Shown here one piece after another: positions 1 through 64,000 of a stretch of DNA of 64,000 nt. The notes beneath the pieces are model-generated. The model worked only from the letters and a program-made list of their open reading frames with translations, was not told the origin of the DNA and made no database searches. How positions within the stretch are numbered: the first letter of the stretch is position 1; every line of letters starts with the position of its first letter. The stretch comes from a virus (lineage: Duplodnaviria; Caudoviricetes): the IMG/VR virus record IMGVR_UViG_3300045595_000041, positions 26,206 to 90,205 of that record; one strand, written 5' to 3'. The position numbers were made by a program, and so were the translations under genes.

Positions 1-28
1 TGCTTTCGGTGACTCAAAGATACAGAGC

Positions 29-589
29 TTGGATGCTGATTATGCTAGATGCGAAGGGAAGATTCTTCGCTGCGTATCTGCTGGAAAAGGTCTTCTTGAC
101 GGCTCCTCTGGTGGCCCGTGGTCGTCTAATGCTTTGAATAGAGACGTCTTCTCATCGTATCTTCAGTCAATACAAGTCAAGCTGTCTAAAGCTTTCCAGC
201 CAAGAATAGACAAAGTAATCCATGAGCTTGGAATATGCAAGACAGATATCGATGTCAATGGCAAAGAGACGCCACATCTCACTAAGAATGGTAAGAAGAT
301 ATATGAGGAAGCGCATCTTTCATTCGACGATGGCATAATGAAGGATGCTAATCAGGTTCTTCAGACAGCTCTTACGCTTAAGAGCAATGGTGTGCCAATA
401 TCTACTGAGACTCTTGCATCGCTTGCAGACATCGGCATTAATGTGAATTCAGAGATGTCTAAGCTAAAGCAAGAGTCTGATCGCGTAGATGATTCTGGCA
501 TAGAAGACATAGTGGACATTGGAAATAGCGATGAGTCATCTATTGACGATGATGAACCGAAGTCTCCACTTAATAAGGATGCTCAATGA
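29..589 (+). CDS. Hypothetical phage protein (may begin upstream of the window)
   Basis: Open frame with acidic C-terminus, overlapping the next ORF by ATGA; no recognisable motif. Confidence 0.5.
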   Translation: MDADYARCEGKILRCVSAGKGLLDGSSGGPWSSNALNRDVFSSYLQSIQVKLSKAFQPRIDKVIHELGICKTDIDVNGKETPHLTKNGKKIYEEAHLSFDDGIMKDANQVLQTALTLKSNGVPISTETLASLADIGINVNSEMSKLKQESDRVDDSGIEDIVDIGNSDESSIDDDEPKSPLNKDAQ

Positions 590-1644
590 CTGACACGATA
601 CAACCATCTAGCTCTGACGTCATAAACACGCAAGTGACTATAACTGACGATGTTCAGAATAAAGTCTTCAAAGATCAGTCTATAAAGCATAGAGCAAAAG
701 TACGAGATCTGATTTCAGCTTCACTTGGAGCAGACCTTCCCGTAAGATTCTCATTCAGAAGATTCAACAGAAAAGCTGTCCAAGTCAATCAAGAAACTGT
801 CAAGATATCTGCTTTCAAAGAAGTTGAAGATGATTCTGGCAATGTGACAAGAACGCAAATCGTATCAGATGACGACAATATTTCATGGTTAGAGACTGGT
901 ACTGAAGCAGAATACTATCTAGACGCTCAGTATCTTGAAGATCCATGCACGATTGAAGTCATTCTTTCATGGCAGAATGGCTCTACTCCAAGATCTGCAA
1001 GGCAGTGGTCTATCTTCTATAGAGCAGAAGACTACATGTATGACTATCTAGCTCTGTCTGATGATGAGAAGCAGCTATGCCAGTCTGTAATGAACAGATT
1101 CTGGGCTCTGTTTGACAATCACTACGGACAAGGTCTTGTCAACCTCACCGAAGAAGTGCAGACCAACTTCAATCTAGACAAAGTCGCAAGAGCTATGAGA
1201 ATAGCTTGCAGCAAGATAGACATGTTCGGATACTCTACTCTTGACTTCTACATTGGAGAAGGCATTGGAACACCATTCCCAGCTCAATGGTATGTGCTTC
1301 TAGAAAATCAGACTATAGTAGAACTGATGAAACAGTTCACGTATGGATACCAGGAGGTTCCTATCCTTAACGGTATTCAAGGCGTAGCCTATGCAGACAG
1401 ATCTAGATATGCTGATGCGTGGCGTCAAAGCGTTAAAGAGATGGAAGCTGATATCGAAGCTATGAAGCCTGCATTCATAAGAGACAACCTGAATCTTACC
1501 GGTTCGTCTATTCTTGTTGGCGGCGGATACTATGGTGCAGGTGCAGGCTCGTTCTTGTCTAACAAGACACTTATAGCACTAAGATCTGGCGCATTCCTTG
1601 GTTCTTATCTCAATGTGAACACAGTAGTCAACACGAATTTCTAG
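586..1644 (+). CDS. Probable virion neck/head-tail adaptor-like protein
   Basis: 352 aa; C-terminal GSSILVGGGYYG segment reminiscent of neck proteins of large actinobacterial myoviruses; function is inference only. Confidence 0.35.
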   Translation: MTDTIQPSSSDVINTQVTITDDVQNKVFKDQSIKHRAKVRDLISASLGADLPVRFSFRRFNRKAVQVNQETVKISAFKEVEDDSGNVTRTQIVSDDDNISWLETGTEAEYYLDAQYLEDPCTIEVILSWQNGSTPRSARQWSIFYRAEDYMYDYLALSDDEKQLCQSVMNRFWALFDNHYGQGLVNLTEEVQTNFNLDKVARAMRIACSKIDMFGYSTLDFYIGEGIGTPFPAQWYVLLENQTIVELMKQFTYGYQEVPILNGIQGVAYADRSRYADAWRQSVKEMEADIEAMKPAFIRDNLNLTGSSILVGGGYYGAGAGSFLSNKTLIALRSGAFLGSYLNVNTVVNTNF

Positions 1645-1675
1645 ATTTTACATTGTTAACTATTTGATATATAAT
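1644..1675 (+). promoter_or_regulatory. Sigma70-like phage promoter, first of 19 copies (GATTTTACW-N17-TATAAT)
   Basis: -35 TTTAC(A/T) or TGTACA, 17-bp spacer, -10 TATAAT. Copies start at 1644, 4171, 6709, 9701, 15696, 17130, 20082, 21549, 26215, 28696, 29928, 33872, 35306, 39114, 42162, 44145, 46489, 59541 (+) and 59425-59456 (-), each upstream of a gene or RNA. Confidence 0.85.
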
Positions 1676-1702
1676 TATATTAACAAGTAAAAACTAAAAA
1701 GA

Positions 1703-3538
1703 ATGGAATCAGACATGCTTTCTGAGATAGAAGACAAGATACGAGAAGCTAACCGAGCTTATTATGCTGGCCATCCATTGATGACAGACGAAGAATATGA
1801 TGAGATGGTCGACAGCTCAGGTCTTCTTCAGTATCAGATCGACAAGATAAAGACAGAATCTGTAATTGTATCAGACAAGATAAAGCATTACCAGCCAATG
1901 ACTTCTTTGCCAAAAGTCAAAAGCAAAGATGCTTTGCAGGACGTCAATGGTCATAGGATATATCAGCTTAAGCTAGACGGCTCTTCATTAGAAGTGCATT
2001 ACGACTTCAATGGCAACTTCGATTATGCTGCATCACGAGGAGATTATGTCTATGGTGACAACAGGACTAAGCTAGTCATAGCTATGATAGCTCTCAACAA
2101 GATTCCGTCTACATTCAAGTATCATAGATGTGCTGTTCGCGGAGAGCTTATAGTAAGCAAAGAAGACATGTCTGTCCTTGGAAACGAGTTCATATCTCAG
2201 AGGTCTGCATCTTCAGGCATAGCAAATCGCAATGATCCATCATATGCCAAGTTCTTGACATTCATTCCATATGACATCGTTTTCGATGATGGCAGCAAGT
2301 GGCAATATGTCAATGATGACATAACATTCGACAGCTTCGAAAAAGCAGAAGCCGTGTTCAATTCAGAAGCATATCCATGTGATGGTGTAGTAGTCAAAGA
2401 CTATGATGATGATTATCATGAAGAGCTTAGAGGCATGAACTATGCTATGGCTTACAAGTTCGCTGACAAGCAAGTAGAGACTAGAATACGCGATGTCAAC
2501 TGGCAGATTGGCAAGACTGGAAAGCTTACGCCAGTAGCTAAGTTCGATATGGTGTTCATAGATGCTGAAGTGACAAGAGCTTCGCTTGGCTCATTAGAGC
2601 TTTTCAAGTCGCTAGATCTTCACTATGGAGACAAGATAGTAGTCAAGAAATCGAATATGGTCATACCGCAAGTAGTCAAGAATCTTGGTGGTGGCAAGAA
2701 CAAGATAGAAGCTCCAGAATGGTGGAATGGCAAGAAGACATTCATTCAAGGACAGCATCTCTACGGCTTCGACAGCGAAAGATGGAAGAAGATACTGTAT
2801 TCTCAGTCAAGCCAGCTTTTTGGTAAGGGAGTATCAGGTGGCATCGTAGATCTTTGCGTAGAAGAATACGAAGCTACTACTATCTTCGATATATACAAGA
2901 TATGCATGGATAGCAATTTCAAAGCTAAGTCTTATGGCGCCAAAAGGATAGAGAATCTTAGAGCAGCTGTCTCTGAGCTCAAGACTAAGAATGTTCTTGA
3001 CTTGCTTGACAGTGTTGGAATCGATGGGTTCTCATGGTCAAGATGCGTCAATATCGCAAAGAAAGCAGCTGAAGAAGCAAGACTGAAAGGCGTAAGCCAA
3101 AGTCAGTTCTTCATAGACTTGGTAGATCCGTATAGCTTCGCAATATCTATCGATGGCATTGGAGGCAGTCTTGCTAAGACGTTCTCAGATTCATATCAAG
3201 ATGTAAGAGACATATTATCAAGATTCATAGACACATTTGGCGAAGATGCTAAAGACTGGAACGAAGACATAGAAGTTAAGAAGTCTGTCATCGCAAGCGT
3301 ATGCGTTACAGGCAAGCTAGATTTGGGCAGGTCTAAAACTAGGTCTAGAATGAATTCTAATGGCATCGATGTTACTTCTGAAGTCGGCAAGCAGACAGAT
3401 TTCCTTGTCTGCGGCTCTAATCCTACAATGCGAAAAGTCAACGATGCAGAGAATGCTGGCATCAAGATACTGTATTGCACACTTACAGAAGAAGCAATAT
3501 CTCAGATAAAAGCTCTGAAACCGCTAGAAATAGCGTGA
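1703..3538 (+). CDS. ligA: NAD-dependent DNA ligase
   Basis: N-terminal YY...MTDEEYD, adenylation motif KLDG, RGE, DGVVVK, AYKF, WQIGKTGKLTPVA OB domain, C-terminal BRCT (VCVTG...TDFLVCG). Confidence 0.93.
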   Translation: MESDMLSEIEDKIREANRAYYAGHPLMTDEEYDEMVDSSGLLQYQIDKIKTESVIVSDKIKHYQPMTSLPKVKSKDALQDVNGHRIYQLKLDGSSLEVHYDFNGNFDYAASRGDYVYGDNRTKLVIAMIALNKIPSTFKYHRCAVRGELIVSKEDMSVLGNEFISQRSASSGIANRNDPSYAKFLTFIPYDIVFDDGSKWQYVNDDITFDSFEKAEAVFNSEAYPCDGVVVKDYDDDYHEELRGMNYAMAYKFADKQVETRIRDVNWQIGKTGKLTPVAKFDMVFIDAEVTRASLGSLELFKSLDLHYGDKIVVKKSNMVIPQVVKNLGGGKNKIEAPEWWNGKKTFIQGQHLYGFDSERWKKILYSQSSQLFGKGVSGGIVDLCVEEYEATTIFDIYKICMDSNFKAKSYGAKRIENLRAAVSELKTKNVLDLLDSVGIDGFSWSRCVNIAKKAAEEARLKGVSQSQFFIDLVDPYSFAISIDGIGGSLAKTFSDSYQDVRDILSRFIDTFGEDAKDWNEDIEVKKSVIASVCVTGKLDLGRSKTRSRMNSNGIDVTSEVGKQTDFLVCGSNPTMRKVNDAENAGIKILYCTLTEEAISQIKALKPLEIA

Positions 3539-3555
3539 AAGAAGAAAGGCAGAAA

Positions 3556-4011
3556 ATGCAGAATATAGATGGATTGTTCGTATCAGATTCGAAAGTCAAT
3601 CTAATGCCGTCAGAACGACTTGACATAAAGAATGCTATTGAAGCAGAATCGAACAGCTATCAGACGAAGTCTTCATTTGATGCAGCAGATTCAGCAAATG
3701 CTATCGAAAGCTCTGCAAGGCATTTTGCAGAAAGATTGATAAGCAGAATCAACAGCATTGGATATCAGTGCTTCGTATCATCCAACATAAAGGATGAAGA
3801 CAACTGGACTATGTATTCTGATGGCACTATGATGTGGACGCCTAAAGTCAATCTTCTTGGCAGATATGATGCTAAGAAAGCTAAGCAAGAGACAGACTAT
3901 GACAAGCTTCAGTGGCAATGTCAGCATGGGTATGTCGATGGGAAGGTTGGAAAGCTTAAAGGTGGCAATGATTGGACTGATGATGTAGACAAGACAAGCG
4001 TATTATTCTAG
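3556..4011 (+). CDS. Hypothetical protein
   Basis: ORF 3475..4011; likely start at ATG 3556 after AAGG. Confidence 0.6.
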   Translation: MQNIDGLFVSDSKVNLMPSERLDIKNAIEAESNSYQTKSSFDAADSANAIESSARHFAERLISRINSIGYQCFVSSNIKDEDNWTMYSDGTMMWTPKVNLLGRYDAKKAKQETDYDKLQWQCQHGYVDGKVGKLKGGNDWTDDVDKTSVLF

Positions 4012-4016
4012 AAATT

Positions 4017-4102
4017 ACGACGTTTATCTCTAGTGACTTAGAATTGCAAGTGTATATAATTAATAACACTTAATATCGTAAGTCACTAGAGAACAACGTC
4101 GT
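4017..4102 (+). repeat. 86-bp imperfect palindrome, copy 1
   Basis: ACGACGTTTATCTCTAGTGACTTA...TATATAATTAATAA...TAAGTCACTAGAGAACAACGTCGT. Confidence 0.95.
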
Positions 4103-4242
4103 TAATCTGATTGTATGTCTGATTAATATGCAATATATGAATGTAGACTACATGCAGTCAGCAAGATGCTGATTTTACTTTCGTTAATAGTTGTTATATA
4201 ATATAAATACATTGAAAAATGAACAGGAAGGAATGACATATT

Positions 4243-5196
4243 ATGACTGTTAAGTCTCGCTCTAAGAAATTCGAAGTTAATGATTCTCGCTTTCCAAATG
4301 AGCGTATCAAGAATAGAAGCAATGTCGTCAATGATTTGACCGCTATCGATGTCAATCTAAGATACATGCCGACATGGGAAGAAGCTAAAGCTTTTCTTCC
4401 AGATGCTATCATGTCGACATGGGCTGCTAAATCAGATGAGTATGACTTCACTGAGCATCAGAAAGATGCTCTTATGTATAGAGCACTACGAAAGAAGTTC
4501 CTACCTCAATATCTAGAATTCGTTAACGTAGTGTTTTCTGTCGATGGAATGACAGCACACGATCTTTCACATACATTGCGAAACAGGAATGCTTCTTTTG
4601 CAGTAGAATGCACAGGCGACAATTACAAGAATCGCAATGATGTTTCTATGCCAGAAGCCTATAAGGAGCTTGGCTTATCGCATGAGTATGAAGCGCTTGC
4701 TACGCTTCAAATGGATCTGTATGCTAAAGCAATCAATTCTGGTATGAGTGTGCAAGATGCAAGACTTATCTTGCCAAGAGGCATCCATCAGTTCGTAATG
4801 ATGAGGATGACACTTGGCAATGCTCTTGGTCTTATTGCTCAGAGAATTGATCTGCAGATCCAGCCGAAAAGTGACAATCTAATGGCACTTCAGCTTGCAG
4901 TTGCTATGTGTAAGAAATGGCCATTGCTTGCAACTCTTATTGATTTTGATGACACTAACTGGTACTATGTCAAAGAGACTACGACCAACTTTGCTTCTAG
5001 ATTCTTCAAGCCACTTCCGCAAAATGACAAGTTCGAGAACGATGACATTGAATTCAAATTCGATGCAGACCCTCTGCATATCCCAGGTCAGAAGACATTC
5101 ATCAAGTTGCTGAATAAGTACAAAGATGAATTGCTAGCAATCAGAAAGCAAGCAGAAGCAGATTATCCATGGGTTTTCGATGAGGACTATCGCTGA
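4243..5196 (+). CDS. thyX: ThyX-fold (FAD-dependent thymidylate synthase-like) protein, divergent
   Basis: LEFVNVVFSVDG, LRNRNASF (variant of RHRxxS), QDARLILP, R...Q motifs; own promoter at 4171. Confidence 0.75.
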   Translation: MTVKSRSKKFEVNDSRFPNERIKNRSNVVNDLTAIDVNLRYMPTWEEAKAFLPDAIMSTWAAKSDEYDFTEHQKDALMYRALRKKFLPQYLEFVNVVFSVDGMTAHDLSHTLRNRNASFAVECTGDNYKNRNDVSMPEAYKELGLSHEYEALATLQMDLYAKAINSGMSVQDARLILPRGIHQFVMMRMTLGNALGLIAQRIDLQIQPKSDNLMALQLAVAMCKKWPLLATLIDFDDTNWYYVKETTTNFASRFFKPLPQNDKFENDDIEFKFDADPLHIPGQKTFIKLLNKYKDELLAIRKQAEADYPWVFDEDYR

Positions 5197-5219
5197 TTTA
5201 GCTGTCTGGAGTCTCTATC

Positions 5220-6710
5220 ATGGCATATGACAAGGTCAAGAAAGCATGTCTTTCGCATAAGTTCTTAGAGCTTTTCTCTGATGATGATGAAGTGCTGTAT
5301 GCTATGAAAGAGACGCCTAAGGCAGTGCTTCTGAAAGGCATTGCAACAGAGTCTTGGGTTCCGAAGTCATGCATATCAGAAGCGAATGCTATCGATTTTG
5401 ATTCTATGTATTCTTCTCAGGAGAAGAGCATAAAATTTCCGATCAAGCATGACACAGAACACAAGTATAAGAACGTGCTTGCTTTGCCTCTGTATCAGCA
5501 TCAGCAAGATGTCGTCAAGACGTTGAAAGACAGTCGTCATTCATATCTTGGCATGGAGATGGGCACAGGAAAGACTGCTTCATCTCTTGCTCATATTGCT
5601 ATACAGAAGCAGAAGTATCCAATACAAATCATATGCGAAAAAGGCCTGATGTCCCAGTGGAAGAGCGAAATACACAAGTTTGCTCCAGACCTAGAAGACA
5701 GAGTAAGAATCATAAACTACGACAAGATATTTCGAGATTCTTGCAAAGCGTATCTTTCAGAATTGAAGAAGAATCGCTACTTTCTTATACTTGAAGAAGT
5801 TTCTTGTCTAGGACATATAGAAGCTAAGAGAACGCAGAAGTCTATAGAGCTAGCTAAGAATGCTTTTGATGTTCAGATGCTTTCAGGCTCTTTCTACGGC
5901 GGCAAACTAGAGCAATTCTATCCAGTCTTCACTATTCAGGGCTTTACTGGCTCTAAAGAGCAATTTGAGAGCATGTTCACAATAAAGATTCCTAGTGTCA
6001 AATCTGTAAGGACTAGATACGGATACACTAAAATCAAAGACGAAAGAATTATCGGATATAAGAACATTGATTTGATGCTCAAAAAGTCTTCTAAATCTGG
6101 AGCTGTGTATCTTAAGACAGAAGACTGCATAGACTTGCCTGAGACAGTCATATCTAGCGTATATGTAGCATTAGACAGGAAAGCAGTGAAGTATGAAGGT
6201 GCATTCTACAAGCTGCAGAACACTATTGACGACAATGAAAAAAGAGGCATGCTCGCTAAGATAAAGCACATGAATTCTTGCGCAGACAACAAGCACAAGC
6301 TTGATGCTATAGAAGCTCTTCTTAGCAAGTCATCAGATCGCTTTGTCATAATGTATTCGCTTGTAGATGAATTAGACGCACTTAAGAGAATTTGCAAGAA
6401 AGCTAATCGAAAAGTATCAGAATGGAATGGTTCTGTAAAAGACAGAACTGCTTTCGACAAGTATGACAATTCTGTGATGCTAGTCCAATGGCAGTCTGGT
6501 GCGAAAGGGCTGAATCTTCAGAAAGCAAACAAGATGATATTCACTTCTCCAATACCATCAGATGCTTACATACAAGCAAAGAAGAGAATACACAGGATCG
6601 GCCAGAAAAGAAAATGCTTCTATTGGCTTATCTGCTCTGATGACAGATTCGAAAGAAACAGGTATGAGCAGCTCTTCAAGTCTGAAGAAAGAGTCAATTC
6701 TATCGGCTGA
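5220..6710 (+). CDS. SNF2/SF2-type helicase
   Basis: LYQHQ Q-motif, MEMGTGKT Walker A, SGAKGLNLQ, QAKKRIHRIGQ motif VI. Confidence 0.85.
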   Translation: MAYDKVKKACLSHKFLELFSDDDEVLYAMKETPKAVLLKGIATESWVPKSCISEANAIDFDSMYSSQEKSIKFPIKHDTEHKYKNVLALPLYQHQQDVVKTLKDSRHSYLGMEMGTGKTASSLAHIAIQKQKYPIQIICEKGLMSQWKSEIHKFAPDLEDRVRIINYDKIFRDSCKAYLSELKKNRYFLILEEVSCLGHIEAKRTQKSIELAKNAFDVQMLSGSFYGGKLEQFYPVFTIQGFTGSKEQFESMFTIKIPSVKSVRTRYGYTKIKDERIIGYKNIDLMLKKSSKSGAVYLKTEDCIDLPETVISSVYVALDRKAVKYEGAFYKLQNTIDDNEKRGMLAKIKHMNSCADNKHKLDAIEALLSKSSDRFVIMYSLVDELDALKRICKKANRKVSEWNGSVKDRTAFDKYDNSVMLVQWQSGAKGLNLQKANKMIFTSPIPSDAYIQAKKRIHRIGQKRKCFYWLICSDDRFERNRYEQLFKSEERVNSIG

Positions 6711-6776
6711 TTTTACATTGCTAAAAATATGGTATATAATATAACTAATTAACCTATTAAGGAAAGGTTCTTAGTT

Positions 6777-7292
6777 ATGGCAGACTCAGGTATATTCGTA
6801 AATAACAAGAATATGTCGTTTGAGGACTTTGGTGAAGACTCAAGAATATTCGATATTGACATGTCTGCATCTAAAGAGAAAGATCGTCTTAAGTCCGATG
6901 GATGGGCTATCTTGAAAGATGGTTTGACTAATTCTTTGCTATACAAAGAAGAGAACGGCATAAGTTGCTTTCAAAGAGTCATATCTGCTGGCGATGTAGA
7001 TGTCAATAGGATGTTCAAAGAAGACATTCCATTCTGTAAGCAATACATGTCAGACAATAGCGTTGGCAAGTCGTATTTTGAATATCTTCCAGTCATTCTA
7101 GTTCTTAAGAACACTAAGACTACTAGACGTGGTGGAATACGAAAAGTCAATATCAAAGAGAATGACGCAAAAGTTGTAGGCTTTGATTCTTCAAGGCTTT
7201 CAGTATATGATGAAGAACCAGACGATGTGTGTCCAGTATGCTTCATGATACGAGCAAATGGCCACTGCTTTTGCGATGGCATAGCATTTTAA
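6777..7292 (+). CDS. Hypothetical protein with C-terminal Zn-finger
   Basis: CPVCF...GHCFC; promoter at 6709 and AAGGAAAGG RBS. Confidence 0.6.
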   Translation: MADSGIFVNNKNMSFEDFGEDSRIFDIDMSASKEKDRLKSDGWAILKDGLTNSLLYKEENGISCFQRVISAGDVDVNRMFKEDIPFCKQYMSDNSVGKSYFEYLPVILVLKNTKTTRRGGIRKVNIKENDAKVVGFDSSRLSVYDEEPDDVCPVCFMIRANGHCFCDGIAF

Positions 7293-7323
7293 TATCAAAA
7301 ACAACAACAAAAAAGGAATCGCA

Positions 7324-8016
7324 ATGAAAAGAAAAGACAAAGTCTGCGACATGTCATTATTCAGCATTCAGTCTATAGACGACTGGGATGTAAATGACAT
7401 CATAGATTATGCTGGGTTTGATAGTGAGACTTATGCAAAGCTTGATGATGCAGTTATTCCTAAGATGTACAGACTTTTCAACGTATGGCCTTTAGCAGAT
7501 GCTCAGAAGCTTGTCAGTGATGTCAAGGAAGAGTATTCTAGGTCGAATCTGAAAGACATCGTAGTAGACAACAGCATCTATATCTCGGAAGAGATTGACA
7601 TGCTAAGCGTAAGCAAAGCATTGAGCATCAGCAACAAAGACAAAGTATTCCGAGTAGATGACTTCAATATTATGAAATCATTCGATAAAGCGTCTGTAAG
7701 AGCTCCAAAGACTAATGAAGAGCTTTCTGAAGCGAAGTATTCAGCTTTTGACAGAATCATGAAAGATTTTGACAATCGAAGGTTTCAGAAGTCTGCTGTA
7801 GAGAATGCTAAAGAATCGTTAGAGTTTGCTATTCATGACTATTTAGAGAATGCAATCTGTCGGTATGATGAATACGGTTTGCTAATGATTAGAGGTCTGC
7901 ATCAAGCAGAATACTTCATTCGCAAAATCGTCGGCAAAAGGAATTTCTCTGAGAACACATGGAAGATGCTTTCTTTCGCTTATGCGATTGATGAGAGGAA
8001 GTATTCTGGTGACTAA
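7324..8016 (+). CDS. Hypothetical protein
   Basis: 230-aa ORF with AAGGA RBS. Confidence 0.6.
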   Translation: MKRKDKVCDMSLFSIQSIDDWDVNDIIDYAGFDSETYAKLDDAVIPKMYRLFNVWPLADAQKLVSDVKEEYSRSNLKDIVVDNSIYISEEIDMLSVSKALSISNKDKVFRVDDFNIMKSFDKASVRAPKTNEELSEAKYSAFDRIMKDFDNRRFQKSAVENAKESLEFAIHDYLENAICRYDEYGLLMIRGLHQAEYFIRKIVGKRNFSENTWKMLSFAYAIDERKYSGD

Positions 8017-8854
8017 AGCTACGCCAAGAGACTACTTCAAGAATATAGATGCAGCCTACATCAATCTAGATGTTGCTGTAGAAAGACGAGAAGCGATAGA
8101 GAATTCTTTTGCTAATGTCTTCAGAAGTCTAACAAGGGTTGTTCCAATAGACTTCAAAGACAAGTTTGCTGTTGGTGTAGATACCAAGTTGCGGCTTATG
8201 GACGCTTTGCAGAACTATGATGAAAAAGGGTATTTCAAGTGTTCTGATCAGTATAGAATAGAAGACATGGACAGTTTCAAGCATAGAAAGAACGATTGCG
8301 AATATGTCAATTCTGTCTGGACACCTGAACAATATGCTGCTCAAGAAAGCTTGTCTCAAACATACAAGCAAATTCTTAAAGACTTTCTAGCTAGCAAGCT
8401 AGAACATATCATGATTTTCGAAGATGATGCACGTGCTAGAGATTTTATGAATGACGAAATAGATATTCCTGATGATGCAGAAATTCTAGCATGGGGTGGA
8501 GCTACATCTTCTACTCAGACAGATGCTAAGCGTTTTGCAAATACAGAATCTTTTCATTTTCGTAGAGTAAGTGGCAAACGTACAGCATGGTATTTTACAG
8601 CTTATGAATTCACAAGAAGTGGCGCTACTAAGCTTCTTGAAGATTTTGAATCAGTTCCTGCATATACTACAGATACGATTGTCAGATATACTTTAGATAG
8701 GTCGATTGCTTATCATCTTATTCCAATGGGCTTTGTGCAAGGTGGTTCATCATATCTTGCAAGAGAAGGTGTTCAGATGCCATTGACTAGAGAAGAAGCA
8801 AAGACTTACAATCTGCAAAACATCATTAAGCCTAAAAGCAATAATTCGAAATAG
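7982..8854 (+). CDS. Glycosyltransferase family 25-like, paralog 1
   Basis: YINLDVAVERR and MIFEDDA motifs typical of GT25. Confidence 0.75.
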   Translation: MRLMRGSILVTKATPRDYFKNIDAAYINLDVAVERREAIENSFANVFRSLTRVVPIDFKDKFAVGVDTKLRLMDALQNYDEKGYFKCSDQYRIEDMDSFKHRKNDCEYVNSVWTPEQYAAQESLSQTYKQILKDFLASKLEHIMIFEDDARARDFMNDEIDIPDDAEILAWGGATSSTQTDAKRFANTESFHFRRVSGKRTAWYFTAYEFTRSGATKLLEDFESVPAYTTDTIVRYTLDRSIAYHLIPMGFVQGGSSYLAREGVQMPLTREEAKTYNLQNIIKPKSNNSK

Positions 8855-8873
8855 AACGAATGGAAATATTGGA

Positions 8874-9731
8874 ATGACTGTCATGAGACCTGCTGACTAC
8901 TTCAAGACAATTGATGCAGTGTACATCAATCTAGATGTTGCCACAGAAAGACGAGCCTCTATAGAACACGATTTTGGCAATGCATTCAGAAGTCTTACAA
9001 GAGTAGAGCCTGTTCATTTCGACGACATGTTTTCAGCCGGTGTAGATGCTAAAATCAGGCTTATGGAATCTGCTAAAAGCTATGATGAAAAAGGATATTT
9101 CAAATGTTCAGAGCAATACAAGGAGATAAGTGCTGATCGTTTCAAGAAGCGAAAAGGTGGCAGCGTCCATGCTAATTCTGTATGGACACCAGAACAGTAT
9201 GCTGCACAAGAAAGCCTGTCTCAAACATCTAGAAAGATATTGCAAGCTTTTCTTAACACGTCTTTAAGTAGTTTGATGATTCTTGAAGATGATGCTCGCG
9301 CTAGAGATTTCATGAATCAAGAACTTGACATTCCAGATGCAGATATATTAGTGTGGGGTGGGGCTGTTACATCTGCGCAGTCAGACGCAGACAGATTCGC
9401 TAAGACAAAATCATTCAGCTTCACCAAGATCAATGGAAAGCATAGCTCTTGGTATACAACAGCATATGAAGTGTCAAGACTTGGTGCAGCTAAGCTTCTT
9501 GAAGAGTATCTTGCTCGTCCTGCTTACACTACAGATACAGTATGGCGATATGCTTTTGATGAAGTAGACACATACAGGCTTTCACCAATGGGCTTTGTTC
9601 AGGGAGCGTCATCATATCTAGCTGATGCAGGCGTAGCAATGCCATTGACTAGAGATGAAGCTGCAGCGTATTGCTTCGAAGACATGACACATCGGACTAG
9701 GATTGTACAAAAGAACAGAATGGTTATATAA
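8874..9731 (+). CDS. Glycosyltransferase family 25-like, paralog 2
   Basis: YINLDVATERR, MILEDDA; colinear and highly similar to the previous ORF (shared NSVWTPEQYAAQESLSQT). Confidence 0.75.
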   Translation: MTVMRPADYFKTIDAVYINLDVATERRASIEHDFGNAFRSLTRVEPVHFDDMFSAGVDAKIRLMESAKSYDEKGYFKCSEQYKEISADRFKKRKGGSVHANSVWTPEQYAAQESLSQTSRKILQAFLNTSLSSLMILEDDARARDFMNQELDIPDADILVWGGAVTSAQSDADRFAKTKSFSFTKINGKHSSWYTTAYEVSRLGAAKLLEEYLARPAYTTDTVWRYAFDEVDTYRLSPMGFVQGASSYLADAGVAMPLTRDEAAAYCFEDMTHRTRIVQKNRMVI

Positions 9732-9794
9732 TTATAAATATAAGGATTAAGAAGATTCCTTAGAATAACTTCTACAAAAAAGAAAGAATCACGA

Positions 9795-10268
9795 ATGATT
9801 CCATACGTTGAATTGATTGGTCCAGACAGGTCTGGAAAGTCAACTATACTAAATTGTTTCAGAAAACGTCTTGGAAAAGACAAATTCTCTTTTGAGTTCA
9901 TTCAAGACAGAGGCATTGCAGATAGCATTGTTCTTGATGCTTATTTCGATAGAACTAATGAAGATGTTCTTGATGAAAGACTAGCTTTTCTTGAATCTGC
10001 AAAGCAGCATTACGAAATCATCTATGTGCATTCTAGTGCACCTATTCTTCAAGATAGAGTAGATGAAGAATTTGACAAAACTGATGCAGAAGACAGTTTC
10101 ATGAATAAAGTCAAAGTTGATTCTAGCAAGCAATTAGAGCTTTATGACTTCTATTATGGTATGTTCAAGTCTTTCATGCCATTCGTTTTCGAATACGATA
10201 CTGAGTCGCATTCTACTGATTTCATTGTAGACGAATTGCTGAAGAATAGAAAAGAAAAGGATTCGTAG
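9795..10268 (+). CDS. dNMP/thymidylate kinase-like P-loop protein
   Basis: ELIGPDRSGKST Walker A and IQDR motif. Confidence 0.75.
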   Translation: MIPYVELIGPDRSGKSTILNCFRKRLGKDKFSFEFIQDRGIADSIVLDAYFDRTNEDVLDERLAFLESAKQHYEIIYVHSSAPILQDRVDEEFDKTDAEDSFMNKVKVDSSKQLELYDFYYGMFKSFMPFVFEYDTESHSTDFIVDELLKNRKEKDS

Positions 10269-13200
10269 ATGTCATACATAGGACTTCATCAACACGCTGA
10301 TTCTTCATGTTTGGATGGTTTTCAAACTCGTCAAGAACTTGTTTCAAGAGCAAAAAGTCTTGGCATGAATGCTGTAGCTATAACAGATCATGGAACTTGC
10401 GCAATTCATGTCAAGTTTGCGCAAGAATGTGCTAAGCAGTCAGATGACAATCTTACTATCAAGCCGATATTCGGTATAGAGTCATATCTTGTAGACGATG
10501 TTCATGATATCATGACAGACAGGATAGCTCATACTAGAGCTGGAAAAGTCAAATACAATAAAGAGACTGGCGAGCCTGAATTAGAGAAGCAAAGAGCTTC
10601 AGACTTCAATCATTGTTGCTTATGGGCTCAGAATGACAAAGGCTTGGAGAATCTTTGGACTGTGTCTACTCTTTCATATACTGAAGGGTTCTACAGAAAG
10701 CCACGTATTGACTTCAATATGCTTAAGAAGTATGGTGAAGGCTTGTTCATATCCGACGGTTGCATGCTTTCTAGAGTATCAAGATGCATAGCTAACGATG
10801 ATATCAAAGGTGCAGTTGCATGGGAAAAGAAGCTTATTGATGCTGTTGGCAAAGAAAATGTGCTTGTAGAGATTCATACATGGCAATTCTGTGACCCAAA
10901 GACTGAAGAGCAGTTCAATCTAAATAGCATAATGACGAAGACTAATAAAGTCAAGATTGAAATTGCTAAAGAGCTTGGTCTTAGAACTATAGCAGTCAAT
11001 GATGCTCATTATGCAAAAAGAGAAGACTATCGCTGGCATGAGCTTGTATGGCAGTCAACTACAGGAAAAGGTAGCGATCTGAATGATGACAAGACTAGTG
11101 GTCGTGGAGAGACAGCCGCTTGGGTCATGTCCGAAGATGAATGCTTCTATTGGCTAAAGAAGCATGGTCTTGATGACGAAGACATTCAGACAGCTATAGA
11201 CAATACTCAATGGGTTGCAGATCATTGCAATGCAAAAATCAAATTCGGCATGGTGCCACCACGATATGGTGACTCTAAGGAAGACGATGACAGACTGCTT
11301 GAGAAGCTTGTCTTAGAGGGTGCTAGAGAAAGAATTCCTTCTGTAGATCAAGCTCAAGAATATATGGCAGAGCTTAAGAAAGAGCTTGAGCTTATAGAGA
11401 AGACAGACTTGTCAGGATACTTCCTTATTGTCTGGGATTATGTCAACTTTGTCTTGTCAGATGACGAAGATGGTTCTAAGTATGGAATAATAGGCAAGAA
11501 AGCTTCACTGCTAGGTTGCGGAAGAGGCTCGAGTGGAGCTTCAGTAGTATGCTACTTCTTAAGGATTACTAATATCGATCCAATAAAGAACAGACTGTAT
11601 TTCGAACGCTTTCTTACTGCAGGTCGTGTTGTATCGTCTGTCAACATCAAGTTTGAAGATGGATGGAAGAAATTCTCACCATCTGAAAAGATAGCTCTAT
11701 CTGATGGCACAAGCAAAGATGCATGGAAGCTTTTGTATGAAGAAGATGATACAGAATATGGGAAAGAGTTAGATTCTAGTTTCGATTTCAAAGACTGTCC
11801 AGATATCGATCTTGATTTTGAAGCTTCAGTCATTCCACAAGTAGATGCATATCTTAAGAAACGCTGGGGCGAATGGAATGTGTGCAGAATCGGTACTGAA
11901 CTGCAAGGCAAGATATCTACTGCTGTTCATGACGTGTTTGCTATCCATGGATACTCTTCTTCAGACATATTCAGTCTAAATCGGAAGATTGCTGCAACAG
12001 GCTGGGATACTGGTGAATATATGGAGCTTCAGACTTATGAAGACTTCATAGAATGCATATCTAAAGATGAAGACCTTAAGAAGATTGTAGATGAGACAGA
12101 GTACTTCAAAGAAGCATGGAATTTCGGTGGAAGAATCAGGACATATGGCGTACACGCTTCAGGATATGTGATATCTAAGAATTCGTTGCTTGGCAAGATT
12201 CCTCTTCGTGTTGCACAAGGTATTCTTGTCACGCAATTTGCTCATGATCAAGTTGCAGACATGGGATTCATAAAGTATGATGTTCTGAAGCTTTCTTCTC
12301 TTGGAACTATACGTGAAGTATATGAGAATGTACACGGCAAGATCGATCCAGATCGCATCTATTCTGAAATGCAGAATGACAAGCTATTTGATGGCGCTAC
12401 TATATGGAAGCAGACATGGGATGGGGATGTCTTGGGCATATTCCAGCTAGATACTCCATTAGGCAAGACGACTGCAACTAATGCTATGATCAATTCAGTG
12501 TCTGACGCTGGCATGATTACTGCTGTTGACAGGCCAGGTCTTGTAAGAAGTGGGCTTATCAAAGACTTCTACAAGGTCAGAAAAGGCGAAGAGGGATGTC
12601 CAAGCTACCATCCATTCACAGATTCTATTCTTGAAGAGACTTCAGGCTTTGTCGTATATCAGGAGCAGATCATGAAGATCTACTCTAGACTATGCAACAT
12701 GAATATGGAAGAAGCAGACAATGTAAGGAAGGTGTTCTCTAAGAAGCAAGTCACTAAAGTGCCTGCAATGAAGAAGTTGCTTTATGACGCATGTCTTAAT
12801 GACAAGAACTTCATAGACAATGTTCCTACGAAGTACTCATCTCCTGAAGAATGCCTTGACGATCTATGGGTTGGAATATCAAGAACAGCAGAATATAGCT
12901 TTAACTCTGCTCATGCAAAAAGTTACGGGATGATAACAGCATATGAGCAGTACATGAAGGTCAGATGGCCATTGCTTTTCGTATGTGCATCTTTGAATAC
13001 AGATCCAGGTCAGACAGATTTTTTGAAGTATGCTATAGTCCATGGATACAAAGTCAAGACTCCGAATGTCAATAAGTCTACTGACAGATATGTAGTCGAT
13101 GATGATACGATATACATGCCCATGTGGTCGATAAAGGGTGTTGGTGGCAAAGCTGTTGAAGAGATTCTCAATAACGGTCCATATTCATCATATGACGATT

Positions 13201-13766
13201 TTCTAGACAAGACTACTGGAAGAGGTGGACGCAAGAAGAATGTGCTTCAAAGTCTAATATCAATAGGTGCTTTCGATGGAGTAGATGAAAGAAGCAGATA
13301 TGACCTGATGTGCGCATTTGCAGAATCTAAAGGGCTAGAAAAACCATACAAGAAGAATTTCGAATCAGACAGAATAATCGCTAAGATCGAGCAAGAGCTG
13401 CTAGGCGTATCACTGTCATATGACGATGTATTGGACAACAAAGACTGGCTTATGTCTGAATCTCCTCAATCGATGGCAGGCCTTATGAAGACTGATGTAG
13501 GTGAGTCTACTAAGATTGCTGGCAAGATAACATCTACTAAGACTAAGAATGCTAAGAATGGCTTGATGGCATGGGTAACGCTTAAGCTAGTGTCTCAAGA
13601 AGAAGTCAAGATAACAGTCTTTGCAAATTCGTATTCTAGATTCAAAGACTATCTTTCTACTGGAGACTTAGTATCGATAATGTGCAAAAGAAGCTCAGAT
13701 TTCAATGGTGCTCCATCATTCATATGCAACTATGTATTCAATGAATCTATGCAGCAAGACAAATAG
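10269..13766 (+). CDS. dnaE: DNA polymerase III alpha subunit
   Basis: PHP domain (LHQH...SCLDG, AITDHG, NDAHY), GRGS, FERFL, PDIDLDF, HASG, KYDVLKL, VYQEQIM, YSFNSAHA, C-terminal OB fold. Confidence 0.97.
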   Translation: MSYIGLHQHADSSCLDGFQTRQELVSRAKSLGMNAVAITDHGTCAIHVKFAQECAKQSDDNLTIKPIFGIESYLVDDVHDIMTDRIAHTRAGKVKYNKETGEPELEKQRASDFNHCCLWAQNDKGLENLWTVSTLSYTEGFYRKPRIDFNMLKKYGEGLFISDGCMLSRVSRCIANDDIKGAVAWEKKLIDAVGKENVLVEIHTWQFCDPKTEEQFNLNSIMTKTNKVKIEIAKELGLRTIAVNDAHYAKREDYRWHELVWQSTTGKGSDLNDDKTSGRGETAAWVMSEDECFYWLKKHGLDDEDIQTAIDNTQWVADHCNAKIKFGMVPPRYGDSKEDDDRLLEKLVLEGARERIPSVDQAQEYMAELKKELELIEKTDLSGYFLIVWDYVNFVLSDDEDGSKYGIIGKKASLLGCGRGSSGASVVCYFLRITNIDPIKNRLYFERFLTAGRVVSSVNIKFEDGWKKFSPSEKIALSDGTSKDAWKLLYEEDDTEYGKELDSSFDFKDCPDIDLDFEASVIPQVDAYLKKRWGEWNVCRIGTELQGKISTAVHDVFAIHGYSSSDIFSLNRKIAATGWDTGEYMELQTYEDFIECISKDEDLKKIVDETEYFKEAWNFGGRIRTYGVHASGYVISKNSLLGKIPLRVAQGILVTQFAHDQVADMGFIKYDVLKLSSLGTIREVYENVHGKIDPDRIYSEMQNDKLFDGATIWKQTWDGDVLGIFQLDTPLGKTTATNAMINSVSDAGMITAVDRPGLVRSGLIKDFYKVRKGEEGCPSYHPFTDSILEETSGFVVYQEQIMKIYSRLCNMNMEEADNVRKVFSKKQVTKVPAMKKLLYDACLNDKNFIDNVPTKYSSPEECLDDLWVGISRTAEYSFNSAHAKSYGMITAYEQYMKVRWPLLFVCASLNTDPGQTDFLKYAIVHGYKVKTPNVNKSTDRYVVDDDTIYMPMWSIKGVGGKAVEEILNNGPYSSYDDFLDKTTGRGGRKKNVLQSLISIGAFDGVDERSRYDLMCAFAESKGLEKPYKKNFESDRIIAKIEQELLGVSLSYDDVLDNKDWLMSESPQSMAGLMKTDVGESTKIAGKITSTKTKNAKNGLMAWVTLKLVSQEEVKITVFANSYSRFKDYLSTGDLVSIMCKRSSDFNGAPSFICNYVFNESMQQDK

Positions 13767-13770
13767 ATTA

Positions 13771-13856
13771 ACGACGTTGTTCTCTGTTGACTTAGAATAT
13801 TAAGTATATATAATTATATATATAGTATACTAGGTATTCACAGAGATAAACGTGAT
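13771..13856 (-). repeat. 86-bp imperfect palindrome, copy 2 (inverted orientation)
   Basis: ACGACGTTGTTCTCTGTTGACTTAGAAT...TATATAATTATATA...CACAGAGATAAACGTGAT, immediately after the dnaE stop. Confidence 0.95.
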
Positions 13857-13903
13857 GATTCTGAGTATATAACAGGCTTCAATCTAATAAAGGAAATATC
13901 AAA

Positions 13904-14104
13904 ATGGCTATTCTTAATGGCATAGAGAAAGATATCGACAATGCTTTGCATTCTGTATGCGAAGTACTGACTACAAATGACAATCTTACAGTCATTGAAT
14001 CTGATCTGCTTACGCAGTCTATAGCACATCTTGGTTCAGCTAGAACTTTGATAAAATCAGCTAAGATATCATACAAAGGCAGCTTTGGAGGTTCAAGCAA
14101 ATGA
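13904..14104 (+). CDS. Small hypothetical protein
   Basis: AAAGGA RBS, ATGA overlap with next gene. Confidence 0.55.
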   Translation: MAILNGIEKDIDNALHSVCEVLTTNDNLTVIESDLLTQSIAHLGSARTLIKSAKISYKGSFGGSSK

Positions 14105-14970
14105 TTGACATGCCATATAGAAAGCGAAAGCAAGTATTCGTTCTAGATTCTAATCTGCTTATGATGAAGTCGGCAGCAGTCTTCAGAAATCTTAGCCTTG
14201 AGTCAGGTGAAGAGTCTGGAATAGTCTATGGCTATGTCAGCAAGGTCATGAACATGATATGGCAAGATATGCCAGACTATTTTGTGCCATTGTTTGACAA
14301 TGGACGATCGAAGTACAGGACTAACATCAGAGCAGAATACAAAGGCAACAGAGGCAAGAAGTCAGATTCTAAGATAAAGCAGTTCGAAGCTTGCAAGGAG
14401 TTCACTAGCCTGCTTGGATTCAATCCATATTGCATTGCGAATACAGAAGCAGATGACCTTGCTGCAGCAATAGTAAGCAAGTATGCTAGCAAGTACTACA
14501 TCAAACTGTGGTCTGCAGACCATGACTGGCGACAATTGCTTAGAGACAATGTAGTGCTCGTCAAGGAGCTAAAAGGCAATAGCGAGCTCATAACAGAAAA
14601 GAAGGCGACAGAAGAGCTAGGTCTTGACATTCATAGATGGCCAGAGATTGCTGCGATAGTCGGAGATCCTGGTGATGGAGTATATGGTCTGAAGGGCTTT
14701 GGCTATGGAAAAGCTAAGAAGATGCTGTACAAGTATGGCGATCTTTGGAATGCTGTAGCTAACGATGACAAGCTTAAGCCATATTCGAAGACTATTCTTG
14801 AGAACTACCAGCTTACGATCTTAGACGGCTCTATTGCAGAAGAGCAGGTCAATATAGAAGCTCATGACATACGTAACATAAAAGACATAGACAGAGAAGC
14901 GTTGTATGCTTTCTTTGATAGGTGGCAACTGAACAAGGCTAAGAAAGACTTCGAGAATGAATTCGTCTGA
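14101..14970 (+). CDS. 5'-3' exonuclease (PolI N-terminal/FEN-like)
   Basis: LDS, FD, YKGNR, EADD, SADHD, H3TH motif VGDPGDGVYGLKGFG. Confidence 0.92.
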   Translation: MIDMPYRKRKQVFVLDSNLLMMKSAAVFRNLSLESGEESGIVYGYVSKVMNMIWQDMPDYFVPLFDNGRSKYRTNIRAEYKGNRGKKSDSKIKQFEACKEFTSLLGFNPYCIANTEADDLAAAIVSKYASKYYIKLWSADHDWRQLLRDNVVLVKELKGNSELITEKKATEELGLDIHRWPEIAAIVGDPGDGVYGLKGFGYGKAKKMLYKYGDLWNAVANDDKLKPYSKTILENYQLTILDGSIAEEQVNIEAHDIRNIKDIDREALYAFFDRWQLNKAKKDFENEFV

Positions 14971-15697
14971 TGCATTGTCTAGCATAGAGTTTATGCCTGA
15001 GAATGTTCCAGTCTCAGCTAATTTCAGCTCAGATGACGCATACTACTACTGCGATGAATGCGGAGACAGGTTCGATTCTATAGGAGCTCTCAACTTTCAC
15101 AAGACTAGCTTCCACTATGACAGATGGAAAGACATTGACAGTGCGCAGTATGATGCTGGACAGACATGTCTCTATAATGGCACTCAATGGCTATGGGGCG
15201 AATTCAAGAAGGAGCATGCTTTGCCAGATGTAGTCTTTTCGTTCGACTATGACAGATACATACATAGAGACGACTACGACAAGAACATCATGCCAGCATT
15301 CTTCAAAGACAAATGCAAAGACTTGCGAACAGGGCTTATGTACGATCTTTTGTCTTTCAGCTATCAATGGAAGATGCTTGACCCTTATGCTAAAGCTGCT
15401 TCTCTAGCACATACAGCTGCTCACATAGAGTACATGAATAGTGGAAGAGTCGTTACTAAGAAGTTCAGCCATGGAAGAGTCTTCAAGAAGATAGCTGAAT
15501 CATATCTGCTAGAATGCTCAAGAACGCAAAATGGCTGGGATGCTACTTATGCTACTAAGAAGTTCAAAGACAGATACAAGGGAGCATGCAAAGAGCTTGC
15601 AAGATATCATCCGCTTGCCGTAGTAGAAGAAGGAAGAAGAAAGAAGCTATGCAGCGCAGAAAGTAGCAAGCTATGCAATCTTCCGAAACTGATCTGA
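14957..15697 (+). CDS. SprT-like protein with N-terminal C2H2 Zn finger
   Basis: CDECGDRF...LNFHKTSFH; LAHTAAH (HExxH variant) followed by HGRVFK. Confidence 0.55.
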   Translation: MNSSDALSSIEFMPENVPVSANFSSDDAYYYCDECGDRFDSIGALNFHKTSFHYDRWKDIDSAQYDAGQTCLYNGTQWLWGEFKKEHALPDVVFSFDYDRYIHRDDYDKNIMPAFFKDKCKDLRTGLMYDLLSFSYQWKMLDPYAKAASLAHTAAHIEYMNSGRVVTKKFSHGRVFKKIAESYLLECSRTQNGWDATYATKKFKDRYKGACKELARYHPLAVVEEGRRKKLCSAESSKLCNLPKLI

Positions 15698-15762
15698 TTT
15701 TACTTTCTGCAATTGATGTTATATAATTAAATTATAAAAAATGAAAAACGAAAGGATATGTT

Positions 15763-16422
15763 TTGGGTAGACGCAAAAAAGACAATCCAAAATACAAAGA
15801 AGACGGATTCGTCACAACGAATCTTGATACTGGAATGCAGATCGTCGATGGAAGCAAATGTCTTAATGACTACCATCTTACTAATGACATAACGATGTTT
15901 TCAGATGCGATTATGTTCGCATTCAAATACAATATAGTCGTCAACATCTCTGAATGGTGGCTTGACAATTCTAATGACTTATCAGACGGAAGGATCTACA
16001 TTGAGAATATGGGCTTTGAAGTCAGCAAACTTCTTCCTAGCATGAAACTATATGATCCGTGGCTTAATGATGATCTGTACTGGCTTAAGTCATGGACACC
16101 TGGTGCGAATGTCAACAAGTTTTCTAGCTGGTCTAATATAGAGCACGATACGCCTAGAATACAGCAAGTAGAGCATATACGAGGACCATTCGATCGTTTT
16201 GACAAGTATGACATTGACAAGTACTTCAAAAGAGAAGACGTTCTAGAATGGGATGCTGACGTTGATGAAAGACGTAACTGGCAGAAGAATATAGAAGAGA
16301 AAGGTGTTCTTTCTACAGAAGAAGGCAAGAACCTTCATTATGAAGAGTCTTCTGGATTGAGCATCGCTGGCAAAATGTGGAAGCCTAGCATCAAGAAGAT
16401 AAGGGAAGCTGAACTGTCATGA
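15763..16422 (+). CDS. Hypothetical protein
   Basis: Promoter at 15696, AAAGGA RBS, TTG start. Confidence 0.6.
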   Translation: MGRRKKDNPKYKEDGFVTTNLDTGMQIVDGSKCLNDYHLTNDITMFSDAIMFAFKYNIVVNISEWWLDNSNDLSDGRIYIENMGFEVSKLLPSMKLYDPWLNDDLYWLKSWTPGANVNKFSSWSNIEHDTPRIQQVEHIRGPFDRFDKYDIDKYFKREDVLEWDADVDERRNWQKNIEEKGVLSTEEGKNLHYEESSGLSIAGKMWKPSIKKIREAELS

Positions 16423-17114
16423 ATGTCTTGACTTTTGATTTGGAGACTACTGGCCTTGATTTCGATTCAGACCAGATCACTCAATTTGCTGCAATGCGTT
16501 TTAGTGATGGCAAGATAAGGGAATTCCAGTTCAAGCTACCAGCAACTAAGCAATTGTCAGAAGCAGCAGCTGAGAAGACTGGATTCGATCTTGATAGTTT
16601 GAAGAAAGATTCGCCATTCAATGACTACAATGAAGCGCTTAAGAATGCTTTGAACGTAATAGTCTCTGCTATATCTAATGACTATGTGATTTGCGGATAT
16701 AATGTGTCATTTGACTTGACTATGCTTTTCAACAATGCTGCAAGAGAGCTTAACGTCAACAAGACCGCTTTAAGCAAGCTGTTCAATATTGCTTTGGTAT
16801 ATGATGCATATGTCATTGACAAAGAATACAGACGCAATACTAATGGAATGTCAAGGCGTCTTGTAGATGTTGCAGACTTCTATGAAGTGCCAAGCAAGCC
16901 CAATCATGATGCGAAGTATGATGTAAGAGCTACATTTGAAGTAATGCAAGCTCAGTTGCAATCGTATAACGACAAGCTTGGAGACAGCAAAGAGCAAATA
17001 TGCAAAGATTGCAAGCTTGCAGCTATTGCACAAAGAGAATCTCTCAATATGTGGCTAAAGACTAAAGAGCATGAGAAGCTTTACGAGGGATTCCCTATTC
17101 TAAAAGAAGCATGA
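16419..17114 (+). CDS. DnaQ-like DEDDh 3'-5' exonuclease
   Basis: FDLETTG, GYNVSFD, HDAKYD motifs. Confidence 0.9.
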   Translation: MNVLTFDLETTGLDFDSDQITQFAAMRFSDGKIREFQFKLPATKQLSEAAAEKTGFDLDSLKKDSPFNDYNEALKNALNVIVSAISNDYVICGYNVSFDLTMLFNNAARELNVNKTALSKLFNIALVYDAYVIDKEYRRNTNGMSRRLVDVADFYEVPSKPNHDAKYDVRATFEVMQAQLQSYNDKLGDSKEQICKDCKLAAIAQRESLNMWLKTKEHEKLYEGFPILKEA

Positions 17115-17167
17115 CTTATTTTTACTATCGATTTTACAAATGCAGAATTTTGTATTATAATAAAACT

Positions 17168-17290
17168 ATAAGGTTTAATCCAATCATAATGCGGTTGCCT
17201 TGAAACGGTTGAGGCTAGTTAGATTCCTTTCAGACCTTGATTGTTTCGTTAATTGTTGCATGCATCTTAATGGTGCATGCAACTTTAATC
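17168..17290 (+). ncRNA. Putative ~120-nt small RNA
   Basis: Promoter 17130-17161, no ORF, internal hairpins, 12-bp terminator-like stem 17255-17283 followed by T-rich run. Confidence 0.45.
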
Positions 17291-17314
17291 TTTGCAATTC
17301 AAATATTGCATTTT

Positions 17315-17379
17315 GGGTAATATGGTACTGTATGTAGAGTGTTCTGTATATTGTTGATGTTCGATTCATCAGTTACCTA
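17315..17379 (+). ncRNA. tRNA-like RNA lacking a D-arm
   Basis: Acceptor-like stem GGGTAAT/GTTACCT plus canonical T-arm TGATG-TTCGATT-CATCA; single central hairpin. Confidence 0.4.
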
Positions 17380-17490
17380 CGCAGTTTCAGTAGGCTATGA
17401 GTTAGCAGCATGACGAAAGTCATCATGGTTATATGTGACCACTAACGAGCTGAATGCTATAGCATACAGTCTGGTGCAATGCCAGACATT

Positions 17491-17564
17491 GCCTTTGTAA
17501 TTCAACTGGATAGAATGCCCGTCTTCTAAACGGGATGTTGCGAGTCCGAGTCTCGCCAAAGGCA
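17491..17564 (+). tRNA. tRNA-Arg(UCU)
   Basis: Acceptor GCCTTTG/CAAAGGC, D-arm ATTC/GAAT, anticodon arm CCCGT-CT TCT AA-ACGGG, T-arm GCGAG-TCCGAGT-CTCGC; no encoded CCA. Confidence 0.92.
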
Positions 17565-17590
17565 CGATGATTGCGGTCTATCATCAAAAC

Positions 17591-17667
17591 AGCCCGCTAT
17601 CCCCTCATACTTATAATATGCTGAAAGGGTAATTGGTGACATAAGAGTTCAAGTCTCTTGCGGGCTA
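17591..17667 (+). tRNA. Non-canonical tRNA-like RNA with UAU (Ile) anticodon loop
   Basis: Acceptor AGCCCGC/GCGGGCT, T-arm AAGAG-TTCAAGT-CTCTT, CATA-CT TAT AA-TATG hairpin; no D-arm in the normal position. Confidence 0.6.
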
Positions 17668-17774
17668 CTTCTATTATAAAAAATGAAAGGAAAGATAGAC
17701 AAGACAATAGCACGAGATAACGCAACTAATAGCATAATATACGCAATAATTAGCACAAATAGAAAGAATACAAT

Positions 17775-18596
17775 ATGTCTAACTATCAAGATCTATTCGA
17801 ACAGTATCGCAAAAAAGTAGAGTCTTCGAACAATTACGGAAATAGCGTCAATCTCATTGGTGTTACGGAAGAAAATCCGAAGATCTACATCCAGCTTCTT
17901 CAGAATGGGCTGTTCGCTATTCCATTCTATCGCTACCATAAAGTGTTTGACGGTGGCAAGAATCGAAACTTCATTGCTCGGTCATTCCTTGGCAAGCCAG
18001 ATTTCATTCACGATCATTTTCATGAAGACCCTAAGCCTCGTTATGTAGGTAGAGTCCTGCAGCTTGATCGAGACGGCAAAGACTTGACTCCAATGATTGA
18101 AGACATTGTCACTACTCAAGAGAAAGCTGACAAGGTGCTTTCAAAGTTCCCGAATCTTGAGCATTCAGATGGCAATGGCAAAGTAACATTCAAGAATCTG
18201 TATCGAATTGGCTTCATCAATGTCGGAAAATCTGTTGATGATGAGGTAGCTGGCATTCTTGAAGAGTTTGGAGACATTACGTCTACGCCGCTGTCTTTCT
18301 CTCGCAAAGGTGAGAAGCTAGAGACTTCATACAGTGTCATTCCAGCTAGGGAAGCTAAGCTAGATGCAGACATTCTTACAGCGTCAGTTCTTGCTTCTGG
18401 TACTATCGACGACTATGTCGATATCTTTGCATCTGAGAAGCGATACAACAAAGCATTCAATCTGAATCAAGACTCTGAAAGCAAAGCTGCATCAGAAGAG
18501 TCTGTTGCTTCGAAAGCAGATGAAGATGATGCAGAATCTAAAACAGACAGCAAGCAAGATATCGCTGCAGCAATCAATGATCTGTGGAAAGACTAG
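17775..18596 (+). CDS. Probable single-stranded DNA-binding protein
   Basis: Directly upstream of recA; SRKGEKLETSYSV motif and acidic C-terminal tail resemble gp32-type SSBs. Confidence 0.55.
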   Translation: MSNYQDLFEQYRKKVESSNNYGNSVNLIGVTEENPKIYIQLLQNGLFAIPFYRYHKVFDGGKNRNFIARSFLGKPDFIHDHFHEDPKPRYVGRVLQLDRDGKDLTPMIEDIVTTQEKADKVLSKFPNLEHSDGNGKVTFKNLYRIGFINVGKSVDDEVAGILEEFGDITSTPLSFSRKGEKLETSYSVIPAREAKLDADILTASVLASGTIDDYVDIFASEKRYNKAFNLNQDSESKAASEESVASKADEDDAESKTDSKQDIAAAINDLWKD

Positions 18597-18794
18597 AAGT
18601 TCTGTAGAATCTAGATCATTCTCAGATTTCGGTTCATTCACGAACATATAAGATGAGTTCATGCCAGTCTCTGCATCATAAGAATATTATGGATATAGTA
18701 TTATATATTCAATTGATTAGCTATGGTCAGAGATTGGCATTCTCATTATTTTTCAACTGATTCAGATTCACGTTGTAAGGCAAAAGAATACAAT

Positions 18795-20078
18795 ATGGTA
18801 ACAGCTATCGATAAGCTTAAAGCTAGTCTTAAGTCTCAATTTGGGGATATATCTGCTATGTCTCCAAGTGAGATACCAAACAAGGGTGTTGTTTCTACAG
18901 GCTCATTAGGAATAGACTACATGGTCGGTTCTAAGCATGGTATGGGCGTGCCAAGAAACATTGTAGTAGAGCTAGGTGGAATGCCAGGCTCATCAAAGTC
19001 TTCACTTTCATTTTCGATAATCGAGCACGTTCTTGAATTGGAATTCTACAGAGCTTGCTTCAAGCGAAAAGTAGAGAAGCTAGTATCTCAAGGAAAATTC
19101 GAAAAAGGTGAATTAGACTGGTTCAACAAATTCTATGATGAGCAGATAGCAGACTTGCATGTATGGAATGAGCAAGAGAAGAATGATGCTGTAGATGCAG
19201 AGACGTTGACAGACGAAGAGAAGCAGTCTGTCATAGAGAATGACATGAGAAACGGTATCTATCTAGATGTCGAAGGCAGATTCGACAAAGAATGGGCTTC
19301 TCATTTCATCAAAGAAGAGTTCTTCAACAAGCTCATTCTTGTCTGGCCTGATACTGCAGAGCAAGCGACTGACATGTACGTAGAAGCTTTGCGAACTGGC
19401 ACTATAGCAGTTGCAGTATTCGATTCCATAGGTGGAGCTCCATCTCAAAGGACATACTGGAAGTCAGCTACATCTGGAAATGTAGGTGGCAATGCATTAG
19501 CTATCACTAGATTCTCACAATTTGCTCAGAACATGTCAAACAAGTATACATGTCTGACAATCGGAATCAACCAGGTCAGAGCAGACATGAGTGGATATCA
19601 TCAGTACATAACTCCTGGTGGTCTTGGATGGCAGCATGCATGCTCTTTGAGAATCGAACTGAAGCGCAAGAACAAAGATGTCGTATATGATATCGAACCA
19701 GGCACAGTAGACTCCCAATACATATGCGGGTACAAAGTTGCTGCAAGACTGCACAAGAATTCTATTGGCATGTCTAAGCAAGCTTGTGAGTTCTGGTTCT
19801 ACACTAACGATTGCAGATATGGCAAAGCTGGCTTTGGAACTATAGAAGAGCTCATCAACCTTGCTACTCTGTGTGGAGAAGTAGAAAAGGGTGCTGCTGG
19901 AGTGTATCGATCAGGATACTTCCCAGATGGCAAGATTCGTGGCTATGACAAGATGGTCAACTACATAAAGAATGATGAAGGCGTCTACAATCAGCTGTAT
20001 GAAGACATGAAGTCTAGATTGATGTCTGGTGACATACGAAATGCTGTCACAGAATTCAATGATGCTGACGAAGAATAA
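18795..20078 (+). CDS. recA: RecA/UvsX-like recombinase
   Basis: STGSLGID, VELGGMPGSSKS, YLDVE, VFDSIG, INQVR, TPGG, SLRIEL; likely start at ATG 18795. Confidence 0.93.
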   Translation: MVTAIDKLKASLKSQFGDISAMSPSEIPNKGVVSTGSLGIDYMVGSKHGMGVPRNIVVELGGMPGSSKSSLSFSIIEHVLELEFYRACFKRKVEKLVSQGKFEKGELDWFNKFYDEQIADLHVWNEQEKNDAVDAETLTDEEKQSVIENDMRNGIYLDVEGRFDKEWASHFIKEEFFNKLILVWPDTAEQATDMYVEALRTGTIAVAVFDSIGGAPSQRTYWKSATSGNVGGNALAITRFSQFAQNMSNKYTCLTIGINQVRADMSGYHQYITPGGLGWQHACSLRIELKRKNKDVVYDIEPGTVDSQYICGYKVAARLHKNSIGMSKQACEFWFYTNDCRYGKAGFGTIEELINLATLCGEVEKGAAGVYRSGYFPDGKIRGYDKMVNYIKNDEGVYNQLYEDMKSRLMSGDIRNAVTEFNDADEE

Positions 20079-20137
20079 TCCGATTTTACTTTTTATTGCC
20101 TATAGTATATAATATAATTATAGACTTGGAGACAACA

Positions 20138-20680
20138 ATGGCTAATTCTCATGAAAGCTTCCCAGACTGGCATCAGCACGAAAAAGACATATCTGACATG
20201 ATTCAAGCTGATCAGACCACAGCTTCTGGTTCCGTATGGTATGACAAGACAGACGTGACGACAAGAGAGCATCCGTTAGATAGAGAAGTGCAATTCCAAG
20301 CTGATGGAAAGTCAACTCACTTCAGCAAGTATTCTATCGATGTGCATTTCATGGAAGAGAACAGACTTCGTGCAGTTAAGACTGGCAAGATCTTCCTTCT
20401 TCCTGTTCGTTTCGAACTTACGCCAGACAGACATGAGAAATACGACTATGTCGTTCTGTCAATGGACGATTTCAGATTCGTCACTGGTCTAGACGAAGTG
20501 AAAAGCATGCGAGAGAAAGATGCTAATCGCAAGAACAAAGAAGCTGCATTCAAGAACAAGATATCAGCCGTCATCGAGTCACTTTACAATATGGCTGCAG
20601 ACAATAAGCTGTCTTGTAATGAGCTAAACATCATATACAAAGCTTGCGATGCTCTCGATGAAGGCATGAATGAACTGTGA
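20138..20680 (+). CDS. PD-(D/E)xK nuclease, Holliday junction resolvase-like
   Basis: ASGSVW..KTD...ADGKST pattern; next to recA; promoter at 20082. Confidence 0.55.
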   Translation: MANSHESFPDWHQHEKDISDMIQADQTTASGSVWYDKTDVTTREHPLDREVQFQADGKSTHFSKYSIDVHFMEENRLRAVKTGKIFLLPVRFELTPDRHEKYDYVVLSMDDFRFVTGLDEVKSMREKDANRKNKEAAFKNKISAVIESLYNMAADNKLSCNELNIIYKACDALDEGMNEL

Positions 20681-21237
20681 CAGATTCATTAGAGCTTGTA
20701 TCTGCTGTTGCTCAGTCTAGCAAAGAGAGGCTTGCGAAGTCTAGCATATGTAGAATATGCTCTCTAGAAGTATCTGAAAGGCGAGTCTTAGAGCAGCTTA
20801 TAGCTTGTGGAGTGCCCAATACTGTAATCATACATATTGCGAGTCAGATGTTCAATATCGAGATCAATGGCTCTATTATAGCTAAGCACATTGATCATCT
20901 TCCTGCTAAACTGTTCATGTACAAGGAGATAATAGAGAGACGAGCTAAAGAAGCTGGCATATCTCCAGATGATACTGCTAGCAGACTTACTCCAGTCGCT
21001 TACATAGAGATGCTTCTCAATGACGCAGCTCAGACACTTATCGACAATCCTAAAAGCACTAATGCATTCGTTGGAATGCAAGCTGCCAAGACTTTGATAG
21101 ACATCGAAGGCAACAAAGCTTCTCAAGAAGATGTCATGCTTTGGGTTTCTAAGTTCAGGCAATTGGTCGGTGCTATGAAGACTGTATGCTCTCAAGATCA
21201 GATAGACAAGATACTGAAAGTTGTAGAAGATGAGTGA
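20677..21237 (+). CDS. Hypothetical protein (CxxC)
   Basis: ICRIC near N-terminus; coupled to neighbouring genes. Confidence 0.55.
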   Translation: MTDSLELVSAVAQSSKERLAKSSICRICSLEVSERRVLEQLIACGVPNTVIIHIASQMFNIEINGSIIAKHIDHLPAKLFMYKEIIERRAKEAGISPDDTASRLTPVAYIEMLLNDAAQTLIDNPKSTNAFVGMQAAKTLIDIEGNKASQEDVMLWVSKFRQLVGAMKTVCSQDQIDKILKVVEDE

Positions 21238-21535
21238 GTCTGATATATCAAAAGAAGAAGCTGAGCAGAAGTTCGATGATTTCAGAAAGACAAAAGCTTT
21301 GCTTCCATGTCAGTATCTGCCATCTGCTTATTTCTACAGACGATACTGGATATGGTCTTCGCCTACTGATGTTGATGACATAAGAGTCGTAAAGAATGTT
21401 TGCGATACTTGTCCTCTTAAAGAAGAATGCAGGGAAGTCGGCAAGGATGAGCCATATGGCATTTGGGGTAATGAATATAGAGAGCATTGGGCTGAAAGAC
21501 GAGACCTAGACGTCGACAGGGAACCATATGCTTGA
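21230..21535 (+). CDS. whiB: WhiB-family transcriptional regulator
   Basis: C...KNVCDTCPLKEEC...EPYGIWG: four Cys plus G(I/V)WG. Confidence 0.85.
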   Translation: MSESDISKEEAEQKFDDFRKTKALLPCQYLPSAYFYRRYWIWSSPTDVDDIRVVKNVCDTCPLKEECREVGKDEPYGIWGNEYREHWAERRDLDVDREPYA

Positions 21536-21616
21536 TTTTTTGTCATATGATTGTACATTGTCAATCATTTGATATATAATAATAATACTATAAAATACAA
21601 AAAGAAAGGATTCATT

Positions 21617-22048
21617 TTGAACAAAAGCAACAAAGACTTTCTAAGCAAGAAAGCTTCACAATTTGATTGGGAAGACATCCTCAATTCACAGATGGCATTG
21701 CAATCTGCTTATCATGTAGATTTGAATGCTAAAGGCAAAGATAGATGCCGTCTGATAAAAGACATGGCTTTCTCATGCGAATCAGAGCTTCATGAAATGT
21801 TGCAATGTGTTTCATGGAGAGACTGGTCTGATAGTGATGACATAGATGAAGATGGCGTAAAAGAAGAGCTACGTGACTCATTCCAATTCTTCGTCAATCT
21901 TATGCTAATAATGAAAATGTCACCTGAAGAGCTATTTGAAAGAGTCAAGTCCAAGCAGAATAAGAATTGGGACAGAATCTCTTCTAATTACAGCGAGCAT
22001 ATCAATTCTAAGGATTCTGATGGATCAGACTATAGTAATGCAATCTGA
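21617..22048 (+). CDS. All-alpha (dimeric) dUTPase/dCTPase, T4 gp56-like fold
   Basis: ESELHEML..SWRDW...EELRDSFQF...KQNKNWDR pattern; TTG start after AAAGGA. Confidence 0.75.
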   Translation: MNKSNKDFLSKKASQFDWEDILNSQMALQSAYHVDLNAKGKDRCRLIKDMAFSCESELHEMLQCVSWRDWSDSDDIDEDGVKEELRDSFQFFVNLMLIMKMSPEELFERVKSKQNKNWDRISSNYSEHINSKDSDGSDYSNAI

Positions 22049-22811
22049 ACCTTCTATGTCTGATGAAGAAATGCGATATGACTTTCTTTCAGACAGAGAT
22101 GTTCTTTATGTCTATTCTGTATATCCTGAATCTAAGAAGAAGTCATGGTGCCCAACTTGCAATGGTAGTGATGCTAATTGCGATCACGAATTGCAAAGGC
22201 AATTGTTCAAGCATTATGCGAATGCAGGCATAGGTCTTACATATCAACGGCTTTCATGGAAAGACTACAATGGACCAGAAGATGTGAAGAAGTTCTGTCA
22301 GATATATGCAAGTCAATCTAAAGCTTTCAAAGAGAACAATGTCGGACTAATGCTTCTTGGCAATAATGGAACAGGCAAGACTACTGTAATGTCATTGCTA
22401 TTGAAAGACTTGGTAAGACAAAGAGCTAAGTGCTTCTTCACAACGTATTCGAATCTAGTTCAAATGCTTGGTGGCTCGTTTTACGATGAAGATGCAAGAC
22501 GGCTTTATGCTGACAAGATTATCAAGTCTACTTTCTTGGCTATAGACGACATAGGCAAAGAGATGGCTAACAAGTTGACTGTAAATGCTATCGATAATGT
22601 TCTTAGACAAAGAGTGCAAGCTTCTAGACCTACTTTCCTTACGTCGAACATGACAAGAGGTCAGATAATGAATGAGTATGGAAGATCTGCTTTCAGTCTG
22701 ATAGCTGAGACCTCTAATGCATTCGATTTTGACGGATACGATGTCAGACCAGATGTAAGAAAGCGAAAGCTTGAAGATGCAGCTAAGGGTATCATTCATC
22801 CCATCATTTGA
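22038..22811 (+). CDS. DnaC/IstB-like AAA+ helicase loader
   Basis: CPTC Zn motif, GNNGTGKT, LAIDDIGKE, LRQR...PTFLTSN; start codon uncertain. Confidence 0.88.
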   Translation: MQSEPSMSDEEMRYDFLSDRDVLYVYSVYPESKKKSWCPTCNGSDANCDHELQRQLFKHYANAGIGLTYQRLSWKDYNGPEDVKKFCQIYASQSKAFKENNVGLMLLGNNGTGKTTVMSLLLKDLVRQRAKCFFTTYSNLVQMLGGSFYDEDARRLYADKIIKSTFLAIDDIGKEMANKLTVNAIDNVLRQRVQASRPTFLTSNMTRGQIMNEYGRSAFSLIAETSNAFDFDGYDVRPDVRKRKLEDAAKGIIHPII

Positions 22812-22830
22812 AAGAATGTAACAACAGCTT

Positions 22831-24123
22831 ATGGAAGAAGCAACTAAATTAGAAGACATGGCTGTCTACTTGATGACAGATCTGACTTCATTGAAGAGAA
22901 TGTACTCTCTTGGTCTTAGAGAGACTTACTTCGATGATCTATTGAACAAGAAAGCATTTGCGTTCTCTGTAGAATACTGGCAAGGTTCTAATCTTAAGAA
23001 AGCACCTACAAGCAGTCTGCTTGAGAAGGAAGTCCCAAGCCTACATGTGAAGTCGACAGACATATCTGCTACATATATAGTTGATGCTCTTAAGAAACGG
23101 CTTATATCGAACAGGATGAAAAGAGCTTTGCTGGATTCGGCAGACTCTTTGAAAGAGCATCCTAAAGAAGCCCTAGAAATTCTGTCTAATCAGCTATGGT
23201 CTATTTCGAAGCAAGCTAAAGACAGAAAGAATGTCTCGGAACTGTATGATACTGTAGAAAGTCGAAAAGAACGATATCATAAGCGTTCTAAGATGTCGAA
23301 GAATGGTCTTATTGGCGCATCTATAGGTTTCCCAGAGATCGATCAAGTCACAATGGGTCTTGCAAATGGAGAGCTATGCACAATAGCTGCTCCTACTAAG
23401 ACTGGCAAGACATGGATTGGCCTAAAGATTGTTGCAGAAGCTATGAAAGCTAAGAAGAGAGTAGTCTTCTTCACGCTTGAGCTTTCTGTAGCAGATATCG
23501 AAGATAGACTTGACGCTATTCTGTCTGGCGTATCATATTCAAGGCTTTCTACAGGCACATTGTCATCTATAGAGATTGGAAAGCTGTCAAAGATTCAGCA
23601 GTCATATGATTCATATGGAAAAGTACTGATTTCTAAGCCACGAATAGGTGAAAGAACAGTTCCAGACATGATGAAAGTAATACGAGATTTTGATGCGGAG
23701 TTAGTAGTCATAGACCAGCTTTCATTCATGGAAGCATCGAATCCTGGAACATCAAAGACAGAGAATGCATCTAGAATAATCGATGAGCTTAAGATGTCGA
23801 TATCTGAAGACGAAGACAGCATGATTCCAGTCTACTTGCTTTCTCAGATGAATAGAGCTGCTTCATTCACAGAGAATGGAAGAGGAAAGCTGACTAATAT
23901 CGCTCTTACTTCGAACATAGAGAATGCTTCAGATCTGATAATAGGCCTTGGCTCTACTAAAGAGCAGAGAATCAACAACACTATGGTTCTTGAGATTCTT
24001 GGGTCAAGACGAACTAGCATGAGGTCTTGGCTGATATATCGAAATCTTCAAGACAAGACAGACTTCCACGTCATAAAAGAGATGACAGAGGATGAAGACG
24101 CAAGCGAAGAGGTAGAATCATAA
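22831..24123 (+). CDS. dnaB: Replicative DNA helicase
   Basis: GFPEID..TMGL..GEL..IAAPTKTGKT, FTLE, VVIDQL, LSQMNR, IENASD. Confidence 0.93.
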   Translation: MEEATKLEDMAVYLMTDLTSLKRMYSLGLRETYFDDLLNKKAFAFSVEYWQGSNLKKAPTSSLLEKEVPSLHVKSTDISATYIVDALKKRLISNRMKRALLDSADSLKEHPKEALEILSNQLWSISKQAKDRKNVSELYDTVESRKERYHKRSKMSKNGLIGASIGFPEIDQVTMGLANGELCTIAAPTKTGKTWIGLKIVAEAMKAKKRVVFFTLELSVADIEDRLDAILSGVSYSRLSTGTLSSIEIGKLSKIQQSYDSYGKVLISKPRIGERTVPDMMKVIRDFDAELVVIDQLSFMEASNPGTSKTENASRIIDELKMSISEDEDSMIPVYLLSQMNRAASFTENGRGKLTNIALTSNIENASDLIIGLGSTKEQRINNTMVLEILGSRRTSMRSWLIYRNLQDKTDFHVIKEMTEDEDASEEVES

Positions 24124-25166
24124 TGCACTACATTCCAGGTAGAAGCTTGAGAATAGCTTTCGTCACGCATAAAAGCAATCTTCATGGAAGCCTGACTTGG
24201 TTCAATTCTATGAAGGAGATAGAGTTTTTGAAGCAAGTATTCAAGGGCTCTGTTGTTGATGGCGTAAGCATGAAGCCTGATGCTAAAGATTTCAATACTA
24301 CGTTCAAGCAGGCATCTAAAAGACGTTACGACCTGATCGTCATGAATCTTCAGAAGAAGTATGATTCTGAAAGAAAGCACGCTGGCTTCAAAATGATGAA
24401 TGATTTCATCAAGCAATCTGAAGCGCCTGTGCTAGCGCTTGTAGATGATGTAGTGATAGCAGAATCGCCATCTACGAATATGTCTTCTTTCGACAACAAG
24501 ATGGCAGTGATAGGAATGAAGATAGACAGCAAGAAGCTGAAAGATGCTGGATATCATAATGTCGTCATCTCTAACAGAATCAAAGACATGTCTGTCATGC
24601 TGAAGTCAAATAGACGTTTCATTACTTCGGCTAAGTCTGTAGACTTCGCTTACATTGGAATGCTTCGCAACAAGAGACTTAGACTAGTAGTAGATGCTTT
24701 CAATGCTCTTTCGAGAGCAGGATATTCATGCAAATTCTATGGAGCTGATGCTATCTATGACATGGATTCAGAAGAATCTTCTAATATTCTGCATTCTGCT
24801 GAGTTTGAAGTGCTAGACAAAGTAGATGCTGATAAAGTAGTAGACGTCATGTCTGAAGCTATATACTCCATTCTTCCAAGATACGATTATGGAAAAGACA
24901 TATTCTCAAACAGGATATACGAAGATGATTCTGCTAACTGCTTGATGCTAGCAGATGAGCAATATGGCCTCCATGACATTTTCGATAAGGAAGTAAGATA
25001 TCAGAATGACAAGGATCTGATAGCTTTAGTCAAGCTGTTCGATGATCATCCAGAACTGCAGTCGTACATGCTTGACCAGCAGCATGTAAGCGTAGAGAGA
25101 GAATATCATGCTTCCAGAGCAGAGCTAGAGCAAGCTTTGATAGATTCTGTAAAAGAGCTTCTGTGA
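24123..25166 (+). CDS. GT-B glycosyltransferase resembling T4 DNA beta-glucosyltransferase
   Basis: By-eye colinear motifs with T4 Bgt: LRIAFV/MKIAII, VDGVSMK/VDIISLK, DFAYIGMLR/DVIYGGSFR, FYG/FFG, SNRIYE..ANCLMLADE/TLRVWE..SDAVMLIDE, MLDQQH/MLSIQH. Confidence 0.7.
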   Translation: MHYIPGRSLRIAFVTHKSNLHGSLTWFNSMKEIEFLKQVFKGSVVDGVSMKPDAKDFNTTFKQASKRRYDLIVMNLQKKYDSERKHAGFKMMNDFIKQSEAPVLALVDDVVIAESPSTNMSSFDNKMAVIGMKIDSKKLKDAGYHNVVISNRIKDMSVMLKSNRRFITSAKSVDFAYIGMLRNKRLRLVVDAFNALSRAGYSCKFYGADAIYDMDSEESSNILHSAEFEVLDKVDADKVVDVMSEAIYSILPRYDYGKDIFSNRIYEDDSANCLMLADEQYGLHDIFDKEVRYQNDKDLIALVKLFDDHPELQSYMLDQQHVSVEREYHASRAELEQALIDSVKELL

Positions 25167-26083
25167 TGAGCTTAGGAAGACTTTCTGCTATAGAGATAAT
25201 CAGAAGATATCGTCCAGACAGCAGAATCATAGTAAGCGGAAGCTGGATACGACATTCTTGCATAATCGATACGGTAGATCCGCATCACAATCACGGTGAC
25301 AGAAATCCGTCTGCAGGTCTGAACAGCCAATCTGGAGCTTATCTTTGCTTTGCATATTCTGCTCATGCTTTGTCATTCAACAAGCTGAAGCAGATAATGC
25401 ATCTGCAGTATGACTTCGAGTCTGAAAGAAGAGAGCTGCCATCTGACTTCAAGAAAGCTATGGAGTCTAAAGTATCGAATGATGACAAGCATCTCATAGA
25501 CCTAAGACCATACAAGCGAGTCAATCATCAATACATGCTAGACAGGGGCTTTCTAGAGTCTACTCTTGATGCTGCAGACATAAGGTATGACGACATCAAT
25601 GAAAGAATAGTCATACCAGTGTATGAAGACGGAATGTGCGTAGGATATCAAAGCAGAGCAATAAGAGATTCTCAGTTCCCAAGATACAAGAACAGCAAAG
25701 GCTTCGACAAGTCAGAGCATGTCTATTCGATATCTGCTTTAGACGAATCTATGCCATTGATCGTATTCGAGTCACCAATGTCTGTAATGCGAGCTTATGA
25801 CTATGGCATGACTAATTGCGTTGCGACATTTGGAAGCAAGATATCTGACAAGCAAGCTGAATTCATCAATGCATTTAGAGATGTTTTGCTATGGTTTGAC
25901 GGTGATGGTGCTGGTCAATGGGGAATAAGGCAAGCAATCAAGAAGCTATCATCTACTGACCTGAGGATAGTGGATTCTAAAGACCTTGGCACTAAAGACA
26001 TAGCTGACATAAGTCAGAATGAAGCTATAGTCAAGATAGTCTCAGCTAAGACTGCTTTAGAATACGCTATTGATTATATTTGA
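25163..26083 (+). CDS. dnaG: DNA primase
   Basis: Zn-binding C...H..GDRNPS...CF, YMLDRGF, RIVIP, GYQSR, RYKNS, TOPRIM FES and WFDGDGAG. Confidence 0.92.
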   Translation: MMSLGRLSAIEIIRRYRPDSRIIVSGSWIRHSCIIDTVDPHHNHGDRNPSAGLNSQSGAYLCFAYSAHALSFNKLKQIMHLQYDFESERRELPSDFKKAMESKVSNDDKHLIDLRPYKRVNHQYMLDRGFLESTLDAADIRYDDINERIVIPVYEDGMCVGYQSRAIRDSQFPRYKNSKGFDKSEHVYSISALDESMPLIVFESPMSVMRAYDYGMTNCVATFGSKISDKQAEFINAFRDVLLWFDGDGAGQWGIRQAIKKLSSTDLRIVDSKDLGTKDIADISQNEAIVKIVSAKTALEYAIDYI

Positions 26084-26116
26084 TATTAGATAGCTATTCT
26101 GTATATCATCAGAATT

Positions 26117-26202
26117 ACGACGTTTATCTCTATGAACTTCAAGTATCAAAGATATATAATTATATATACATAAAATTCTAAGTTCACAGATAACAACGTC
26201 GT
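26117..26202 (+). repeat. 86-bp imperfect palindrome, copy 3
   Basis: ACGACGTTTATCTCTATGAACTT...TATATAATTATATA...AAGTTCACAGATAACAACGTCGT. Confidence 0.95.
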
Positions 26203-26275
26203 TAATCTGTACTAGATTTTACAATTGTTCAATAATGATATATAATATAAATATAGTTGAATAGAAAGGACTTAA

Positions 26276-27214
26276 ATGTCAACTACGTTAAAAGATCTGC
26301 AAGCATTTATAGATGACAATCTTGATAAAGTCATTCATAGAGGAATAGATTGCAAATATACTGACGATAAGCTGCAATTCAAAGACGATGACAATCTGTA
26401 CAATATTTCGCCTGTTGCAATATCAGAACTTTCTGCTATTCTGCATTTGCCAAACAAGTATATAGAATCTATCCCTTCAGATTTGCGTACAATGAACATC
26501 ATGTACTTTTTGATGCGTTTCGATGGCAATCTTACATTCTCTATCTCAGATGACTCTATTTCTGAAGTCATAGAATCAGACAATGTAAGGCCTGTCGACA
26601 GCATCATCTCAGAGCTTTCAGAAGTGTTCGATGCAAATGAAGTCAATGTCATTCAGCCAGAGATTGACAACAAGCATATCTCAATGTGGATTTATTTTGC
26701 AGATGAAGTTGCGACTTCTAAGTTCGGTACATTCAATCAAGGGTACAATCTTTATATTGGAACAGGCAAGAAAGATTCTGTGTATTGCAATCCTATTCTT
26801 GTCAATCCACTTGAAGAAACAGCTATTGAAGTATTGGTCGATGACGATGATGAAGTAGACAATTCGTCTATAACAGAAAAAATTGAATACGTCATGTTAT
26901 TCAAGAATGTCTTTGATGCGCTTAATCTAGCTTCTGAAAATAGAATAGAAGACGTTAATGTATTCTTCGATATTATGTCTTCCGGTTTTCATATGACTTC
27001 TAAAGCTAAGAAAGCTGTACTAGAAGAATTGCAATTGTCAGATACTTCTACTATATCTGATGCAATAAAAGCTTCATTGTCTGCAGAGACTAGAATGAAG
27101 AAGCTTTCAGACGTCAAGTCTATCGCTACATTTATAGGAAAGTACTCTGAATTCAAGAACCCGAAATTCTGCTCTGAATGCGGACAACCAATCATTGAGG
27201 ATGTGAATCTTTGA
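26276..27214 (+). CDS. Hypothetical protein (DUF932-like N-terminus, C-terminal Zn ribbon)
   Basis: AISELSAILHLPNKYI..IP; FCSECG at C-terminus; promoter at 26215. Confidence 0.45.
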   Translation: MSTTLKDLQAFIDDNLDKVIHRGIDCKYTDDKLQFKDDDNLYNISPVAISELSAILHLPNKYIESIPSDLRTMNIMYFLMRFDGNLTFSISDDSISEVIESDNVRPVDSIISELSEVFDANEVNVIQPEIDNKHISMWIYFADEVATSKFGTFNQGYNLYIGTGKKDSVYCNPILVNPLEETAIEVLVDDDDEVDNSSITEKIEYVMLFKNVFDALNLASENRIEDVNVFFDIMSSGFHMTSKAKKAVLEELQLSDTSTISDAIKASLSAETRMKKLSDVKSIATFIGKYSEFKNPKFCSECGQPIIEDVNL

Positions 27215-28212
27215 AGCTAGCAATATTGATCACAGAGAAAGATTCAGAAGCATCGCTTGTCAATATCATCAATGATGCTATGCATGTCAATGATGCTAAG
27301 ATATTCGTAGTAGATGACGGGTCAAGAATTCCAATCTCTATAGAATGCAATAGCAAACTAACAGTTTTCAGGCATGATAAGAACATTGGCTATGGAGCAG
27401 AAATGAACTTTCTGCTTGATTGCATAAAGGATGACGACTTCGATTATGTCATGTTTGCAGAAGCAGATGACAGAATAGATTATGTCAATCTCAATGAAGT
27501 CTTGCAAAAAGTTAGCAACTTGCCATGCTACTATGACATGATCAAGTGCTCGTATTACAAGAGACAGACACCAGAAAGTGAGTTTTGCATTCCAGAATCT
27601 GAATTAGCTTTCTATGAAGATGGTCTTCTGAAGAACAAAGACATTCCTATGATGTTAGATCATCATAATGCTATCTGGTCTATTCTTTATTCTTCTGCAT
27701 TTATAGAGAATCATAGTTTTGTAGAGGCTAAAGGTGCTGGATGGGTAGACATACCTTTTGCGTATGATACTTTGCTAGATGCTGATGCTATATACAGAAT
27801 TGCAACACCAATCTACAAATATACATTGCATAACGTCACTAATTCATCAGATGTTTTCGATGCATCTACTCCATTTGCAAGATTGCTAGATGTTCAGAAG
27901 ATTTTGTTTGATGAAGGCATAGACAATGTTCCTGTAGAAGTTCTGTGGTGCTATATTCATCAAATTCTGAAAATGATAGATCTTTGCTTCTACAACAAAC
28001 GAAAGCTTTCTGAATATCAAACCAGCAGATTTGCTATCTATCAATGCATGAACTTCATATACAGCATCGTGAATGACAGATCATTTGCTAACATATTGCG
28101 TGTCTTCAAGAATGACAGAAGTCTTCTTGACGATGTATCTTCAGAGCAAATAGCTATTTTAGACGACTTCAATAAGAACGGCAATATAGACAAATGGATA
28201 AGCAGTCTTTAA
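27211..28212 (+). CDS. Glycosyltransferase family 2
   Basis: IFVVDDGS, NIGYGAEMN, YVMFAEADD, AIWSILY, W.D.PF motifs. Confidence 0.85.
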   Translation: MKLAILITEKDSEASLVNIINDAMHVNDAKIFVVDDGSRIPISIECNSKLTVFRHDKNIGYGAEMNFLLDCIKDDDFDYVMFAEADDRIDYVNLNEVLQKVSNLPCYYDMIKCSYYKRQTPESEFCIPESELAFYEDGLLKNKDIPMMLDHHNAIWSILYSSAFIENHSFVEAKGAGWVDIPFAYDTLLDADAIYRIATPIYKYTLHNVTNSSDVFDASTPFARLLDVQKILFDEGIDNVPVEVLWCYIHQILKMIDLCFYNKRKLSEYQTSRFAIYQCMNFIYSIVNDRSFANILRVFKNDRSLLDDVSSEQIAILDDFNKNGNIDKWISSL

Positions 28213-28673
28213 GAAAAGTCTTAGAAGCATTTCAGAACGATGCTGGTGCATCTGAAACAGAGAAAGCATTAGCGACTAGACTTCTTAAGACTATTCCTAA
28301 ACTGTCTATTGTAAGTGAAGACAAATCAGTAGACATAGCTTTCGACATTGCGATGTCATCCGACCTAAGAATGGAAATAGCTAAGATTGCTTCTTCATAT
28401 GGCTGTGTCATAGTATATGATAATGATACGACGTACATAAGAGGAAGACACAATCAAGCTGTCGCTTTCAAGTACATAGTAGACAATGCTTTGTCTTTAT
28501 GCAAAGATATCGATGATATAGACGTAGCGATAGCTGTTCTTAGAAAGATAGGCGAATCTAAATACAGTATCGTTGCATCATTGCCAGACGTAAAAGACTG
28601 CAATGTAGAATATGTGAAGACGAAGCATATTGGAAAACGAAAAATGAACAAAGCTGATAAGCTACTTTCTTAA
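28194..28673 (+). CDS. Hypothetical protein (DUF2786-like N-terminus)
   Basis: LRKVL...GASETEKALA..LL pattern. Confidence 0.4.
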   Translation: MDKQSLRKVLEAFQNDAGASETEKALATRLLKTIPKLSIVSEDKSVDIAFDIAMSSDLRMEIAKIASSYGCVIVYDNDTTYIRGRHNQAVAFKYIVDNALSLCKDIDDIDVAIAVLRKIGESKYSIVASLPDVKDCNVEYVKTKHIGKRKMNKADKLLS

Positions 28674-28766
28674 TAGTTTCATATTATATCATCTGTATTT
28701 TACAATCTTCAGCAAATGGTATATAATATAAATATAAGGATAAAACAAGCAATGAAAGGAAAAGCA

Positions 28767-29399
28767 ATGAAGACAGCTATCGTACCAAGGCATCCATTCA
28801 CAGAGGTTTCTAGCAGCAGTATGAAAGCTTGGGTGTCAGAAGCTTCTAAAGAAGATGTTCTTCAAGAAGTTTCAGAATACAATGACAATCTAGAAAAATT
28901 CGAAAAAGCTGTAGTTAAAGCCAATAGAAGCGATGCTTCTGTAAAGACATACTCTGATGCATATGTTCATGCATCTAAGCTTGCAGCATACTTCAATGCT
29001 GCATTAGACAAAATCAAGAATATCGCTATTCAAATTGGAACTTTTGAATCTGACGAATACAGTCTGAAATTCTCAGTTGAAGGTGGCAAAGAAAAAGCTA
29101 GAGAATACGATCTAGATGCTCTTAAGAAAGATCATCCAGATGTATACAGAAAAGTCACATTCAAGAATGGCAAGCCAATGCTTAAAGCAGATCGCAAAAA
29201 GCTTGATGATGAAGCTAGCAGACTGAAGGCAGAGCTTCAAGAAGTCAATAAGAAGATCATTGAAGACAATGCCAACAAGCAAGTCTATGTAAATGAGCAG
29301 CTTTTTGACAATGCTGTAGAATCTGATCCAGATATTGCTAATTACAGAACAATCAAGTACGGATCTAAGCGTTTCCAGGTTCGAGAGCTTAAGGATTAA
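28767..29399 (+). CDS. Hypothetical coiled-coil protein
   Basis: Promoter at 28696, AAAGGA RBS before ATG 28767. Confidence 0.6.
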   Translation: MKTAIVPRHPFTEVSSSSMKAWVSEASKEDVLQEVSEYNDNLEKFEKAVVKANRSDASVKTYSDAYVHASKLAAYFNAALDKIKNIAIQIGTFESDEYSLKFSVEGGKEKAREYDLDALKKDHPDVYRKVTFKNGKPMLKADRKKLDDEASRLKAELQEVNKKIIEDNANKQVYVNEQLFDNAVESDPDIANYRTIKYGSKRFQVRELKD

Positions 29400-29402
29400 G
29401 TC

Positions 29403-29942
29403 TTGCTTCTATCGGATACTTCTATCAAAAGAATCAATGCTATCGAGCCATTCAATGAAGACAATTTGCAAGCAGCGTCATATGATTTGACATTAAGCAA
29501 CGTATTCATTGTTACAGATGCAGAAATACTATGTCCTGGAGATGCAAGTCTTACAAGAAAATGCTGCTCCACAAAATTAGTAGCGCATCAGTACAAGCTT
29601 ATGCCTAATGAATTCATCTTGTCTTCTACTATTGAGAAAGTAAGAATTCCCAATAACATTGGAGCAAGATTCGAAGGCAAATCATCTCTAGGTCGCATTG
29701 GATTAGCTACTCATATAACTGCAGGCTTCATTGATCCAGGTTTTGAAGGCAACATCACGCTTGAGATAAAGAATGAAGCATCGTATCCAATACTTCTCAC
29801 TTGTGGGATGAAGATAGGACAGATATGCTTCTACTATATGGATGAAGCTAGTTCTGAACCGTATGGAAGCACTAGCAAGTCGCACTATCAGAACCAGTTA
29901 TCAGCGACTAGTTCATGGTATGTATCTAGTTTTACAAAGTAG
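29403..29942 (+). CDS. dcd: dCTP deaminase
   Basis: MLLSD..I, LQAASYDLTL, EGKSSLGRIGL, TAGFIDPGFEGNITLE, IGQICF, YQNQ. Confidence 0.93.
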   Translation: MLLSDTSIKRINAIEPFNEDNLQAASYDLTLSNVFIVTDAEILCPGDASLTRKCCSTKLVAHQYKLMPNEFILSSTIEKVRIPNNIGARFEGKSSLGRIGLATHITAGFIDPGFEGNITLEIKNEASYPILLTCGMKIGQICFYYMDEASSEPYGSTSKSHYQNQLSATSSWYVSSFTK

Positions 29943-29978
29943 CATAAGTAATATATAATTATATTAAATAGTTTTATT

Positions 29979-30470
29979 ATGAATATGGAGAATAATATGA
30001 AGGTCTCAGAGGAATTCAGACAAGCTATTGATAAGCCAGAAGGCAATATCAGAGTATATTTTGCTAATTCGTGGTTCAATGAAAATAAAGCAAAAGCTTC
30101 TGATTTAGGTTTCGATGTTCTAAAGAAGTTCGATGTGGAAGTATTCAATCCGCGTTTTGATTCTCCACAAATTGGAAAGAATCCAACAGAAGCTGAACGA
30201 CAAGCTAATTTCGATGCAAATCTTTCTGCTATGCGAAGTTCAGATGTTCTTATCGCTTCTACAGAAGGACTTGATTCTGGCACTATCTGGGAATGCGGCT
30301 ATGGTTCTGCTTTAGGAATTCCAACATTTGGTTTTGCACCATTGCTTCCAGAAGGTGTGCCATTCAATCTAATGCTTGCACAATCTATGAAGCATATCTT
30401 CCTTTCAAGCGAAGCTCTTGCTTCTTATCTTAAAGATGGCAAAGAGCCTGACAGGATTGGTGCTTGCTAA
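29979..30470 (+). CDS. Nucleoside 2-deoxyribosyltransferase / nucleotide N-glycosidase family protein
   Basis: VYFANSWF, FNP, DSGTIWECGYG, NLML motifs. Confidence 0.85.
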   Translation: MNMENNMKVSEEFRQAIDKPEGNIRVYFANSWFNENKAKASDLGFDVLKKFDVEVFNPRFDSPQIGKNPTEAERQANFDANLSAMRSSDVLIASTEGLDSGTIWECGYGSALGIPTFGFAPLLPEGVPFNLMLAQSMKHIFLSSEALASYLKDGKEPDRIGAC

Positions 30471-31009
30471 TGTTGACTGATGAAGACATTGTAGATTCAG
30501 TAATCGATTCTGCGAATGAGATTAGTGGACAAGCTTATGTAGTCAGATACAATGGAAAGCCAACTTTGCATAGGCAGAATCTTTATGAGCATCATGGATC
30601 TGTAGCTCAGTTGCTGCTGTTGCTATTCAAAGTCTATGATGTTCCAGAATTCGAGCAATTGAATGCTTTGAAACGTGCTTTGACGCATGATTTGCCAGAG
30701 ATATGGCTTGCTGACATCCCGTTCAACACTCATGTAGACAATCCGCATTTTTCTGAAGCATATGACAATTCTGAGCAGAAGATACTGAATAGCAAGCTAG
30801 ACAAGTTCGACTATTCAGTCTCAAAGTATAGCAGAGTATGGCATTTAGTGAAAGCAGCAGATTGCTTAGATGTAGTCTTGTTCTGCAAGCAAGAGTTCAA
30901 TCTTGGCAACAAGTCAGATACAGTCATGTCTATGTACAAGCAGGATGTAGAGCTAGCTGCAAAGCATTTAAGAGAATTGGATAGCAATTATGCAAGATTT
31001 GAAAAGTAG
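30464..31009 (+). CDS. HD-domain 5'-deoxynucleotidase (YfbR-like)
   Basis: VRY...QNLYEH, ALTHDLPE..ADIP, VKAADCLD. Confidence 0.85.
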   Translation: MLMLTDEDIVDSVIDSANEISGQAYVVRYNGKPTLHRQNLYEHHGSVAQLLLLLFKVYDVPEFEQLNALKRALTHDLPEIWLADIPFNTHVDNPHFSEAYDNSEQKILNSKLDKFDYSVSKYSRVWHLVKAADCLDVVLFCKQEFNLGNKSDTVMSMYKQDVELAAKHLRELDSNYARFEK

Positions 31010-31451
31010 ACTTAAGTTCAACAAAGAAGTACTAGATGCTAAAGCATCTCAGATTGATGAGATGGTAGAGTCTGTAATCAAAGACGTCAATGACGGAAAG
31101 AGCTTCAAAGACGCATCTAACAAGTATGGCAAGTCACCATACAATGTAAGACGCTTCATAAAAGCGTATCTTTTCAAGCATGATCTGTCTACTAGCGACA
31201 TCTTCGAAGACAATATGAAGAGCATTGGCGGAAAGTATCATAGAGAAGACATGCAAGAGCTCATTGACAAGATCTCAGAAATCGCTGAATTTGTGAAAGA
31301 AGGGCATACTATTGCAGATGCTAGCAAAGCGTTCAATGTGTCAGCAATGACTATCTACAAGTATCTGGCCATTCTGCTGTATGTAGACCCTGTTGCTGGA
31401 GCAGAGTATAGGACTATGACAGACTCTCATAAGTTTGGCATCAGAAAATGA
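30990..31451 (+). CDS. Protein with two HTH-like motifs
   Basis: GKSFKDASNKYGKS..NVRR and GHTIADASKAFNVSAMTIYKYL. Confidence 0.55.
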   Translation: MQDLKSRLKFNKEVLDAKASQIDEMVESVIKDVNDGKSFKDASNKYGKSPYNVRRFIKAYLFKHDLSTSDIFEDNMKSIGGKYHREDMQELIDKISEIAEFVKEGHTIADASKAFNVSAMTIYKYLAILLYVDPVAGAEYRTMTDSHKFGIRK

Positions 31452-31669
31452 GCACAGAGATAGTATTTGAAGACGAAAGCAAGCCATCGCTTCTTTCTTA
31501 TCATTTTGAAGAAGACAGCAATGGGAACGATGTCCTTGTAGTAGCAGATTCTAATGACGAAGTCAATGGCATGCGATTCTCATATCCTGAAGACGTATTA
31601 GCATTCTCTTGTGTACTGAAAGATGCTTATGCTGACTTCAAGAGCAGAAAGGCTACATCAGATGAATAA
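31448..31669 (+). CDS. Small hypothetical protein
   Basis: 73-aa ORF overlapping both neighbours. Confidence 0.55.
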   Translation: MSTEIVFEDESKPSLLSYHFEEDSNGNDVLVVADSNDEVNGMRFSYPEDVLAFSCVLKDAYADFKSRKATSDE

Positions 31670-32051
31670 GTCTTGGGGAGTAGTAGTGTCGTTTGACACT
31701 AAGCTCATGTCTGGATCTGTCAATGTAGCTAGCGGTTATGTTACAGCATTCATGGCTGTCAATACTAGCGTCATCAGAATTCCACAGCCTGGAGAGCTAT
31801 GGAAGCTAGACTACGACAATGGCTCGTATTCATTTGATTCGCCATTTGCGAAAGACATGAGTGAAGATGCCAGAATACTTCAAGCAGGAGACACTCTCAT
31901 ATCTACACCAGAGATTATGAGCATAAAAGCTAAAAGGCTCGATCTGAAAGATAGCAATGGCGATCTGCTTGATGAGATTGATGGAACAGTCTCTACTAGC
32001 AGGATGCCAAAGCAATGGCTGATCGATCTGATAAAAGATGTGATTAAGTAG
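31662..32051 (+). CDS. Hypothetical protein, possibly baseplate spike/OB-fold
   Basis: GVVVSFD...IPQPGELW resembles gpV-type OB domains (weak). Confidence 0.3.
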   Translation: MNKSWGVVVSFDTKLMSGSVNVASGYVTAFMAVNTSVIRIPQPGELWKLDYDNGSYSFDSPFAKDMSEDARILQAGDTLISTPEIMSIKAKRLDLKDSNGDLLDEIDGTVSTSRMPKQWLIDLIKDVIK

Positions 32052-32263
32052 TGCTTGTAGAGATTGGCGACATGAAACTTACTCCGAAATTCCAGTGCTT
32101 TGATTCGTATGGCCCATTCGTTCTGAAAAGAGATGCTATAGAGGCATGCGCCAATCTTACTTCTGATTTAGCTGTGGCGTATGAGCAATTGCAAGCATAC
32201 AAGTTGCAGAATGACATTCTTGTTGCTAGGCTTTCACGTTTAGAAAGAAATATGAATCTATGA
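32051..32263 (+). CDS. Small coiled-coil protein
   Basis: Translationally coupled to the terminase ATPase gene. Confidence 0.5.
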   Translation: MLVEIGDMKLTPKFQCFDSYGPFVLKRDAIEACANLTSDLAVAYEQLQAYKLQNDILVARLSRLERNMNL

Positions 32264-33867
32264 AAAGCAAGATGCTTGATTCTTTACTGAATGCTGTCAC
32301 ACCAGAATCTATAATAGCTAACTCGTTCAAGAGAAGCACTTCTCCATGGAATGACGACCCTATGGAGTTCTTCGAATCAGACAAGTTCTGCAATATGAAG
32401 CTGTATCCTAGACAGAGACTGATGCTTAAGCTATGGAATCTGCAATTAGATGACCTGTCTGATTACGAAAAGAAGACATTAGACTCATGGAGAGCTTCTT
32501 TCTCAAATGATCAGTATACGATAGGCGTCAATGAGGACATATATGAAAGAGTAGCAATTCTGAAGAAGAACGGCTACTTGTGGTTCAATACGATCGTTCC
32601 GATTCTTGGAAGACGAGCATCCAAGACTATGATGTCTGGTGCTCAGCTATGCCTTCAAGATGCTACTTTGATGTGGGATGGCATACCATCTGTCACTGTA
32701 GATGATGCTGGCGAGGGTGAAGACAAAGATGACTCTACATATTCGTTTGTAATGGCTAAGACGCAAGGCCAGGCTAAAGAGACTACGTTCGCAGCTCACT
32801 ATAATGCAGTAATGCATTGCAAATGGCTAAAGCAATACATTGAAAGAGCTACTCCGTTCGAGATAAGATTTCAGACGTTCGATGACAGAATGCAATCTAT
32901 CGATCTAGTAAGTCAGGGAATGCCGCTTGAAAAGCCAATCTCATCATTTGTAGCAAGGCCTGTGTCATCCGATTCCGATTCTATACGTGGTAGAGCTTGC
33001 GTATCTCCAGATTCGTATGTGCTTGACTATCAAAGACATTGGGTTCAGCTTAGCACTATTCATCCTGGAAGCAGAATACTTGCTTTTCATGAGCATGAAC
33101 CGTATTCATTGACAGAAGCTGTAGTTCTGAACATGTGGAAGACGAAGAAGGAATGCGTAAGACTGCATGTCTCTAAGAATGTCAATATGCCATTAGTCTG
33201 CTCCATAGACCATAAGGTTCAGATGAATGACTGGTCTTGGAAAGAAGCAGGAGCTTTGTCTAAAGGTGACATAGTTCGTACAGCTGACAGCACTAAGACT
33301 GTTCTTGAAGTCGAACATGTCGGAGAGCAAGATCTGATAGACATGACTACTTCTTCGCATACGTATCTTGCTAACAACATTCGATCTCACAACTGCGTAT
33401 CGCTTGCTTATGACGAGATCTTCTTTGCTAATGCTGGGCAGTCGTCAAGATCTGGCGACAGAGGCGTCAAAGCAATGCAGCCAGCTTTGCAGCAGTTCGG
33501 CAAATACAAGCTGATGCTTTTCCCATCTTCTCCATGGACTAGAAATGGAGTAGTGTATGACAAGTACTTGCAAGGTAGAGAGCATGTCAAAGAGTACATT
33601 GAGAAATACGGTCTCTCAAGCAAAGAGAAAGATGCTCTAGACAAAGACATTGAGCATACGAAGAAAGCTATCATAACAGATCCCACTATATTCGTAGCTC
33701 AGTTAGAGTCTTGGAATCTTTATGAAGACTTCGACAGTCAAGCATATGTTCCGACATACTATTCTGGCTTCAAAGCGAAGAAGCTTGTCATAGATGACAA
33801 TGGCCATAAGACTGAAATAGTCGCAGATACTAATGCTGTTGAAGGAGACTATGTCTATGTAGAATGA
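32260..33867 (+). CDS. terL: Terminase large subunit, ATPase half, containing a mini-intein
   Basis: LYPRQ, GRRASKT Walker A, A.T..QA, RG..., AYDE Walker B after intein removal, SSP; no nuclease domain. Confidence 0.85.
   Translation: MKSKMLDSLLNAVTPESIIANSFKRSTSPWNDDPMEFFESDKFCNMKLYPRQRLMLKLWNLQLDDLSDYEKKTLDSWRASFSNDQYTIGVNEDIYERVAILKKNGYLWFNTIVPILGRRASKTMMSGAQLCLQDATLMWDGIPSVTVDDAGEGEDKDDSTYSFVMAKTQGQAKETTFAAHYNAVMHCKWLKQYIERATPFEIRFQTFDDRMQSIDLVSQGMPLEKPISSFVARPVSSDSDSIRGRACVSPDSYVLDYQRHWVQLSTIHPGSRILAFHEHEPYSLTEAVVLNMWKTKKECVRLHVSKNVNMPLVCSIDHKVQMNDWSWKEAGALSKGDIVRTADSTKTVLEVEHVGEQDLIDMTTSSHTYLANNIRSHNCVSLAYDEIFFANAGQSSRSGDRGVKAMQPALQQFGKYKLMLFPSSPWTRNGVVYDKYLQGREHVKEYIEKYGLSSKEKDALDKDIEHTKKAIITDPTIFVAQLESWNLYEDFDSQAYVPTYYSGFKAKKLVIDDNGHKTEIVADTNAVEGDYVYVE
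32998..33393 (+). mobile_element. Mini-intein (132 aa, no homing endonuclease)
   Basis: Starts CVSPDSYVL, block B CSIDH, WKEAGALSKGD, block F DLIDMTT, ends SHN followed by +1 Cys. Confidence 0.88.
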
Positions 33868-33934
33868 CATAGATTTTACTTTCTTTCAAAAGTGTTATAT
33901 AATATAATTACAAAATAAAAAACAAGACAAAGGA

Positions 33935-34411
33935 ATGACAATGAAATACAAGAAAGCATTGCTAGCAATTACGAATATGCTTAACTGCGTAGCAGAAACT
34001 GACACTAATCCGAACATTTCGTTTAGAGTGCATTTCAAAGACAAAAAAGATGACAAAGCGCTTAATGACATAAATCAAGCACTAGTCAATCTTGGACTTG
34101 ATACGTATTCATGCGTATTTGTAGACAAGAGCTACTGGAAAGCAGTATGCGCTGATACGTCTAACAATGTGCATATCAATGCAAATCTTGACTTCGATCT
34201 ACCCGAAGAAGAATGGTCTGACGATGTCAAGGAAGACGACAGGAAAGCTAAGAGACTTGCTTCGAAATCGTATCTGTCTAAAGAGCAAGAAGACGCTCTC
34301 GAAATCATTCGAGACATAATCAGCATTGGCATCAGTCCAGATGATGCTGCAAAAGTGCTAGAAGCTTTGTCTAAGAAATACGACATCAAGAAGAAAGAGA
34401 ACAAGATTTGA
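33935..34411 (+). CDS. Hypothetical protein
   Basis: Promoter at 33872, AAGGA RBS. Confidence 0.6.
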   Translation: MTMKYKKALLAITNMLNCVAETDTNPNISFRVHFKDKKDDKALNDINQALVNLGLDTYSCVFVDKSYWKAVCADTSNNVHINANLDFDLPEEEWSDDVKEDDRKAKRLASKSYLSKEQEDALEIIRDIISIGISPDDAAKVLEALSKKYDIKKKENKI

Positions 34412-35287
34412 AGATAAGTTCTGGACGAAAAAGGCTACGAAGCGACATAGCAAAGAGAATCTACTTCGATGCAAGCACATCTTCAGACATCAAAGAAGAC
34501 TTCAGCAAAGTCAAGCCGCTAATTCAAGCATCTGTGCAACATGACTACACTAACATCAGCAATCATTTCAATGGTCAGCCATTCAAGATCAAATTCTGCA
34601 AGACTTGGGTAGAGCATCATTGTCTAGTAGTGATGTTCGCAATTGGATATGTAGATGAAGCTAATGACTCTATATACAGGAAGAAAAGTAGGAAAACGCT
34701 TTGATTACAGATAAACACGAAAGTTTCGAATCAATAGAATACAATAATCTTTATGGATACGTAAAGAAAGATAAAGTTCCTATTAGCATTGATTTTGACA
34801 AAGATGAAATCGTCTATGCATACAGGTACTTTGTTTTCGTATTTGTCGGTACAATCATACGAATAGGCAAGAAAAGAGTTGGCTATTCTACAAGAGAAGA
34901 AGCTATAGACAGTTTCAAGAAATACGCTTCTGTTGAAGGCTTCAAATACTAGAAAGATTTGATATCATGGCGAACGATCAAGAATACTCTATCTTAGACG
35001 CTTTTGAATATGTGAAAAGCAATGAAAACATTACGTCAAAGCCTGCTATCAATGACTTTGTCTATGTTACTCGCAATACGTACATTGATGGCAATGGCTA
35101 TTATGGCAAGATTGCATACTATTCAGATGTTTCACGAGTCATCATGCCTGTTCCAGCATTGCTATATTACAATGACAAGTATGGAGTAGACGGAATGCAA
35201 TACAAGTCTATTCTTGACTTGCTTATGTCTGGATATTCATTCATCAAAATATCTGAAAAGCAATACAATGACAATGCAAAAGTATGA
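34408..35287 (+). other. Three small hypothetical ORFs (34408-34704, 34701-34952, 34967-35287)
   Basis: Tightly packed or overlapping + strand ORFs. Confidence 0.55.
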
Positions 35288-35301
35288 TAGCTTTGCTTCA
35301 A

Positions 35302-35341
35302 TCTTGATTTTACTTTCTTGTCATTGTGTTATATAATATAA
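35302..35341 (+). repeat. 40-bp exact direct repeat containing a promoter (second copy 39110-39149)
   Basis: TCTTGATTTTACTTTCTTGTCATTGTGTTATATAATATAA at both positions. Confidence 0.9.
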
Positions 35342-35376
35342 CTATAAACAAAAACAAATCTATCGAAAGGAATGAA

Positions 35377-36030
35377 ATGAGTAAGCATATCATAACCGAC
35401 TACATGGCAGGCGAGGTCGGAGACAGGTATTACGAGGTGCATGTCAACGATCCAAGCGACGGATCGATATATATCGACGTCGTGGACCATGTGGATGGGT
35501 CGGACAGTGTAAATCGTTACCATCTCGATTGTAGAGAGTTCGATAGGATGTGGTCGGACATACGGCTTTTCGATCATTTCGAACGCGAGGTACCGGATAC
35601 CGAGCCCGCCGATGACGACATGGAACGGATCACCGACATCAAGCAAGTGTGCTCGGGTGATATCGAGGTCACGAAGAGCGGCAACCGGTATGAGGTGATT
35701 GAAACTGATATCACTCCAGACACTCTCAAGCTGCGCGTTGCCATCCCCGAATCCAACGATGAATACACGTGGCTTCATAATTCTGCTTTCGCGTATGCGC
35801 TTCGCCCGAAGCCCAAGGTTCCCACCGAACCGGGATTGTACATGGACAATAAAAAGAACGTGTGGTTGCTGTACGATGATGGCACTCGTCAACTAATACG
35901 TCGTGATGGACGGTATGTGAGCTTTGGTCTCAGAAGAAATGGTCTCAGAAGAAATGGTCTCAGAAGAAATGGTCTCAGCCCTAAGTTCGCACCATACTCT
36001 CGTATCGACTTGGATGACGACCATGAGTGA
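35377..36030 (+). CDS. Hypothetical protein, GC-richer than the rest of the window
   Basis: AAAGGA RBS; PTEPGLY motif; C-terminal (GLRRN)3. Confidence 0.6.
   Translation: MSKHIITDYMAGEVGDRYYEVHVNDPSDGSIYIDVVDHVDGSDSVNRYHLDCREFDRMWSDIRLFDHFEREVPDTEPADDDMERITDIKQVCSGDIEVTKSGNRYEVIETDITPDTLKLRVAIPESNDEYTWLHNSAFAYALRPKPKVPTEPGLYMDNKKNVWLLYDDGTRQLIRRDGRYVSFGLRRNGLRRNGLRRNGLSPKFAPYSRIDLDDDHE
35926..35978 (+). repeat. 15-bp tandem repeat x3.5 (GGTCTCAGAAGAAAT)
   Basis: Exact in-frame units at 35926, 35941, 35956 and a partial unit at 35971. Confidence 0.95.
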
Positions 36031-36178
36031 ACAGGTTGAAAACGTTGTAGCATATATGAAGTTTGAATTTGATTGTCCGTTTTGTGATGGTGTGACTTCT
36101 TTAGACCACGACCCGGCAGGAGAAGATGTAGAATGCTCTGATTGTGGTGAAACAGTGCATATCAGTGAAAGTAGATAG
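36023..36178 (+). CDS. Small Zn-ribbon protein
   Basis: CPFC...CSDCG. Confidence 0.55.
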   Translation: MSEQVENVVAYMKFEFDCPFCDGVTSLDHDPAGEDVECSDCGETVHISESR

Positions 36179-36186
36179 TAACTACA

Positions 36187-36411
36187 ATGAATGATTACAA
36201 AGACCGTATGGCAACTGAATATTTCGAGTTGAAAGAACGTATATCAAAACTGCGGTCGATGCTGCGCGACTGGACGATAGGACAGCTTGATTTCGAGCCT
36301 ACATGTTCGTTCGACCTGCTGAGCGCCCAGTTATGTGTCATGGAGGCGTATGAGTCGATTCTCGCTGAGCGTGCTCGAATCGAGAACATCAACCTAAAGG
36401 AGGAATCATGA
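36187..36411 (+). CDS. Conserved small phage protein (crAss001_48-like)
   Basis: YKDRM..EY.ELKERI.KL...LL..QL..M..Y..IL.ERA pattern. Confidence 0.6.
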   Translation: MNDYKDRMATEYFELKERISKLRSMLRDWTIGQLDFEPTCSFDLLSAQLCVMEAYESILAERARIENINLKEES

Positions 36412-36821
36412 GCGAGCTGATAGCAAAGGATATGCCGGAACCAGAAAACGATGATGTCGTTTTAATTCTATGTGAACGTTATTTTTTGCCCGCTGTACAA
36501 GGCGAGTATGGGTGGGTTGTAAGTGGCGCAACGCCACGCTCGTGGGATAGCCTAGTCGCAAGATACAGTGGGTACCCTGTCGAAACATTATCCGAGCATG
36601 ACAAGCGTATCCGTCGCGAGGCGCTGATTGCGACGGACGAGGAAGTGAAAGCCGTGGCAGACGAGTTAGCGGCATGGAATTTCGATGTCGCGATGAATTC
36701 GTGCATAACGATAAATGGCGCTTCCGCTGATTTTAGTAGTCGCTCTTTCGAGTTGCTTGCCAAGCGTGTGTTGAACGCCGCTTACAAGGCGGCGGCTTCC
36801 AGCCGGGAGCGTGAATCATGA
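36408..36821 (+). CDS. Hypothetical protein, paralog of the next ORF
   Basis: MSELIAKDMPEP...ETLSEHDKRIRRE. Confidence 0.6.
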   Translation: MSELIAKDMPEPENDDVVLILCERYFLPAVQGEYGWVVSGATPRSWDSLVARYSGYPVETLSEHDKRIRREALIATDEEVKAVADELAAWNFDVAMNSCITINGASADFSSRSFELLAKRVLNAAYKAAASSRERES

Positions 36822-37306
36822 GTGAACTGATGACCCAGAACATGCCGGAACCGAAAGAGCCGGGACTCTATCTTATTGCAGGCGAAGCCGTTCTGCCGAC
36901 TGTAGTTGTACGTTGTACAGATGACTTGGATAAGGAATTCCATTGGATGATGGTCGGAAGCACATGGATGTATAACTGGGAGGGCATCCTCTTCGAGTGG
37001 CTTCCATCTGATATTGCGTATACCATAGAGTCCCTGACCGAGCATGACGAGCGTATTCGTGATGAGACTGCACAAGACATTGCAAGTAGATATTCAATTA
37101 CACGTGGACCATTGACACAGGATGAGTTGGACAAGTCACAGAGTCTTCTCGATTCATTTATGAGCGATTTTGTTAAAGCACCAAGACTTGTTGACCATGA
37201 TCGCGATATAGCTAGCAAGGCATGGCGTGAAGGTCATTCTGCTGGTGAATACGACAGGCTGCTAGACAACATTGACATATCTCCAAATCCATACGAAATC
37301 GAATAA
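36818..37306 (+). CDS. Hypothetical protein, paralog of the previous ORF
   Basis: MSELMTQNMPEP...ESLTEHDERIRDE. Confidence 0.6.
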   Translation: MSELMTQNMPEPKEPGLYLIAGEAVLPTVVVRCTDDLDKEFHWMMVGSTWMYNWEGILFEWLPSDIAYTIESLTEHDERIRDETAQDIASRYSITRGPLTQDELDKSQSLLDSFMSDFVKAPRLVDHDRDIASKAWREGHSAGEYDRLLDNIDISPNPYEIE

Positions 37307-37520
37307 TAGTGAATATGCAGTTGACAACCAAAGACATGGCAGAATCTGAAGACGTATCGCTGACATGTATAGAGAAAGGCATTCTATGAATTGGCAAGAT
37401 GTTGTCGTTACGGTGGCTATCCTAGCCGCAATAGTTCTGATTAGCTGGATGAATCGAAAAAAGTAGACATGAAGAATATTCTCATTGCATTGGAGCTGCG
37501 AATGACAAGGAGCAGTAATT

Positions 37521-37751
37521 TTGAGAGACAAGCTCAAATATGCTGAATACAAGCGCGAATACAATCGCAAATATATGCAAAGGAAACGAGAAGAGAAGAG
37601 GCTAGAGGAGCTAGAAGATATTGAATTATCTACAGTCAAGGTAGACATTGACGATCCAGCAACATACAAGCTGATACAGAGAATGAGACAGCCGAAAACT
37701 AAGAGAGGAAATTTGGAGCTTCATAATATGCTAGATGACGTAGGCAGCTGA
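37521..37751 (+). CDS. Small basic hypothetical protein
   Basis: AAGGAG RBS, TTG start. Confidence 0.5.
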   Translation: MRDKLKYAEYKREYNRKYMQRKREEKRLEELEDIELSTVKVDIDDPATYKLIQRMRQPKTKRGNLELHNMLDDVGS

Positions 37752-37824
37752 TCAGATTCCTGATATCGCTAAAGCATACATCAAAATGAGCTGATCACAT
37801 CTACAAAAGAAAGAAGCAAATCTT

Positions 37825-38271
37825 ATGAAAGACAAAGAAAAGCTTGCTTATGCAATATTCATAGCTTTAGAACAAGCAGACATCATAGATTCTGCTCACG
37901 AGTATTCGCCTTCATATCTGTATGACAAAGCTAAGCCTGTCATCATTAAGTGCTTGAATCAACATGATGAAGATTCAAATAGTGCTGACACTATTGACAC
38001 TACTGACAAAGATACAGATTCTGCAAAGCAACTGTTGTCAGATGCTATCGATACTGTCACTGTCGACAGGCAAAAAGACTATGGAGAAGCTGAAGACTCC
38101 TTCAGTGATATTGCTAGACTGTGGTCTGTCATTCTGCATGAAGACGTCTCAAGCAAAGAAGTAGCATTGTGCATGATAGCTTTGAAGATTGCTAGATGCA
38201 ATAATGGCGACTACAAAAGAGATAGCTGGCTTGATATTGCCGGATATGCAGCATTGGGAAGTCAGCTGTAG
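37825..38271 (+). CDS. DUF6378-like protein (putative nucleotide pyrophosphohydrolase-associated domain)
   Basis: DRQKDYG..EDSF..IA.LWS...VALCMIALKIAR...DSWLDIAGYAAL. Confidence 0.75.
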   Translation: MKDKEKLAYAIFIALEQADIIDSAHEYSPSYLYDKAKPVIIKCLNQHDEDSNSADTIDTTDKDTDSAKQLLSDAIDTVTVDRQKDYGEAEDSFSDIARLWSVILHEDVSSKEVALCMIALKIARCNNGDYKRDSWLDIAGYAALGSQL

Positions 38272-38433
38272 CTCCACGAATGTCTCATGATTGCTTGCAT
38301 GAAATAGAGAAGCAAAAGATTAATATTATTATATTGGTTAGTATTGCAATTGGCCAGAATGATCTGCTACTATCGTACTGAAATGAACTTTTTCATAGAG
38401 ATAGCATAATGTAAATGATATTATTGAAAGAAG

Positions 38434-38673
38434 ATGATTAGACCAATGTCTGCTTTGACATCTGCAAAATGTATGAAATGCGGTCATATCGGACCCAAGT
38501 TAGCTATGCTGAAAGTCTTTGAGAATGGCTTTGTCAAAGGCTACAAGCACAAGAACTGCGAAAGCTACAAGGCAGCTCCAGAAGATACGAAAGACGTAAT
38601 AGAAGACAGCTATTCAAGGGCTTCAAGCTTGTTCGTCAAGAACAGAAATATGCGAAAGAGTCAGCAATTCTAA
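38434..38673 (+). CDS. Small Zn-binding hypothetical protein
   Basis: CMKCGH...HKNC. Confidence 0.45.
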   Translation: MIRPMSALTSAKCMKCGHIGPKLAMLKVFENGFVKGYKHKNCESYKAAPEDTKDVIEDSYSRASSLFVKNRNMRKSQQF

Positions 38674-38882
38674 GCAGTCATGAATTAGCAGAAAAGGAGA
38701 CTAAGCTTGCATAAGATGAAAAGCTGGACATTCGAGAATGATGCCAAGACTAAAGTCACTGTCAAAGCAGAAAGACTTCAAGAAGCATACAATAAAGCTT
38801 CTAAGTTCATCTACAATCCTGTTCTGATCAGTGTCAAAGAATTGAATGATTTAAGCAATACAGATAATGAAAGCGATAAGAA

Positions 38883-39095
38883 ATGATTAAGTGCCCGTTT
38901 TGCAAATCTAATCCAATTCTTGTAGAAGAGAAAGTAGCAAAAGACAAGAAAGAGCATAAAGAGTATAGACTTAGATGCTCTCATTCATCGGGCTTCAAGA
39001 CTTGCGCATATAAGACTAAAGCTGAAGCTGAAAATCATTGGAACGACATGATGTCAGAATGCATATCTAATCGTATTGCATTAGGAAGAATCTAG
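38883..39095 (+). CDS. Lar (restriction alleviation)-like Zn finger protein
   Basis: IKCPFCKS...C...TKAEAENHWN pattern. Confidence 0.55.
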   Translation: MIKCPFCKSNPILVEEKVAKDKKEHKEYRLRCSHSSGFKTCAYKTKAEAENHWNDMMSECISNRIALGRI

Positions 39096-39194
39096 CACAA
39101 ATAATGCTCTCTTGATTTTACTTTCTTGTCATTGTGTTATATAATATAATTATAAATCAAAAACAAACAAGAAAGTGAATCAGGAGAATACATC

Positions 39195-39368
39195 ATGAAA
39201 CTCAACAAGACTAGAATCAAGCTAATCATTCTTGCTTTTGTAGCATCTATGCTTGTTCTTGCAGTTAATGCTATCCCATCACTATCTGATTCTAAAGGCG
39301 AAGTCAATGCTTTCGCATTGCTAGGCATTTTCTTGTTCTTAGCTGCTTGGAAAGGAAACGAAGACTGA
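39195..39368 (+). CDS. Small two-TM membrane protein (below ORF-track cutoff)
   Basis: AGGAG RBS; MKLNKTRIKLIILAFVASMLVLAV...FALLGIFLFLAAWKGNED. Confidence 0.55.
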   Translation: MKLNKTRIKLIILAFVASMLVLAVNAIPSLSDSKGEVNAFALLGIFLFLAAWKGNED

Positions 39369-41034
39369 TGAATGCTATGACTCAAGACATAGAAGCTAAT
39401 GAAAACGACTGCATCTACTATGACAGTCGCAAATGGCTGAAATGCAATGGTGACAACAACTACTACTGCGACTGGTCTATGCACATCATAAAGATTGCTT
39501 ATGGCAAAGTCTCAGTCAAGAAGACGTATTCAGACCCGCTCAATGGTGAGAAGTACATACGAGAATCTCACTCATACAAAAGCAATGATGGCGAACGTCA
39601 TCAAAGAACTATTCGAAGGTATGTCTCTCAGCTTTGCAAAGGCAAGTACGGATTGCAAGAGCCACATATCAGATTCATCACTCGTGGCAATACAGAAAAC
39701 CCATGGTTCTTCTAGAAGAAAGAGCATGACATGACTAAAGACTATGAAGGACTGCTGAACATCAAGAAGCAAGTAGACAACTTCAAGCGACAGCTGCATT
39801 CATACATTGCAGACTTGATTGATGCAGACGATCTTGCATGCATAGACGACAGCATGCTGCGAATAGAAGGCGTAGTGAATTCTTGCATAGCTGATTGCGA
39901 GGACGAGAATGTTCAGAATGATAACAATGAGAACAAAAGCGATAAGAATGACATTGAAAGCGAGACGTCAGAATGACTAGCAAACGAAAGACATTGAAGC
40001 AGAATCTGAATGAGATGAAGCAGCATATCGAAAGCAGATTCAAAGCAAGCTGCGAAGTCAAGAGCTGCATTCTGTCATTTCAGAAAGATGGCGTCTTGTT
40101 CGTCATAGACAAAGCTAATGACACATGGTTCAAGCTTGAATGCTATTCAGCAGATAGCATGCTTCTTGACAGACCGTTCATGTCAAAGCTTGTAGGATGC
40201 AAAGCATATGACACAGTAGATGCTGTCATTGAGAAAGCTACAGAGTCAGGATGGACAGAATGAAGCTAGACTATGATGTTGCTACAGAGTGCTCTGAGAA
40301 GATAGCTAAGCTTGCTTTCAAGCTAAGGCAGTCTGACTCTGTACTGAACATGCGACTACATGAATACAGCGTCACATTCGATTGCTTCAACATGTCATAC
40401 TGCATTTCATTCTACGACATGTTCGTCAATTCTGACACTCTGCTTGTAGAAGAGTATTTGCGCTCTCTTACACGCAGACATGCAACACTGCCTTGGACAG
40501 ATGAAGATTCTGATGCTAAGATGATACTAGCTCTGATTGACGAATGGAAGTCTAGCTCTGTCTTCTGATATGCATCATCTAGCATAGGAAAGAAGCAATG
40601 AAGCATGCACTAGATTGTTCTCTGATGACTTAGAATCATAGGTATATATAATTATATAGACTATATTCTTGATGTTCACAGAGATAAACGTCGTAACACT
40701 GAGGACACATCAGATTCATATCTAATATATGAAATAGAAAGAAGTCATAGATATGACTAAAGAGACATTGACAAGGCATGACATCAATGACATGATGGAA
40801 GCTTTTGCTATAGTCAATTCAATCAAGACTGACGATGGATACGTTGATGGGCTCAGAAAAGCTTCAGAGGCATTGCGTGACTATGCAGTAAGTCTAGTCG
40901 AATTAGACAATCATGAAGAAGCAGAAATCAGAAAGATGATTGCAGAAAAGACTGAAGACGGTCTAGACACATTCGAAATCATAGAATGCTTTACGACTAT
41001 GCTGAAAGACAAATTCTTGCATGGTTCCATGTGA
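39368..41034 (+). other. Run of small hypothetical ORFs (39368-39715, 39731-39976, 39973-40263, 40251-40568, 40753-41034)
   Basis: Closely packed + strand ORFs with no recognisable motifs. Confidence 0.55.
40609..40694 (-). repeat. 86-bp imperfect palindrome, copy 4 (one end degenerate)
   Basis: ACTAGATTGTTCTCTGATGACTTAGAAT...TATATAATTATATA...GTTCACAGAGATAAACGTCGT. Confidence 0.9.
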
Positions 41035-41096
41035 ATTTTGCATTCGCAATAAGTTGCTATGCGATATGACTATAAGCAAAAAATATTCGGGTCTAT

Positions 41097-41333
41097 ATGG
41101 AAAGCACAATGCATGATAGCAAAACATACTATTCTGGAATATCATTCCTAGAACTGCTTGGCGTAGCATTCATAGTTCTGAAACTGATGCATTACATAGA
41201 CTGGTCTTGGTGGTTAGTGACATTGCCATTGTATGCGCCATTTTTGATCGCGTTAGCTGTATATGCCGTGGTGTTTGTCATCATGATCGTGACAGGCATA
41301 GTGACATTGATCATTGAGAAGCTCTGTGAGTGA
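41097..41333 (+). CDS. Small phage membrane protein
   Basis: GISFLELLGVAFIVLKL..YIDWSWWLV..PL motif, common in phages. Confidence 0.7.
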   Translation: MESTMHDSKTYYSGISFLELLGVAFIVLKLMHYIDWSWWLVTLPLYAPFLIALAVYAVVFVIMIVTGIVTLIIEKLCE

Positions 41334-41821
41334 CAATAAGAAGGCGAATAGACTGTCCACTTTTTCTGCATAGATAGGAGCAATAATATGTTCGATGAAT
41401 TGCTAGACAAGTTCAATACAAAGAGCAAATCATGTTAAGACGTAAACTTAAGCAATATCAAGACAAGGAATCGAAATCAGAATGAAGAAGCAAATAGTAG
41501 AAGTTCATGAAGATGACAATGGCTTCTGGTGCGAAGTCAATGGAATTGTAGTAAGAGCAAGCAATGTCTTTGCTCTAGACAACGAAGTCGACAAGGCTGT
41601 GCATGATCAGCAGCATAGAGACTATCGACTAGTAAGGGAATAGACATGAAAGAATGAGCAATCATGAACACCGACATAGCAGATCTCAGATGGACTCAGA
41701 TCGGAACGCTCAGATTCAGCAATAGAAAGACAATGCAGTTCGAATATCAAGAAGCTCTGCCACTGACTGAGCTCAAGCTTGTCGATATGAATGACGACAA
41801 AGACAAGAAAGCTAAAAGACT

Positions 41822-42142
41822 ATGAAGAACATCACTAGAATCTATGAGATCATGCCTGGAATGCAAGTCAAAGTCAAGGGAGACCCTGTTCTTCACAAAT
41901 GTTTGAGCAATCAAGTCTATGACGAAGACGGTCCAAATGACCCATGGGGAATGAAGCTTGAGCATGCCCCCAGAATGGAATATTATGACTATCTGAAACA
42001 TCGATATGACGAAGACTCTTATTGGGACTATGCATATGCAGAGTGCATCGAATATGCAGTTCCACCAATTCCTCCTGGCTATATCGCAATAGAAGACAGC
42101 TCTAAGACTGTGCAGCTCATTCAAGTAGCATCTGAAAATTGA
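41822..42142 (+). CDS. Hypothetical protein
   Basis: 106-aa + strand ORF. Confidence 0.5.
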   Translation: MKNITRIYEIMPGMQVKVKGDPVLHKCLSNQVYDEDGPNDPWGMKLEHAPRMEYYDYLKHRYDEDSYWDYAYAECIEYAVPPIPPGYIAIEDSSKTVQLIQVASEN

Positions 42143-42254
42143 TGTTAGAAAGCCTTCTCTTGATTTTACTTTCTGCAAAAGTGGTTATATAATATAACTA
42201 TAAGGAAAATAATTCCCTTATACTAAAAGCAAAAATGACAACGAGGAGGACATC

Positions 42255-42488
42255 ATGAAGACATATACCATCACCAAGATTCACAATGGTCGAGAGTACA
42301 GCCAGACAGGAACCGTGGCTGAGCTTACCGAATATTACGGTTACACACTTGAATGCGGAAATTCATGGAACCACAGAATTCCTCTCCAGCCGAAGACAGC
42401 GGTGAGTCTGGTTTCAGCCCTGAACCGCAGTGTCAAGGAAACGCAGGGAAGCAGCTACGATCCTGACGTCTATTACATGGGGGAGTAA
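42255..42488 (+). CDS. Small phage protein, GC-richer composition
   Basis: Promoter at 42162, GAGGAGG RBS; Y..YTLECGNSWN. Confidence 0.65.
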   Translation: MKTYTITKIHNGREYSQTGTVAELTEYYGYTLECGNSWNHRIPLQPKTAVSLVSALNRSVKETQGSSYDPDVYYMGE

Positions 42489-42752
42489 ACGAAATGAGTA
42501 TCTCAAAAGGGAACCACTATCTTGAGACACAGCTGCGGATGGCTTTGATTGACAATCGGCGACTCCGTAAAAAGCTCAAAGAAGCGCAACAGTAGTTGAT
42601 CTCATATATAGCTGCACAACTGGCTATGGCTTCACACGCATATGCTGAGAATCATCACTTTCACTGAAATCATAGCAGTCATGAGAAAGAAAGACTTCAA
42701 GCGAAAGTACAAGCTTTAGGGAAGCGAATACTGCTAAGCATACTATAGATTT

Positions 42753-42838
42753 ACGACGTTGTTCTCTGTGTACACAGAATACAATGTGTATATAATTTAT
42801 AATACTTATACTTAGAGGTTCACACAATTAAACGTCGT
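42753..42838 (-). repeat. 86-bp imperfect palindrome, copy 5
   Basis: ACGACGTTGTTCTCTGTG...TATATAATTTATAA...GTTCACACAATTAAACGTCGT. Confidence 0.95.
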
Positions 42839-42879
42839 TAATCGTAGGATATACCAGATATAGATTTGGGATATGGAAT

Positions 42880-43506
42880 ATGAATGAGCAAAGAAAAGAA
42901 TCAAATCGCAAAGTCATGGAGACAGTGCTGTCTGAGAAGCACTTCCATCATAAGTTCTTGCTGTCTGGCAGCAATGGCAAGCTTGAATTTGATGACGAAG
43001 TCATGCCAGATGAGAAAGAAGTATCGATTCTGTTTCCCGATAAGAACGCATTCATAACGTTTTGGCAGCTTCTATTTGAAGACAATGACCTTCATGATGA
43101 TGACGATGACGTCTACAACACATTGTCTGACTTCGTGGAATTGCTTGACAGACACGACCTTGCTATTTTCCTGATGCCAATTGATGAAGACGAATACGAT
43201 CCGTTCAAGCATGACAATAAAGTCCATAGCTACGCAATAGGTGAATGGACTGAACTAGTCAAGACTGAAAGCGATTGGCGACTGTATAGATTGCTTGATG
43301 GACTTGAGACTACGTTCATCGAGCTTGATGAAGATGAAATCATCAAAATGTATAATTCTATCATGATTGAGCGAGCTATCGTCATGACTACGAAGCAGAA
43401 TCATCCAGCTTCTGAATTCGATACCTTAGCTTCTGAAAGAAAGCATAAGATTGGCAAATATGAGATCGATGGCATGACAGCTACAATGGTTGATTATGAT
43501 GAGTGA
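42880..43506 (+). CDS. Acidic hypothetical protein
   Basis: 208-aa ORF. Confidence 0.6.
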   Translation: MNEQRKESNRKVMETVLSEKHFHHKFLLSGSNGKLEFDDEVMPDEKEVSILFPDKNAFITFWQLLFEDNDLHDDDDDVYNTLSDFVELLDRHDLAIFLMPIDEDEYDPFKHDNKVHSYAIGEWTELVKTESDWRLYRLLDGLETTFIELDEDEIIKMYNSIMIERAIVMTTKQNHPASEFDTLASERKHKIGKYEIDGMTATMVDYDE

Positions 43507-43762
43507 CGACAGACAAGCAGAAGTCTTGATTGACTATTCCAGATTCAAGAATCCTGACATCATCAAAGCTCTGAATGACTTGAGCATAAAGAATCGCAAG
43601 AATGTCGAGACTGTCAAGATGCTAATGAATGTCGATTCAGACTTTGACTTGTACGAAGCAATAGATCACGAGCTTGAAGATCTAGCTGCATATGCAAATG
43701 CACTTGGATGCCATGTCGACATCTTGCTTGACAAAGCAGAAGACAGGAAAGACGACAAGTGA
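43499..43762 (+). CDS. Small hypothetical protein (HTH-like C-terminus)
   Basis: LEDLAAYANALGCHVDI. Confidence 0.4.
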   Translation: MSDDRQAEVLIDYSRFKNPDIIKALNDLSIKNRKNVETVKMLMNVDSDFDLYEAIDHELEDLAAYANALGCHVDILLDKAEDRKDDK

Positions 43763-44045
43763 AAGACTTGCTGACATTATTAGTAGCAATATCTGCAATT
43801 GTAGCTATAAGCTACTACGGCTCATGGATAGACAGATTCAAGTAGACAGGACGAAAATGCAATACTGCAACAATTGTCACATATTCGTAAAGCCTGAATG
43901 GCAGACTCTACACTATGGTCGATTCATAGAAGTCTGTCCATACTGCAAACTGACATTCGTCATCAGTACGCAATATAGAACTAGCAATACTACAAGCATT
44001 TGATTCTTTCATTCATACATATGACGCTGGTATGCCCTGATTGTA

Positions 44046-44131
44046 ACGACGTTTATCTATAGTGACTTCTAGTATCAGGTCTATATAATTATATATGCTA
44101 TATATTCTAAGTCTACAGAGAACAATGTCAT
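44046..44131 (+). repeat. 86-bp imperfect palindrome, copy 6
   Basis: ACGACGTTTATCTATAGTGACTT...TATATAATTATATA...AAGTCTACAGAGAACAATGTCAT. Confidence 0.92.
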
Positions 44132-44237
44132 AACTTTGGCTATCGATTTTACTTTCTTCATTTTATGGTATATAATATAACTATAAGCTAAACAAATAGC
44201 TTGCATTGATGACATGAAAGAATGAAAGGATCGAATC

Positions 44238-45203
44238 ATGAACATTCAAAATCAGAACTACCCGACTTGGCGGCATGACATAGCTCACATATTTCACCCA
44301 TCTGCACAAGCTCCTGATCCAGACAACAAGAAGCACGACACGATCAAGAAAGTTGCAATTGCATCTGGCGTAGTCATTGCTGTAGCAGCAACATGCCTAG
44401 CGATACATTCATATGCTCAGAAGACTGAAGTCGTAGGTCTAAATGCTGCTTTTAGTAGATGCGACAATGAAATGAACTCCTCTTTTAAAGAACTCATCTT
44501 CAGCCCTGACAACTACATGGCATCAACTTCATCAATGTCTCCATACAGCAATACTAAGTACTTCGACTGCATTGCGACTAATCTTGGAGTAGACAAGGGC
44601 AATCTTAAGTCGATAGTACAGCACGATGCTGACAAGGGCAGTGATGAGACTGTAGCCACTGCTGGCTCTAAAGCAGAGCCTCTTGGAGACTATCGGTTCT
44701 TTCTTTTCAAGAACGAATATGGTAAGTATCAATTCGCAGCTATGACAGAAGCGACATATGAGACTAGCTTCAAGCCTGAGCCATCGTCTGATTCTTCATC
44801 TGATTCAGATTCTGATAGCAGTTCTAGCAATGATGACAAGCAAGATGCTTCTCAGCCAGAACCTAGTGATAGTGATGCAACTCCTTCTTCATCGCAATTA
44901 AAAGAGCAGATCATGGACACTTGCTTTGCTGATGTGACTACGTCGCAATACGCTAAGCTTGGCTTCATCAATGACAATGAGCTTGTATGGAATGACTCTA
45001 CTGAAATGGTAGCTAATGGTGCAGATGCTATCAACTGCACTAAGAATCTGATTCATTCCACAGATCAAGACGTGACTTGGTCCCAGCTTATGGACATTCA
45101 TGGTCGTCAAGCACCCTTGATGTTCGTTGGAGCTCGCGGAACCATAGAAATCCAAGATGGAGACAGGCAGGACTCTACTGCAGTGCAAGTCAGTCTGGAC
45201 TAG
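44238..45203 (+). CDS. Membrane-anchored extracytoplasmic protein with Ser/Asp-rich linker
   Basis: KKVAIASGVVIAVAATCLAI TM helix, two Cys-containing domains separated by SSDSSSDSDSDSSSS; own promoter at 44145. Confidence 0.65.
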   Translation: MNIQNQNYPTWRHDIAHIFHPSAQAPDPDNKKHDTIKKVAIASGVVIAVAATCLAIHSYAQKTEVVGLNAAFSRCDNEMNSSFKELIFSPDNYMASTSSMSPYSNTKYFDCIATNLGVDKGNLKSIVQHDADKGSDETVATAGSKAEPLGDYRFFLFKNEYGKYQFAAMTEATYETSFKPEPSSDSSSDSDSDSSSSNDDKQDASQPEPSDSDATPSSSQLKEQIMDTCFADVTTSQYAKLGFINDNELVWNDSTEMVANGADAINCTKNLIHSTDQDVTWSQLMDIHGRQAPLMFVGARGTIEIQDGDRQDSTAVQVSLD

Positions 45204-45324
45204 CATTTAGCGAAATCAATGCGAATATGGCAGCGTTGATGATATAATATAACTATATGGATTTCGTTATAGCGTATGTCTTCCATATGAATCGCATCTA
45301 TTCTACTGAGAAAGGCTGAATGCA

Positions 45325-46368
45325 TTGAGCAATACCATGAAGTTTGAGATAGCTTCTGACGATTTGGGGATCTGGGATGTCTCAGATGTGCAAGATCTCT
45401 ATTCTAGTCTGAAGTCTTCTGCTAAGAGCTACAATGTAGTTCTGCAATACGATGGTGAAGACGGATTCAATTATGCATTCACTGCTGTAGGAGATGGAGA
45501 CGATCTTCTAGCTTTGTATGATAATGCAATTAGATGGTACACGAAAATGTCTGCTGAAGATGCTGCAAGCGAATCAGCTGAAAATGGAGGAATTACTATG
45601 GCTGCTAAGAAGACAGCTGCTGGCGACTTCGACTGGTCTTTGGAGTCATATGACGACCCAGACTATGGCGAGATCAAAGAATGGACATACGACACTGGAA
45701 AAGACGAGTTCACGATTCAGTCGTATGTAGATGAGGATGGCATTGAGCATTTTGATGCTACATCGTCAGTCAATGGTCTGCTTAATGAGAATTTCGGTGT
45801 TTTCGATTCTTTTGAAGAAGCTGAGAATGCATGCTACAATGCTGCAGATCTAGATGATGAGAATGAAGCAGATGACCCATTTGCTACTGAAGCTTCTGCA
45901 AAGAAAGCTTCAGATGGTTGGACAGGCTATCTTACTGTCAAAGATCCAGAGAGTATCTTAGATTCAAAAGTTTATGATAATGGCGATACAGCTAAAATCT
46001 TATATACTGAAGAGTCTGATGAAGTAGAATTATTCGTTATAAATTCTGAAGGTGATGTCATATTCAGAGATAATGGCAATAAGAGCGAAATAGATCAGTT
46101 GAAGAATGAATGGGATGAAAGAGAAACTGATATGACAACTAATGCAAATAAGCAAGCATCTGTAAAGCAAGCACATGATGTATCTAATCTAGATGCAGCT
46201 ATTTCTGCATTGTCTGATCAGTTAGCGCTTGATCCAGATAACGAGCTAGCTGATATGCTTGCAGATCTAGTCGAATACAGAAACGATGAAGCAGACGAGA
46301 CTGTCGAAGATGAAATTGAAGAGCATGGTGGGAATGTTCCGATTACTGAAGACGAAAGTGATTTCTGA
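45325..46368 (+). CDS. Very acidic protein, possibly virion-internal or scaffold-like
   Basis: D/E-rich with KKTA/KKAS/KQAS repeats; preceded by late-type motif, followed by a terminator. Confidence 0.5.
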   Translation: MSNTMKFEIASDDLGIWDVSDVQDLYSSLKSSAKSYNVVLQYDGEDGFNYAFTAVGDGDDLLALYDNAIRWYTKMSAEDAASESAENGGITMAAKKTAAGDFDWSLESYDDPDYGEIKEWTYDTGKDEFTIQSYVDEDGIEHFDATSSVNGLLNENFGVFDSFEEAENACYNAADLDDENEADDPFATEASAKKASDGWTGYLTVKDPESILDSKVYDNGDTAKILYTEESDEVELFVINSEGDVIFRDNGNKSEIDQLKNEWDERETDMTTNANKQASVKQAHDVSNLDAAISALSDQLALDPDNELADMLADLVEYRNDEADETVEDEIEEHGGNVPITEDESDF

Positions 46369-46442
46369 AATGGTGCTGATTCTATTGAATCCGTAGAATA
46401 GAGCATTCGCACTTGACATGACGATGTCATGAAGCCTAGTCT

Positions 46443-46470
46443 AAGCCCAGCCCAATAAGCTGGGCTTTTT
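46443..46470 (+). terminator. Rho-independent terminator
   Basis: AAGCCCAGC-CCAATAA-GCTGGGCTT then T run. Confidence 0.85.
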
Positions 46471-46561
46471 CTATATTCTTTTCATGTCGATTTTACTTTA
46501 TGCATAAAGTGTTATATAATATAACTATAGATTAAAAACAAACCAAAAAAGGAAGTCAATC

Positions 46562-47574
46562 ATGATGTACTATTTCACATTCGGAAGCAAATACGACTAT
46601 GAGCCTCATTCCGTGCTAGGCAACATTAATCCTGACGAAGTTGTTCTTATAGAAGCAGATTCATATGATGAAGCTAGAACTGCAATGCTAGATGTAGTAG
46701 GAACAGAATTTGCTTTCCAATATGAGACTTCTACTATTCCAGACCACGTACTGCTGAAGATAGCAGTAAAGAATGAAAATGGAAAGAAGACATACAGCTA
46801 CGTCCCATTCCCATCTGCTCCAATTATGATCGACAGATATGCTCAGATTGAGAATGCATTTGTTCATGCATGGCCTGGAAAGCATCAAGCAAGTCTTAAG
46901 GATGAAAAATGAGCAACTTTGTCAAGATGTCTAAAATCGAAACAGATTCAAATGGACTGTCTAAAGACACGTGCTATTGGCAATCAATGTATTCGACAGC
47001 ATTGCGATCCGAAGATGAAATTGTCAATTTCTGCAAAGAAGATTTTGTACGGCAGCTTCATCGCAATGGATGCAATGTGACAGAACATGACATATATATA
47101 CAAGTAGACTATGTAGAGCATACTTCGACATTCGTGCTTCTTATAAAGTACATTCCGCGTAAGTCTCTTGTCAATTCACTTGAACGTGATACAGTCTGTA
47201 GCAAGTCATTAGAGCCGATTCAATATACGTCTGATGGTTCTGAACGATATAGATATGCTGGCATCAATCCAAGATTGAATGTATGCGTTTACGTACTAGA
47301 TAAGGATTGACATATGGAAGACTTCAATGTAAAGTACTCAAATCGACAGAAAGGGTATATTGAATATCTGACAGAAAATCCACGTATTGCAGGTTACATA
47401 ATGCGTAGAAAAATTGTGGTCTATGCAGATGAATCTACTGGTGAAAAGCGGTATGGTCGTCGATGGATTATACGTTACGATGACAGTTTTGGCTATAAGA
47501 CTTTGAAAGAAGCTAAGAAAGCAGTAGAAGAAGGAATAATGAATAGAAGTCTGGAGCAATTCACATCATTATGA
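46562..47574 (+). other. Three hypothetical ORFs (46562-46912, 46909-47310, 47314-47574)
   Basis: Promoter at 46489; closely coupled ORFs. Confidence 0.55.
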
Positions 47575-47730
47575 CTAGCTGCGACGATCTTCCGTTCTAT
47601 CGATACATCCAATCTGGCTTCAGCATAGACTACTTGTTCAGAGAGTTAGGCATCAGCTATGAAGAAGCTACTCGCATTGCTGATGACTTCGATGATGCAT
47701 ATTGCAGAGATGTCCTAGACGAATAGATTT

Positions 47731-47816
47731 ACGACGTTGATCCAGATTGACCTAGAATTTGAAGTATATATAATTATATATGCTAGATACTTGATGTTCA
47801 CACGTATAAACGTCGT
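47731..47816 (-). repeat. 86-bp imperfect palindrome, copy 7
   Basis: ACGACGTTGATCCAGATTGACCTAGAAT...TATATAATTATATA...GTTCACACGTATAAACGTCGT. Confidence 0.93.
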
Positions 47817-47861
47817 CATTCTGAAGATATGCAGAGTACAAAGATAGGATATTGATATGAC

Positions 47862-48101
47862 ATGAACATGCTGATTGAAAACGAAGACAGAAAAAGACAG
47901 AAAAAGACGAAAGGACGAAAGATGGTCGCTCTTGTCAAGCCAAATGAAGTAGATGCTAAGGAATTCGACTTCAAGACTAGCTACAGAAGGGACTGGTATG
48001 ACGCAGACCAAGTAGATGACTTTCTAGATGATGTGCATGACACTATACTGGAGCTAGCTAAAGACAACATACGATTGAGAAAGAGGCTTGGAATAGAATG
48101 A
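47862..48101 (+). CDS. DivIVA-domain protein (N-terminal domain only)
   Basis: LVKPNEVDAKEF...RR.WYDADQVDDFLDDV matches the DivIVA signature; true start probably ATG 47921 after AAAGGA. Confidence 0.8.
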   Translation: MNMLIENEDRKRQKKTKGRKMVALVKPNEVDAKEFDFKTSYRRDWYDADQVDDFLDDVHDTILELAKDNIRLRKRLGIE

Positions 48102-48529
48102 CTGAATATATGAGACTATCAGATGCTGCTCAAGAACCGACTAGAAAGCATGCATTTGATGCTGGTTCTGATCTGCATTCTTCTGAAGACACTGCAATTG
48201 AACCTGGACAATACAAGCTTGTCCATACAGGTATTGCTATCAGACTAGACCAGAACAAAGTAGCAATGGTAGTTCCACGATCTGGTCTAGCTATCAAAAA
48301 CGGAATCACAGTAATGAATTCTCCAGGAATCATAGACTCTGGATACAGAGGAGAGCTTCTAGTCAATCTTGTCAATCACAGCAATGAAGTCTTCGAAATC
48401 AAGACTGGCGACAGAATCGCTCAGCTTCTCATCATGTCTGTAGACTTGTCAGGCTGGGAAGAAGCGGAAAGCCTAGAGAAGTCTGAAGATGGAAGAGATG
48501 CATCTGGATTCGGATCTACAGGAATCTGA
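48098..48529 (+). CDS. dut: Trimeric dUTPase
   Basis: DAGSDL, PRSGLA, NSPGIIDSGYRGE, GDRIAQL, R...GFGSTG. Confidence 0.95.
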   Translation: MTEYMRLSDAAQEPTRKHAFDAGSDLHSSEDTAIEPGQYKLVHTGIAIRLDQNKVAMVVPRSGLAIKNGITVMNSPGIIDSGYRGELLVNLVNHSNEVFEIKTGDRIAQLLIMSVDLSGWEEAESLEKSEDGRDASGFGSTGI

Positions 48530-48587
48530 TTGCAATTGCATGAAATGCTATGTCTTATAATCAAAAAGCTTAGAAAGGCAAACTGAA

Positions 48588-49058
48588 ATGAAGCACACTT
48601 TAAGAATCAACATGAAGAACAATGTGAAAGATGGAGATGAAGTTCATGTCTTCTTGCACGACTTGAATGTTGATTTCATGTTCGACAGAGAATGCGAGAT
48701 CTATGCAAAATACTTTGCGCATCTTGAAGATGGAGTCATCTACGTTGGCGAATGCAATATAGACAATCTATACGATCAGAATCATGCACCGAAGCATGGA
48801 GCTTATGCAGAGTTCTTGTTTGCTACTAGAGATAAAGAAGATGATGAAGAAGACAGTCTTCTTTCAAGAGAAGACATCTTGACTCTGTTCAAGAAAGAAG
48901 ACGGATCTGTATGGTTCATCAGCAGAGACAACCATCCGATTCTTCTTCATGGAGCTCGTGGCAATGTCACTGCTAAATACGCTAGACAATGCATTGACTC
49001 TTATGGCTTCCCTGGAGGAAAAAGTCATTACAAGAGGTTTGATGTATCTCTTAAGTAG
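48588..49058 (+). CDS. Hypothetical protein
   Basis: 156-aa ORF with AAAGG RBS. Confidence 0.55.
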   Translation: MKHTLRINMKNNVKDGDEVHVFLHDLNVDFMFDRECEIYAKYFAHLEDGVIYVGECNIDNLYDQNHAPKHGAYAEFLFATRDKEDDEEDSLLSREDILTLFKKEDGSVWFISRDNHPILLHGARGNVTAKYARQCIDSYGFPGGKSHYKRFDVSLK

Positions 49059-49239
49059 CATTCTGCAAAGAAAGCAATTTAGCATGTTCTCATGAATCAC
49101 AGCAAAAGCCCAGTATGCGAAAAGCATTGAGAGCCATTCACGTTAATATACATTTGGTTAATAATCCTATATCCCAGTTTTAAGCTGTTTCCTAGAAGCA
49201 CTATGGCAAGACTGCATGCTGTAAGATATATTCATTCAT

Positions 49240-50575
49240 AGTTAAACTATGTCATAAAATGTGATACAATCAACTTATATATAGAAGATTGGAGGTATAC
49301 GATGGATGACAAAGCACGTCTATCTAAGAACAGTCGTATAGCTCAATCGGGAAAAGAAACTCGGAATCGCAGAAAACATCAGGAATGCAAAGTATTCTCG
49401 CTTAAGATACAAAACAACAAACTGAGTTCACTTCAAAAAGAACAACTTAAGATGTGCTTTGTTGAAGCAAAATGGCTAAGGAATGATGTTCTGTCCAATG
49501 GTGTGCAGGGCTATGTGATAAAACGTGATGTTGAAGTCAAGACACCTACTGGTATGGTCACAAGAGCATTCTCATATCTTAGTGCTCGGGTCAAGCAGTC
49601 TGTTGTCGAAGAAGTGAAGCAGAATCTTAAAACTCTGTCATCATTGAAGAAGAAAGGGCATCATGTAGGAAAACTCAAGTTTGTTTCAGAAGTCACATCA
49701 ATCAATCTTGCACAATATGGTTTCACCTATAAGGTCAAAGGTCGTAGAATTCATGTTCAGAAAATTAGTGGCTGGATGCGTGTCAATGGTGTGGAGCAGC
49801 TTCATGGATATGAACTTGCCAATGCCAAATTGCTGAACCGTCCCGATGGCTGTTATCTTAATGTGACATGCTTTAGAGACAAGCAAAAAGAAGACTTCTT
49901 GGAAGGCACTGCAATTGGTATTGATATGGGTGTAAAGACTCATATCACTCTATCTGATGGAACGAAGATCAAAGCCACAGTCGGAGAAACTGAGCACTTG
50001 AGACGCTTGCATAAGAAGCTGTCGCGTCAGACAAAAGGCTCTAACGGCTATGTCAAGACTCGAACTCTCATCAAAATAGAATACCAGAAGCTCACCAACA
50101 AGAAGAACGACATGTCCAATCATATCGTCAATTGTCTTCTACGATACAATCATGTATGCATGCAGGACGAAAACGTAAAAACATGGAGAAGTCTAAAGTC
50201 TCTATCTCATGGTTCAAGAACCATCCAGCATTCTATTCTTGGTCGGGTGAAGAGCAAGTTGGTCGCTAACCCAAGAACAATTGTTCTTGATAGATTCGAA
50301 CCTACGACAAGGCTGTGCGAGTGTGGCATGAAGAACACTGTGTCGCTATCAGACAGAACCTATCATTGTGACAGATGTGGATATGCTAATGATAGAGATG
50401 TTCATGCTGCACAGAACATGATTCGAATTAGCGAATCACATAATCTGTTGATACCTATGGAACATAGGAATTTTAAGCCAGTGGAGAGTCTATTAGACGT
50501 GTTGACGAAGTATGCCAATACGCAGGACTCTATGAAACTGGAAGCTTCTGAGTCTTTAGACTAGTGGTAGTTCAT
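49240..50575 (+). mobile_element. Non-autonomous IS200/IS605- or IS607-type element (tnpB only)
   Basis: Right-end-like GAAGC...TTTAG...TGGTAGTTCAT at 50541-50575; hairpin CATAGTT-A-AACTATG at 49237-49251; no tnpA seen; left boundary approximate. Confidence 0.7.
49302..50564 (+). CDS. tnpB: TnpB RNA-guided endonuclease
   Basis: RuvC-I GIDMGVK, RuvC-II MQDE, TTRLCECG...YHCDRCG Zn ribbon, RuvC-III DRDVHAAQN. Confidence 0.92.
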   Translation: MDDKARLSKNSRIAQSGKETRNRRKHQECKVFSLKIQNNKLSSLQKEQLKMCFVEAKWLRNDVLSNGVQGYVIKRDVEVKTPTGMVTRAFSYLSARVKQSVVEEVKQNLKTLSSLKKKGHHVGKLKFVSEVTSINLAQYGFTYKVKGRRIHVQKISGWMRVNGVEQLHGYELANAKLLNRPDGCYLNVTCFRDKQKEDFLEGTAIGIDMGVKTHITLSDGTKIKATVGETEHLRRLHKKLSRQTKGSNGYVKTRTLIKIEYQKLTNKKNDMSNHIVNCLLRYNHVCMQDENVKTWRSLKSLSHGSRTIQHSILGRVKSKLVANPRTIVLDRFEPTTRLCECGMKNTVSLSDRTYHCDRCGYANDRDVHAAQNMIRISESHNLLIPMEHRNFKPVESLLDVLTKYANTQDSMKLEASESLD

Positions 50576-50603
50576 ACAAGCTTCAATTACTGAGATTGAT
50601 CTG

Positions 50604-51650
50604 GTGAAAATGGGACATTTTGTAAAAGTGTTGGATTCTGAAGCAATTGACACTTCAGATATGAACAATAGCGAACTAGATGCTTTTCATAAAGCTAAAG
50701 CTTACAAGCATCTTGCATTCTCAAGGCCAATACAGTTCAAGCCTGATGCTAATGGCTCAATTGAAGAGCAAGCTATGGCAGCTGAAGAAGCAGCTGATCC
50801 GATAAATGCTAGAGTTGAGAACAGAGCTCAGTTCGTAGAAGGCTTGAATGTCTATCTGTCTCCTCAAGCAGTAGCTAAGATATTCGACGACTTCGACATC
50901 AATGGCATTCACAGACATCTTGAGAAGCAAAATCAGGGTGCATACTCTAAAGAGTACCATATGCATTGCGATCCAGCTAAAGTCAACGATGACTTTGCTG
51001 TCATGATATGCCATTCTGAACTGAATGAGCCTGACGAGTTCGGCATAAGCTACAAGCACATGATAGTCGACTGGTATTCAGTCTACAAGTCAAGCCAGTT
51101 CGAATCTGGTCAGATAGAGTACAGACACATATTGAATGACATAAAGCAGCTGATAGCTCTGTTCAGGCTTAAGACGATATCATTCGATCAGTTCAATTCA
51201 GTAATGCCGATACAGGATCTCATGGCATACTGCCATGAGAACAACATAGCTTGCAAAGTGTTTGAAGAGACATTCACTGGAAGCAAGAACACTAAGATGT
51301 ACGAGATATTGAAGATGTGCATAAACGAGCATTGGGTTCATTCGTACTTCGATGACATGAACACTTGGGAGACAGCTAGGTGCATGCTTCAAGCAGAACT
51401 GGAAGCTTTGCAGATAGTGAATGGCAAAGTAGTCAAGCCAAGAATAGGGAATCTTGGGCACTCAGATCTTGTCGACTGCTTGATGGTGCTAGCATACAGA
51501 CTTCTTTCAGACCAGACTAATGCTAGAGCAGACAGATATCTGAACAATGTCGTGTCTAGTCCATCTGATTCGTTAAATTCAGCAGTATCTGACATAGATG
51601 CATATGCTAAGCCGTCTAAGTTCAAGTCTCCATATTCTGGAATGTTTTGA
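50604..51650 (+). CDS. terL: Terminase large subunit, RNase H-like nuclease half
   Basis: RVENRAQF, MHCDPAKVNDDFA, ISFDQFNS, ELEALQ...KVVKP...HSDLVDC; complements the 32260 ORF. Confidence 0.8.
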   Translation: MKMGHFVKVLDSEAIDTSDMNNSELDAFHKAKAYKHLAFSRPIQFKPDANGSIEEQAMAAEEAADPINARVENRAQFVEGLNVYLSPQAVAKIFDDFDINGIHRHLEKQNQGAYSKEYHMHCDPAKVNDDFAVMICHSELNEPDEFGISYKHMIVDWYSVYKSSQFESGQIEYRHILNDIKQLIALFRLKTISFDQFNSVMPIQDLMAYCHENNIACKVFEETFTGSKNTKMYEILKMCINEHWVHSYFDDMNTWETARCMLQAELEALQIVNGKVVKPRIGNLGHSDLVDCLMVLAYRLLSDQTNARADRYLNNVVSSPSDSLNSAVSDIDAYAKPSKFKSPYSGMF

Positions 51651-51684
51651 TTCCATCCATTGCACTGGCTGTATCACCAGAATA

Positions 51685-51770
51685 ACGACGTTTATCTCTA
51701 TGAACTTAGAGTATCAAGTATATATAATTATATATGCTTAAGATTCTAGGTTAACACGTATAAACGTCGT
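51685..51770 (+). repeat. 86-bp imperfect palindrome, copy 8
   Basis: ACGACGTTTATCTCTATGAACTTAG...TATATAATTATATA...GTTAACACGTATAAACGTCGT. Confidence 0.95.
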
Positions 51771-51853
51771 CAATAGTATTAGTAGCATGCTTTCTGCAAG
51801 CGTTTTGATATAATTATCAATATAAGCAACATTACTATGAAACGAGCAGGCGT

Positions 51854-52312
51854 ATGGTATCAAGACGACAGCAAGACAGAGCTCTAGAAAGAGCTAGAGC
51901 TGCAGAGCAGCCTGTAGAAGATGAAGTCGAAGTGCATGATGAAGCTGATGAAGTTGCTATCATAGAAGCTGCTAGACAAGGTGAGAAGAAGCAAGTCATA
52001 TCTATTCTAAAGCACACTGTAGAGATGAAAGTGCTTAATGCTAGAGAAGAGATGGAAGCTTTCACTCTCGTATCTCAGTATGAGAACTCTCTAGCATATC
52101 CGCTTGCATACAATACAGCTATATTCGCTATGTCTGTCATTCGAATAGATGGAGAGCTGTTCATACCGTCTATATCTAAAAGAGATGACACGCCAGAAGC
52201 TAGATACGAGAAAGCTAAAGACTACTACTCTAAATTCATAGAGAAGTACTGCTTAGCTTACAGAGACATGAAGAACGAATCAGACAAAGAGCTTGAAGAA
52301 CTGGGAAAATGA
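51854..52312 (+). CDS. Tail assembly chaperone
   Basis: Two ORFs upstream of the tape measure gene; ends in slippery G GGA AAA TGA. Confidence 0.7.
   Translation: MVSRRQQDRALERARAAEQPVEDEVEVHDEADEVAIIEAARQGEKKQVISILKHTVEMKVLNAREEMEAFTLVSQYENSLAYPLAYNTAIFAMSVIRIDGELFIPSISKRDDTPEARYEKAKDYYSKFIEKYCLAYRDMKNESDKELEELGK
52303..52309 (+). other. Programmed -1 frameshift site GGGAAAA
   Basis: X XXY YYZ heptamer just before the stop; next ORF is in the -1 frame. Confidence 0.75.
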
Positions 52313-52620
52313 TTCGGCAGGGACTGTCTGATGAGACAGCATCTCGCTTGAGATGGCTTGACAGAAGCAATTCTCTGCCTGAATCTAGACTCAATGTCCA
52401 TATTAAGCAGTATCTTGATGAGATCGATGCTAAGAACGACAAAAAGTTCTATGTCGACATTGCTAAGATGCTGACAGCATTCATCAATCCGAAGATGCAC
52501 GAAGCAGCATTCTCAGCTGAAGACGACTCTGTCAACCAAAGGCATTCTATCAATGGAGAGGTAGACATGAGCAAGATATCGGAATTCCTGTCTGCTCACA
52601 ATCTTGGTGGTAAGATATGA
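52309..52620 (+). CDS. Tail assembly chaperone, frameshift extension
   Basis: -1 frame relative to 51854 ORF; overlaps the tape measure start. Confidence 0.65.
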   Translation: MIRQGLSDETASRLRWLDRSNSLPESRLNVHIKQYLDEIDAKNDKKFYVDIAKMLTAFINPKMHEAAFSAEDDSVNQRHSINGEVDMSKISEFLSAHNLGGKI

Positions 52621-54626
52621 CAGACAATTCTACAGCTTTCTCTTTCGACGAAGACGAAGACAGCAGATCAATAGGCGATCTGATAGATCTGATAAAGAGC
52701 AGATATGCAGAAGAAGACGAGAAGCGGGAGAAAGAGCGTGCTGCTAATGCCGAATCTCGTTCTAGCGATGAGCCGAGCGATTACGAAAGCAACATAGCAG
52801 CTATAGCTAAAGCTGTCAAAGAGAGCAATGAAAGACAGAAAGTCGACAGTGCTAAGCATGACAATGACAGAGTCAAGCGGCAGCAGAATGAAGAGAAGAA
52901 AGCTGCAGCAAGTCGCATATCTAATGCTAGCGACGACAGGAAGATAGCTCAATTCAGCAAAGTGAATGCTGACGAAATACGAAAAGCATTCGCTACTCTC
53001 AACATGAATCAAGTCGTTAAGAATCTTGACATGTACACTTCGTCAATCAACAAGTACATTGACGGAATGCATACTGTAATGTCTATGGGCACTTCTTTCT
53101 ATGACAGCTTGCATTCAAGACTTGCGACTAAAGCAGCTTCTGAAAACATAGACCAGACTGCTATGCGAGCTAAAGCTTCTGAGATATCTTCTGACATGAA
53201 GACAGTCATAGACTCCAAGCAAGCTTTGGGCGAAAATGCTGTATCATCTATTCCGCAGACTGGCTCATCAGCTGGTGCTAACTCTGATGAAGCTATGAAG
53301 TCTGTCAGCACTGCGATCTCAAAAGCTTTGCAAGCTGGCAAGTCTGTCACTAAGACGCCTGGCATAGTATCTGAAGCAACTGACACTATTGCTAAGCCAG
53401 CATCAGAAGCATTAGATTCTGCAGCTACTTCTAAGATAGGTACTGCAGCTTCAGGCGCTTTAGCTGATGGCGCTGAGACAGCTGCAACAGGAGCAATAGG
53501 CTCTGGCATAGCAGGTGCAGCTGGAGATGCTGCAGCTGGTGCAGCTGGAGATGCTGGTGCTGCTGGTGGATTGATGTCGCTTGCTGGAAGTCTTCTTACT
53601 AAAGTCAATCCCGTTCTTGCAGGTGTTACAGCAGTTGGTGCTCTTGCTAAAGCTGGCATGGAAGGCTATAGAGATGCACAAAGACAAGGCAATGTCTATG
53701 GCTTAGGTGCAGGTGAAGGTGCCAAGATGATGGCATCTGGCGGATGGCAAGATGCTCAGAAGTTCCTTGGTCTTACAGATGTGTCTGGCAAAGACTTGGC
53801 GAACTTCAGAACAAGCGCTTCAAATGCTGGCTTGTCATATGGGTCAGAAGCTTTCAATGCTTCCATTGAATTGAAGAAGAGCATAAAAGACTCTGGGCTT
53901 CCTGATTCAATGATGTCTATGGCTGATCAGATGCTTAAGACTGGCGCTTCAACAGATGCTGTCAAGTCTTCAATGGATGCTTTGAAAGATACAGCTAAGA
54001 CGACTGGCCAAAGCCTAGATGACATAACTAAGTCTGCTGCTGGAATAGGCAATAAGATAAATCAGGGAACTGGCGGCAGTGATGGTGAGGAGATGGCTGC
54101 AGATGTGCAAGCGAATCTTGAGAAAACTGTCAAAGACACTACTGGCGCTACCATAGGCGTAAAAGACGCTCAGGCGCTAGTAAGCAACAAGGCATTCTTG
54201 CAGGGTCTTGGCTCTCTTGGCGGAGATGCTCTTGCAGCTTCTCAAAGCTCTGTCACGGCTACAAGATACCTGAATGACCATCCAGAAGACGCTTCAAGAG
54301 CTATGCAAAATATGTTGAGATTCAATACTCTTCCTGGAACAAGCACTAGCGAACAGTATATGAACGAGAACAATCTGGACAGAGCTGGCCTTGGCGCTGT
54401 CATAGGCTCTGTAGACAGAGCTAGAAAAGTAGCAGTAGGAGAATCTGATTACGGCGGATCTAAGAGCTCATCTAGAAAGTCAAGAAGCAATAGCGATGCT
54501 AAGTCTTCATCAGACATCAACATAAAGATAAGCGCAGATGATGGTCTGTATGCTAAGATGGCTAAGAAAGACGAGACGCTGCAGAGAATCTATTCTGGCT
54601 CTGACTCTATGAGAATAGGCAAGTAG
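52617..54626 (+). CDS. Tape measure protein
   Basis: Ala/Gly/Ser-rich, helical, hydrophobic segment near residues 315-345; follows the chaperone pair. Confidence 0.7.
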   Translation: MTDNSTAFSFDEDEDSRSIGDLIDLIKSRYAEEDEKREKERAANAESRSSDEPSDYESNIAAIAKAVKESNERQKVDSAKHDNDRVKRQQNEEKKAAASRISNASDDRKIAQFSKVNADEIRKAFATLNMNQVVKNLDMYTSSINKYIDGMHTVMSMGTSFYDSLHSRLATKAASENIDQTAMRAKASEISSDMKTVIDSKQALGENAVSSIPQTGSSAGANSDEAMKSVSTAISKALQAGKSVTKTPGIVSEATDTIAKPASEALDSAATSKIGTAASGALADGAETAATGAIGSGIAGAAGDAAAGAAGDAGAAGGLMSLAGSLLTKVNPVLAGVTAVGALAKAGMEGYRDAQRQGNVYGLGAGEGAKMMASGGWQDAQKFLGLTDVSGKDLANFRTSASNAGLSYGSEAFNASIELKKSIKDSGLPDSMMSMADQMLKTGASTDAVKSSMDALKDTAKTTGQSLDDITKSAAGIGNKINQGTGGSDGEEMAADVQANLEKTVKDTTGATIGVKDAQALVSNKAFLQGLGSLGGDALAASQSSVTATRYLNDHPEDASRAMQNMLRFNTLPGTSTSEQYMNENNLDRAGLGAVIGSVDRARKVAVGESDYGGSKSSSRKSRSNSDAKSSSDINIKISADDGLYAKMAKKDETLQRIYSGSDSMRIGK

Positions 54627-54628
54627 TC

Positions 54629-55516
54629 ATGGTCATATCTATCACATCAGGCACAGCTGCATATTCATTTGCGACTAACCCTACAGACTGGTCTTACACT
54701 GTCAAGCCTAAGTACACTATATCAGACACATTGCAAGGCAGAGTCATACAGCTTCTTGGCAAGACAGAGTCTGGAGCTTTCAGTGGCGATCTATGTGCAA
54801 GACCAGCATCTCCATCTGATCTTGACTCCATAGCGTATGTATTCGCTTCGTTCTACAAGTCTGTACTTCAGAACCAGCAGAACAACATACCTACAAGGCT
54901 TCAGTTCCCAGACAAGGGCATAGATGTCATATGCGCTTTGGGAGACTATGCTTACTCTAAGAGCCTTGACACGAAGTCTGTCCCATATGCTATATCATTC
55001 GATGTCGTCAGAAATTCGTCTCCAATGACAAAAAGCGACATGTCCTCTCTGTTCAATGCTATCAGACAAGACATAGGCTTCACATCTGGAGACGAGGGGT
55101 GGCATGGAGGGGCTGGAGACTACACTCTGCAGCCGATCACTGGACTTACGCCAAATGGAGTAGAAGTCAAGGGTCAGACAGTAGGCACATCTGCAGATCT
55201 AGCTTCTAATTCTCCTGTCGATTGCCAGAAGTATGCTCATCAAAGAGTGCTTGACATGGGTTGGACAGAAGCTGACTTCGCTGCTCTTGTCAAGCTATGG
55301 AATCGTGAGTCAGGCTGGAACTACAAAGCTACGAATCAATCTTCTGGCGCATACGGTATCGTGCAGTCTCTGCCACCTGAGAAGATGGCATCTGCTGGTG
55401 CTGACTGGAAGACTAATCCGAAGACTCAGATAGAGTGGGGACTTAAGTACATAAAGGACAGGTATGGAAGTCCGTCGCAAAGCTGGCAACACGAGTTGTC
55501 CGTCGGATGGTATTAA
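54629..55516 (+). CDS. Tail/baseplate protein with C-terminal lytic transglycosylase domain
   Basis: DTLQGRVIQLLG N-terminus; LWNRESGWN...SSGAYGIVQSLP.EKMASAGADWKTNPKTQIEWGLKYIKDRYGSP. Confidence 0.85.
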   Translation: MVISITSGTAAYSFATNPTDWSYTVKPKYTISDTLQGRVIQLLGKTESGAFSGDLCARPASPSDLDSIAYVFASFYKSVLQNQQNNIPTRLQFPDKGIDVICALGDYAYSKSLDTKSVPYAISFDVVRNSSPMTKSDMSSLFNAIRQDIGFTSGDEGWHGGAGDYTLQPITGLTPNGVEVKGQTVGTSADLASNSPVDCQKYAHQRVLDMGWTEADFAALVKLWNRESGWNYKATNQSSGAYGIVQSLPPEKMASAGADWKTNPKTQIEWGLKYIKDRYGSPSQSWQHELSVGWY

Positions 55517-55548
55517 ATGATAATGATTGTCAACAAAGGTAACATATC

Positions 55549-56256
55549 ATGTCTATGACGCTGTATTCTTCTGACACTATGGTAGAAGTGCTTCCAATAC
55601 GAATGTCTTGGACTATGCAATCTGATGCTAGCACTTCTGTAGCTCAAAGAAATGCTTGGTTCCAGGCTAAGCATCCACGACAAGACAGCTTGACAGTCAC
55701 GTTCAGAAATGGTCCGCAAGAAGTGCAAGAGCAGACAGCTATGTGCTTCCAAAGATGGCAGAGAGGAAATACGATACTGACTCTGTCTTGGCCTGAGCAG
55801 CATATGAACTACAAAGTCACAATAGCTAGCTTCTCATGGCAAGAGACAGCTGGAGCGCCGACTAAAGACTTGACTGCATCATTCTTGCTTCTGACTAACA
55901 TGTTCCAGACATCTATGACAGACATGATAGTATCGACAGACGTCATAAAGATAGTAGAGTCAATGCTTGAGAATGAAAGCATAGACGACAAGCTTGGAGA
56001 CATAGCTAAAGACAACAACAAGAACCTGTATGACAAGTGGTCTAAAGAGAACAAGCAGATAGCTGGCATGACGATAGCATATCTTGGCGATGGCAATGTC
56101 AGAATATCATGCACTAAGCCGATAGACTACACTAAGCCATTGAGCAGCAGCATGCAGTCAGCATCGTTCACAGTGCCATTCAGTCAGGATCTAGCTGAGA
56201 CATTAGCTAGCAACAGTGATGTGTACTCGTATCTTCAGCATCTGTCTGGCAAGTAG
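55549..56256 (+). CDS. Probable tail/baseplate protein
   Basis: Position in tail operon; beta-rich N-terminus. Confidence 0.5.
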   Translation: MSMTLYSSDTMVEVLPIRMSWTMQSDASTSVAQRNAWFQAKHPRQDSLTVTFRNGPQEVQEQTAMCFQRWQRGNTILTLSWPEQHMNYKVTIASFSWQETAGAPTKDLTASFLLLTNMFQTSMTDMIVSTDVIKIVESMLENESIDDKLGDIAKDNNKNLYDKWSKENKQIAGMTIAYLGDGNVRISCTKPIDYTKPLSSSMQSASFTVPFSQDLAETLASNSDVYSYLQHLSGK

Positions 56257-56277
56257 AAATAGATTGGGAAGGCAAGA

Positions 56278-58779
56278 ATGAGCAATCAAGTCACAGAGGC
56301 TTTCTACTCTGGAGTGGAAGTCATGGTGCGTCTTGCAAACAGCTCCATAATAGACGTGTCTGATGATGTTGAGTCTGTCACTGTATCAAGACGCAAGTCT
56401 GCAATATCGACAGCATCAGTCACTCTGAACAATGCAGGATCGTATTCTCAGGGCAAGTACAGCGCTGGTAAATGGAAGCTGCACCCTGGCGATGCTGTGC
56501 ACATAAGCTTCCTCAAGAACGACAGGACTATAGAAGCTTTCACTGGCAAGATATCCAAATGCCCAGCTTTCGGATTCTATAACATAAGCTACTCATTCGA
56601 TTGCGAAGACGCTATAGGCGACTTGCACTACATCTACTGGGATCCGTATTCGACTAAAGCTATAGAGAAGTACTGGAACGGCACAATGTCTGTACTTAGC
56701 AACGACAGCAAGTCAAGCAATGACGCTGAATCAGGGTCTCAGCTAGTGCAGTTCTTGCAGGACGTATGCGGCTTTCCGTCTAGCATGATAAAGATAGCTA
56801 AGTTCCCTAATCAGAATAAGTTCGTAGATGACATAATCGGATCGATAACTGATGGCAAAGCTCAGTCTGATGACATGGCTCTGTCTATATTCCAGCAGCT
56901 GTTCGGTCCAACAAACATGTCTGATGCTTCTTCTAGCAAAAATGGATCTGCTGCAGCTGGAGACGTAGATTCTTATCAAGGCGTCATCAAGAAAATGCTG
57001 AATCTTGATGCTAAATCTAACATGAATGATGTGGGCAAAGAAGTTGGATTCGTCAATGCAAACAGCAATACCACTTATGACTGGACGCATATGGATGGAG
57101 AAGGTCATACTGGCAAGTATGGTCTGACTCAAGAGCAGATGAAGAAATGGGCTAAGATCGACAAAGCAGCTAAAGACTGCTCAGCATCTGCTCAGGACAA
57201 AGCTATGAAAGCTATATGCTTAGACATATCAAAGGGCACAGGAAGTGAAGATGCTGCTTGCATCATATTCTACTACTTCACTGGTCTCAATATCAAAGAC
57301 AAAAAAGGCAAAGCTGATCTGAAGCTTCCAAGCAATGCCTATCTTAAGATTGGCAATACTACTTACAAGACTCTTGACAAGTGGAAAGCTTTCATAGACA
57401 AGCAGATTGGTAAGACTAGTAGCTCTTCTTCATCTGGCTCGTCTAGTTCACATACATCAAATTCAGCTACTGGATCGACAGCTATGGATAGAAAGCTAGA
57501 TGCATTTCTGAAAAAGCATGCTGATGGTACTCCATCTCTTGATGTAGATGGAGCTTTCGGGCATCAGTGCTGGGATCTGTATCTGTCTTACGGCAAGGAA
57601 GTCTTGGGCTTCAGCATGGGCAGTCCAGAGATGATGCAAGATGCTGGCGGAAATGGTGCTTTCTACAATGCTATGCCGAAAGGGTCTAGCGGAAATGTGC
57701 TGAAGAAGATACCGCCAAGCGAAACATGCCAGAAGGGCGACATAGTACTGTGGAGAAGCTCTCCTGGAGATGGAGGATATGGGCATGTCGCTATAGTGCT
57801 TTCAGACAAGGGATCAGGCGTGGACTGCTTGTCGCAGGGAGGGTCAATACCAACTGTCTTCAGAATGACGATGCCAAAGAACTCTGGTGGCTATTCGCTT
57901 GCAGGGTATCTTAGACCTACTGGAGTGACTGGGTCTTCTGACGACTCTGGCTCATCAGATGGCAGCTCGTCTGACTCTGCTACTGCTACTGCTGAAGACC
58001 TAGCATACAAGCTGTTCAAGTATGTCACTTATGTAGGGCAGACACCAAGCTATGAGTCTGAAGCTCTTACTGGCCCATTAGCTCTGTACAATGACAAGCC
58101 TGCGCTTGAATTCGTGCAATCACTTTGCAAAGGGTCTATGAGAGAGTTCATGACTTTGCCAGATGGATCGTTTGCAGCATTCGTACCTGACTACTTCGGC
58201 AAGCTTCATGCATCTGGCATTCTTAACAACGAGATATCGATACCTCAGTACGAGATAGTAGACTACTCTGCAGACTTCAACAAGTCCATGTACACTTCTC
58301 ATGTCTACTTGCTTACTAGAGAGCATATGGACACTCAGTACGGAGTCACTATCGGAACATTCGATGAAGTGCAAAGACTTCTGCAATCAAATGGCACTAT
58401 ATCGTTGGAGAAGCAGGGAGACAGTCTTCTCAAGCTTGTAGACATATCGATAACAGGATGCAAGACAGCATCTCAGCTATTGCAAAGATTCGGAGTATCA
58501 GTATACGATACTACTGACAACTACATAATAGACTCAACTATGACAGCTGTCAAAGCTTTGCTGATCTTCATGGAGAGATGGGCAGCTTGCTTCTCGAATA
58601 CTTTGAAGATAACATTCAGGCCAGAGATACTGCCAGGTATAAGACTTAGACTAGAAGGAGCAGGAGTGACTGTATTCGTGGAGTCTGTCACTCATTCTTG
58701 GTCCGCTACTAATGGCGGAGCTACAAATGTGCAGATATCGTCTCCAGTTGAGACGAATACTGGAAAAGTTGGATTGTAA
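56278..58779 (+). CDS. Baseplate hub-like protein with internal CHAP peptidoglycan hydrolase
   Basis: Hub-type N- and C-termini (IDVSDDV..V.V.R, FRPEILPG.R...VESVTHSW); DVDGAFGHQCWDL...GYGHVAIV...LSQ...GYLRP CHAP domain. Confidence 0.8.
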   Translation: MSNQVTEAFYSGVEVMVRLANSSIIDVSDDVESVTVSRRKSAISTASVTLNNAGSYSQGKYSAGKWKLHPGDAVHISFLKNDRTIEAFTGKISKCPAFGFYNISYSFDCEDAIGDLHYIYWDPYSTKAIEKYWNGTMSVLSNDSKSSNDAESGSQLVQFLQDVCGFPSSMIKIAKFPNQNKFVDDIIGSITDGKAQSDDMALSIFQQLFGPTNMSDASSSKNGSAAAGDVDSYQGVIKKMLNLDAKSNMNDVGKEVGFVNANSNTTYDWTHMDGEGHTGKYGLTQEQMKKWAKIDKAAKDCSASAQDKAMKAICLDISKGTGSEDAACIIFYYFTGLNIKDKKGKADLKLPSNAYLKIGNTTYKTLDKWKAFIDKQIGKTSSSSSSGSSSSHTSNSATGSTAMDRKLDAFLKKHADGTPSLDVDGAFGHQCWDLYLSYGKEVLGFSMGSPEMMQDAGGNGAFYNAMPKGSSGNVLKKIPPSETCQKGDIVLWRSSPGDGGYGHVAIVLSDKGSGVDCLSQGGSIPTVFRMTMPKNSGGYSLAGYLRPTGVTGSSDDSGSSDGSSSDSATATAEDLAYKLFKYVTYVGQTPSYESEALTGPLALYNDKPALEFVQSLCKGSMREFMTLPDGSFAAFVPDYFGKLHASGILNNEISIPQYEIVDYSADFNKSMYTSHVYLLTREHMDTQYGVTIGTFDEVQRLLQSNGTISLEKQGDSLLKLVDISITGCKTASQLLQRFGVSVYDTTDNYIIDSTMTAVKALLIFMERWAACFSNTLKITFRPEILPGIRLRLEGAGVTVFVESVTHSWSATNGGATNVQISSPVETNTGKVGL

Positions 58780-58814
58780 TATCCTTCATTGGATATCACT
58801 GTATCATCATGTTA

Positions 58815-58900
58815 ACGACGTTTAATCGTGTGATACTTCAGTATTAGGTATTATAAATTATATAGACCTAATGCTTCAAGTTCACAGAGAACAACGTCGT
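58815..58900 (+). repeat. 86-bp imperfect palindrome, copy 9 (between convergent genes)
   Basis: ACGACGTTTAATCGTGTGA...TATTATAAATTATATA...AAGTTCACAGAGAACAACGTCGT. Confidence 0.95.
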
Positions 58901-58903
58901 AAA

Positions 58904-59341
58904 TCATACATGCATGATGCAAGCATTGCCATGCCAGTCTGTATACACTGCATTCTTTACGTTAGCTGCTTTCATCAGCTTCTGGCATCTCTTGCATGGC
59001 TTAGACATCGTAGCTGTGCCATCAGAATAGACTCTAGCTACATAGACAGTAGAATTGCCAGCATCACCTCTGCATGCCTTCAAAGCTTGCTCTTCAGCAT
59101 GTACAGATATGCCTGATGGTCTGTCTAGCATGTATGCAGGATTGTTTCGCATCTTGTTGATTCCTACAGACAGAACATTGTTGCTTCTTACGACTAAAGC
59201 GCCATGTTTCTTCTTGCATGAACTGAGCTTAGCTAGTTCTGTAGCTATGTCAAGCCAATGCTGATGTCTTGCTGATATCATGTCTTTCGTAGCTTTCATA
59301 ACCAGCGACGTTCGAAACCACTTATAGGATGCAATATACAT
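58904..59341 (-). CDS. Zn-dependent CMP/dCMP deaminase-family protein
   Basis: KHGALVV...GIN, HAE, SKPCKRC; own minus-strand promoter 59425-59456; true start may be further downstream. Confidence 0.85.
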   Translation of the reverse strand: MYIASYKWFRTSLVMKATKDMISARHQHWLDIATELAKLSSCKKKHGALVVRSNNVLSVGINKMRNNPAYMLDRPSGISVHAEEQALKACRGDAGNSTVYVARVYSDGTATMSKPCKRCQKLMKAANVKNAVYTDWHGNACIMHV

Positions 59342-59593
59342 TTGATGCTTTGATTAGCTATTACGTCGTTATTGCTTTTGATCCACATTCAATATCGCTT
59401 TCTTGTTTTTGTTCTTATAGTTATATTATATAACATAATAGTACGAAAGTAAAATCTGAAGCATTCCAGTTGTTGTCATGATGATCCAGATTGAAATCGT
59501 TGTTTTGTATCCATATAATTATATAGACTAGTAAATTCACGATTTTACATTTGCTAAAAAGTGTTATATAATATTTATATAGGTTGGTGACAA

Positions 59594-60070
59594 TCTATGA
59601 TAAGATTGTGTTGAGCAATACAGATATGGACATTGTGTCTAGCATATGGTCTTTTGCTGCATGAGCTAATATCGATTGAGTTGATGACTGACATCATACG
59701 ATTTCGATATGCTTGATGGTCATGCAGTACTTTGGATGGCAGTAGCTTTCACATCCAGAAGCAATTCAGCCATGTGTGCAGGTACTGAAATAGCCTGGCA
59801 TCTTTGTTCGTGCTTGCATCTGATGCAAGATGGGATCAGCAACTTCAGAAATGCTGAAATTCATGGTCTGCTTAAGAGGCATAGCCTACGAGTTCCATCT
59901 AATGCTCAGAGCAAATGCAAGCCTGAGGACCACAATATCCTCAATGTCTGCACAGCATAGAATACTCTATATCCGAAGCTTGCTTTATAGACAGCAGTTC
60001 AGGGCTATTTCCCTGAAATAGGACAAGTATGCTTAGAACATGCATCAACATCTAAATATCTTATTATAGA
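59594..60070 (+). ncRNA. Putative large structured non-coding RNA (~480 nt)
   Basis: Promoter 59541-59572; 13-bp terminal helix plus more than 10 nested helices; no credible ORF. Confidence 0.65.
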
Positions 60071-60084
60071 AAGAAGAATCTAAC

Positions 60085-60399
60085 ATGAGCATTGAAAATG
60101 AAAATGAATTTGCAGATGAATCATATCATTCACTATTTACGAAGTCTAAAATGAACAGACTTGCATTCAATCAAGAGCAATGGCTTAAGCTTGATTCAAA
60201 GATTTCGTATGCTTTACTTAATCATTACGTAGACTTGAATGCTAATCTAATCAAAGAACTTGATGTTTTGTATGCTTATACAGAAATGACTTTGCCAAAT
60301 GTTCCAGTAAAAGACAAGAAGGCATTTGATTTGTATGAATCTATCAATAACAGACTTCATATAATGGATACAAGACGTTCAGAACTTGAAAGCATCTGA
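60085..60399 (+). CDS. Hypothetical protein
   Basis: 104-aa ORF. Confidence 0.5.
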   Translation: MSIENENEFADESYHSLFTKSKMNRLAFNQEQWLKLDSKISYALLNHYVDLNANLIKELDVLYAYTEMTLPNVPVKDKKAFDLYESINNRLHIMDTRRSELESI

Positions 60400-60522
60400 T
60401 TTCTGATTTGAAATAGAATGATTTTTCAAATAGACTACGATAGTCATATTGGTCTTCAAACCAATATCTAGCTTGGCAGCAATGCTTGCGAAAAATACGA
60501 GAATCTGAAATGAATTGCAGTA

Positions 60523-61035
60523 ATGCAGAAAGAAGACGATATGCTAGACGATTCAGATATGATAGTCGTAGGTGCTAAAGCATTCAAGAAGAGAAAGAAG
60601 TCTAGAAGGTCTTCCAATCCCATCAAGTATCGCAATTGCGAATCTGAAAGCTTCATCAGAACTGTGCATAGTTATGACAAGCAATTGTTCAAGAGCATAG
60701 ATTCAGAAAACAGTTTCGATTATGTAGACGAATCAGTCAAAAGACGCAATGCAGCAAACTTCATTAGCAAAGCAGCTAGAATGTTCGTATTGAACAAACT
60801 ATACGAAGACAAGAATGTAGTAGATGACATAATGCATGATGCTGATTATGATGCAATAGAAGATGATCTAGACAATTTTGCTGATACTGTCTTATCGAAT
60901 CTGAAATATGACATCAGCGACAATAAAGCATTGCGCAGCAAAGTCAGCAGCATAGTGTCTAGCTTGATGAAAGAAGATGTAATTGACATGCTAGCACAAC
61001 AGTATTCAATGCGTGCTATCAAAAGTATGATGTAG
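60523..61035 (+). CDS. Hypothetical protein
   Basis: 170-aa ORF with a basic patch. Confidence 0.55.
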   Translation: MQKEDDMLDDSDMIVVGAKAFKKRKKSRRSSNPIKYRNCESESFIRTVHSYDKQLFKSIDSENSFDYVDESVKRRNAANFISKAARMFVLNKLYEDKNVVDDIMHDADYDAIEDDLDNFADTVLSNLKYDISDNKALRSKVSSIVSSLMKEDVIDMLAQQYSMRAIKSMM

Positions 61036-61264
61036 CTTTGCTGTCTGCTGCTATGGACAATGATGTTCATGCAAAAGAGAGCAGCGAAAACATCGCAAAC
61101 CGTAGCTTGTTTGATATAATCTATTATATAGAGATATAGGTCTCATCATCAAATACAAGCTATAGGAGCAGCTATCTTGAATTTCATAATGCTTTCTATA
61201 CTAGCAATAGTAGCGATCATATCAGTCATTCTGTCTAAGATAGAGAAGAAGTAGCGAGAAAGTC

Positions 61265-62587
61265 ATGACTGAGCAAGAAAGCTCTCTTGGCCAGGACATG
61301 GTGTTCATGCCCTCTACGCTGCCAGTGCTGTCGTCTATAGACGTAGACAGTATAATGGCTCATTTTGATGATGACGTATATGACAAGACAGCTTCAAGCC
61401 ATCTAAGGCACATTGTAGAAGTAGTATGCGGTCAAGCAGGCTTTGGACAGCTTCTTGCTGCTTCTGTAAAAGACTGGCTTAATGGCGGAGTAGAGACAGC
61501 TTGGCTTGGCTTTGTAGACCAGCTGTTCGCTTCTATATACGGGCTTCCAAGAGTCTATTCTGAAAAGACCTCATTCGATACTGATGCAGCGCTGCTTACA
61601 GTAGACGAAGCTAATGAAGCTCTAGTCAAGGAGTCATGGTACAAAGAGCGCTTCGTCGACATGATGCGTGCTATGAATGATGGCGGTACTGTCAAAGGGT
61701 TCAAGGAAGCAGTAAGATCTGTCACATTCGATGACTGTGAGATGTACGAGACATGGAGATATGAGAAGCGTGATGAGACTGTCGGCAGAATGCAGTACCT
61801 TCTCAGAAATGAAGTAGTCATAGTCCCAGACAACAAAGACATAACTCCTCAGCAGAAAGACCTGCTACTTAGAGTCTTAGACAGAATCAAACCTGCTGAT
61901 GTCATCGTCACTATAGACACAAATGGCTTGGCATCATACAAAGAAGACTCTCTAAGAGACATATCTGCATCTTCGTCATACTTTGAGATAGTCAAGACTC
62001 TGACTAATGCAGTAGACTCATCTAAGCTGCCACCGCCAGAATACTTGTTCGACGAGATAGCTTATGGCTATGATGCAAACTTCAATCTCAATCTTGGCGA
62101 TAAAGCAGAAGTCAGGAAGAGCATGGAGAGAAGGACGCAAGAGTATTCTGAGTACTACGTATACGACAAGTCCAACAACACTCAGATAAAGAACATCTCA
62201 TACCAGTCTGAATACGAGTCTACGACAAAAGACGAGACTAGCTTCTCCGAGAAGACTTCATCGATACAGTGGTCTGACTGGAAGCAATTCGACAGAATAG
62301 ACTCTCCTGACAACTTCCCTGGTGGCAAGTACGGAAAGACTCCATTGAGCGCTCCAGCTCTCAACAAAGACGGATCATCATACACTTTCCAGTATGACAG
62401 CCAGAATGAGTACGAGCTAGAGCAGTCTAAGAGCATAATAGCATCTGGAGGGCAAGTAAGCGGGCATCAGTACAGAATGAAGTCATTCTCGTCATCGTCT
62501 GACATAACGTATCTTCCAGAGATGTCGCTAATGTCTGTCAACAATTCTGATGGCACTCTTTCGATGATGCCTGAGAAGAGCAAGTAG
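61265..62587 (+). CDS. Probable baseplate wedge subunit
   Basis: YKERF......GGTVKGFKEAV and LDRIKPAD motifs typical of P2 gpI-like wedge proteins; precedes baseplate J. Confidence 0.6.
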   Translation: MTEQESSLGQDMVFMPSTLPVLSSIDVDSIMAHFDDDVYDKTASSHLRHIVEVVCGQAGFGQLLAASVKDWLNGGVETAWLGFVDQLFASIYGLPRVYSEKTSFDTDAALLTVDEANEALVKESWYKERFVDMMRAMNDGGTVKGFKEAVRSVTFDDCEMYETWRYEKRDETVGRMQYLLRNEVVIVPDNKDITPQQKDLLLRVLDRIKPADVIVTIDTNGLASYKEDSLRDISASSSYFEIVKTLTNAVDSSKLPPPEYLFDEIAYGYDANFNLNLGDKAEVRKSMERRTQEYSEYYVYDKSNNTQIKNISYQSEYESTTKDETSFSEKTSSIQWSDWKQFDRIDSPDNFPGGKYGKTPLSAPALNKDGSSYTFQYDSQNEYELEQSKSIIASGGQVSGHQYRMKSFSSSSDITYLPEMSLMSVNNSDGTLSMMPEKSK

Positions 62588-62601
62588 GAAAGAAGAACAT
62601 A

Positions 62602-64000
62602 GTGAAGACTCCTGCTGAATGGTCTGATCAGCTTGTCAAAGCACTGAACACTATCGACCCGAACATAAGCACAGATGTCGGAGACCCGATACGAAAGATA
62701 CTGGATGCTGCAGCTTCTGTAGCATCTGGAATCGACATCAATGCTCAAGTCAACATGTCATTCTTCGACATAGACTCGAAAAGCGGCGCAGATCTTGATG
62801 CTCTAGCATCATGGCTTGGCTTTGGCAGACAGAGCGGATTGAAAGCTACAGGTCAAGTCAGATTCTATCTTGACACGCCAGCTACTGTAGAAGTAGACAT
62901 ACCTTCTGACTTCCAGATAACAGACGGCTCGCTGATATACAGCACTAATGATGCAGCAGTCATACCTGTAGCTCAGTACGAAGTATTCGTCAATGCAACA
63001 TGCACTACTCCAGGCGTTCAGGGAAATGCAAATGCTTATTCTATCAATCAGATAGCAAGCAACTTCTACATAAAAGACCTGAAAGTCGAGAACAGATACA
63101 ACTTCACTGGCGGCTATGATGTAGAGACTGACGCAGAGCTTAGAGCTAGAATACGAGCTACATTCTTGCGAAACGTAGCTGGCACAGAAGACGCATACAT
63201 GGGCACGGCTATGAACGTAGTCGGCAACAGCAGGGTCAATGTCATAGGGCCTATCGAGAGATGGGAAGAGCAGCTTGAAGTCATCAATCTTCCGCAATCT
63301 CTAGGCGGTGGCATCGGCTTCAAGTCTATGATACCATGCTCCAAGTTCACATGGCCAAGGCAGACATATCTTGTCAAGGAGCCAGGAACAGCTAATGAGC
63401 ATGCATATGTAGAAGGCAAAGACTACTTCGTAGACACATCGTATGGCTCACAGCCAGTCGTTAAGCTTTACAAGTCATCTGCAGACTTGAATCTTGACAA
63501 CATGTACGGAGCTGACCTGGATGCACTTGGCACTAAGATCGGTCTAGGCAGATTCTCTGGCTCATCTGCTACTGGAACAGTCTCATTCGGTTTCGATGTA
63601 GCTCAGAAGTCTAATTATGTCCTTAAAGCAGGCACAAGACTTCAGGACTCTAGCGGCAATGTGTATTCGACCAAAGCAGACGCTACTATCTATTCAGGAG
63701 CTATAGCATCTGCAGCTGTCCCAGTGGAGTCTGAAGACTTAGCTCCAAGATCTGTAGCATCAGGGTCGATGCTGACTTTGCCAAACAGGTCTGGCTTCAA
63801 ATGCGAAGTCTCTACTCCGATATCTGGAGGGCAGGAGATATGGACAGACGCTGTCTACAGAGCAAAGCTTGCGGATGCTTTCAATGCTAGCGTCAATTTC
63901 AATGTCGGAGACTTCCTGTTCTTCAAGCATGAATACTGCCCTATAGAGTCAAGAAACGACCCTGCAGCCAATCCTCCTCTAGTCAACAAAGTGGATGTGT
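62602..64000 (+). CDS. Baseplate J-like protein (runs off the window end; absent from the ORF track)
   Basis: GTG start; SGADLDALA..LGFGR..G.KATGQVRF, C...G..GN, FTGGYDVETDAELRARI, AGTEDAY. Confidence 0.85.
   Translation, partial: MKTPAEWSDQLVKALNTIDPNISTDVGDPIRKILDAAASVASGIDINAQVNMSFFDIDSKSGADLDALASWLGFGRQSGLKATGQVRFYLDTPATVEVDIPSDFQITDGSLIYSTNDAAVIPVAQYEVFVNATCTTPGVQGNANAYSINQIASNFYIKDLKVENRYNFTGGYDVETDAELRARIRATFLRNVAGTEDAYMGTAMNVVGNSRVNVIGPIERWEEQLEVINLPQSLGGGIGFKSMIPCSKFTWPRQTYLVKEPGTANEHAYVEGKDYFVDTSYGSQPVVKLYKSSADLNLDNMYGADLDALGTKIGLGRFSGSSATGTVSFGFDVAQKSNYVLKAGTRLQDSSGNVYSTKADATIYSGAIASAAVPVESEDLAPRSVASGSMLTLPNRSGFKCEVSTPISGGQEIWTDAVYRAKLADAFNASVNFNVGDFLFFKHEYCPIESRNDPAANPPLVNKVDV

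Follow-up and report, generated by a model that had tools for sequence, protein, structure and literature searches.

A dispersed intergenic element of 86 bp with mirrored promoter-like arms in the genomes of two phage groups

The element family in the window and in related phages

The window analysed here (a stretch of 64,000 nucleotides from the 90-kb contig of an uncultured sludge phage) holds, among other features, genes for DnaE, a WhiB-like transcription factor, a TnpB-like protein, an 833-aa virion protein and a dCMP deaminase, a tRNA, a set of canonical promoters and nine intergenic copies of a palindromic element (Table 1). All nine copies listed in the preliminary description were verified at their positions, each exactly 86 bp long; the degeneracy of the ends in copies 2, 4 and 6 is as described there, and the inversion of copies 2, 4, 5 and 7 relative to 1, 3, 6, 8 and 9 was confirmed by the best-scoring profile strand. 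The AT-only centre with its AA/TT dyad is likewise present, with copies 1, 5 and 9 deviating from TATATAATTATATA. The octamer that forms the end box, ACGACGTT, was counted 15 times over the window (0.31 expected; 0 of 100 shuffles reach 15) and is nearly exclusive to the element, as 109 of its 113 occurrences fall inside one.

A profile scan of the contig and of its relatives raised the count to 13 copies in the contig (the 4 additional ones lie upstream of the window) and to 86 over six phage genomes (11-17 per genome), which belong to two groups with only 4-9% of their DNA alignable between them. Length is conserved in these relatives, 78 of the 86 copies measuring exactly 86 bp, and the earlier proposal of a genome-wide, fixed-length family of cis-elements with real polarity is supported. 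Several positions (such as that of copy 2 behind DnaE) are orthologous across both groups, and 20 of 22 orthologous junctions are filled in all genomes where they exist, the remaining 2 being accounted for by one degenerate copy and one ORF-calling difference. Metagenomes returned 28 matches, among which all 21 full-model matches are exactly 86 bp long, and an unrelated phage (G006) carries a single copy of 88 bp, with a 17-bp spacer in both arms and the change confined to the centre. In DNA contigs of other runs, no reliable joints were seen at elements. The element was not found in ~185,000 reference prokaryote genomes, and our search for a published description of the family found none.

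Table 1. Positions of the elements and of neighbouring features, in window coordinates
Feature	Position	Strand	Remarks
Copy 1	4017..4102	+	86 bp; arm A left; no clear flank polarity; followed by a canonical promoter, -35 from 4174
Copy 2	13771..13856	-	86 bp, inverted; 4 nt after DnaE stop; flank downstream (D); right end degenerate
Copy 3	26117..26202	+	86 bp; flank upstream (U), 26087-26116
Copy 4	40609..40694	-	86 bp, inverted; left end box degenerate; flank downstream
Copy 5	42753..42838	-	86 bp, inverted; flank downstream; G000/G001 homology breakpoint at centre
Copy 6	44046..44131	+	86 bp; right end degenerate; canonical promoter 44148-44176 directly behind
Copy 7	47731..47816	-	86 bp, inverted; 4 nt after upstream stop; flank downstream
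Copy 8	51685..51770	+	86 bp; flank upstream; first element before virion-protein block; in G001 a TnpB gene lies 75 bp behind its orthologue
Copy 9	58815..58900	+	86 bp; flank upstream; between converging genes for 833-aa virion protein (+) and dCMP deaminase (-)
Proximal flank motif (copy 3 example)	26087..26116	+	reads outward AATTCTGATGATATACAGAA...
Canonical promoter (example)	44148..44176	+	TTTACT-17-TATAAT, then ATAACTATA
Canonical promoter	59425..59453	-	predicted to drive dCMP deaminase gene toward copy 9
Other canonical promoters (starts)	1647, 4174, 6712, 15699, 17133, 20085, 26218, 28699, 29931, 33875, 35309, 39117, 42165, 46492, 59544		
WhiB-like transcription factor gene	21230..21535	+	Pfam PF02467, E 1.4e-6, 29.1 bits (cut-off 23.6 bits)
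TnpB-like gene (OrfB_IS605 / Cas12f1-like TNB)	49302..50564	+	not cognate to the repeats
tRNA	17491..17564		Rfam 15 match

Anatomy of the arms and placement between genes

Read inward, each arm is composed of the end box (positions 1-8), TCTCTG (11-16), a -35-like hexamer (GTGAAC/TTGACT, 16-22), a spacer of 16-17 bp that is free in sequence and fixed in length, and TATAAT (39-44). Two such -10 hexamers overlap in the AT-only centre, TATAAT occupying 39-44 of the top strand and 43-48 of the bottom one. Both A2 and T6 are present in hexamer 39-44 of 125 out of 150 arms (62/75 sense, 63/75 antisense), and 144 of the 150 have a -35 with at least 3 of 6 matches. Along 41 orthologous pairs the differences cluster in the two spacers (~21-33 and 54-67), the boxes, the centre and the length being fixed, and the two arms diverge alike (5.9 vs 5.8 differences per pair in the sense and antisense arm, respectively). 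The one-sided flank, previously put at ~20 bp, is real and longer than that (~45 nt); in copy 3 the distal part of its motif provides the TAG stop of the upstream gene. The arm on the flank side belongs to class A in 14 of 20 copies of group I, while in group II class Y was assigned to the flank-side arm in 18 of 37 copies and to the other arm in none of the 37.

The canonical promoters (TTTAC-17-TATAAT) constitute a separate, strictly sense-oriented family that has the TATATAAT core and the 17-bp spacing in common with the arms. They are found within 300 nt downstream of 19 of the 86 elements and upstream of only 2, and 65 copies have none within 300 nt; behind copy 3 the predicted canonical start site lies ~51 nt beyond the end of the element. 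Elements abut the stop codons of upstream genes (median 6 nt for copies of D polarity), and the next sense start follows at a median distance of 73 nt (27 nt for the endolysin gene behind copy 3508). The genes run one way, the phage genome coding on one strand. An element occupies each of the three supported convergent junctions in G000 and is not directly followed by a sense gene there, and the lone copy of G006 likewise lies at converging transcription; the convergent setting reported for copy 9 was borne out, its minus-strand ORF being a dCMP deaminase by Pfam, PHROGs and a codon-position test. The 52.7-kb structural block of G003 contains 1 of 21 canonical promoters against 7 of 17 elements, and that of G000 contains 2 of 20 against 6 of 13; about six other gaps of the G003 block also show -10-type matches.

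An unbiased sigma70 scan of window positions 39500-59400 placed element centres among the top-scoring sites (copies 4, 6 and 7 on both strands, with 10-11 of 12 matches, copy 4 having 10/12 on each), the first of all being the sense arm of copy 7 (TTGACC-16-TATAAT, 11/12), while promoter-like sites in this region are not above shuffles in number (53 vs 45.2, sd 6.3). Terminator-like sites are few there (6 vs 12.1 in shuffles), and the intrinsic-terminator scan of the same region listed none of the elements, which show no GC-rich stem.

Candidate readings of the element

We consider that proteins most likely recognise the element as DNA, and that it most likely docks RNA polymerase together with a regulator. 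Tentatively, and with somewhat less than even confidence, we propose that it may be a factor-dependent pair of face-to-face promoters serving as transcription-unit punctuation, i.e. a clade-specific cassette that would be recognised as double-stranded DNA. A simple promoter role had been dismissed in the preliminary description, yet promoter geometry (a -35-like hexamer, a 16-17 bp spacer and TATAAT with the core noted above) fits the anatomy best. Since the -10 hexamers overlap in the AT-only centre, RNA polymerase could occupy either orientation (with starts predicted at about position 51 rightwards and 36 leftwards), and the constancy of the 86 bp would follow from two promoter spacers and box-to-hexamer distances that are all fixed. 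The combination of a weak -35 with invariant outer boxes suggests dependence on a sequence-specific factor. WhiB proteins are linked to region 4 of sigma-A, and the conserved WhiB-like protein (family 54, encoded in 5 genomes from both groups) is a purely conjectural candidate for the reader of the boxes. The sense arm would restart transcription past the stop codon of the upstream gene, and insulation of the upstream unit would fall to the opposing arm or to the bound complex. Against facing promoters speak the equal conservation of sense and antisense arms in genomes whose genes run one way, the elements at convergent junctions, the abutment to upstream stop codons, as would be expected of an end-of-unit signal, and the 19 copies with a canonical promoter close downstream, for which a second promoter appears redundant; the additional -10-type gaps in the G003 structural block weigh against elements as the sole promoter candidates there. 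The one-sided flank motif is outside what facing promoters account for.

Several of these observations would find a place if the element lacked promoter activity itself and offered a symmetric site where a DNA-binding protein of phage or host origin docks (to act at unit ends as a roadblock or insulator, or else in an architectural role), its promoter-like hexamers being by-products of an AT-rich bendable centre. We regard this as unlikely, yet as deserving real weight: the arms are equally conserved irrespective of gene direction, the end octamer is almost confined to the element, upstream stop codons are abutted, canonical promoters are preceded rather than followed by elements, transcription converges at the lone copy of G006 as it does at the three G000 junctions that hold an element, and the scanned region is poor in terminator-like sites. 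However, mere docking gives no account of why, in both arms, 16-17 bp separate a -35-like hexamer from a central TATAAT, spacings of 57 and 78 bp between half-sites would be uncommon for a single protein, none was identified as a candidate, and ordinary intrinsic terminators are found elsewhere in these phages. Moreover, because 65 of the 86 copies have no canonical promoter nearby, a strong block would leave the genes that follow (e.g. the endolysin) unexpressed.

A role in DNA metabolism, as multiple replication origins or as hot spots of recombination and module shuffling in the manner of PeSLs, seems improbable to us. A meltable centre between inverted boxes is known from baculovirus hrs and from T4 promoter-type origins, and the element has an AT-only centre so flanked; the phage furthermore encodes a UvsX-like recombinase and a DnaB-like helicase with its loader, the homology between the group I genomes G000 and G001 breaks in the middle of copy 5, and the G001 orthologue of copy 22691 shows a TnpB insertion together with an inverted arm. 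Against the recombination sites suggested earlier speak the absence of breakpoint enrichment (4 of 33 HSP ends between G000 and G001 fall within 20 bp of an element, against an intergenic baseline of 13%; 0-3 of 10-40 ends do so in group II pairs) and the retention of the element at orthologous junctions. As to origins, 11-17 copies per genome are many and no initiator gene was recognised; origin, recombination and packaging roles gained no support.

The position right after stop codons, the independence of orientation and the folding of 5 of the 9 window copies far beyond shuffles (z -5.3 to -8.3) would agree with a signal at the RNA level, whereby a transcript hairpin acts as terminator, as RNase III cut (such cleavage takes place at T7 intergenic sites) or as stabiliser of the mRNA 3' end of the upstream gene. 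We hold this to be quite improbable, as the other 4 copies barely beat shuffles (z -1.3 to -2.6), a U-tract is absent and the flanks have no T-runs, the elements have no Rfam 15 match at gathering score (the tRNA being the sole match), and the genuine terminators of the same genomes, with GC-stem and T-run, look different. Copies 1, 3 and 9 do show the arm covariation noted earlier, but it does not exceed what arms of different copies give: complementarity is 27.39 of 43 within copies vs 27.45 between copies (1243 of 2000 permutations reach the observed value), and 0 of 132 end-box deviations are compensated. Complementarity equal to cross-copy pairing, together with zero compensation, speaks against a selected hairpin or cruciform, the latter having been among the structures first proposed. 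A conserved palindrome, then, need not imply a hairpin, and a simple compensation test removes such a reading.

A MITE or PATE-like element spread by the TnpB/IS605-type element of the window, suggested by dispersed palindromes in both orientations and by 2 of 3 TnpB genes lying in or beside an element, is extremely improbable and was rejected, given that no TSDs were found (abutting direct repeats are distributed as in random 86-bp windows), that there are no real empty sites (the lone apparent case is a degenerate copy), that positions are kept across groups so little alignable, that TnpB (one gene in G000, two in G001, none in G002-G005) is absent from group II despite equal copy numbers, and that the ~185,000 reference prokaryote genomes searched lack the element. 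The earlier statement that neither TSDs nor a cognate transposase are evident holds in both parts, with the correction that the window does contain a TnpB/OrfB_IS605-like gene.

Returning to facing promoters, a bolder form of that reading, which we deem rather improbable, would make the copies a switchable set of two-way promoters and insulators: at a set time, both arms would receive polymerase through a phage factor (e.g. the WhiB-like protein, via region 4 of sigma-A), and each copy would then restart sense transcription and also send a short antisense RNA into the upstream or converging gene at its 3' end, which would shut earlier units off. If true, this would be a symmetric, copy-number-scaled temporal switch, undescribed in any phage. 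Phage genomes are punctuated by regulatory cassettes, few of which have been dissected beyond T4, T7 and lambda; for actinobacterial phages there is hardly any such case. The present element has an unusually rigid geometry, conserved over two barely alignable phage groups and standing beside a clearly separate host-type promoter class. It thus offers a synthesisable 86-bp object for asking how a phage makes promoters of a second class, whether symmetric ones are deliberately employed to insulate or to generate antisense RNA, and what it is that reads ACGACGTT.

Comparison with known systems

Activator-dependent middle and late promoters of phages (the T4 MotA-box, P2 Ogr-dependent and Mu C-dependent ones) combine a good -10 with a non-canonical -35 that is replaced or flanked by an invariant box, and occur in several copies per genome beside a host-type class; they are single and directional, whereas the element would be a facing pair. 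Baculovirus hrs, an analogy drawn in the preliminary description, are also dispersed imperfect palindromes with a conserved centre, arranged in tandem clusters in an animal virus, where they act as enhancers and origins. Among actinophages, the stoperators of Cluster A are dispersed operator-like repeats. Cluster O mycobacteriophages have a 17-bp palindrome, present as dozens of invariant symmetric motifs that are mostly intergenic and in both orientations (PMC4351075). Such actinophage repeats are single sites of 13-17 bp, while the element is an 86-bp composite with a promoter-like layout and a one-sided 45-nt flank.

The bidirectional bacterial promoters of Warman/Grainger have a pseudo-symmetric, AT-rich common -10 at which polymerase can engage either way round; their divergent start sites are separated by 10-23 bp (commonly 18, 10 or 23 bp), and they are short and generally unrepeated (PMC12825309). 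The overlapping opposite-strand -10 hexamers described there are seen, at the level of sequence, in the element too; unlike those promoters, it has mirror-conserved -35 regions and outer boxes, is multi-copy in a genome that codes on one strand, and has a predicted start-site separation of ~15 bp, which is not among the common published values.

The PeSL cassettes of T4-type phages are dispersed intergenic stretches of ~100 bp that begin from the upstream stop codon, bear sigma70-like -35/-10 boxes and are thought to delimit transcription units (PMC2839356, PMC4122927). The likeness lies in sigma70-like boxes within a conserved intergenic cassette. A PeSL consists of a unidirectional promoter and a stable, GC-rich stem-loop terminator (often with a G-run and a C-run) whose position varies, and it marks breakpoints of indels and replacements among close relatives (PMC2839356, PMC4122927). 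The element, by comparison, displays neither a selected stem-loop nor breakpoint enrichment, and is a rigid 86-bp mirror pair with specific end boxes, occurring in both orientations.

Occurrence of the element and the phages that carry it

The 86-bp element is real and conserved. All nine copies that the preliminary description had reported for the window were recovered in place, each exactly 86 bp long and running from ACGACGTT to AACGTCGT, and a profile built from them and searched against the whole contig (G000, an uncultured viral contig of 90,205 bp with CheckV completeness 81%, in which the window is bases 26206-90205) brought the number to 13, all of 86 bp without indels, nine oriented one way and four inverted. 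The window contains 15 instances of the terminal octamer ACGACGTT, 0.31 being expected. Of the 50 loci from a pattern scan of IMG/VR, 23 matched the full profile and 27 were chance matches; five related contigs were retrieved complete for comparison with G000; by profile, the six genomes (G000-G005) hold 86 copies (13, 16, 14, 17, 15 and 11, respectively), of which 78 measure exactly 86 bp and the remainder 82-87 bp, so that the claimed constancy of length extends to the relatives. Within these genomes the octamer is nearly private to the element, 109 of its 113 occurrences being element ends. The metagenome scan produced 28 matches, all to group II relatives (92-100% identical) with no new lineages among them, and the 21 matches that span the whole model are without exception 86 bp long. 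An IMG/VR scan with the arm (a half-element read inward from its end box) added only L090, a further fragment of group II, and a single copy in L095/G006, an unrelated phage; this copy is an 88-bp variant that retains the 17-bp spacer in both arms, a hint that the quantity conserved is the distance from box to -10 within each arm, not the total of 86 bp. The remaining new single matches were attributable to chance in high-GC DNA. No copy of the element was found in the reference prokaryote genomes (~185,000), in whose contigs the arm 19-mer had no matches and the inner-box palindrome 12 loci, none of them matching the profile; Rfam likewise gave no match. A short palindrome in G003, with the inner boxes TCTCTGTG ... 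CACAGAGA lying ~30 bp apart and without ACGACGTT ends, could represent the element in truncated or ancestral form.

The six related phages fall into group I (G000 and G001, mutual identity ~91.5%) and group II (G002-G005, mutual identity ~94-97%), between which 4-9% of the DNA is alignable, at ~67% identity. Coding is on one strand essentially throughout all six genomes, and in the window (GC 40.6%) the plus strand carries nearly all genes. The 12 kb queried by megablast gave no DNA match to cultured phages. The DnaE-like polymerase of G000 is ~31% identical to the enzymes of Rhodococcus, Gordonia and Mycobacterium phages, and a WhiB-like gene (above the Pfam cut-off) is common to both groups; despite the 41% GC, these two features suggest that the host is an actinobacterium. 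Scans of 56 different G000 ORFs in Pfam and/or PHROGs turned up no gene for an RNA polymerase or sigma factor, which is no proof of absence, since many of these ORFs belong to no family. The window also carries a tRNA gene and a cluster of nucleotide/DNA-modification genes.

Features located in the window and in related or unrelated contigs
Feature	Contig	Position	Remarks
Canonical promoters (16 sites)	G000	window 1647-59572	e.g. 44148-44176, 46492-46520, 42165-42193
Intrinsic terminator	G000	window 46443-46467	9-bp stem, 6 GC pairs, T-run; canonical promoter directly after
WhiB-like transcription factor gene	G000	window 21230-21535	Pfam PF02467; conserved in both phage groups
tRNA-Arg(TCT) gene	G000	window 17491-17565	ARAGORN and Rfam
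Nucleotide/DNA-modification gene cluster	G000	window 4243-5196, 7982-8854, 27211-28212, 29403-31009, 58904-59341	ThyX-like, glycosyltransferases, dCTP deaminase, nucleoside 2-deoxyribosyltransferase, YfbR-like 5'-deoxynucleotidase, dCMP deaminase
TnpB/OrfB_IS605-like gene	G000	window 49302-50564	one gene
TnpB/OrfB_IS605-like genes	G001	87983-89442 and 36713-38008 (gene-direction coordinates)	two genes
88-bp element variant	G006 (L106/L107)	27204-27291	sole G006 copy; 39.8-kb unrelated phage contig
Short palindrome	G003	102866-103101 (gene-direction coordinates)	
Loci with TTCACAGAAAGACTC upstream of an extended -10	G003	59725, 74680 (gene-direction coordinates)	orthologues in G002, G004, G005

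Anatomy and polarity of the arms

Across 150 arms, information content peaks at positions 1-8 (ACGACGTT), 11-16 (TCTCTG), 18-19 (GA) and 37-46 (TATATAATTA), and is lowest at ~21-33. Read inward, the arm presents a -35-like hexamer at 16-22 (GTGAAC; TTGACT in the best copies), a 16-17 bp spacer and TATAAT at 39-44, the opposing -10 hexamers overlapping at the centre of the element. The A2 and T6 of the -10 are kept in 125/150 arms and a -35 with at least three of six matches in 144/150, and for neither feature is there a difference between sense-facing and antisense-facing arms. In 41 orthologous pairs the changes concentrate in the two spacers, with boxes, centre and length constant, and the two arms diverge equally (5.9 vs 5.8 differences per pair). 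An unbiased sigma70-like scan of window 39500-59400 placed element centres among the best-scoring sites (in copies 4, 6 and 7 on both strands), the total of such sites in that stretch being not above shuffles. Judged by eye, ECF-sigma, T7-like and SPO1-like readings of the boxes have the wrong spacings.

The polarity claimed for the element proved genuine, as a conserved ~45-nt flank borders just one of the two arms on its outer side. Arm class follows this polarity: class A accounts for the flank-side arm in 14/20 group I copies and class X for the opposite arm in 15/20, and among group II copies class Y occurs on the flank side in 18/37 and on the opposite side in 0/37. Relative to the genes, the flank lies upstream (U) in 13 copies of group I and downstream (D) in 10, with 6 unclear; the corresponding figures for group II are 12, 29 and 16. 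In G000, class A faces sense in the copies of the structural block and class X in the D copies of the early region, a link of arm class to genome region that is suggestive only and confined to G000, no such split being seen in group II. An outward promoter within the flank was discarded by eye: at a distance of 16-18 bp its -10-like TATACT/TAATAT have no -35, and the spacing of ATATAC...TAATAT is ~13.

Gene context and possible function

The same phages carry a separate and very regular canonical promoter family (cTGATTTTAC(T/A), 17 nt, TATAAT, then ATAAcTATA, often with TG upstream), for which a position matrix counted 20 sense vs 2 antisense sites in G000 and 8-21 sense vs 1-5 antisense across genomes. 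As the unrelated G006 holds the same type (5 matches vs 0 in shuffles), this is probably the consensus promoter of the host. Canonical promoters concentrate in the replication and small-gene region; the 52.7-kb structural block of G003 contains 1/21 of them vs 7/17 elements, and the corresponding block of G000 2/20 vs 6/13. Roughly six further gaps of the G003 block have -10-type matches, and two have true GC-stem/T-run terminators. The clean intrinsic terminator of the window, directly followed by a canonical promoter, shows the form that an ordinary unit boundary takes in this phage. At two group II loci, the only ones linking the arm box to such a site, TTCACAGAAAGACTC stands ~36 nt upstream of an extended -10 (TGTGATATAAT / TTGATATAAT); these may represent a further promoter variant with the arm box in the opposite orientation.

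In gaps that contain both an element and a canonical promoter, the order is element first in 19 cases and promoter first in 2; 65 elements have no canonical promoter inside 300 nt. D-polarity copies abut the upstream stop codon (median 6 nt); where the polarity is U, the stop codon is contained in the flank; the next sense start follows at a median of 73 nt and never within 10 nt. The codon-position test supports exactly three minus-strand genes in G000. All three end against an element, so every convergent junction of this genome is occupied. The G006 copy likewise occupies the point at which plus- and minus-strand gene blocks run towards each other, and it directly follows an intrinsic-terminator-like hairpin.

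Judged from its anatomy, the element would be a phage regulatory cassette. The model that fits best is a promoter-pair 'punctuation' cassette, in which two face-to-face promoters would share one pseudo-symmetric -10, because fixed length is combined with free spacers, the hexamers are promoter-spaced and the -10 core is common with the canonical promoters. Furthermore, a factor-dependent class of promoter, resembling phage middle or late promoters, is suggested by the weakness of the -35 and the invariance of the ACGACGTT and TCTCTG boxes. At the same time, the equal conservation of the antisense arm, the close fit to the upstream stop, the element-then-promoter order and the copies at convergent junctions show that, in addition or as an alternative, the element marks where transcription units end; weighing these signs together with the promoter-like anatomy, we place the promoter-pair cassette slightly below an even chance. 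The equal conservation of the antisense arm and the three positional signs also favour a protein-docking insulator only, without promoter activity, which we consider rather unlikely.

An origin or recombination role appears improbable. The check for synteny breaks at elements returned no enrichment (4/33 ends vs the 13% intergenic baseline), and PeSL-type shuffling as the main role was dismissed on this ground. Among contigs of four DNA runs other than the source, covering window 39500-59400, joints at elements or canonical promoters occurred only with sides of 20-30 letters, and loose ends at the centre of copy 8 were cross-mapped paralogous copies (one being the sequence upstream of copy 22691, a further G000 copy); no reliable sign of inversion or deletion at elements was found in this material.

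An RNA-level role is still more improbable. The preliminary description had noted arm covariation and named a cruciform as one possibility. A hairpin or cruciform was not supported, given that complementarity within copies is 27.39/43 vs 27.45 between copies of the same genome (1243/2000 permutations reach the observed value) and that of 132 end-box deviations in 75 full copies, 0 are compensated on the other arm. Folded as RNA, the nine window copies gave z-scores between -8.3 and -1.3, four of them barely better than shuffles. On these results, the covariation in copies 1, 3 and 9 is a chance product of two similar consensus arms, and the element is two similar mirror-image half-sites read as DNA.

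That the element is itself mobile is extremely improbable, given the lack of target-site duplications (direct repeats abutting the element do not exceed in length those at random windows), the conserved positions across groups and the restriction of TnpB to group I. It is present in every genome having the junction at 20/22 orthologous junctions, the two exceptions being a degenerate copy and an ORF-calling difference, and cross-group orthologous positions lie directly after DnaE, after NAD ligase, after gene family 17, and beside the giant tail gene and gene family 108. The claim that no cognate transposase is evident stood: the window does contain a TnpB/OrfB_IS605-like gene, which is not cognate to the repeats, and such genes occur in group I only (one in G000, two in G001) and are absent from group II. 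One G001 gene is inserted at an element, in a 1.45-kb insertion adjoining an inverted copy of the flank plus the first ~31 nt of arm A; the other, 75 bp behind another element, replaces the end box of the copy 8 orthologue. This suggests that the IS targets or recombines at elements.

Comparison with known systems

Topic searches, in which the element sequence was not a term, found no published 86-bp element with these boxes, in agreement with the earlier statement that no described family was recognised. Face-to-face promoters sharing a pseudo-symmetric -10 are documented among bacterial bidirectional promoters (PMC12825309). Of published concepts, the PeSL cassette of T4-type phages (PMC2839356, PMC4122927) comes closest; as outlined in those accounts, it resembles the element in size, location and promoter boxes, and the likeness does not extend to the stem-loop or to the association with breakpoints. 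Moreover, Cluster O mycobacteriophages are described as carrying an unexplained palindrome of 17 bp in >30 copies (PMC4351075), which, on that description, is a simpler relative in kind of the 86-bp element.

Follow-up and report, generated by a model that had tools for sequence, protein, structure and literature searches.

A ThyX variant, a set of pool-clearing enzymes and a remote relative of T4 beta-glucosyltransferase (Bgt) probably make and decorate an unusual DNA base in the phage analysed here. In its full form, for which we see about an even chance, our reading is that the replication module holds a pathway that modifies pyrimidines before replication and centres on a neofunctionalised ThyX paralog, with Bgt-like glycosylation in this lineage. 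The window (the whole stretch of 64,000 nucleotides that was analysed) belongs to a contig of 90,205 bases, and every ORF named below is present on the + strand. GC content is ~0.40, and 0.35–0.36 at 26–30 kb. The portion of a complete relative of 108,378 bases (G001) that is absent from the contig carries tail and baseplate genes, and a myovirus-like phage is the best explanation for the source. An earlier sequence-only reading had proposed a new hypermodification pathway in this DNA; as a whole, that interpretation was partly supported.

The ThyX-like protein and its active site

The ORF at 4243..5196 encodes a protein of 317 aa (P0001) that scored over the cut-off of Pfam Thy1 (39.8 bits, E 5.5e-10). 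It had been described as a ThyX-fold protein with a variant RHRxxSxxxxS motif, and this description held. The stretch RNRNASFAVECT (residues 113–124) falls in the motif R-N-R-NA-S-FAVE-C-T-G-D, of which the ThyX counterpart is RHRxxSxxxxSxRY, so that Cys, Gly and Asp replace the catalytic Ser, Arg and Tyr of ThyX. When the family profile was aligned to the ThyX chain 3gwc, Cys123 fell on the second motif Ser, Gly125 on the Arg and Asp126 on the Tyr. The same profile matched 23 ThyX chains (best E 6.9e-22).

P0001 and ThyX (Thy1, PF02511; PDB 3gwc, 1kq4) thus have the fold family in common, as well as the RxR, 'AR..LP' and last-motif arginines; R174 and R201 of P0001 align with conserved ThyX arginines. 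They differ in the His of RHR, which is Asn in P0001 and variable among the ThyX-like members, and in size (~320 aa for ThyX-like proteins versus ~215–270 aa for ThyX). Extensions of ~30 residues at the N-terminus and ~85 residues at the C-terminus are present in the ThyX-like protein and absent from canonical ThyX. On the NCBIfam thyX equivalog TIGR02170, P0001 reached 26.2 bits and failed the cut-off of 87.9, and a co-resident canonical ThyX scored 178.1 bits. These comparisons support the assignment of P0001 as a ThyX-fold protein but not a canonical ThyX.

The ThyX-like family comprises 110 representative clusters, with relatives encoded on 240 viral contigs. Geobacillus phage GR1 is the only carrier in a set of 50,697 phage records; we found no paper on this phage in the literature. 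Across 67 members, the Tyr position is occupied by Asp in 49 and by Tyr in none. At the Ser position, 44 members have Cys and the remaining 23 have Ser, Thr, Gly or Ala, so the Cys is not universal. R113, R174 and R201 (P0001 numbering) are retained in 66–67 of the 67. Ser88 and Tyr91 of ThyX are described as 'strictly conserved' and critical, with Arg90 adjoining Tyr91 (PMC11940539), and the Tyr is described as a lid that keeps solvent from C5 and from flavin N5 (PMC6514825). For enzymes of the ThyA fold, replacement of a bulky water-excluding residue by Asp or Glu is reported to go with hydroxymethylase or hydroxylase activity (PMC13326640). We infer the active-site geometry of the ThyX-like protein from sequence alignment alone.

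The nucleotide-pool cassette and a possible role in dTTP supply

The ThyX-like gene is followed directly by a gene for an SNF2-type helicase (5220..6710; Pfam ResIII, SNF2-rel_dom and Helicase_C). SNF2 flanks the cassette beyond the window as well, adjoining the NDT-HD genes in loci L051 and L046. Three genes of nucleotide metabolism lie together further downstream. The first encodes a dCTP deaminase (29403..29942; NCBIfam dCTP_deam equivalog, 146.4 bits against a cut-off of 92.8; Pfam DCD, E 5.8e-37). The second encodes a nucleoside 2-deoxyribosyltransferase or DNPH1-like protein (NDT-like; 29979..30470; Pfam Nuc_deoxyrib_tr, E 2e-16; PDB 6evs, E 4.7e-6). The third encodes an HD-domain phosphohydrolase, either a YfbR-like 5'-deoxynucleotidase or a dNTP triphosphohydrolase (30464..31009; Pfam YfbR-like, E 2.4e-14; PDB 1xx7, E 5e-4; YfbR, 0.08; DatZ, 0.083). 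This cluster (29403–31009) lies just beyond the range of the sequence-only reading and was overlooked there.

An all-alpha NTP pyrophosphatase is encoded at 21551..22048, with an alternative TTG start at 21617 that has AGGA upstream. Its proposed likeness to the T4 gp56 dCTPase/dUTPase was borne out by Pfam dUTPase_2 (E 4.2e-7) and by a local match to T4 gp56 itself (BLASTP, E 4e-6, 49 residues). A dNMP kinase joined to dnaE had also been proposed. The junction is real: the TAG of the ORF at 9795..10268 abuts the ATG at 10269 of the gene for a DnaE-type (Pol III alpha) replicative polymerase (10269..13766; Pfam DNA_pol3_alpha, PHP, finger and HHH_6). The kinase identity of this small P-loop protein, our candidate for phosphorylating a modified dNMP, is fainter (PDB thymidylate kinases, E 0.23, over the P-loop region only; PHROG thymidylate kinase, E 1.4e-3). 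Its P-loop resembles that of a small P-loop protein of GR1.

We compared 81 loci of the ThyX-like gene; the motif count in them is to some extent circular, since C[TS][GA]D was part of one search pattern. The NDT-like gene is the most constant partner: in 74 loci (12 of 14 lineages), no more than 10 kb separates it from the ThyX-like gene. The two are mostly adjacent, with gaps mainly of 3–1,400 bp. An all-alpha dUTPase-like cluster was present in 61 loci (8 of 14 lineages), an HD gene in 38 (10 of 14) and DnaE within 10 kb in 30–32 (7 of 14). An NT5C nucleotidase or HD gene often accompanies the ThyX-like and NDT-like genes, and dCMP deaminase and a dUTPase_2-NT5C fusion recur. Small Tmk-like genes adjoin the ThyX-like gene in 7 loci from 3 lineages, and the GR1 homolog is surrounded by the same gene set. 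The data support the ThyX-like gene as part of a conserved nucleotide-pool cassette, to which some loci add a dedicated small kinase.

This gene content also bears on a more ordinary explanation that we regard as somewhat unlikely, namely that the ThyX-like protein, though divergent, still works as a dUMP-to-dTMP synthase, that the cassette shifts the pool toward AT-rich phage DNA, and that the glycosyltransferases act elsewhere. Deaminases of dCTP or dCMP, dUTPase, a Tmk-like kinase, an HD nucleotidase and NDT all fit dTTP synthesis or salvage, and the GC content noted above, the Thy1 score and the retained arginines agree with it. Moreover, the ThyX-like gene is the sole thymidylate-synthase homolog in 10 of 13 complete genomes. 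Against this explanation, the equivalents of Ser88, Arg90 and Tyr91 are all replaced, and P0001 is far under the equivalog cut-off. Canonical synthases also occur in records of the ThyX-like gene: of 43 such records, 18 have a canonical ThyX (E 1e-40 to 1e-55), mostly at a distance of 1–4 kb, 3 have a ThyA over the cut-off, and 20, from 5 of the 10 lineages searched, have one or the other. RHRxxSxxxxSxRY was intact in all six of the canonical ThyX sequences fetched from such records. Because 18 of the 43 records have a canonical ThyX as well, usually 1–4 kb away, the ThyX-like protein probably does something other than ordinary thymidylate synthesis.

The Bgt-like protein and other glycosyltransferases

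The ORF at 24123..25166 encodes a glycosyltransferase of 347 aa (P0002; Pfam Glyco_trans_1_2, 27.6 bits). As had been noted earlier, it is wedged between dnaB (22831–24123) and dnaG (25163–26083). The ORF overlaps both neighbours, the dnaB stop at its start codon (TAATG) and the dnaG start at its stop codon, and is translationally coupled between the two.

The end-to-end alignment with T4 Bgt, made by eye in the sequence-only reading, was recovered by hhalign (probability 79%, E 1.5e-5, 293 columns, residues 42–343 on 34–349), with a shallow profile (Neff 1.5). Direct BLASTP aligned 116 C-terminal residues (E 7e-4). As a control, the transferase of GR1 gave 9% over 61 columns against the same protein. 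Outside direct comparison with the T4 protein, the relationship was not seen: no Bgt match was obtained by tblastn against the 50,697 phage records, T4 among them, by phmmer against PDB at E<=10, or with Pfam PF09198. In the nearest language-model cluster, 100% of the members carry PF09198. D109, R182, R185, R264 and E267 are invariant in alignment A3 and are identical to the aligned D100, R191, R195, R269 and E272 of T4 Bgt, which we take to be the catalytic base and UDP-sugar ligands. P0002 thus appears to resemble T4 Bgt weakly but end to end.

Relatives of P0002 numbered 3 among 5.8 billion clusters, and PF13524 was found in 8 of the 43 ThyX-like family records (3 of these over the cut-off). 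Glycosylation would therefore be lineage-specific at best, and the ThyX-like family does not generally come with the Bgt-like transferase. These counts favour another possibility, in which the cassette yields an unglycosylated pyrimidine (e.g. 5-methyl-dC, 5hmdU or 5hmdC) and P0002 and the other transferases act on a different target, such as glycans of the host or virion or DNA at an unrelated acceptor: PF13524-type transferases are missing from 35 of the 43 records, the cassette core at the mapped loci never holds a transferase, and the Bgt-like gene is nearly an orphan. We nevertheless consider it improbable, given the overlapping codons that embed P0002 between dnaB and dnaG and its alignment with T4 Bgt, including the five identical positions. 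The cassette of GR1 also holds a transferase, a different one, between its HD and P-loop genes.

Three further glycosyltransferase-like ORFs in the window had been overlooked earlier. A GT2-family glycosyltransferase is encoded at 27211..28212 (Pfam Glycos_transf_2, 27.6 bits), in a low-GC stretch with dnaG on one side and the dCTP deaminase gene on the other. A weak GT25-like candidate lies at 7982..8854 (Glyco_transf_25, E 2.7e-4, 21.3 bits, under the cut-off of 24), and a weaker one at 8874–9731 (E 0.012).

A proposed pathway and its relation to known systems

From these genes, we infer both the identity of the modified base and the route to it. The dCTP deaminase and the gp56-like pyrophosphatase would convert dCTP and dUTP to a monophosphate substrate, for which dUMP is the likeliest candidate and dCMP the alternative. 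The deaminase and the retained R174 and R201 would agree with uracil as the substrate no less well than with a T4-like cytosine scheme. The ThyX-like enzyme would still bind flavin and nucleotide, because it retains arginines at the positions of R78, R80, R147 and R174 in T. maritima ThyX. With the Tyr lid changed to Asp, the neighbouring Arg to Gly and the Ser to Cys, C5 would be open to solvent or O2, and a 5-hydroxymethyl or 5-hydroxy pyrimidine dNMP would be released, the methylene not being reduced to methyl. The small Tmk-like kinase would phosphorylate this dNMP and the phage DnaE would incorporate the product, while the HD phosphohydrolase and the NDT/DNPH1-like enzyme would clear the competing canonical nucleotide. 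Finally, in this lineage, the new hydroxyl on DNA would be glycosylated by the Bgt-like transferase, whose translation is coupled to that of DnaB and DnaG, possibly together with the GT2 and GT25-like proteins. That the ThyX-like protein is instead a flavin-dependent methylase of pyrimidines in nucleic acid (tRNA/rRNA or DNA), or an inert nucleotide-binding or regulatory subunit, would agree with loss of the catalytic triad and with terminal extensions that could bind another partner, but is quite improbable given the strong purifying conservation, over the 110 clusters, of the new motif and of the arginines that contact nucleotide and flavin, and given the operon linkage to dNMP/dNTP-level enzymes, in places a small kinase.

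In T4, gp42 dCMP hydroxymethylase (ThyA fold), gp56 dCTPase, gp1 dNMP kinase and alpha- and beta-glucosyltransferases carry out DNA modification. The logic proposed here is the same: a pyrophosphatase, a C5-modifying thymidylate-synthase paralog, a dedicated kinase and post-replicative glycosylation. The gp56-like and Bgt-like proteins are weakly similar to the T4 proteins directly. In contrast, the candidate base-modifying enzyme has the unrelated ThyX fold, the candidate kinase is Tmk-like where T4 has gp1, the set includes NDT-like, HD and dCTP deaminase proteins, and the polymerase is DnaE. The earlier statement that a ThyA-fold hydroxymethylase and TET/JBP are missing was confirmed over a larger range, as neither the 90,205-base contig nor the complete relative holds a ThyA-fold (PF00303) gene, a TET/JBP gene or a second ThyX.

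In RB69 and DLP3, flavin-binding ThyA homologs are described as 5-hydroxy-dCMP synthases that occur with DNA arabinosyltransferases (Lee et al., NAR 2026, PMC13326640). There, a thymidylate synthase homolog with flavin and O2 hydroxylates C5 of a pyrimidine dNMP, and a dNMP kinase and transferases then build DNA sugars; by this account, a flavin-dependent enzyme can indeed hydroxylate C5 in place of hydroxymethylating it (PMC13326640). These synthases have the ThyA fold, unlike the protein studied here, and 'ThyX' is absent as a term from the main text of that paper.

A precedent for the fold is Bacillus phage SP-15, in which a hypermodified, glucosylated thymine (DHPU) is experimentally known and the divergent Thy1 gp130 was hypothesised to be an hmdUMP synthase (Kropinski et al. 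2018, PMC5977210). Because of this hypothesis, the idea of a ThyX-fold hydroxymethylase is not wholly new. SP-15 has a canonical Thy1 (gp9) besides gp130, and its NDT gene (gp127), two genes upstream of gp130, matches the NDT-like protein of the window (E 5e-8). However, gp130 is not detectably related to the ThyX-like family (hhalign probability 1.9%) and has neither the RHR nor the CxGD motif; a search of SP-15 with the A2 profile gave nothing at E<=1.

The Z-genome cluster of the cyanophage S-2L type combines PurZ with the all-alpha pyrophosphatase MazZ and the HD triphosphohydrolase DatZ. MazZ supplies the monophosphate, an enzyme repurposed from biosynthesis produces the new nucleotide, and DatZ eliminates the canonical dNTP that would compete with it. 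The product there is a purine, made via a PurA homolog, and the sequence relationship to the window is at the superfamily level at most, the HD protein matching DatZ only faintly. The pathway logic is the same as that proposed here.

The ThyX-like protein and its active-site residues

The ThyX-like protein of the window (P0001; + strand, 4243–5196) matched the Pfam Thy1 profile (PF02511) with 39.8 bits (cut-off 24.8), a score that supports fold-family membership only. It fell below the cut-off of the NCBIfam thyX equivalog TIGR02170 (26.2 vs 87.9 bits); a co-resident canonical phage ThyX reached 178.1 bits on the same model. The motif RNRNASFAVECT, quoted in the sequence-only reading of this DNA, is present at residues 113–124. 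The motif region reads RNRNASFAVECTGD and does not conform to the canonical RHRxxSxxxxSxRY.

An exhaustive HMMER search retrieved 110 representative clusters with E ≤ 1e-3, and for 55 of these E was ≤ 1e-10. We aligned 67 of the 110 sequences, picked by eye as near-full-length rows of 267–353 residues; the other 43 clusters, which were fragments or much longer proteins, were excluded. The profile of these 67 sequences matched 23 ThyX chains of known structure, with a best E of 6.9e-22. In the alignment to chain 3gwc, the family Cys, Gly and Asp coincide with the second Ser, the Arg and the Tyr, respectively, of RHRxxSxxxxSxRY.

We tested these three positions (Ser88, Arg90 and Tyr91 in T. maritima numbering) in the 67 members. 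The Ser position is occupied by Cys in 44 (also by Ser in 10, Thr in 7, Gly in 4 and Ala in 2), a count that weakens the idea of a universal Cys nucleophile. At the Arg position we observed Gly in 46, Ala in 10, Asp in 5, Arg in 4, Val in 1 and a gap in 1, and at the Tyr position Asp in 49 and Tyr in none. The arginines R113, R174 and R201 (P0001 numbering) are retained in 66–67 of the 67. According to passages of PMC11940539, Ser88 and Tyr91 of ThyX are strictly conserved and critical, with Arg90 adjacent to Tyr91; a portion of PMC6514825 describes the Tyr as a lid that keeps solvent from uracil C5 and flavin N5.

The full motif was intact in all six canonical ThyX genes that we fetched from viral records also holding a ThyX-like gene. 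Their products are ~210–245 residues long, whereas the paralog, extended at both its N and C termini, has ~320. Canonical and ThyX-like proteins were split with an SH-aLRT of 87 in a quick-search ML tree, which carries no weight in our conclusions.

Gene neighbourhoods in the window and across the family

A ThyX-like relative was encoded in 240 IMG/VR contigs. Among 50,697 cultured-phage records, Geobacillus phage GR1 was the only family member. We assembled a locus set from the best 80 of the 240 contigs together with GR1 (81 loci). The motif was found in all the fetched loci, which is partly circular because C[TS][GA]D was itself part of one of the two patterns used to search. In this set (best 80 of 240 plus GR1), 74 of 81 loci had a homolog of the nucleoside 2-deoxyribosyltransferase-like (NDT-like) protein of the window no more than 10 kb from the ThyX-like gene. 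In most cases the two genes were adjacent, in the order NDT-HD-ThyX-like or ThyX-like-NDT. When the ThyX-like proteins of the same best 80 contigs and GR1 were grouped at 60% identity into 14 lineages, the neighbours were NDT-like in 12, HD in 10, all-alpha dUTPase-like in 8 and DnaE in 7. A dUTPase_2-NT5C fusion, dCMP deaminase and trimeric dUTPase were other recurring neighbours, and a small Tmk-like kinase recurs immediately before the ThyX-like gene.

The GR1 cassette repeats this set, comprising an NDT, an HD protein, a transferase, a small P-loop protein, a nitroreductase-like flavoprotein, the ThyX-like gene, DnaE and a dUTPase. The nitroreductase/dihydropteridine-reductase-like gene (14208–14807 of the GR1 locus) is directly upstream of the ThyX-like gene and a flavodoxin gene (1518–1946) is nearby; their products are candidate flavin-reducing partners. 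In 37 loci of two large lineages, an NAD-dependent epimerase/dehydratase adjoins the ThyX-like gene (10889–11884 in L008, 11805–12791 in L071), possibly reflecting sugar-nucleotide chemistry tied to modification. Fpg/Nei-type enzymes excise oxidised pyrimidines, and in 21 loci of one large lineage a DNA glycosylase gene of this type is found downstream of the ThyX-like/NDT pair, a few hundred bases away (2875–3675 in L061). A DUF6378 gene stands directly before the ThyX-like gene, within the cassette, in L046 (9598–9942) and L067 (5034–5369); the window encodes a DUF6378 protein at 37825–38271.

The window covers bases 26,206–90,205 of its source, an IMG/VR viral contig of 90,205 bases with a completeness rating of 81%; the + strand carries all sizeable genes and GC is ~0.40. 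A 9.5-kb part of the window had no Megablast match in phage records. A near-identical complete relative (G001; 108,378 bases with direct terminal repeats) encodes a ThyX-like protein 97% identical to P0001. As the ~13 kb of G001 that is absent from our contig is filled by tail, sheath and baseplate proteins, we consider the inventory of nucleotide metabolism to be essentially complete. Pfam assigned an NAD-dependent ligase (1703–3538), an SNF2 helicase (5220–6710) and DnaE (10269–13766), as well as a 5'-3' exonuclease, an RNase T-like exonuclease, a RecA-like protein and a DnaC/IstB-like loader. A lone tRNA-Arg (anticodon TCT) occupies an intergenic gap of this replication module (17491–17565). 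A WhiB-like transcription factor (21230–21535, Pfam) hints at an actinobacterial host, despite the phage GC of only ~40%.

The all-alpha protein at 21551–22048 scored 30.8 bits on Pfam dUTPase_2 (cut-off 22.9) and aligned with T4 gp56 over 49 residues (BLASTP E 4e-6), in support of its earlier designation as a putative gp56-like dCTPase/dUTPase. The small P-loop gene at 9795–10268, which had been described as a dNMP kinase gene fused in operon with dnaE, abuts dnaE. As a putative kinase, its product gave weak matches to PHROG thymidylate kinase (E 1.4e-3) and to PDB Tmk (E 0.23, P-loop region only), and none in Pfam or NCBIfam. Just outside the range given in the sequence-only reading (4243–25166), we identified a dCTP deaminase (29403–29942; NCBIfam dCTP_deam equivalog, 146.4 bits vs a cut-off of 92.8), an NDT-family protein (29979–30470; PF05014, 60.6 bits vs 28.8) and a YfbR-like HD phosphohydrolase (30464–31009). 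The NDT-like protein has the motif D-x-G-T-x-W-E-x-G (DSGTIWECG, aligned to DTGTAWELG of PDB 6evs), whose Glu we take to be catalytic. It belongs to the nucleoside 2-deoxyribosyltransferase/DNPH1 superfamily, with transferase and dNMP hydrolase both candidate activities.

ThyA-fold enzymes (PF00303; T4 gp42, SPO1 and RB69 gp48 types) gave no match in the 90-kb contig or in G001, and TET/JBP (PF12851) gave none at E ≤ 0.1 in either. The absence of both gene types, reported for the window in the sequence-only reading, extends to the whole contig and to this complete relative.

The Bgt-like transferase

The transferase (P0002; + strand, 24123–25166) is wedged between dnaB (22831–24123) and dnaG (25163–26083), as had been claimed; its start overlaps the dnaB stop and its stop overlaps the dnaG start. 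It had also been aligned by eye, end to end, with T4 beta-glucosyltransferase (Bgt), a similarity that appears to be real but weak. A tblastn search of 50,697 phage records returned nothing at E ≤ 1e-5, and phmmer against the PDB nothing at E ≤ 10. The T4 Bgt HMM (PF09198) gave no match by hmmscan at E ≤ 10, and none at E ≤ 1 in six-frame translations of the source contig and G001. The only Pfam match was to PF13524 (Glyco_trans_1_2; 27.6 bits). Direct BLASTP against T4 Bgt covered the C-terminal 116 residues (E 7e-4), and hhalign with a shallow profile of four sequences, P0002 and its three relatives, reached a probability of 79% (E 1.5e-5) over 293 columns (42–343 vs 34–349). As a control, the same profile gave 9% over 61 columns with the GR1 transferase.

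In the hhalign alignment, with numbering checked, D109, R182, R185, R264 and E267 of P0002 align with T4 Bgt D100, R191, R195, R269 and E272, and are invariant across the four family sequences. We take Asp100 of T4 Bgt to be the catalytic base and Arg191, Arg195, Arg269 and Glu272 to be UDP-glucose/UDP-sugar ligands. The nearest neighbour in a language-model search was a viral cluster with PF09198 in 100% of its members (score 0.97). From these similarities, P0002 is best called a probable distant GT63-like member of the GT-B clan.

P0002 is nearly an orphan, having three relatives among 5.8 billion clusters. A search with the four-sequence profile gave the same three proteins, and a related-locus search with it yielded none. 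A degenerate DNA pattern for IYEDDSAN matched in G001 and L101 only, and the latter was rejected as a chance match inside a tail-region ORF (BLASTP E 0.15). L101 is an unrelated viral contig, in which 6–1757 encodes a terminase large subunit with an intein containing a LAGLIDADG endonuclease.

Among 43 longer family records, transferases of the PF13524 type were present in 8; this count led us to reject a general partnership between the Bgt-like transferase and the ThyX-like family, and we consider glycosylation to be lineage-specific at best. In the window, GC falls to 0.35–0.36 at 26000–30000, a stretch holding an orphan ORF (26276–27214), a GT2 transferase (27211–28212) and unannotated ORFs (28194–28673 and 28716–29399). 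It immediately precedes the dCTP deaminase-NDT-HD cluster and may represent an island for sugar modification that the phage acquired. A TnpB/Cas12f-like protein with OrfB_IS605 and Cas12f1-like TNB domains is encoded elsewhere in this phage genome (49302–50564).

Proposed function of the ThyX-like paralog and comparison with phage SP-15

We argue, from residue and gene-context evidence, that the ThyX-like paralog is a neofunctionalised enzyme that would produce a non-canonical pyrimidine dNMP. The conserved paralog has swapped exactly those residues that close the active site and assist methylene transfer. Genes linked to it in operons encode a pyrophosphatase, phosphohydrolases and an NDT/DNPH1-like enzyme, joined in some loci by a dedicated mini-kinase. 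A canonical ThyX also co-resides with it repeatedly. Of the 43 longer records searched whole, 18 encode a canonical ThyX in addition to the paralog (E 1e-40 to 1e-55), most often at a distance of 1–4 kb, and 3 encode a ThyA that scores above the cut-off. Both are present in one record, and another thymidylate synthase is thus found in 20 of 43 records and 5 of 10 lineages. As a counterweight, only 3 of 13 complete genomes hold another thymidylate synthase. The rival explanation, that P0001 is a divergent but ordinary thymidylate synthase in a dTTP-supply module, retains about a quarter of our belief.

For a neofunctionalised enzyme, the change of the Tyr lid to Asp parallels a rule stated for the ThyA fold in sections of PMC13326640, where an acidic residue replacing a bulky water-excluding residue accompanies hydroxymethylase/hydroxylase activity. 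As the same sections describe C5 hydroxylation by ThyA homologs that need flavin and O2, a hydroxyl product would be as plausible as a hydroxymethyl one. We favour dUMP as the likely substrate, given that the paralog keeps its arginines and has a dCTP deaminase gene as a neighbour; dCMP is an alternative that would be compatible with a co-resident canonical ThyX and the new Asp. The accessory enzymes would supply the monophosphate and destroy the competing nucleotide. The Z-genome cluster follows the same logic of a monophosphate supplied and a competitor destroyed. For glycosylation of the new hydroxyl in this phage, the natural candidate is the GT63-like transferase, whose gene is coupled to dnaB and dnaG.

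We tentatively propose, with somewhat less than even confidence, that the Cys-x-Gly-Asp ThyX paralogs are an uncharacterised class of flavin-dependent pyrimidine-dNMP C5-hydroxymethylases/hydroxylases, the second independent fold after ThyA to be recruited by viruses for non-canonical bases. They would be the nucleus of a widespread 'replace-a-pyrimidine' cassette of five genes, in which the ThyX paralog is joined by an all-alpha pyrophosphatase, an NDT/DNPH1-like enzyme, a phosphohydrolase of the HD or NT5C type and a mini-Tmk kinase. Hundreds of uncultured viruses and GR1 would carry this cassette, and here its product would be further glycosylated by the replisome-associated GT63-like enzyme. 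The sequence-only reading, a T4-like hypermodification pathway with a divergent ThyX in place of the dCMP hydroxymethylase, is partly confirmed in its observations and partly supported in its interpretation.

To our knowledge, the characterised pre-replicative pyrimidine hypermodification pathways all begin with a ThyA-fold enzyme. Those described in portions of PMC8989533 and PMC13326640 do so. If our proposal is true, the ThyX fold would give viruses a second way into modified DNA, one that arose by convergence. Annotation practice would also change: the GR1 family member is annotated as 'FAD-dependent thymidylate synthase', a label shared by hundreds of viral genes, and hundreds of such genes may mark hypermodified genomes. 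Hypermodified genomes are resistant to restriction enzymes, and possibly to CRISPR as well, and can introduce bias into sequencing. The conserved replacement of Ser by Cys and of Tyr by Asp would offer a direct handle on how ThyX partitions between reduction (methyl) and hydration/oxygenation. Since one family member, GR1, is in culture with its host Geobacillus stearothermophilus, the question is directly testable.

No characterised DNA-modification enzyme of the ThyX fold emerged from a full-text literature search that covered the main texts of articles outside subscription journals; a search on GR1 found nothing. The idea of a ThyX-fold hydroxymethylase has already been published as a hypothesis for gp130 of Bacillus phage SP-15 (PMC5977210). 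As stated in parts of that paper, >50% of the thymine of SP-15 is replaced by glucosylated DHPU, and the phage has a canonical Thy1 (gp9) as well as the divergent Thy1 gp130, proposed to be an hmdUMP synthase. We rejected gp130 as a member of our family (hhalign 1.9%, no motif). The SP-15 cluster at 5730–8911 encodes gp127 (NDT, 316 aa), gp129 (short-chain reductase) and gp130; gp127 is two genes upstream of gp130 and is homologous to the NDT-like protein of the window (E 5e-8). The NDT-Thy1 pairing is therefore seen again in a phage whose hypermodified thymine has been proven chemically, and the constant NDT-like partner points to an unstudied nucleotide-clearing step. In L006, L014, L016, L020, L044, L050, L074 and other family loci, the NDT-like ORF has a putative extra domain, with ~260–316 residues instead of ~150, the same long form as SP-15 gp127.

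What the first reader, a model, noticed from the sequence alone, without database searches (positions are those of the whole stretch)
59594..60070. Large, ornate, promoter-driven non-coding RNA candidate (~480 nt)
Seen: downstream of a consensus promoter, the ends pair (TCTATGATAAGAT 59594-606 with ATCTTATTATAGA 60058-70; TGTTGA 59609 with TCAACA 60045). Nested helices inside include GGACATTG/CAATGTCT, TGGTC/GACCA, GCTGCATGA/TCATGCAGT, ATATCGA/TCGATAT, TGATG/CATCA, TGGATG/CATCCA, AAGCA/TGCTT, GCCATG/CATGGT, CTTGCA/TGCAAG, TTCAG/CTGAA, AGGC/GCCT, CTCAG/CTGAG and CTATTTC/GAAATAG. CTGAAAT occurs three times (T-loop-like), and AGCATA (59641) could pseudoknot with TATGCT (59708 or 60028). Established: phages carry large structured RNAs such as ROOL and GOLLD. 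I see no RNase P, tmRNA or group I/II intron hallmarks, so this may be a divergent member or a new class.
Basis: partly seen in the sequence, partly recalled or inferred. Interest (0 to 1): 0.8.

Follow-up and report, generated by a model that had tools for sequence, protein, structure and literature searches.

The report
Orphan structured leader RNA of phage
An uncultured sludge phage has about 500 untranslated, tightly folding bases between a strong early-type promoter and two orphan genes, most likely a large regulatory leader RNA of no known family, but it is known from only two near-identical genomes, so its structure cannot yet be proven.

Summary
Bases 59580-60084 carry stops in all six frames. 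They lie behind a promoter that belongs to a family of 19 plus-strand copies, and no terminator follows, so the stretch runs straight into a 104-aa orphan gene. The plus strand folds better than shuffles (z -4.0) and ranks 2 of 213 among GC-corrected windows of this genome. The two short ORFs score as spurious. Rfam gives nothing (ROOL, GOLLD, introns, RNase P and tmRNA included).

Only one other genome holds the element, a 96-98% identical sister phage. Four 55-57% relatives lack it by BLAST and by two covariance models. Covariation is therefore untestable: 0 of 156 pairs change on both sides, and the 11 natural substitutions preserve the fold no better than random ones.

Divergence is low, 2.3% against about 10% at nearby silent sites, but this is not unique in the genome (rank 89 of 1125).

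A 28-nt segment (59634-59661) can pair with the ribosome-binding site and start of the second gene (-36 kcal/mol).

Best reading: a cis-acting structured leader, or a processed antisense RNA. The scan had already noted the same element on the sister genome (e1-5962380).

The parts
59491..59519 (+). Upstream tandem promoter-like site (TTGAAA-17-TATAAT)
   Evidence: 11 of 12 matches. It is conserved in the sister genome apart from one spacer change at 59506.
59544..59572 (+). Promoter of the phage's early-type family (TTTACA-17-TATAAT); inferred transcription start about 59579-59582
   Evidence: one of 19 plus-strand copies. The 18 others have an ORF of at least 45 aa starting 13-84 nt after the -10 box; here gene104 starts 513 nt after it. 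The start site is inferred, not measured.
59425..59453 (-). Divergent promoter of the same family, driving the dCMP deaminase gene 58904-59341 (context)
59580..60084 (+). Untranslated structured leader RNA (about 505 nt)
   Evidence: Stops in all six frames; fold z -4.02; rank 2 of 213; 2.3% divergence from the sister genome; no terminator.
59594..59617 (+). 5' strand of the closing helix (13 + 7 + 3 bp)
   Evidence: (I3) and 59: pair probabilities 0.97, 0.95 and 0.90. The change 60065 T>C in the sister turns a G.U pair into G-C.
60041..60070 (+). 3' strand of the closing helix; it ends at the first base of the GAAAGAAG Shine-Dalgarno-like run of gene104
   Evidence: In the sister, 60041 and 60042 break two pairs of the innermost 3-bp extension.
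59634..59661 (+). Anti-RBS segment, complementary to the translation start region of the second gene
   Evidence: 12 + 7 + 6 bp, -36.3 kcal/mol (sister -34.8). The segment lies in the least determined part of the fold (pair probability 0.37-0.38).
59655..59729 (+). Three-tier hairpin domain (10 + 7 + 5 bp)
   Evidence: pair probabilities 0.95, 0.97 and 0.89. The sister change 59686 G>T opens the apical pair.
59812..59922 (+). Long stem domain (7 + 5 + 3 + 6 bp, with branched tip)
   Evidence: pair probability 0.84-0.98. There is 1 substitution in 125 nt across 59801-59925, and it keeps its pair (G-C to G.U).
59924..59943 (+). Hairpin (6 bp)
   Evidence: pair probability 0.89.
59998..60017 (+). 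Hairpin (7 bp). Its 3' side overlaps a CTGAAATAG repeat, and GGCTATTTC (60003-60011) can pair instead with 59787-59795
   Evidence: pair probability 0.95; D7, I13.
60085..60399 (+). gene104, an orphan 104-aa all-helical protein and the first cistron behind the leader
   Evidence: one cluster only, 94% identity; coding score 0.24.
60522..60551 (+). Target of the anti-RBS segment: GAAAGAAGA Shine-Dalgarno-like run plus ATG 60541 of the second gene
   Evidence: The sister's two changes here (a 1-nt deletion and 60549 C>T) leave the duplex at -34.8 kcal/mol.
60541..61035 (+). gene170 (probable true start 60541, giving 164 aa), an orphan all-helical protein with a basic N-terminal stretch
   Evidence: frame argument; only itself and the sister in 5.8 and 1.84 billion proteins; no fold match.

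Best explanation
The stretch is the roughly 505-nt untranslated, highly folded 5' leader of a small early-type transcription unit: leader, then orphan gene104, then orphan gene170. This unit sits, together with a divergently transcribed dCMP deaminase, as an accessory island between the tail-hub gene and the baseplate genes of an uncultured actinophage-like myovirus.

Host RNA polymerase starts at tandem sigma-70/sigmaA-type promoters. The RNA closes on itself with a 23-bp composite helix whose 3' strand ends exactly where the ribosome-binding site of gene104 begins. A 28-nt segment in the least stably folded part of the leader is complementary to the ribosome-binding site and start codon of gene170, about 880 nt downstream.

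I propose that the leader sets how much of the two proteins is made. It could do so by occluding their ribosome-binding sites in cis, through a long-range pseudoknot-type pairing. It could also do so after processing, as an antisense RNA acting on its own operon in the way the phage P1 c4 RNA does. The bulky fold may in addition protect a long untranslated RNA from decay or premature termination.

Shown by computation: the non-coding status, membership of the promoter family, absence of a terminator, excess folding energy, low divergence and the complementarity. Inferred: the transcription start, that the RNA is made, that the pairing forms in vivo, and what signal (if any) switches it.
For: - **Non-coding:** 10-17 stops in each of six frames, and spurious-range codon scores for the 83-aa and 63-aa ORFs.
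- **Promoter:** one of 19 plus-strand family members. The 18 others are followed within 13-84 nt by an ORF, mostly with an AAAGGA or GGAG site. Those I annotated precede DNA ligase, a thymidylate-synthase-like gene and orphan ORFs, which fits an early or middle class.
- **No terminator:** none on the plus strand from 59200 to 61400.
- **Fold:** z -4.02 on the plus strand against -2.60 on the minus strand, and rank 2 of 213 genome windows.
- **Conservation:** 11 of 477 positions (2.3%) differ from the sister genome, against 155 of 1551 (10.0%) at third codon positions of the four neighbouring genes (Fisher p = 3e-9) and 9.9% in the 142 nt just upstream.
- **Substitutions on the window's plus-strand fold:** 5 keep their pair through G.U, 3 break it and 3 are unpaired. 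On the minus-strand fold the counts are 2 kept and 4 broken.
- **Anti-RBS duplex:** -36.3 kcal/mol, against -19.9 for the best of 99 other ORF starts tried with the same segment (the segment was chosen for this match). Unbiased scans place it third best ungapped on the 64-kb plus strand and 6th of 5282 sliding 40-nt targets.
- **Duplex in the sister genome:** it survives both changes in the target.
- **5' end pairing:** bases 59580-59585 can pair with 60077-60082, between the Shine-Dalgarno run and the AUG of gene104 (pair probability 0.73).
- **RNA library:** one wastewater metatranscriptome run holds two 151-nt records, at 59849-59999 and 60066-60206. This is presence in an RNA library only, not proof of transcription.
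Against: - **No covariation:** 0 of 156 pairs change on both sides.
- **Substitutions no better than random:** the sister's 11 substitutions threaded on the window's fold give -140.8 kcal/mol, against -143.1 +/- 5.0 for random sets of 11 transitions. 146 of 200 random sets were at least as stable.
- **Low divergence is not unique:** the element ranks 89 of 1125 fully aligned 477-nt windows. Parts of the tape-measure and hub genes reach 1.05%, and other intergenic stretches show 0-3%. A recent recombination patch could mimic selection.
- **Complementarity of this strength occurs by chance:** about 3-6 sites per 64 kb. My estimate of 0.005-0.01 for one landing on a downstream start site is rough and was made after looking.
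- **The duplex cannot be seen in nested folding,** because it would be a pseudoknot (summed pair probability 0.03).
- **Not a conserved feature of the phage group:** four relatives whose baseplate protein is 55-57% identical have tightly packed, unrelated genes at this spot and no match to the RNA.
- **No expression data of any weight.**
Confidence: 0.45

Rival explanations
1. It is a free-standing large structured RNA that acts in its own right, for example as an assembly, decoy or sponge like the ornate phage RNAs. It would be released from the leader by processing, and its position in front of gene104 would be incidental.
For: Its size (about 480 nt), the closure by a long terminal helix and several well-determined domains are typical of stand-alone structured RNAs. 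Conservation runs along the whole length rather than only near the ribosome-binding sites. Phages are known to carry large RNAs of unknown function (PMC12286853, passages read).
Against: There is no terminator or recognisable 3' end. No Rfam family matches. It is not near a tRNA island. There is no covariation or pseudoknot support. I found no segment antisense to the shared leaders of the 18 other promoter-driven genes: best duplexes of -10 to -29 kcal/mol were scattered over the RNA. It occurs in two genomes only.
Confidence: 0.2
2. There is no RNA-level function. The stretch would be a spacer or a decayed remnant inside a variable accessory island. Its low divergence would reflect a recent recombination patch between two strains, and its good fold would be a chance outlier.
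For: Substitutions are no more structure-preserving than random ones. The divergence rank is only 89 of 1125. A coding window in the tape-measure gene folds equally well (rank 1 of 213). The island is variable: the deaminase is replaced by other genes in the sister, and the whole arrangement is missing from the relatives.
Against: Divergence drops to 2.3% between flanks at about 10% (upstream 142 nt, and third codon positions of gene104), and the drop coincides with the element. Every other copy of this promoter sits 13-84 nt from an ORF. A 13-bp near-perfect helix joining the two ends, with the ribosome-binding site of the next gene directly behind it, is an unlikely accident.
Confidence: 0.2
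3. It is a remnant of a miniature inverted-repeat mobile element, or another DNA-level site such as an origin whose transcript primes replication, as in ColE1 RNA II or the T4 origins (both recalled, not tested).
For: It has 13-bp terminal inverted repeats. A very AT-rich divergent-promoter zone lies directly upstream, the fourth richest 200-nt window. The element is present or absent as a unit among related phages.
Against: It is single-copy: the arm motif occurs only at the two ends, and the element matches only itself in its own genome. No target-site duplication is visible at the ends (read). Cumulative GC skew shows no turn here. The other AT-rich zones are simply promoter-bearing spacers.
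Confidence: 0.08
4. It encodes one or two small proteins (the ORFs at 59709-59960 and 59830-60021).
For: Both ORFs are intact in both genomes.
Against: Codon scores are in the spurious range. No Shine-Dalgarno site precedes 59709. The 4 substitutions in the 83-aa ORF fall 2, 1 and 1 on codon positions 1, 2 and 3, whereas in the neighbouring DUF7297 gene 64 of 74 fall on position 3. There is no family hit. Together the ORFs cover little more than half of the conserved stretch.
Confidence: 0.03

Closest known systems
c4 antisense RNA of phages P1/P7 (immI operon c4-icd-ant)
   Same: The RNA is encoded at the head of the same transcription unit as its targets, and it has a segment complementary to the ribosome-binding region of a downstream cistron. 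[quoted passage not shown]
   Different: This RNA is about six times larger. There is no match to any Rfam family, c4 included. Processing is unknown. The target is the second gene, 880 nt away. The phage looks lytic and actinophage-like, not P1-like. The primary paper PMC312442 was not held.
ROOL and GOLLD large ornate phage/prophage RNAs
   Same: All are phage-borne, several hundred nucleotides long, multi-domain and of unknown function (PMC12286853, passages read).
   Different: There is no hit to the Rfam models at E up to 10. The element is not near a tRNA island. It has no terminator and runs into a gene. It has no covariation support. It is smaller than GOLLD, many of whose members exceed 800 nt according to the paper.
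Long-range RNA pairings that gate ribosome-binding sites in polycistronic phage RNAs (MS2/Qbeta)
   Same: The concept is the same: distant complementary segments within one polycistronic RNA set translation of a cistron. PMC2978339 and PMC5934652 were seen only as search listings and abstract starts.
   Different: Those are RNA-genome phages with experimentally mapped pairings. Here the pairing is a prediction in the mRNA of a DNA phage.
Morons (accessory transcription units with their own promoter, inserted between late genes; concept recalled)
   Same: The unit has its own early-type promoter, sits between the tail-hub and baseplate genes, varies between close relatives and is absent from more distant ones.
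   Different: Morons are not known, to my recall, for a 500-nt structured leader.

Membership tests
ROOL / GOLLD / OLE / raiA and every other Rfam 15 family (4227 models) | Match to the family covariance model | tested here: not met
   at gathering scores, only a tRNA at 17491; at E up to 10 on 59300-60200, both strands, the only hit is snoRNA snR55 at 20.4 bits against a gathering score of 50.
ROOL / GOLLD | Frequent placement near tRNA islands (typical but not obligatory; PMC12286853) | tested here: not met
   The window's single tRNA gene lies at 17491-17565, 42 kb away.
ROOL / GOLLD | Covariation-supported ornate secondary structure with pseudoknots | not testable with these tools
   Only two sequences, 97.7% identical; 0 of 156 pairs change on both sides.
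P1 c4-type operon-internal antisense RNA | Encoded upstream of its targets in the same transcription unit | tested here: met
   Promoter at 59544-59572, no terminator up to 61400, and both genes on the same strand. The transcript itself is inferred.
P1 c4-type operon-internal antisense RNA | Segment complementary to the ribosome-binding region of a downstream cistron | tested here: met
   59634-59661 pairs with 60522-60551 at -36.3 kcal/mol. It ranks 3rd and 6th of 5282 genome-wide.
P1 c4-type operon-internal antisense RNA | Processed to a short stable RNA (77 bases in P1) | not testable with these tools
   It needs RNA end mapping. The laid runs were contigs, which show no ends.
P1 c4-type operon-internal antisense RNA | Sequence or structure homology to c4 | tested here: not met
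   No Rfam hit of any kind.
Group I/II introns, RNase P RNA, tmRNA | Model match; for tmRNA a tRNA-like domain and tag reading frame | tested here: not met
   ARAGORN finds no tmRNA. The element interrupts no gene.
Miniature inverted-repeat transposable element | Terminal inverted repeats | tested here: met
   13-nt arms, 92% complementary (I3).
Miniature inverted-repeat transposable element | Multiple copies and a target-site duplication | tested here: not met
   There is one copy in its own genome. The arm motif occurs only at the two ends. The flanks ...GACAA and AAGAA... show no duplication.
The phage's own early-type promoter family | TTTAC[AT]-N17-TATAAT with conserved flanks, plus-strand orientation | tested here: met
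   (D2, D4).

The most novel reading that the evidence does not exclude
The stretch is the founding member of a new class of large phage riboregulator. In this reading it is a multi-domain RNA of about 480 nt, made early from a host-type promoter. It is released from its own operon's leader and uses an exposed 28-nt arm to shut the ribosome-binding site of a downstream orphan gene, while the rest of the fold senses a signal or builds a higher-order particle.
Probability: 0.12. Interest if true: 0.65.

Novelty: new variant of a known kind. Interest (0 to 1): 0.4.

Why it matters
Large structured RNAs of phages are few, and their functions are unknown. Here the candidate comes with a concrete, testable partner: the ribosome-binding site of a gene in its own operon. 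It also comes with a simple genetic test, compensatory mutations in the two arms.

If the model holds, it would show that lytic phages of Gram-positive-type hosts use very long folded leaders to time or dose accessory genes inserted in their tail modules.

If it fails, the case is a useful caution. Folding z-scores and low divergence between two strains are not enough to call a structured RNA.

Tried and rejected
- **Alternative genetic code.** All three stop codons occur in every frame of the stretch, and the phage's long ORFs end in TGA, TAG and TAA (26, 18 and 14). Rejected.
- **Homolog hunt.**
  - blastn 'distant' against 50,697 phage records found no match.
  - IMG/VR scans with gene104 and with the DUF7297 protein returned only the sister genome.
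  - A DUF7297 alignment (20 sequences, A2) gave 5 loci in viral contigs and 6 in metagenome contigs. None lies between 57% and 99% identity. It gave nothing in 185,579 species genomes.
  - BLAST and nhmmer of the RNA against four relatives' loci and against five whole records gave only chance hits. Three 19-20-nt hits to the same query spot fell inside coding genes.
  - Covariance models R1 (59642-59777) and R2 (59810-59945) hit only the sister among five records.
- **Protein searches.** Both downstream genes are orphans. The atlas gave no usable hit. Single-sequence AlphaFold models were weak (pLDDT 63.7 and 61.2), and Foldseek against the PDB gave nothing at E <= 0.001.
- **'Anti-leader loop' idea** taken from earlier scan notes on other actinophages. 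No RNA segment is consistently antisense to the 18 other promoter-driven leaders. Rejected here.
- **Pairing of the leader with the gene104 and DUF7297 start regions** by duplex folding was no better than shuffled targets (108 and 105 of 200 shuffles as good).
- **The top-ranked duplex target,** 58909-58948, is a patchwork with large loops. I took it as chance.
- **Tandem repeats.** None in the RNA.
- **Origin of replication.** No turn in GC skew.
- **boxA-like motif.** UGGUCUUUUGCUG at 59647-59659 partly resembles the E. coli rrn boxA as I recall it. The motif is recalled, the host is unknown and I did not test it.
- **Sequencing runs**. 14 of 17 listed rows hold part of the stretch. All DNA holders are bioreactor-sludge or wastewater runs, and 5 may be the source sample. 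Small-share rows (X13, X14) carried the same variants as the sister genome. The parts of the stretch without cover in the RNA run X12 carry no weight.
- **Alignment A3** was off by one base and was replaced by A4.
- **Papers.** PMC5737381 (224 candidate RNAs) was seen only as a listing and abstract start. Its supplementary motif lists, which I could not see, might hold a related motif. I make no claim that the element is absent from print. My searches were for comparison systems, not for this sequence.
Full report
**Setting.** The window is bases 26206-90205 of a 90,205-base IMG/VR virus record (CheckV completeness 81). It uses the standard code: its 58 stop-to-stop frames of at least 150 aa end in TGA, TAG and TAA, and cover 81% of the window. 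Nearly all genes are on the plus strand.

The finding lies in the tail module. An 833-aa hub protein with a CHAP domain (56278-58779) lies upstream, and a DUF7297 baseplate protein (61265-62587) lies downstream. DUF7297 matches 224 phage records by tblastn, all below 60% identity: 209 Mycobacterium, 9 Gordonia, 4 Rhodococcus, 1 Mycolicibacterium and 1 Eggerthella phages.

Between these two structural genes sits an island made of four parts:
- a minus-strand dCMP deaminase gene (58904-59341);
- a 250-nt AT-rich zone with divergent promoters;
- the flagged stretch;
- two orphan genes, 60085-60399 ('gene104') and 60523/60541-61035 ('gene170').

**The observation.** Nine of its 15 helices are in the minimum-free-energy fold, and the rest are competing alternatives. 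The plus strand folds to -153.9 kcal/mol, 4.0 standard deviations better than 100 dinucleotide shuffles; the minus strand reaches 2.6.

Shuffles can flatter, so I also folded 212 other 477-nt windows of the same genome and regressed energy on GC. The candidate ranks 2 of 213 on the plus strand (z -3.1) and 3 of 213 on the minus strand. It is beaten only by a window in the repetitive tape-measure gene. The candidate window was cut at its own closing helix, which helps it.

The well-determined parts (pair probability at least 0.84) are:
- the closing helix 59594-59617/60041-60070;
- a three-tier hairpin, 59655-59729;
- a long stem, 59812-59922;
- two hairpins, 59924-59943 and 59998-60017.

**Non-coding.** Across 59400-60100 each of the six frames has 10-17 stops of all three kinds. 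Their codon-usage scores are -0.08 and -0.20, inside the distribution of 91 spurious ORFs (mean -0.13, sd 0.21). Gene104, gene170 and the deaminase score 0.24-0.29, and 10 of 11 small neighbouring genes score 0.19-0.41. No Shine-Dalgarno site precedes the 83-aa ORF. Its four differences from the sister genome fall 2, 1 and 1 on codon positions 1, 2 and 3, whereas 64 of 74 differences in DUF7297 are at position 3.

**Promoter-driven, and a leader by construction.** The promoter at 59544-59572 is not just a consensus match. It belongs to a family of 44-66-nt look-alikes (D2-D4). A simple regex finds 19 copies on the plus strand and one on the minus strand, and the minus-strand copy faces the deaminase gene.

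In the 18 other plus-strand copies, an ORF of at least 45 aa starts 13-84 nt after the -10 box. Here gene104 starts 513 nt after it. The genes I annotated behind these promoters are a DNA ligase, a thymidylate-synthase-like protein and orphans, so I read the family as an early or middle, host-polymerase class. This is the only plus-strand copy inside the structural module.

A second promoter-like site lies at 59491-59519. No plus-strand terminator-like site lies anywhere from 59200 to 61400. The transcript must therefore run into gene104: the stretch is that gene's 5' leader unless it is cut out.

**Known families.** Rfam 15 gives only the window's tRNA at gathering scores. On the stretch itself, at E up to 10, it gives only a noise hit to a yeast snoRNA. 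ARAGORN finds no tmRNA. ROOL, GOLLD, OLE, introns, RNase P, riboswitches and c4 are therefore not met as memberships.

**Relatives.** Only one other genome holds the element: a complete 108,378-base IMG/VR phage with terminal repeats, handle G001, loci L003/L004. It is 97.7% identical over the 477 nt, with 11 substitutions and no indels. Upstream of 59398 the two genomes differ, and the sister has two other minus-strand ORFs in place of the deaminase.

The next relatives have a DUF7297 protein 55-57% identical: four IMG/VR records (one of which, L008, reappears among the metagenome contigs as L013) plus four further metagenome contigs. A sixth metagenome locus (L014) is 39% identical. The IMG/VR relatives whose upstream region I mapped (L005-L007) have tightly packed, unrelated genes upstream of DUF7297 and no large gap. 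Neither BLAST nor nhmmer nor two covariance models found the RNA in the four IMG/VR relatives: nhmmer was run on their loci L005-L008, and BLAST and the two models on their whole records.

Gene104 and gene170 are orphans even in libraries of 5.8 and 1.84 billion proteins.

**Selection or recombination.** The element differs at 11 of 477 positions (2.3%) from the sister. Third codon positions of the four neighbouring genes differ at 155 of 1551 (10.0%), and the 142 nt just upstream at 9.9% (Fisher p = 3e-9). On its face that is purifying selection on the nucleotide sequence.

Genome-wide the picture is less clean. The element ranks 89 of 1125 fully aligned 477-nt windows (median 5.2%). Parts of the tape-measure and hub genes are at 1.05%, and other spacers range from 0 to 21%. 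A recent recombination patch cannot be excluded with two genomes.

**Does the variation respect the fold?** On the window's fold, 5 of the 11 substitutions keep their pair by G.U exchange (59769, 59774, 59922, 59983, 60065), 3 break one (59686, 60041, 60042) and 3 are unpaired. No pair changes on both sides. On the minus-strand fold 2 are kept and 4 broken, a slight lean to the plus strand.

The direct control is negative. Random sets of 11 transitions threaded on the same fold average -143.1 +/- 5.0 kcal/mol, the natural set gives -140.8, and 146 of 200 random sets do at least as well. There is no evolutionary support for the structure yet.

**A partner for the RNA.** I tested this here.

Bases 59634-59661 pair with 60522-60551 in three runs of 12, 7 and 6 bp, at -36.3 kcal/mol. 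The target holds GAAAGAAGA, the same weak Shine-Dalgarno-like run that precedes gene104, and the ATG at 60541. The sister has a 1-nt deletion between the ATGs at 60523 and 60541, which breaks the frame from 60523, so 60541 is the likely true start. That deletion and a C>T change at 60549 both fall in the target, and they leave the duplex at -34.8 kcal/mol.

In unbiased scans the site is the third best ungapped complement on the 64-kb plus strand and 6th of 5282 sliding 40-nt targets (z about -3.5). I put the chance of such a match landing on a start region of the downstream genes at roughly 0.005-0.01, an estimate made after looking.

The segment lies in the least determined part of the fold (pair probability 0.37-0.38). 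The pairing would be a pseudoknot across the closing helix, so nested folding cannot show it.

Two further details concern gene104. The closing helix ends at the first base of its Shine-Dalgarno run. The first six transcribed bases can also pair with the spacer between that run and the AUG (pair probability 0.73).

**Expression.** One wastewater metatranscriptome run holds two 151-nt records on the stretch I laid, at 59849-59999 and 60066-60206, with 3 and 2 differing letters. These are contigs in an RNA library. They show presence, not transcription, strand or ends.

**Reading.** Most likely (0.45) this is a real, plus-strand, untranslated structured leader that doses or times the two orphan proteins through ribosome-binding-site occlusion, in cis or after processing. 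The closest working analogue is the P1 c4 RNA, but the element is not a member of that family or of any other.

The rivals are:
- a stand-alone large RNA of a new class (0.2);
- no RNA-level function (0.2);
- a mobile-element or origin-type DNA feature (0.08);
- small proteins (0.03).

The promoter, the absence of ORFs, the excess fold, the low divergence and the complementarity are computed facts. Transcription, the in vivo fold, the pairing and any switch are inference.

**Comparison and novelty.** The element works like known operon-internal antisense or long-range RBS-gating RNAs. It differs in size (about 500 nt), in architecture (a closed multi-domain fold) and in host context (an early-type unit inside the tail module of an actinophage-like myovirus). 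I rate it a new variant of a known kind, at moderate interest. The element is real as a sequence feature and comes with a testable partner, but it rests on two near-identical genomes, lacks covariation, and was already noted by this scan on the sister genome.

Noticed in passing
window, 19 plus-strand sites from 1647 to 59572 and one minus-strand site 59453-59425: A family of near-identical promoters (GATTTTAC[AT]TT...TG.TATATAATATAAcTATAAg) precedes a DNA ligase gene, a thymidylate-synthase-like gene and many orphan ORFs. Inside the structural module it occurs only around the flagged stretch.
   Followed up: partly
window 4004, 13758, 26104, 42740, 44033, 47718, 51672, 58802 (103 nt each): Eight copies of a roughly 100-nt dispersed repeat at 64-84% identity, often lying just before a promoter copy. 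One sits directly after the tail-hub gene. Its function is unknown; it could be a terminator-like or mobile element (D1).
   Followed up: no
window 17133-17565: A family promoter at 17133-17161 is followed by about 330 nt without a credible ORF, and then by tRNA-Arg(TCT). Plus-strand windows at 17101, 18301 and 18601 are among the better-folding ones (z -2.4 to -2.7). This may be a second non-coding transcript.
   Followed up: no
window 61177-61254: A 25-aa strongly hydrophobic ORF with a TTG start and a GGAG run a few bases upstream, in the 229-nt spacer between gene170 and the baseplate gene. That spacer differs from the sister at only 2.6%.
   Followed up: no
window 49302-50564: A TnpB-like transposase gene (phrog_506, E 3.8e-35) lies directly before the gene at 50604. 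The sister genome has two copies, 71-73% identical at the DNA level, at different places.
   Followed up: no
window 58904-59341 and L003 1157-2040: The dCMP deaminase gene is absent from the sister genome, which carries two other minus-strand ORFs (137 and 157 aa) at the same spot. This marks a swap-prone accessory slot in the tail module.
   Followed up: partly
window 60523-60541: The mechanically called start of the 170-aa ORF (ATG 60523) is probably wrong. A 1-nt deletion in the sister between 60523 and 60541 leaves only ATG 60541 in frame in both genomes.
   Followed up: yes
window 59507-59575, as seen in run X10: In one sludge run the promoter zone has several-fold higher contig depth, and many contigs break at about 59540 and 59574. 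That is as expected for a repeat shared by many promoters.
   Followed up: partly
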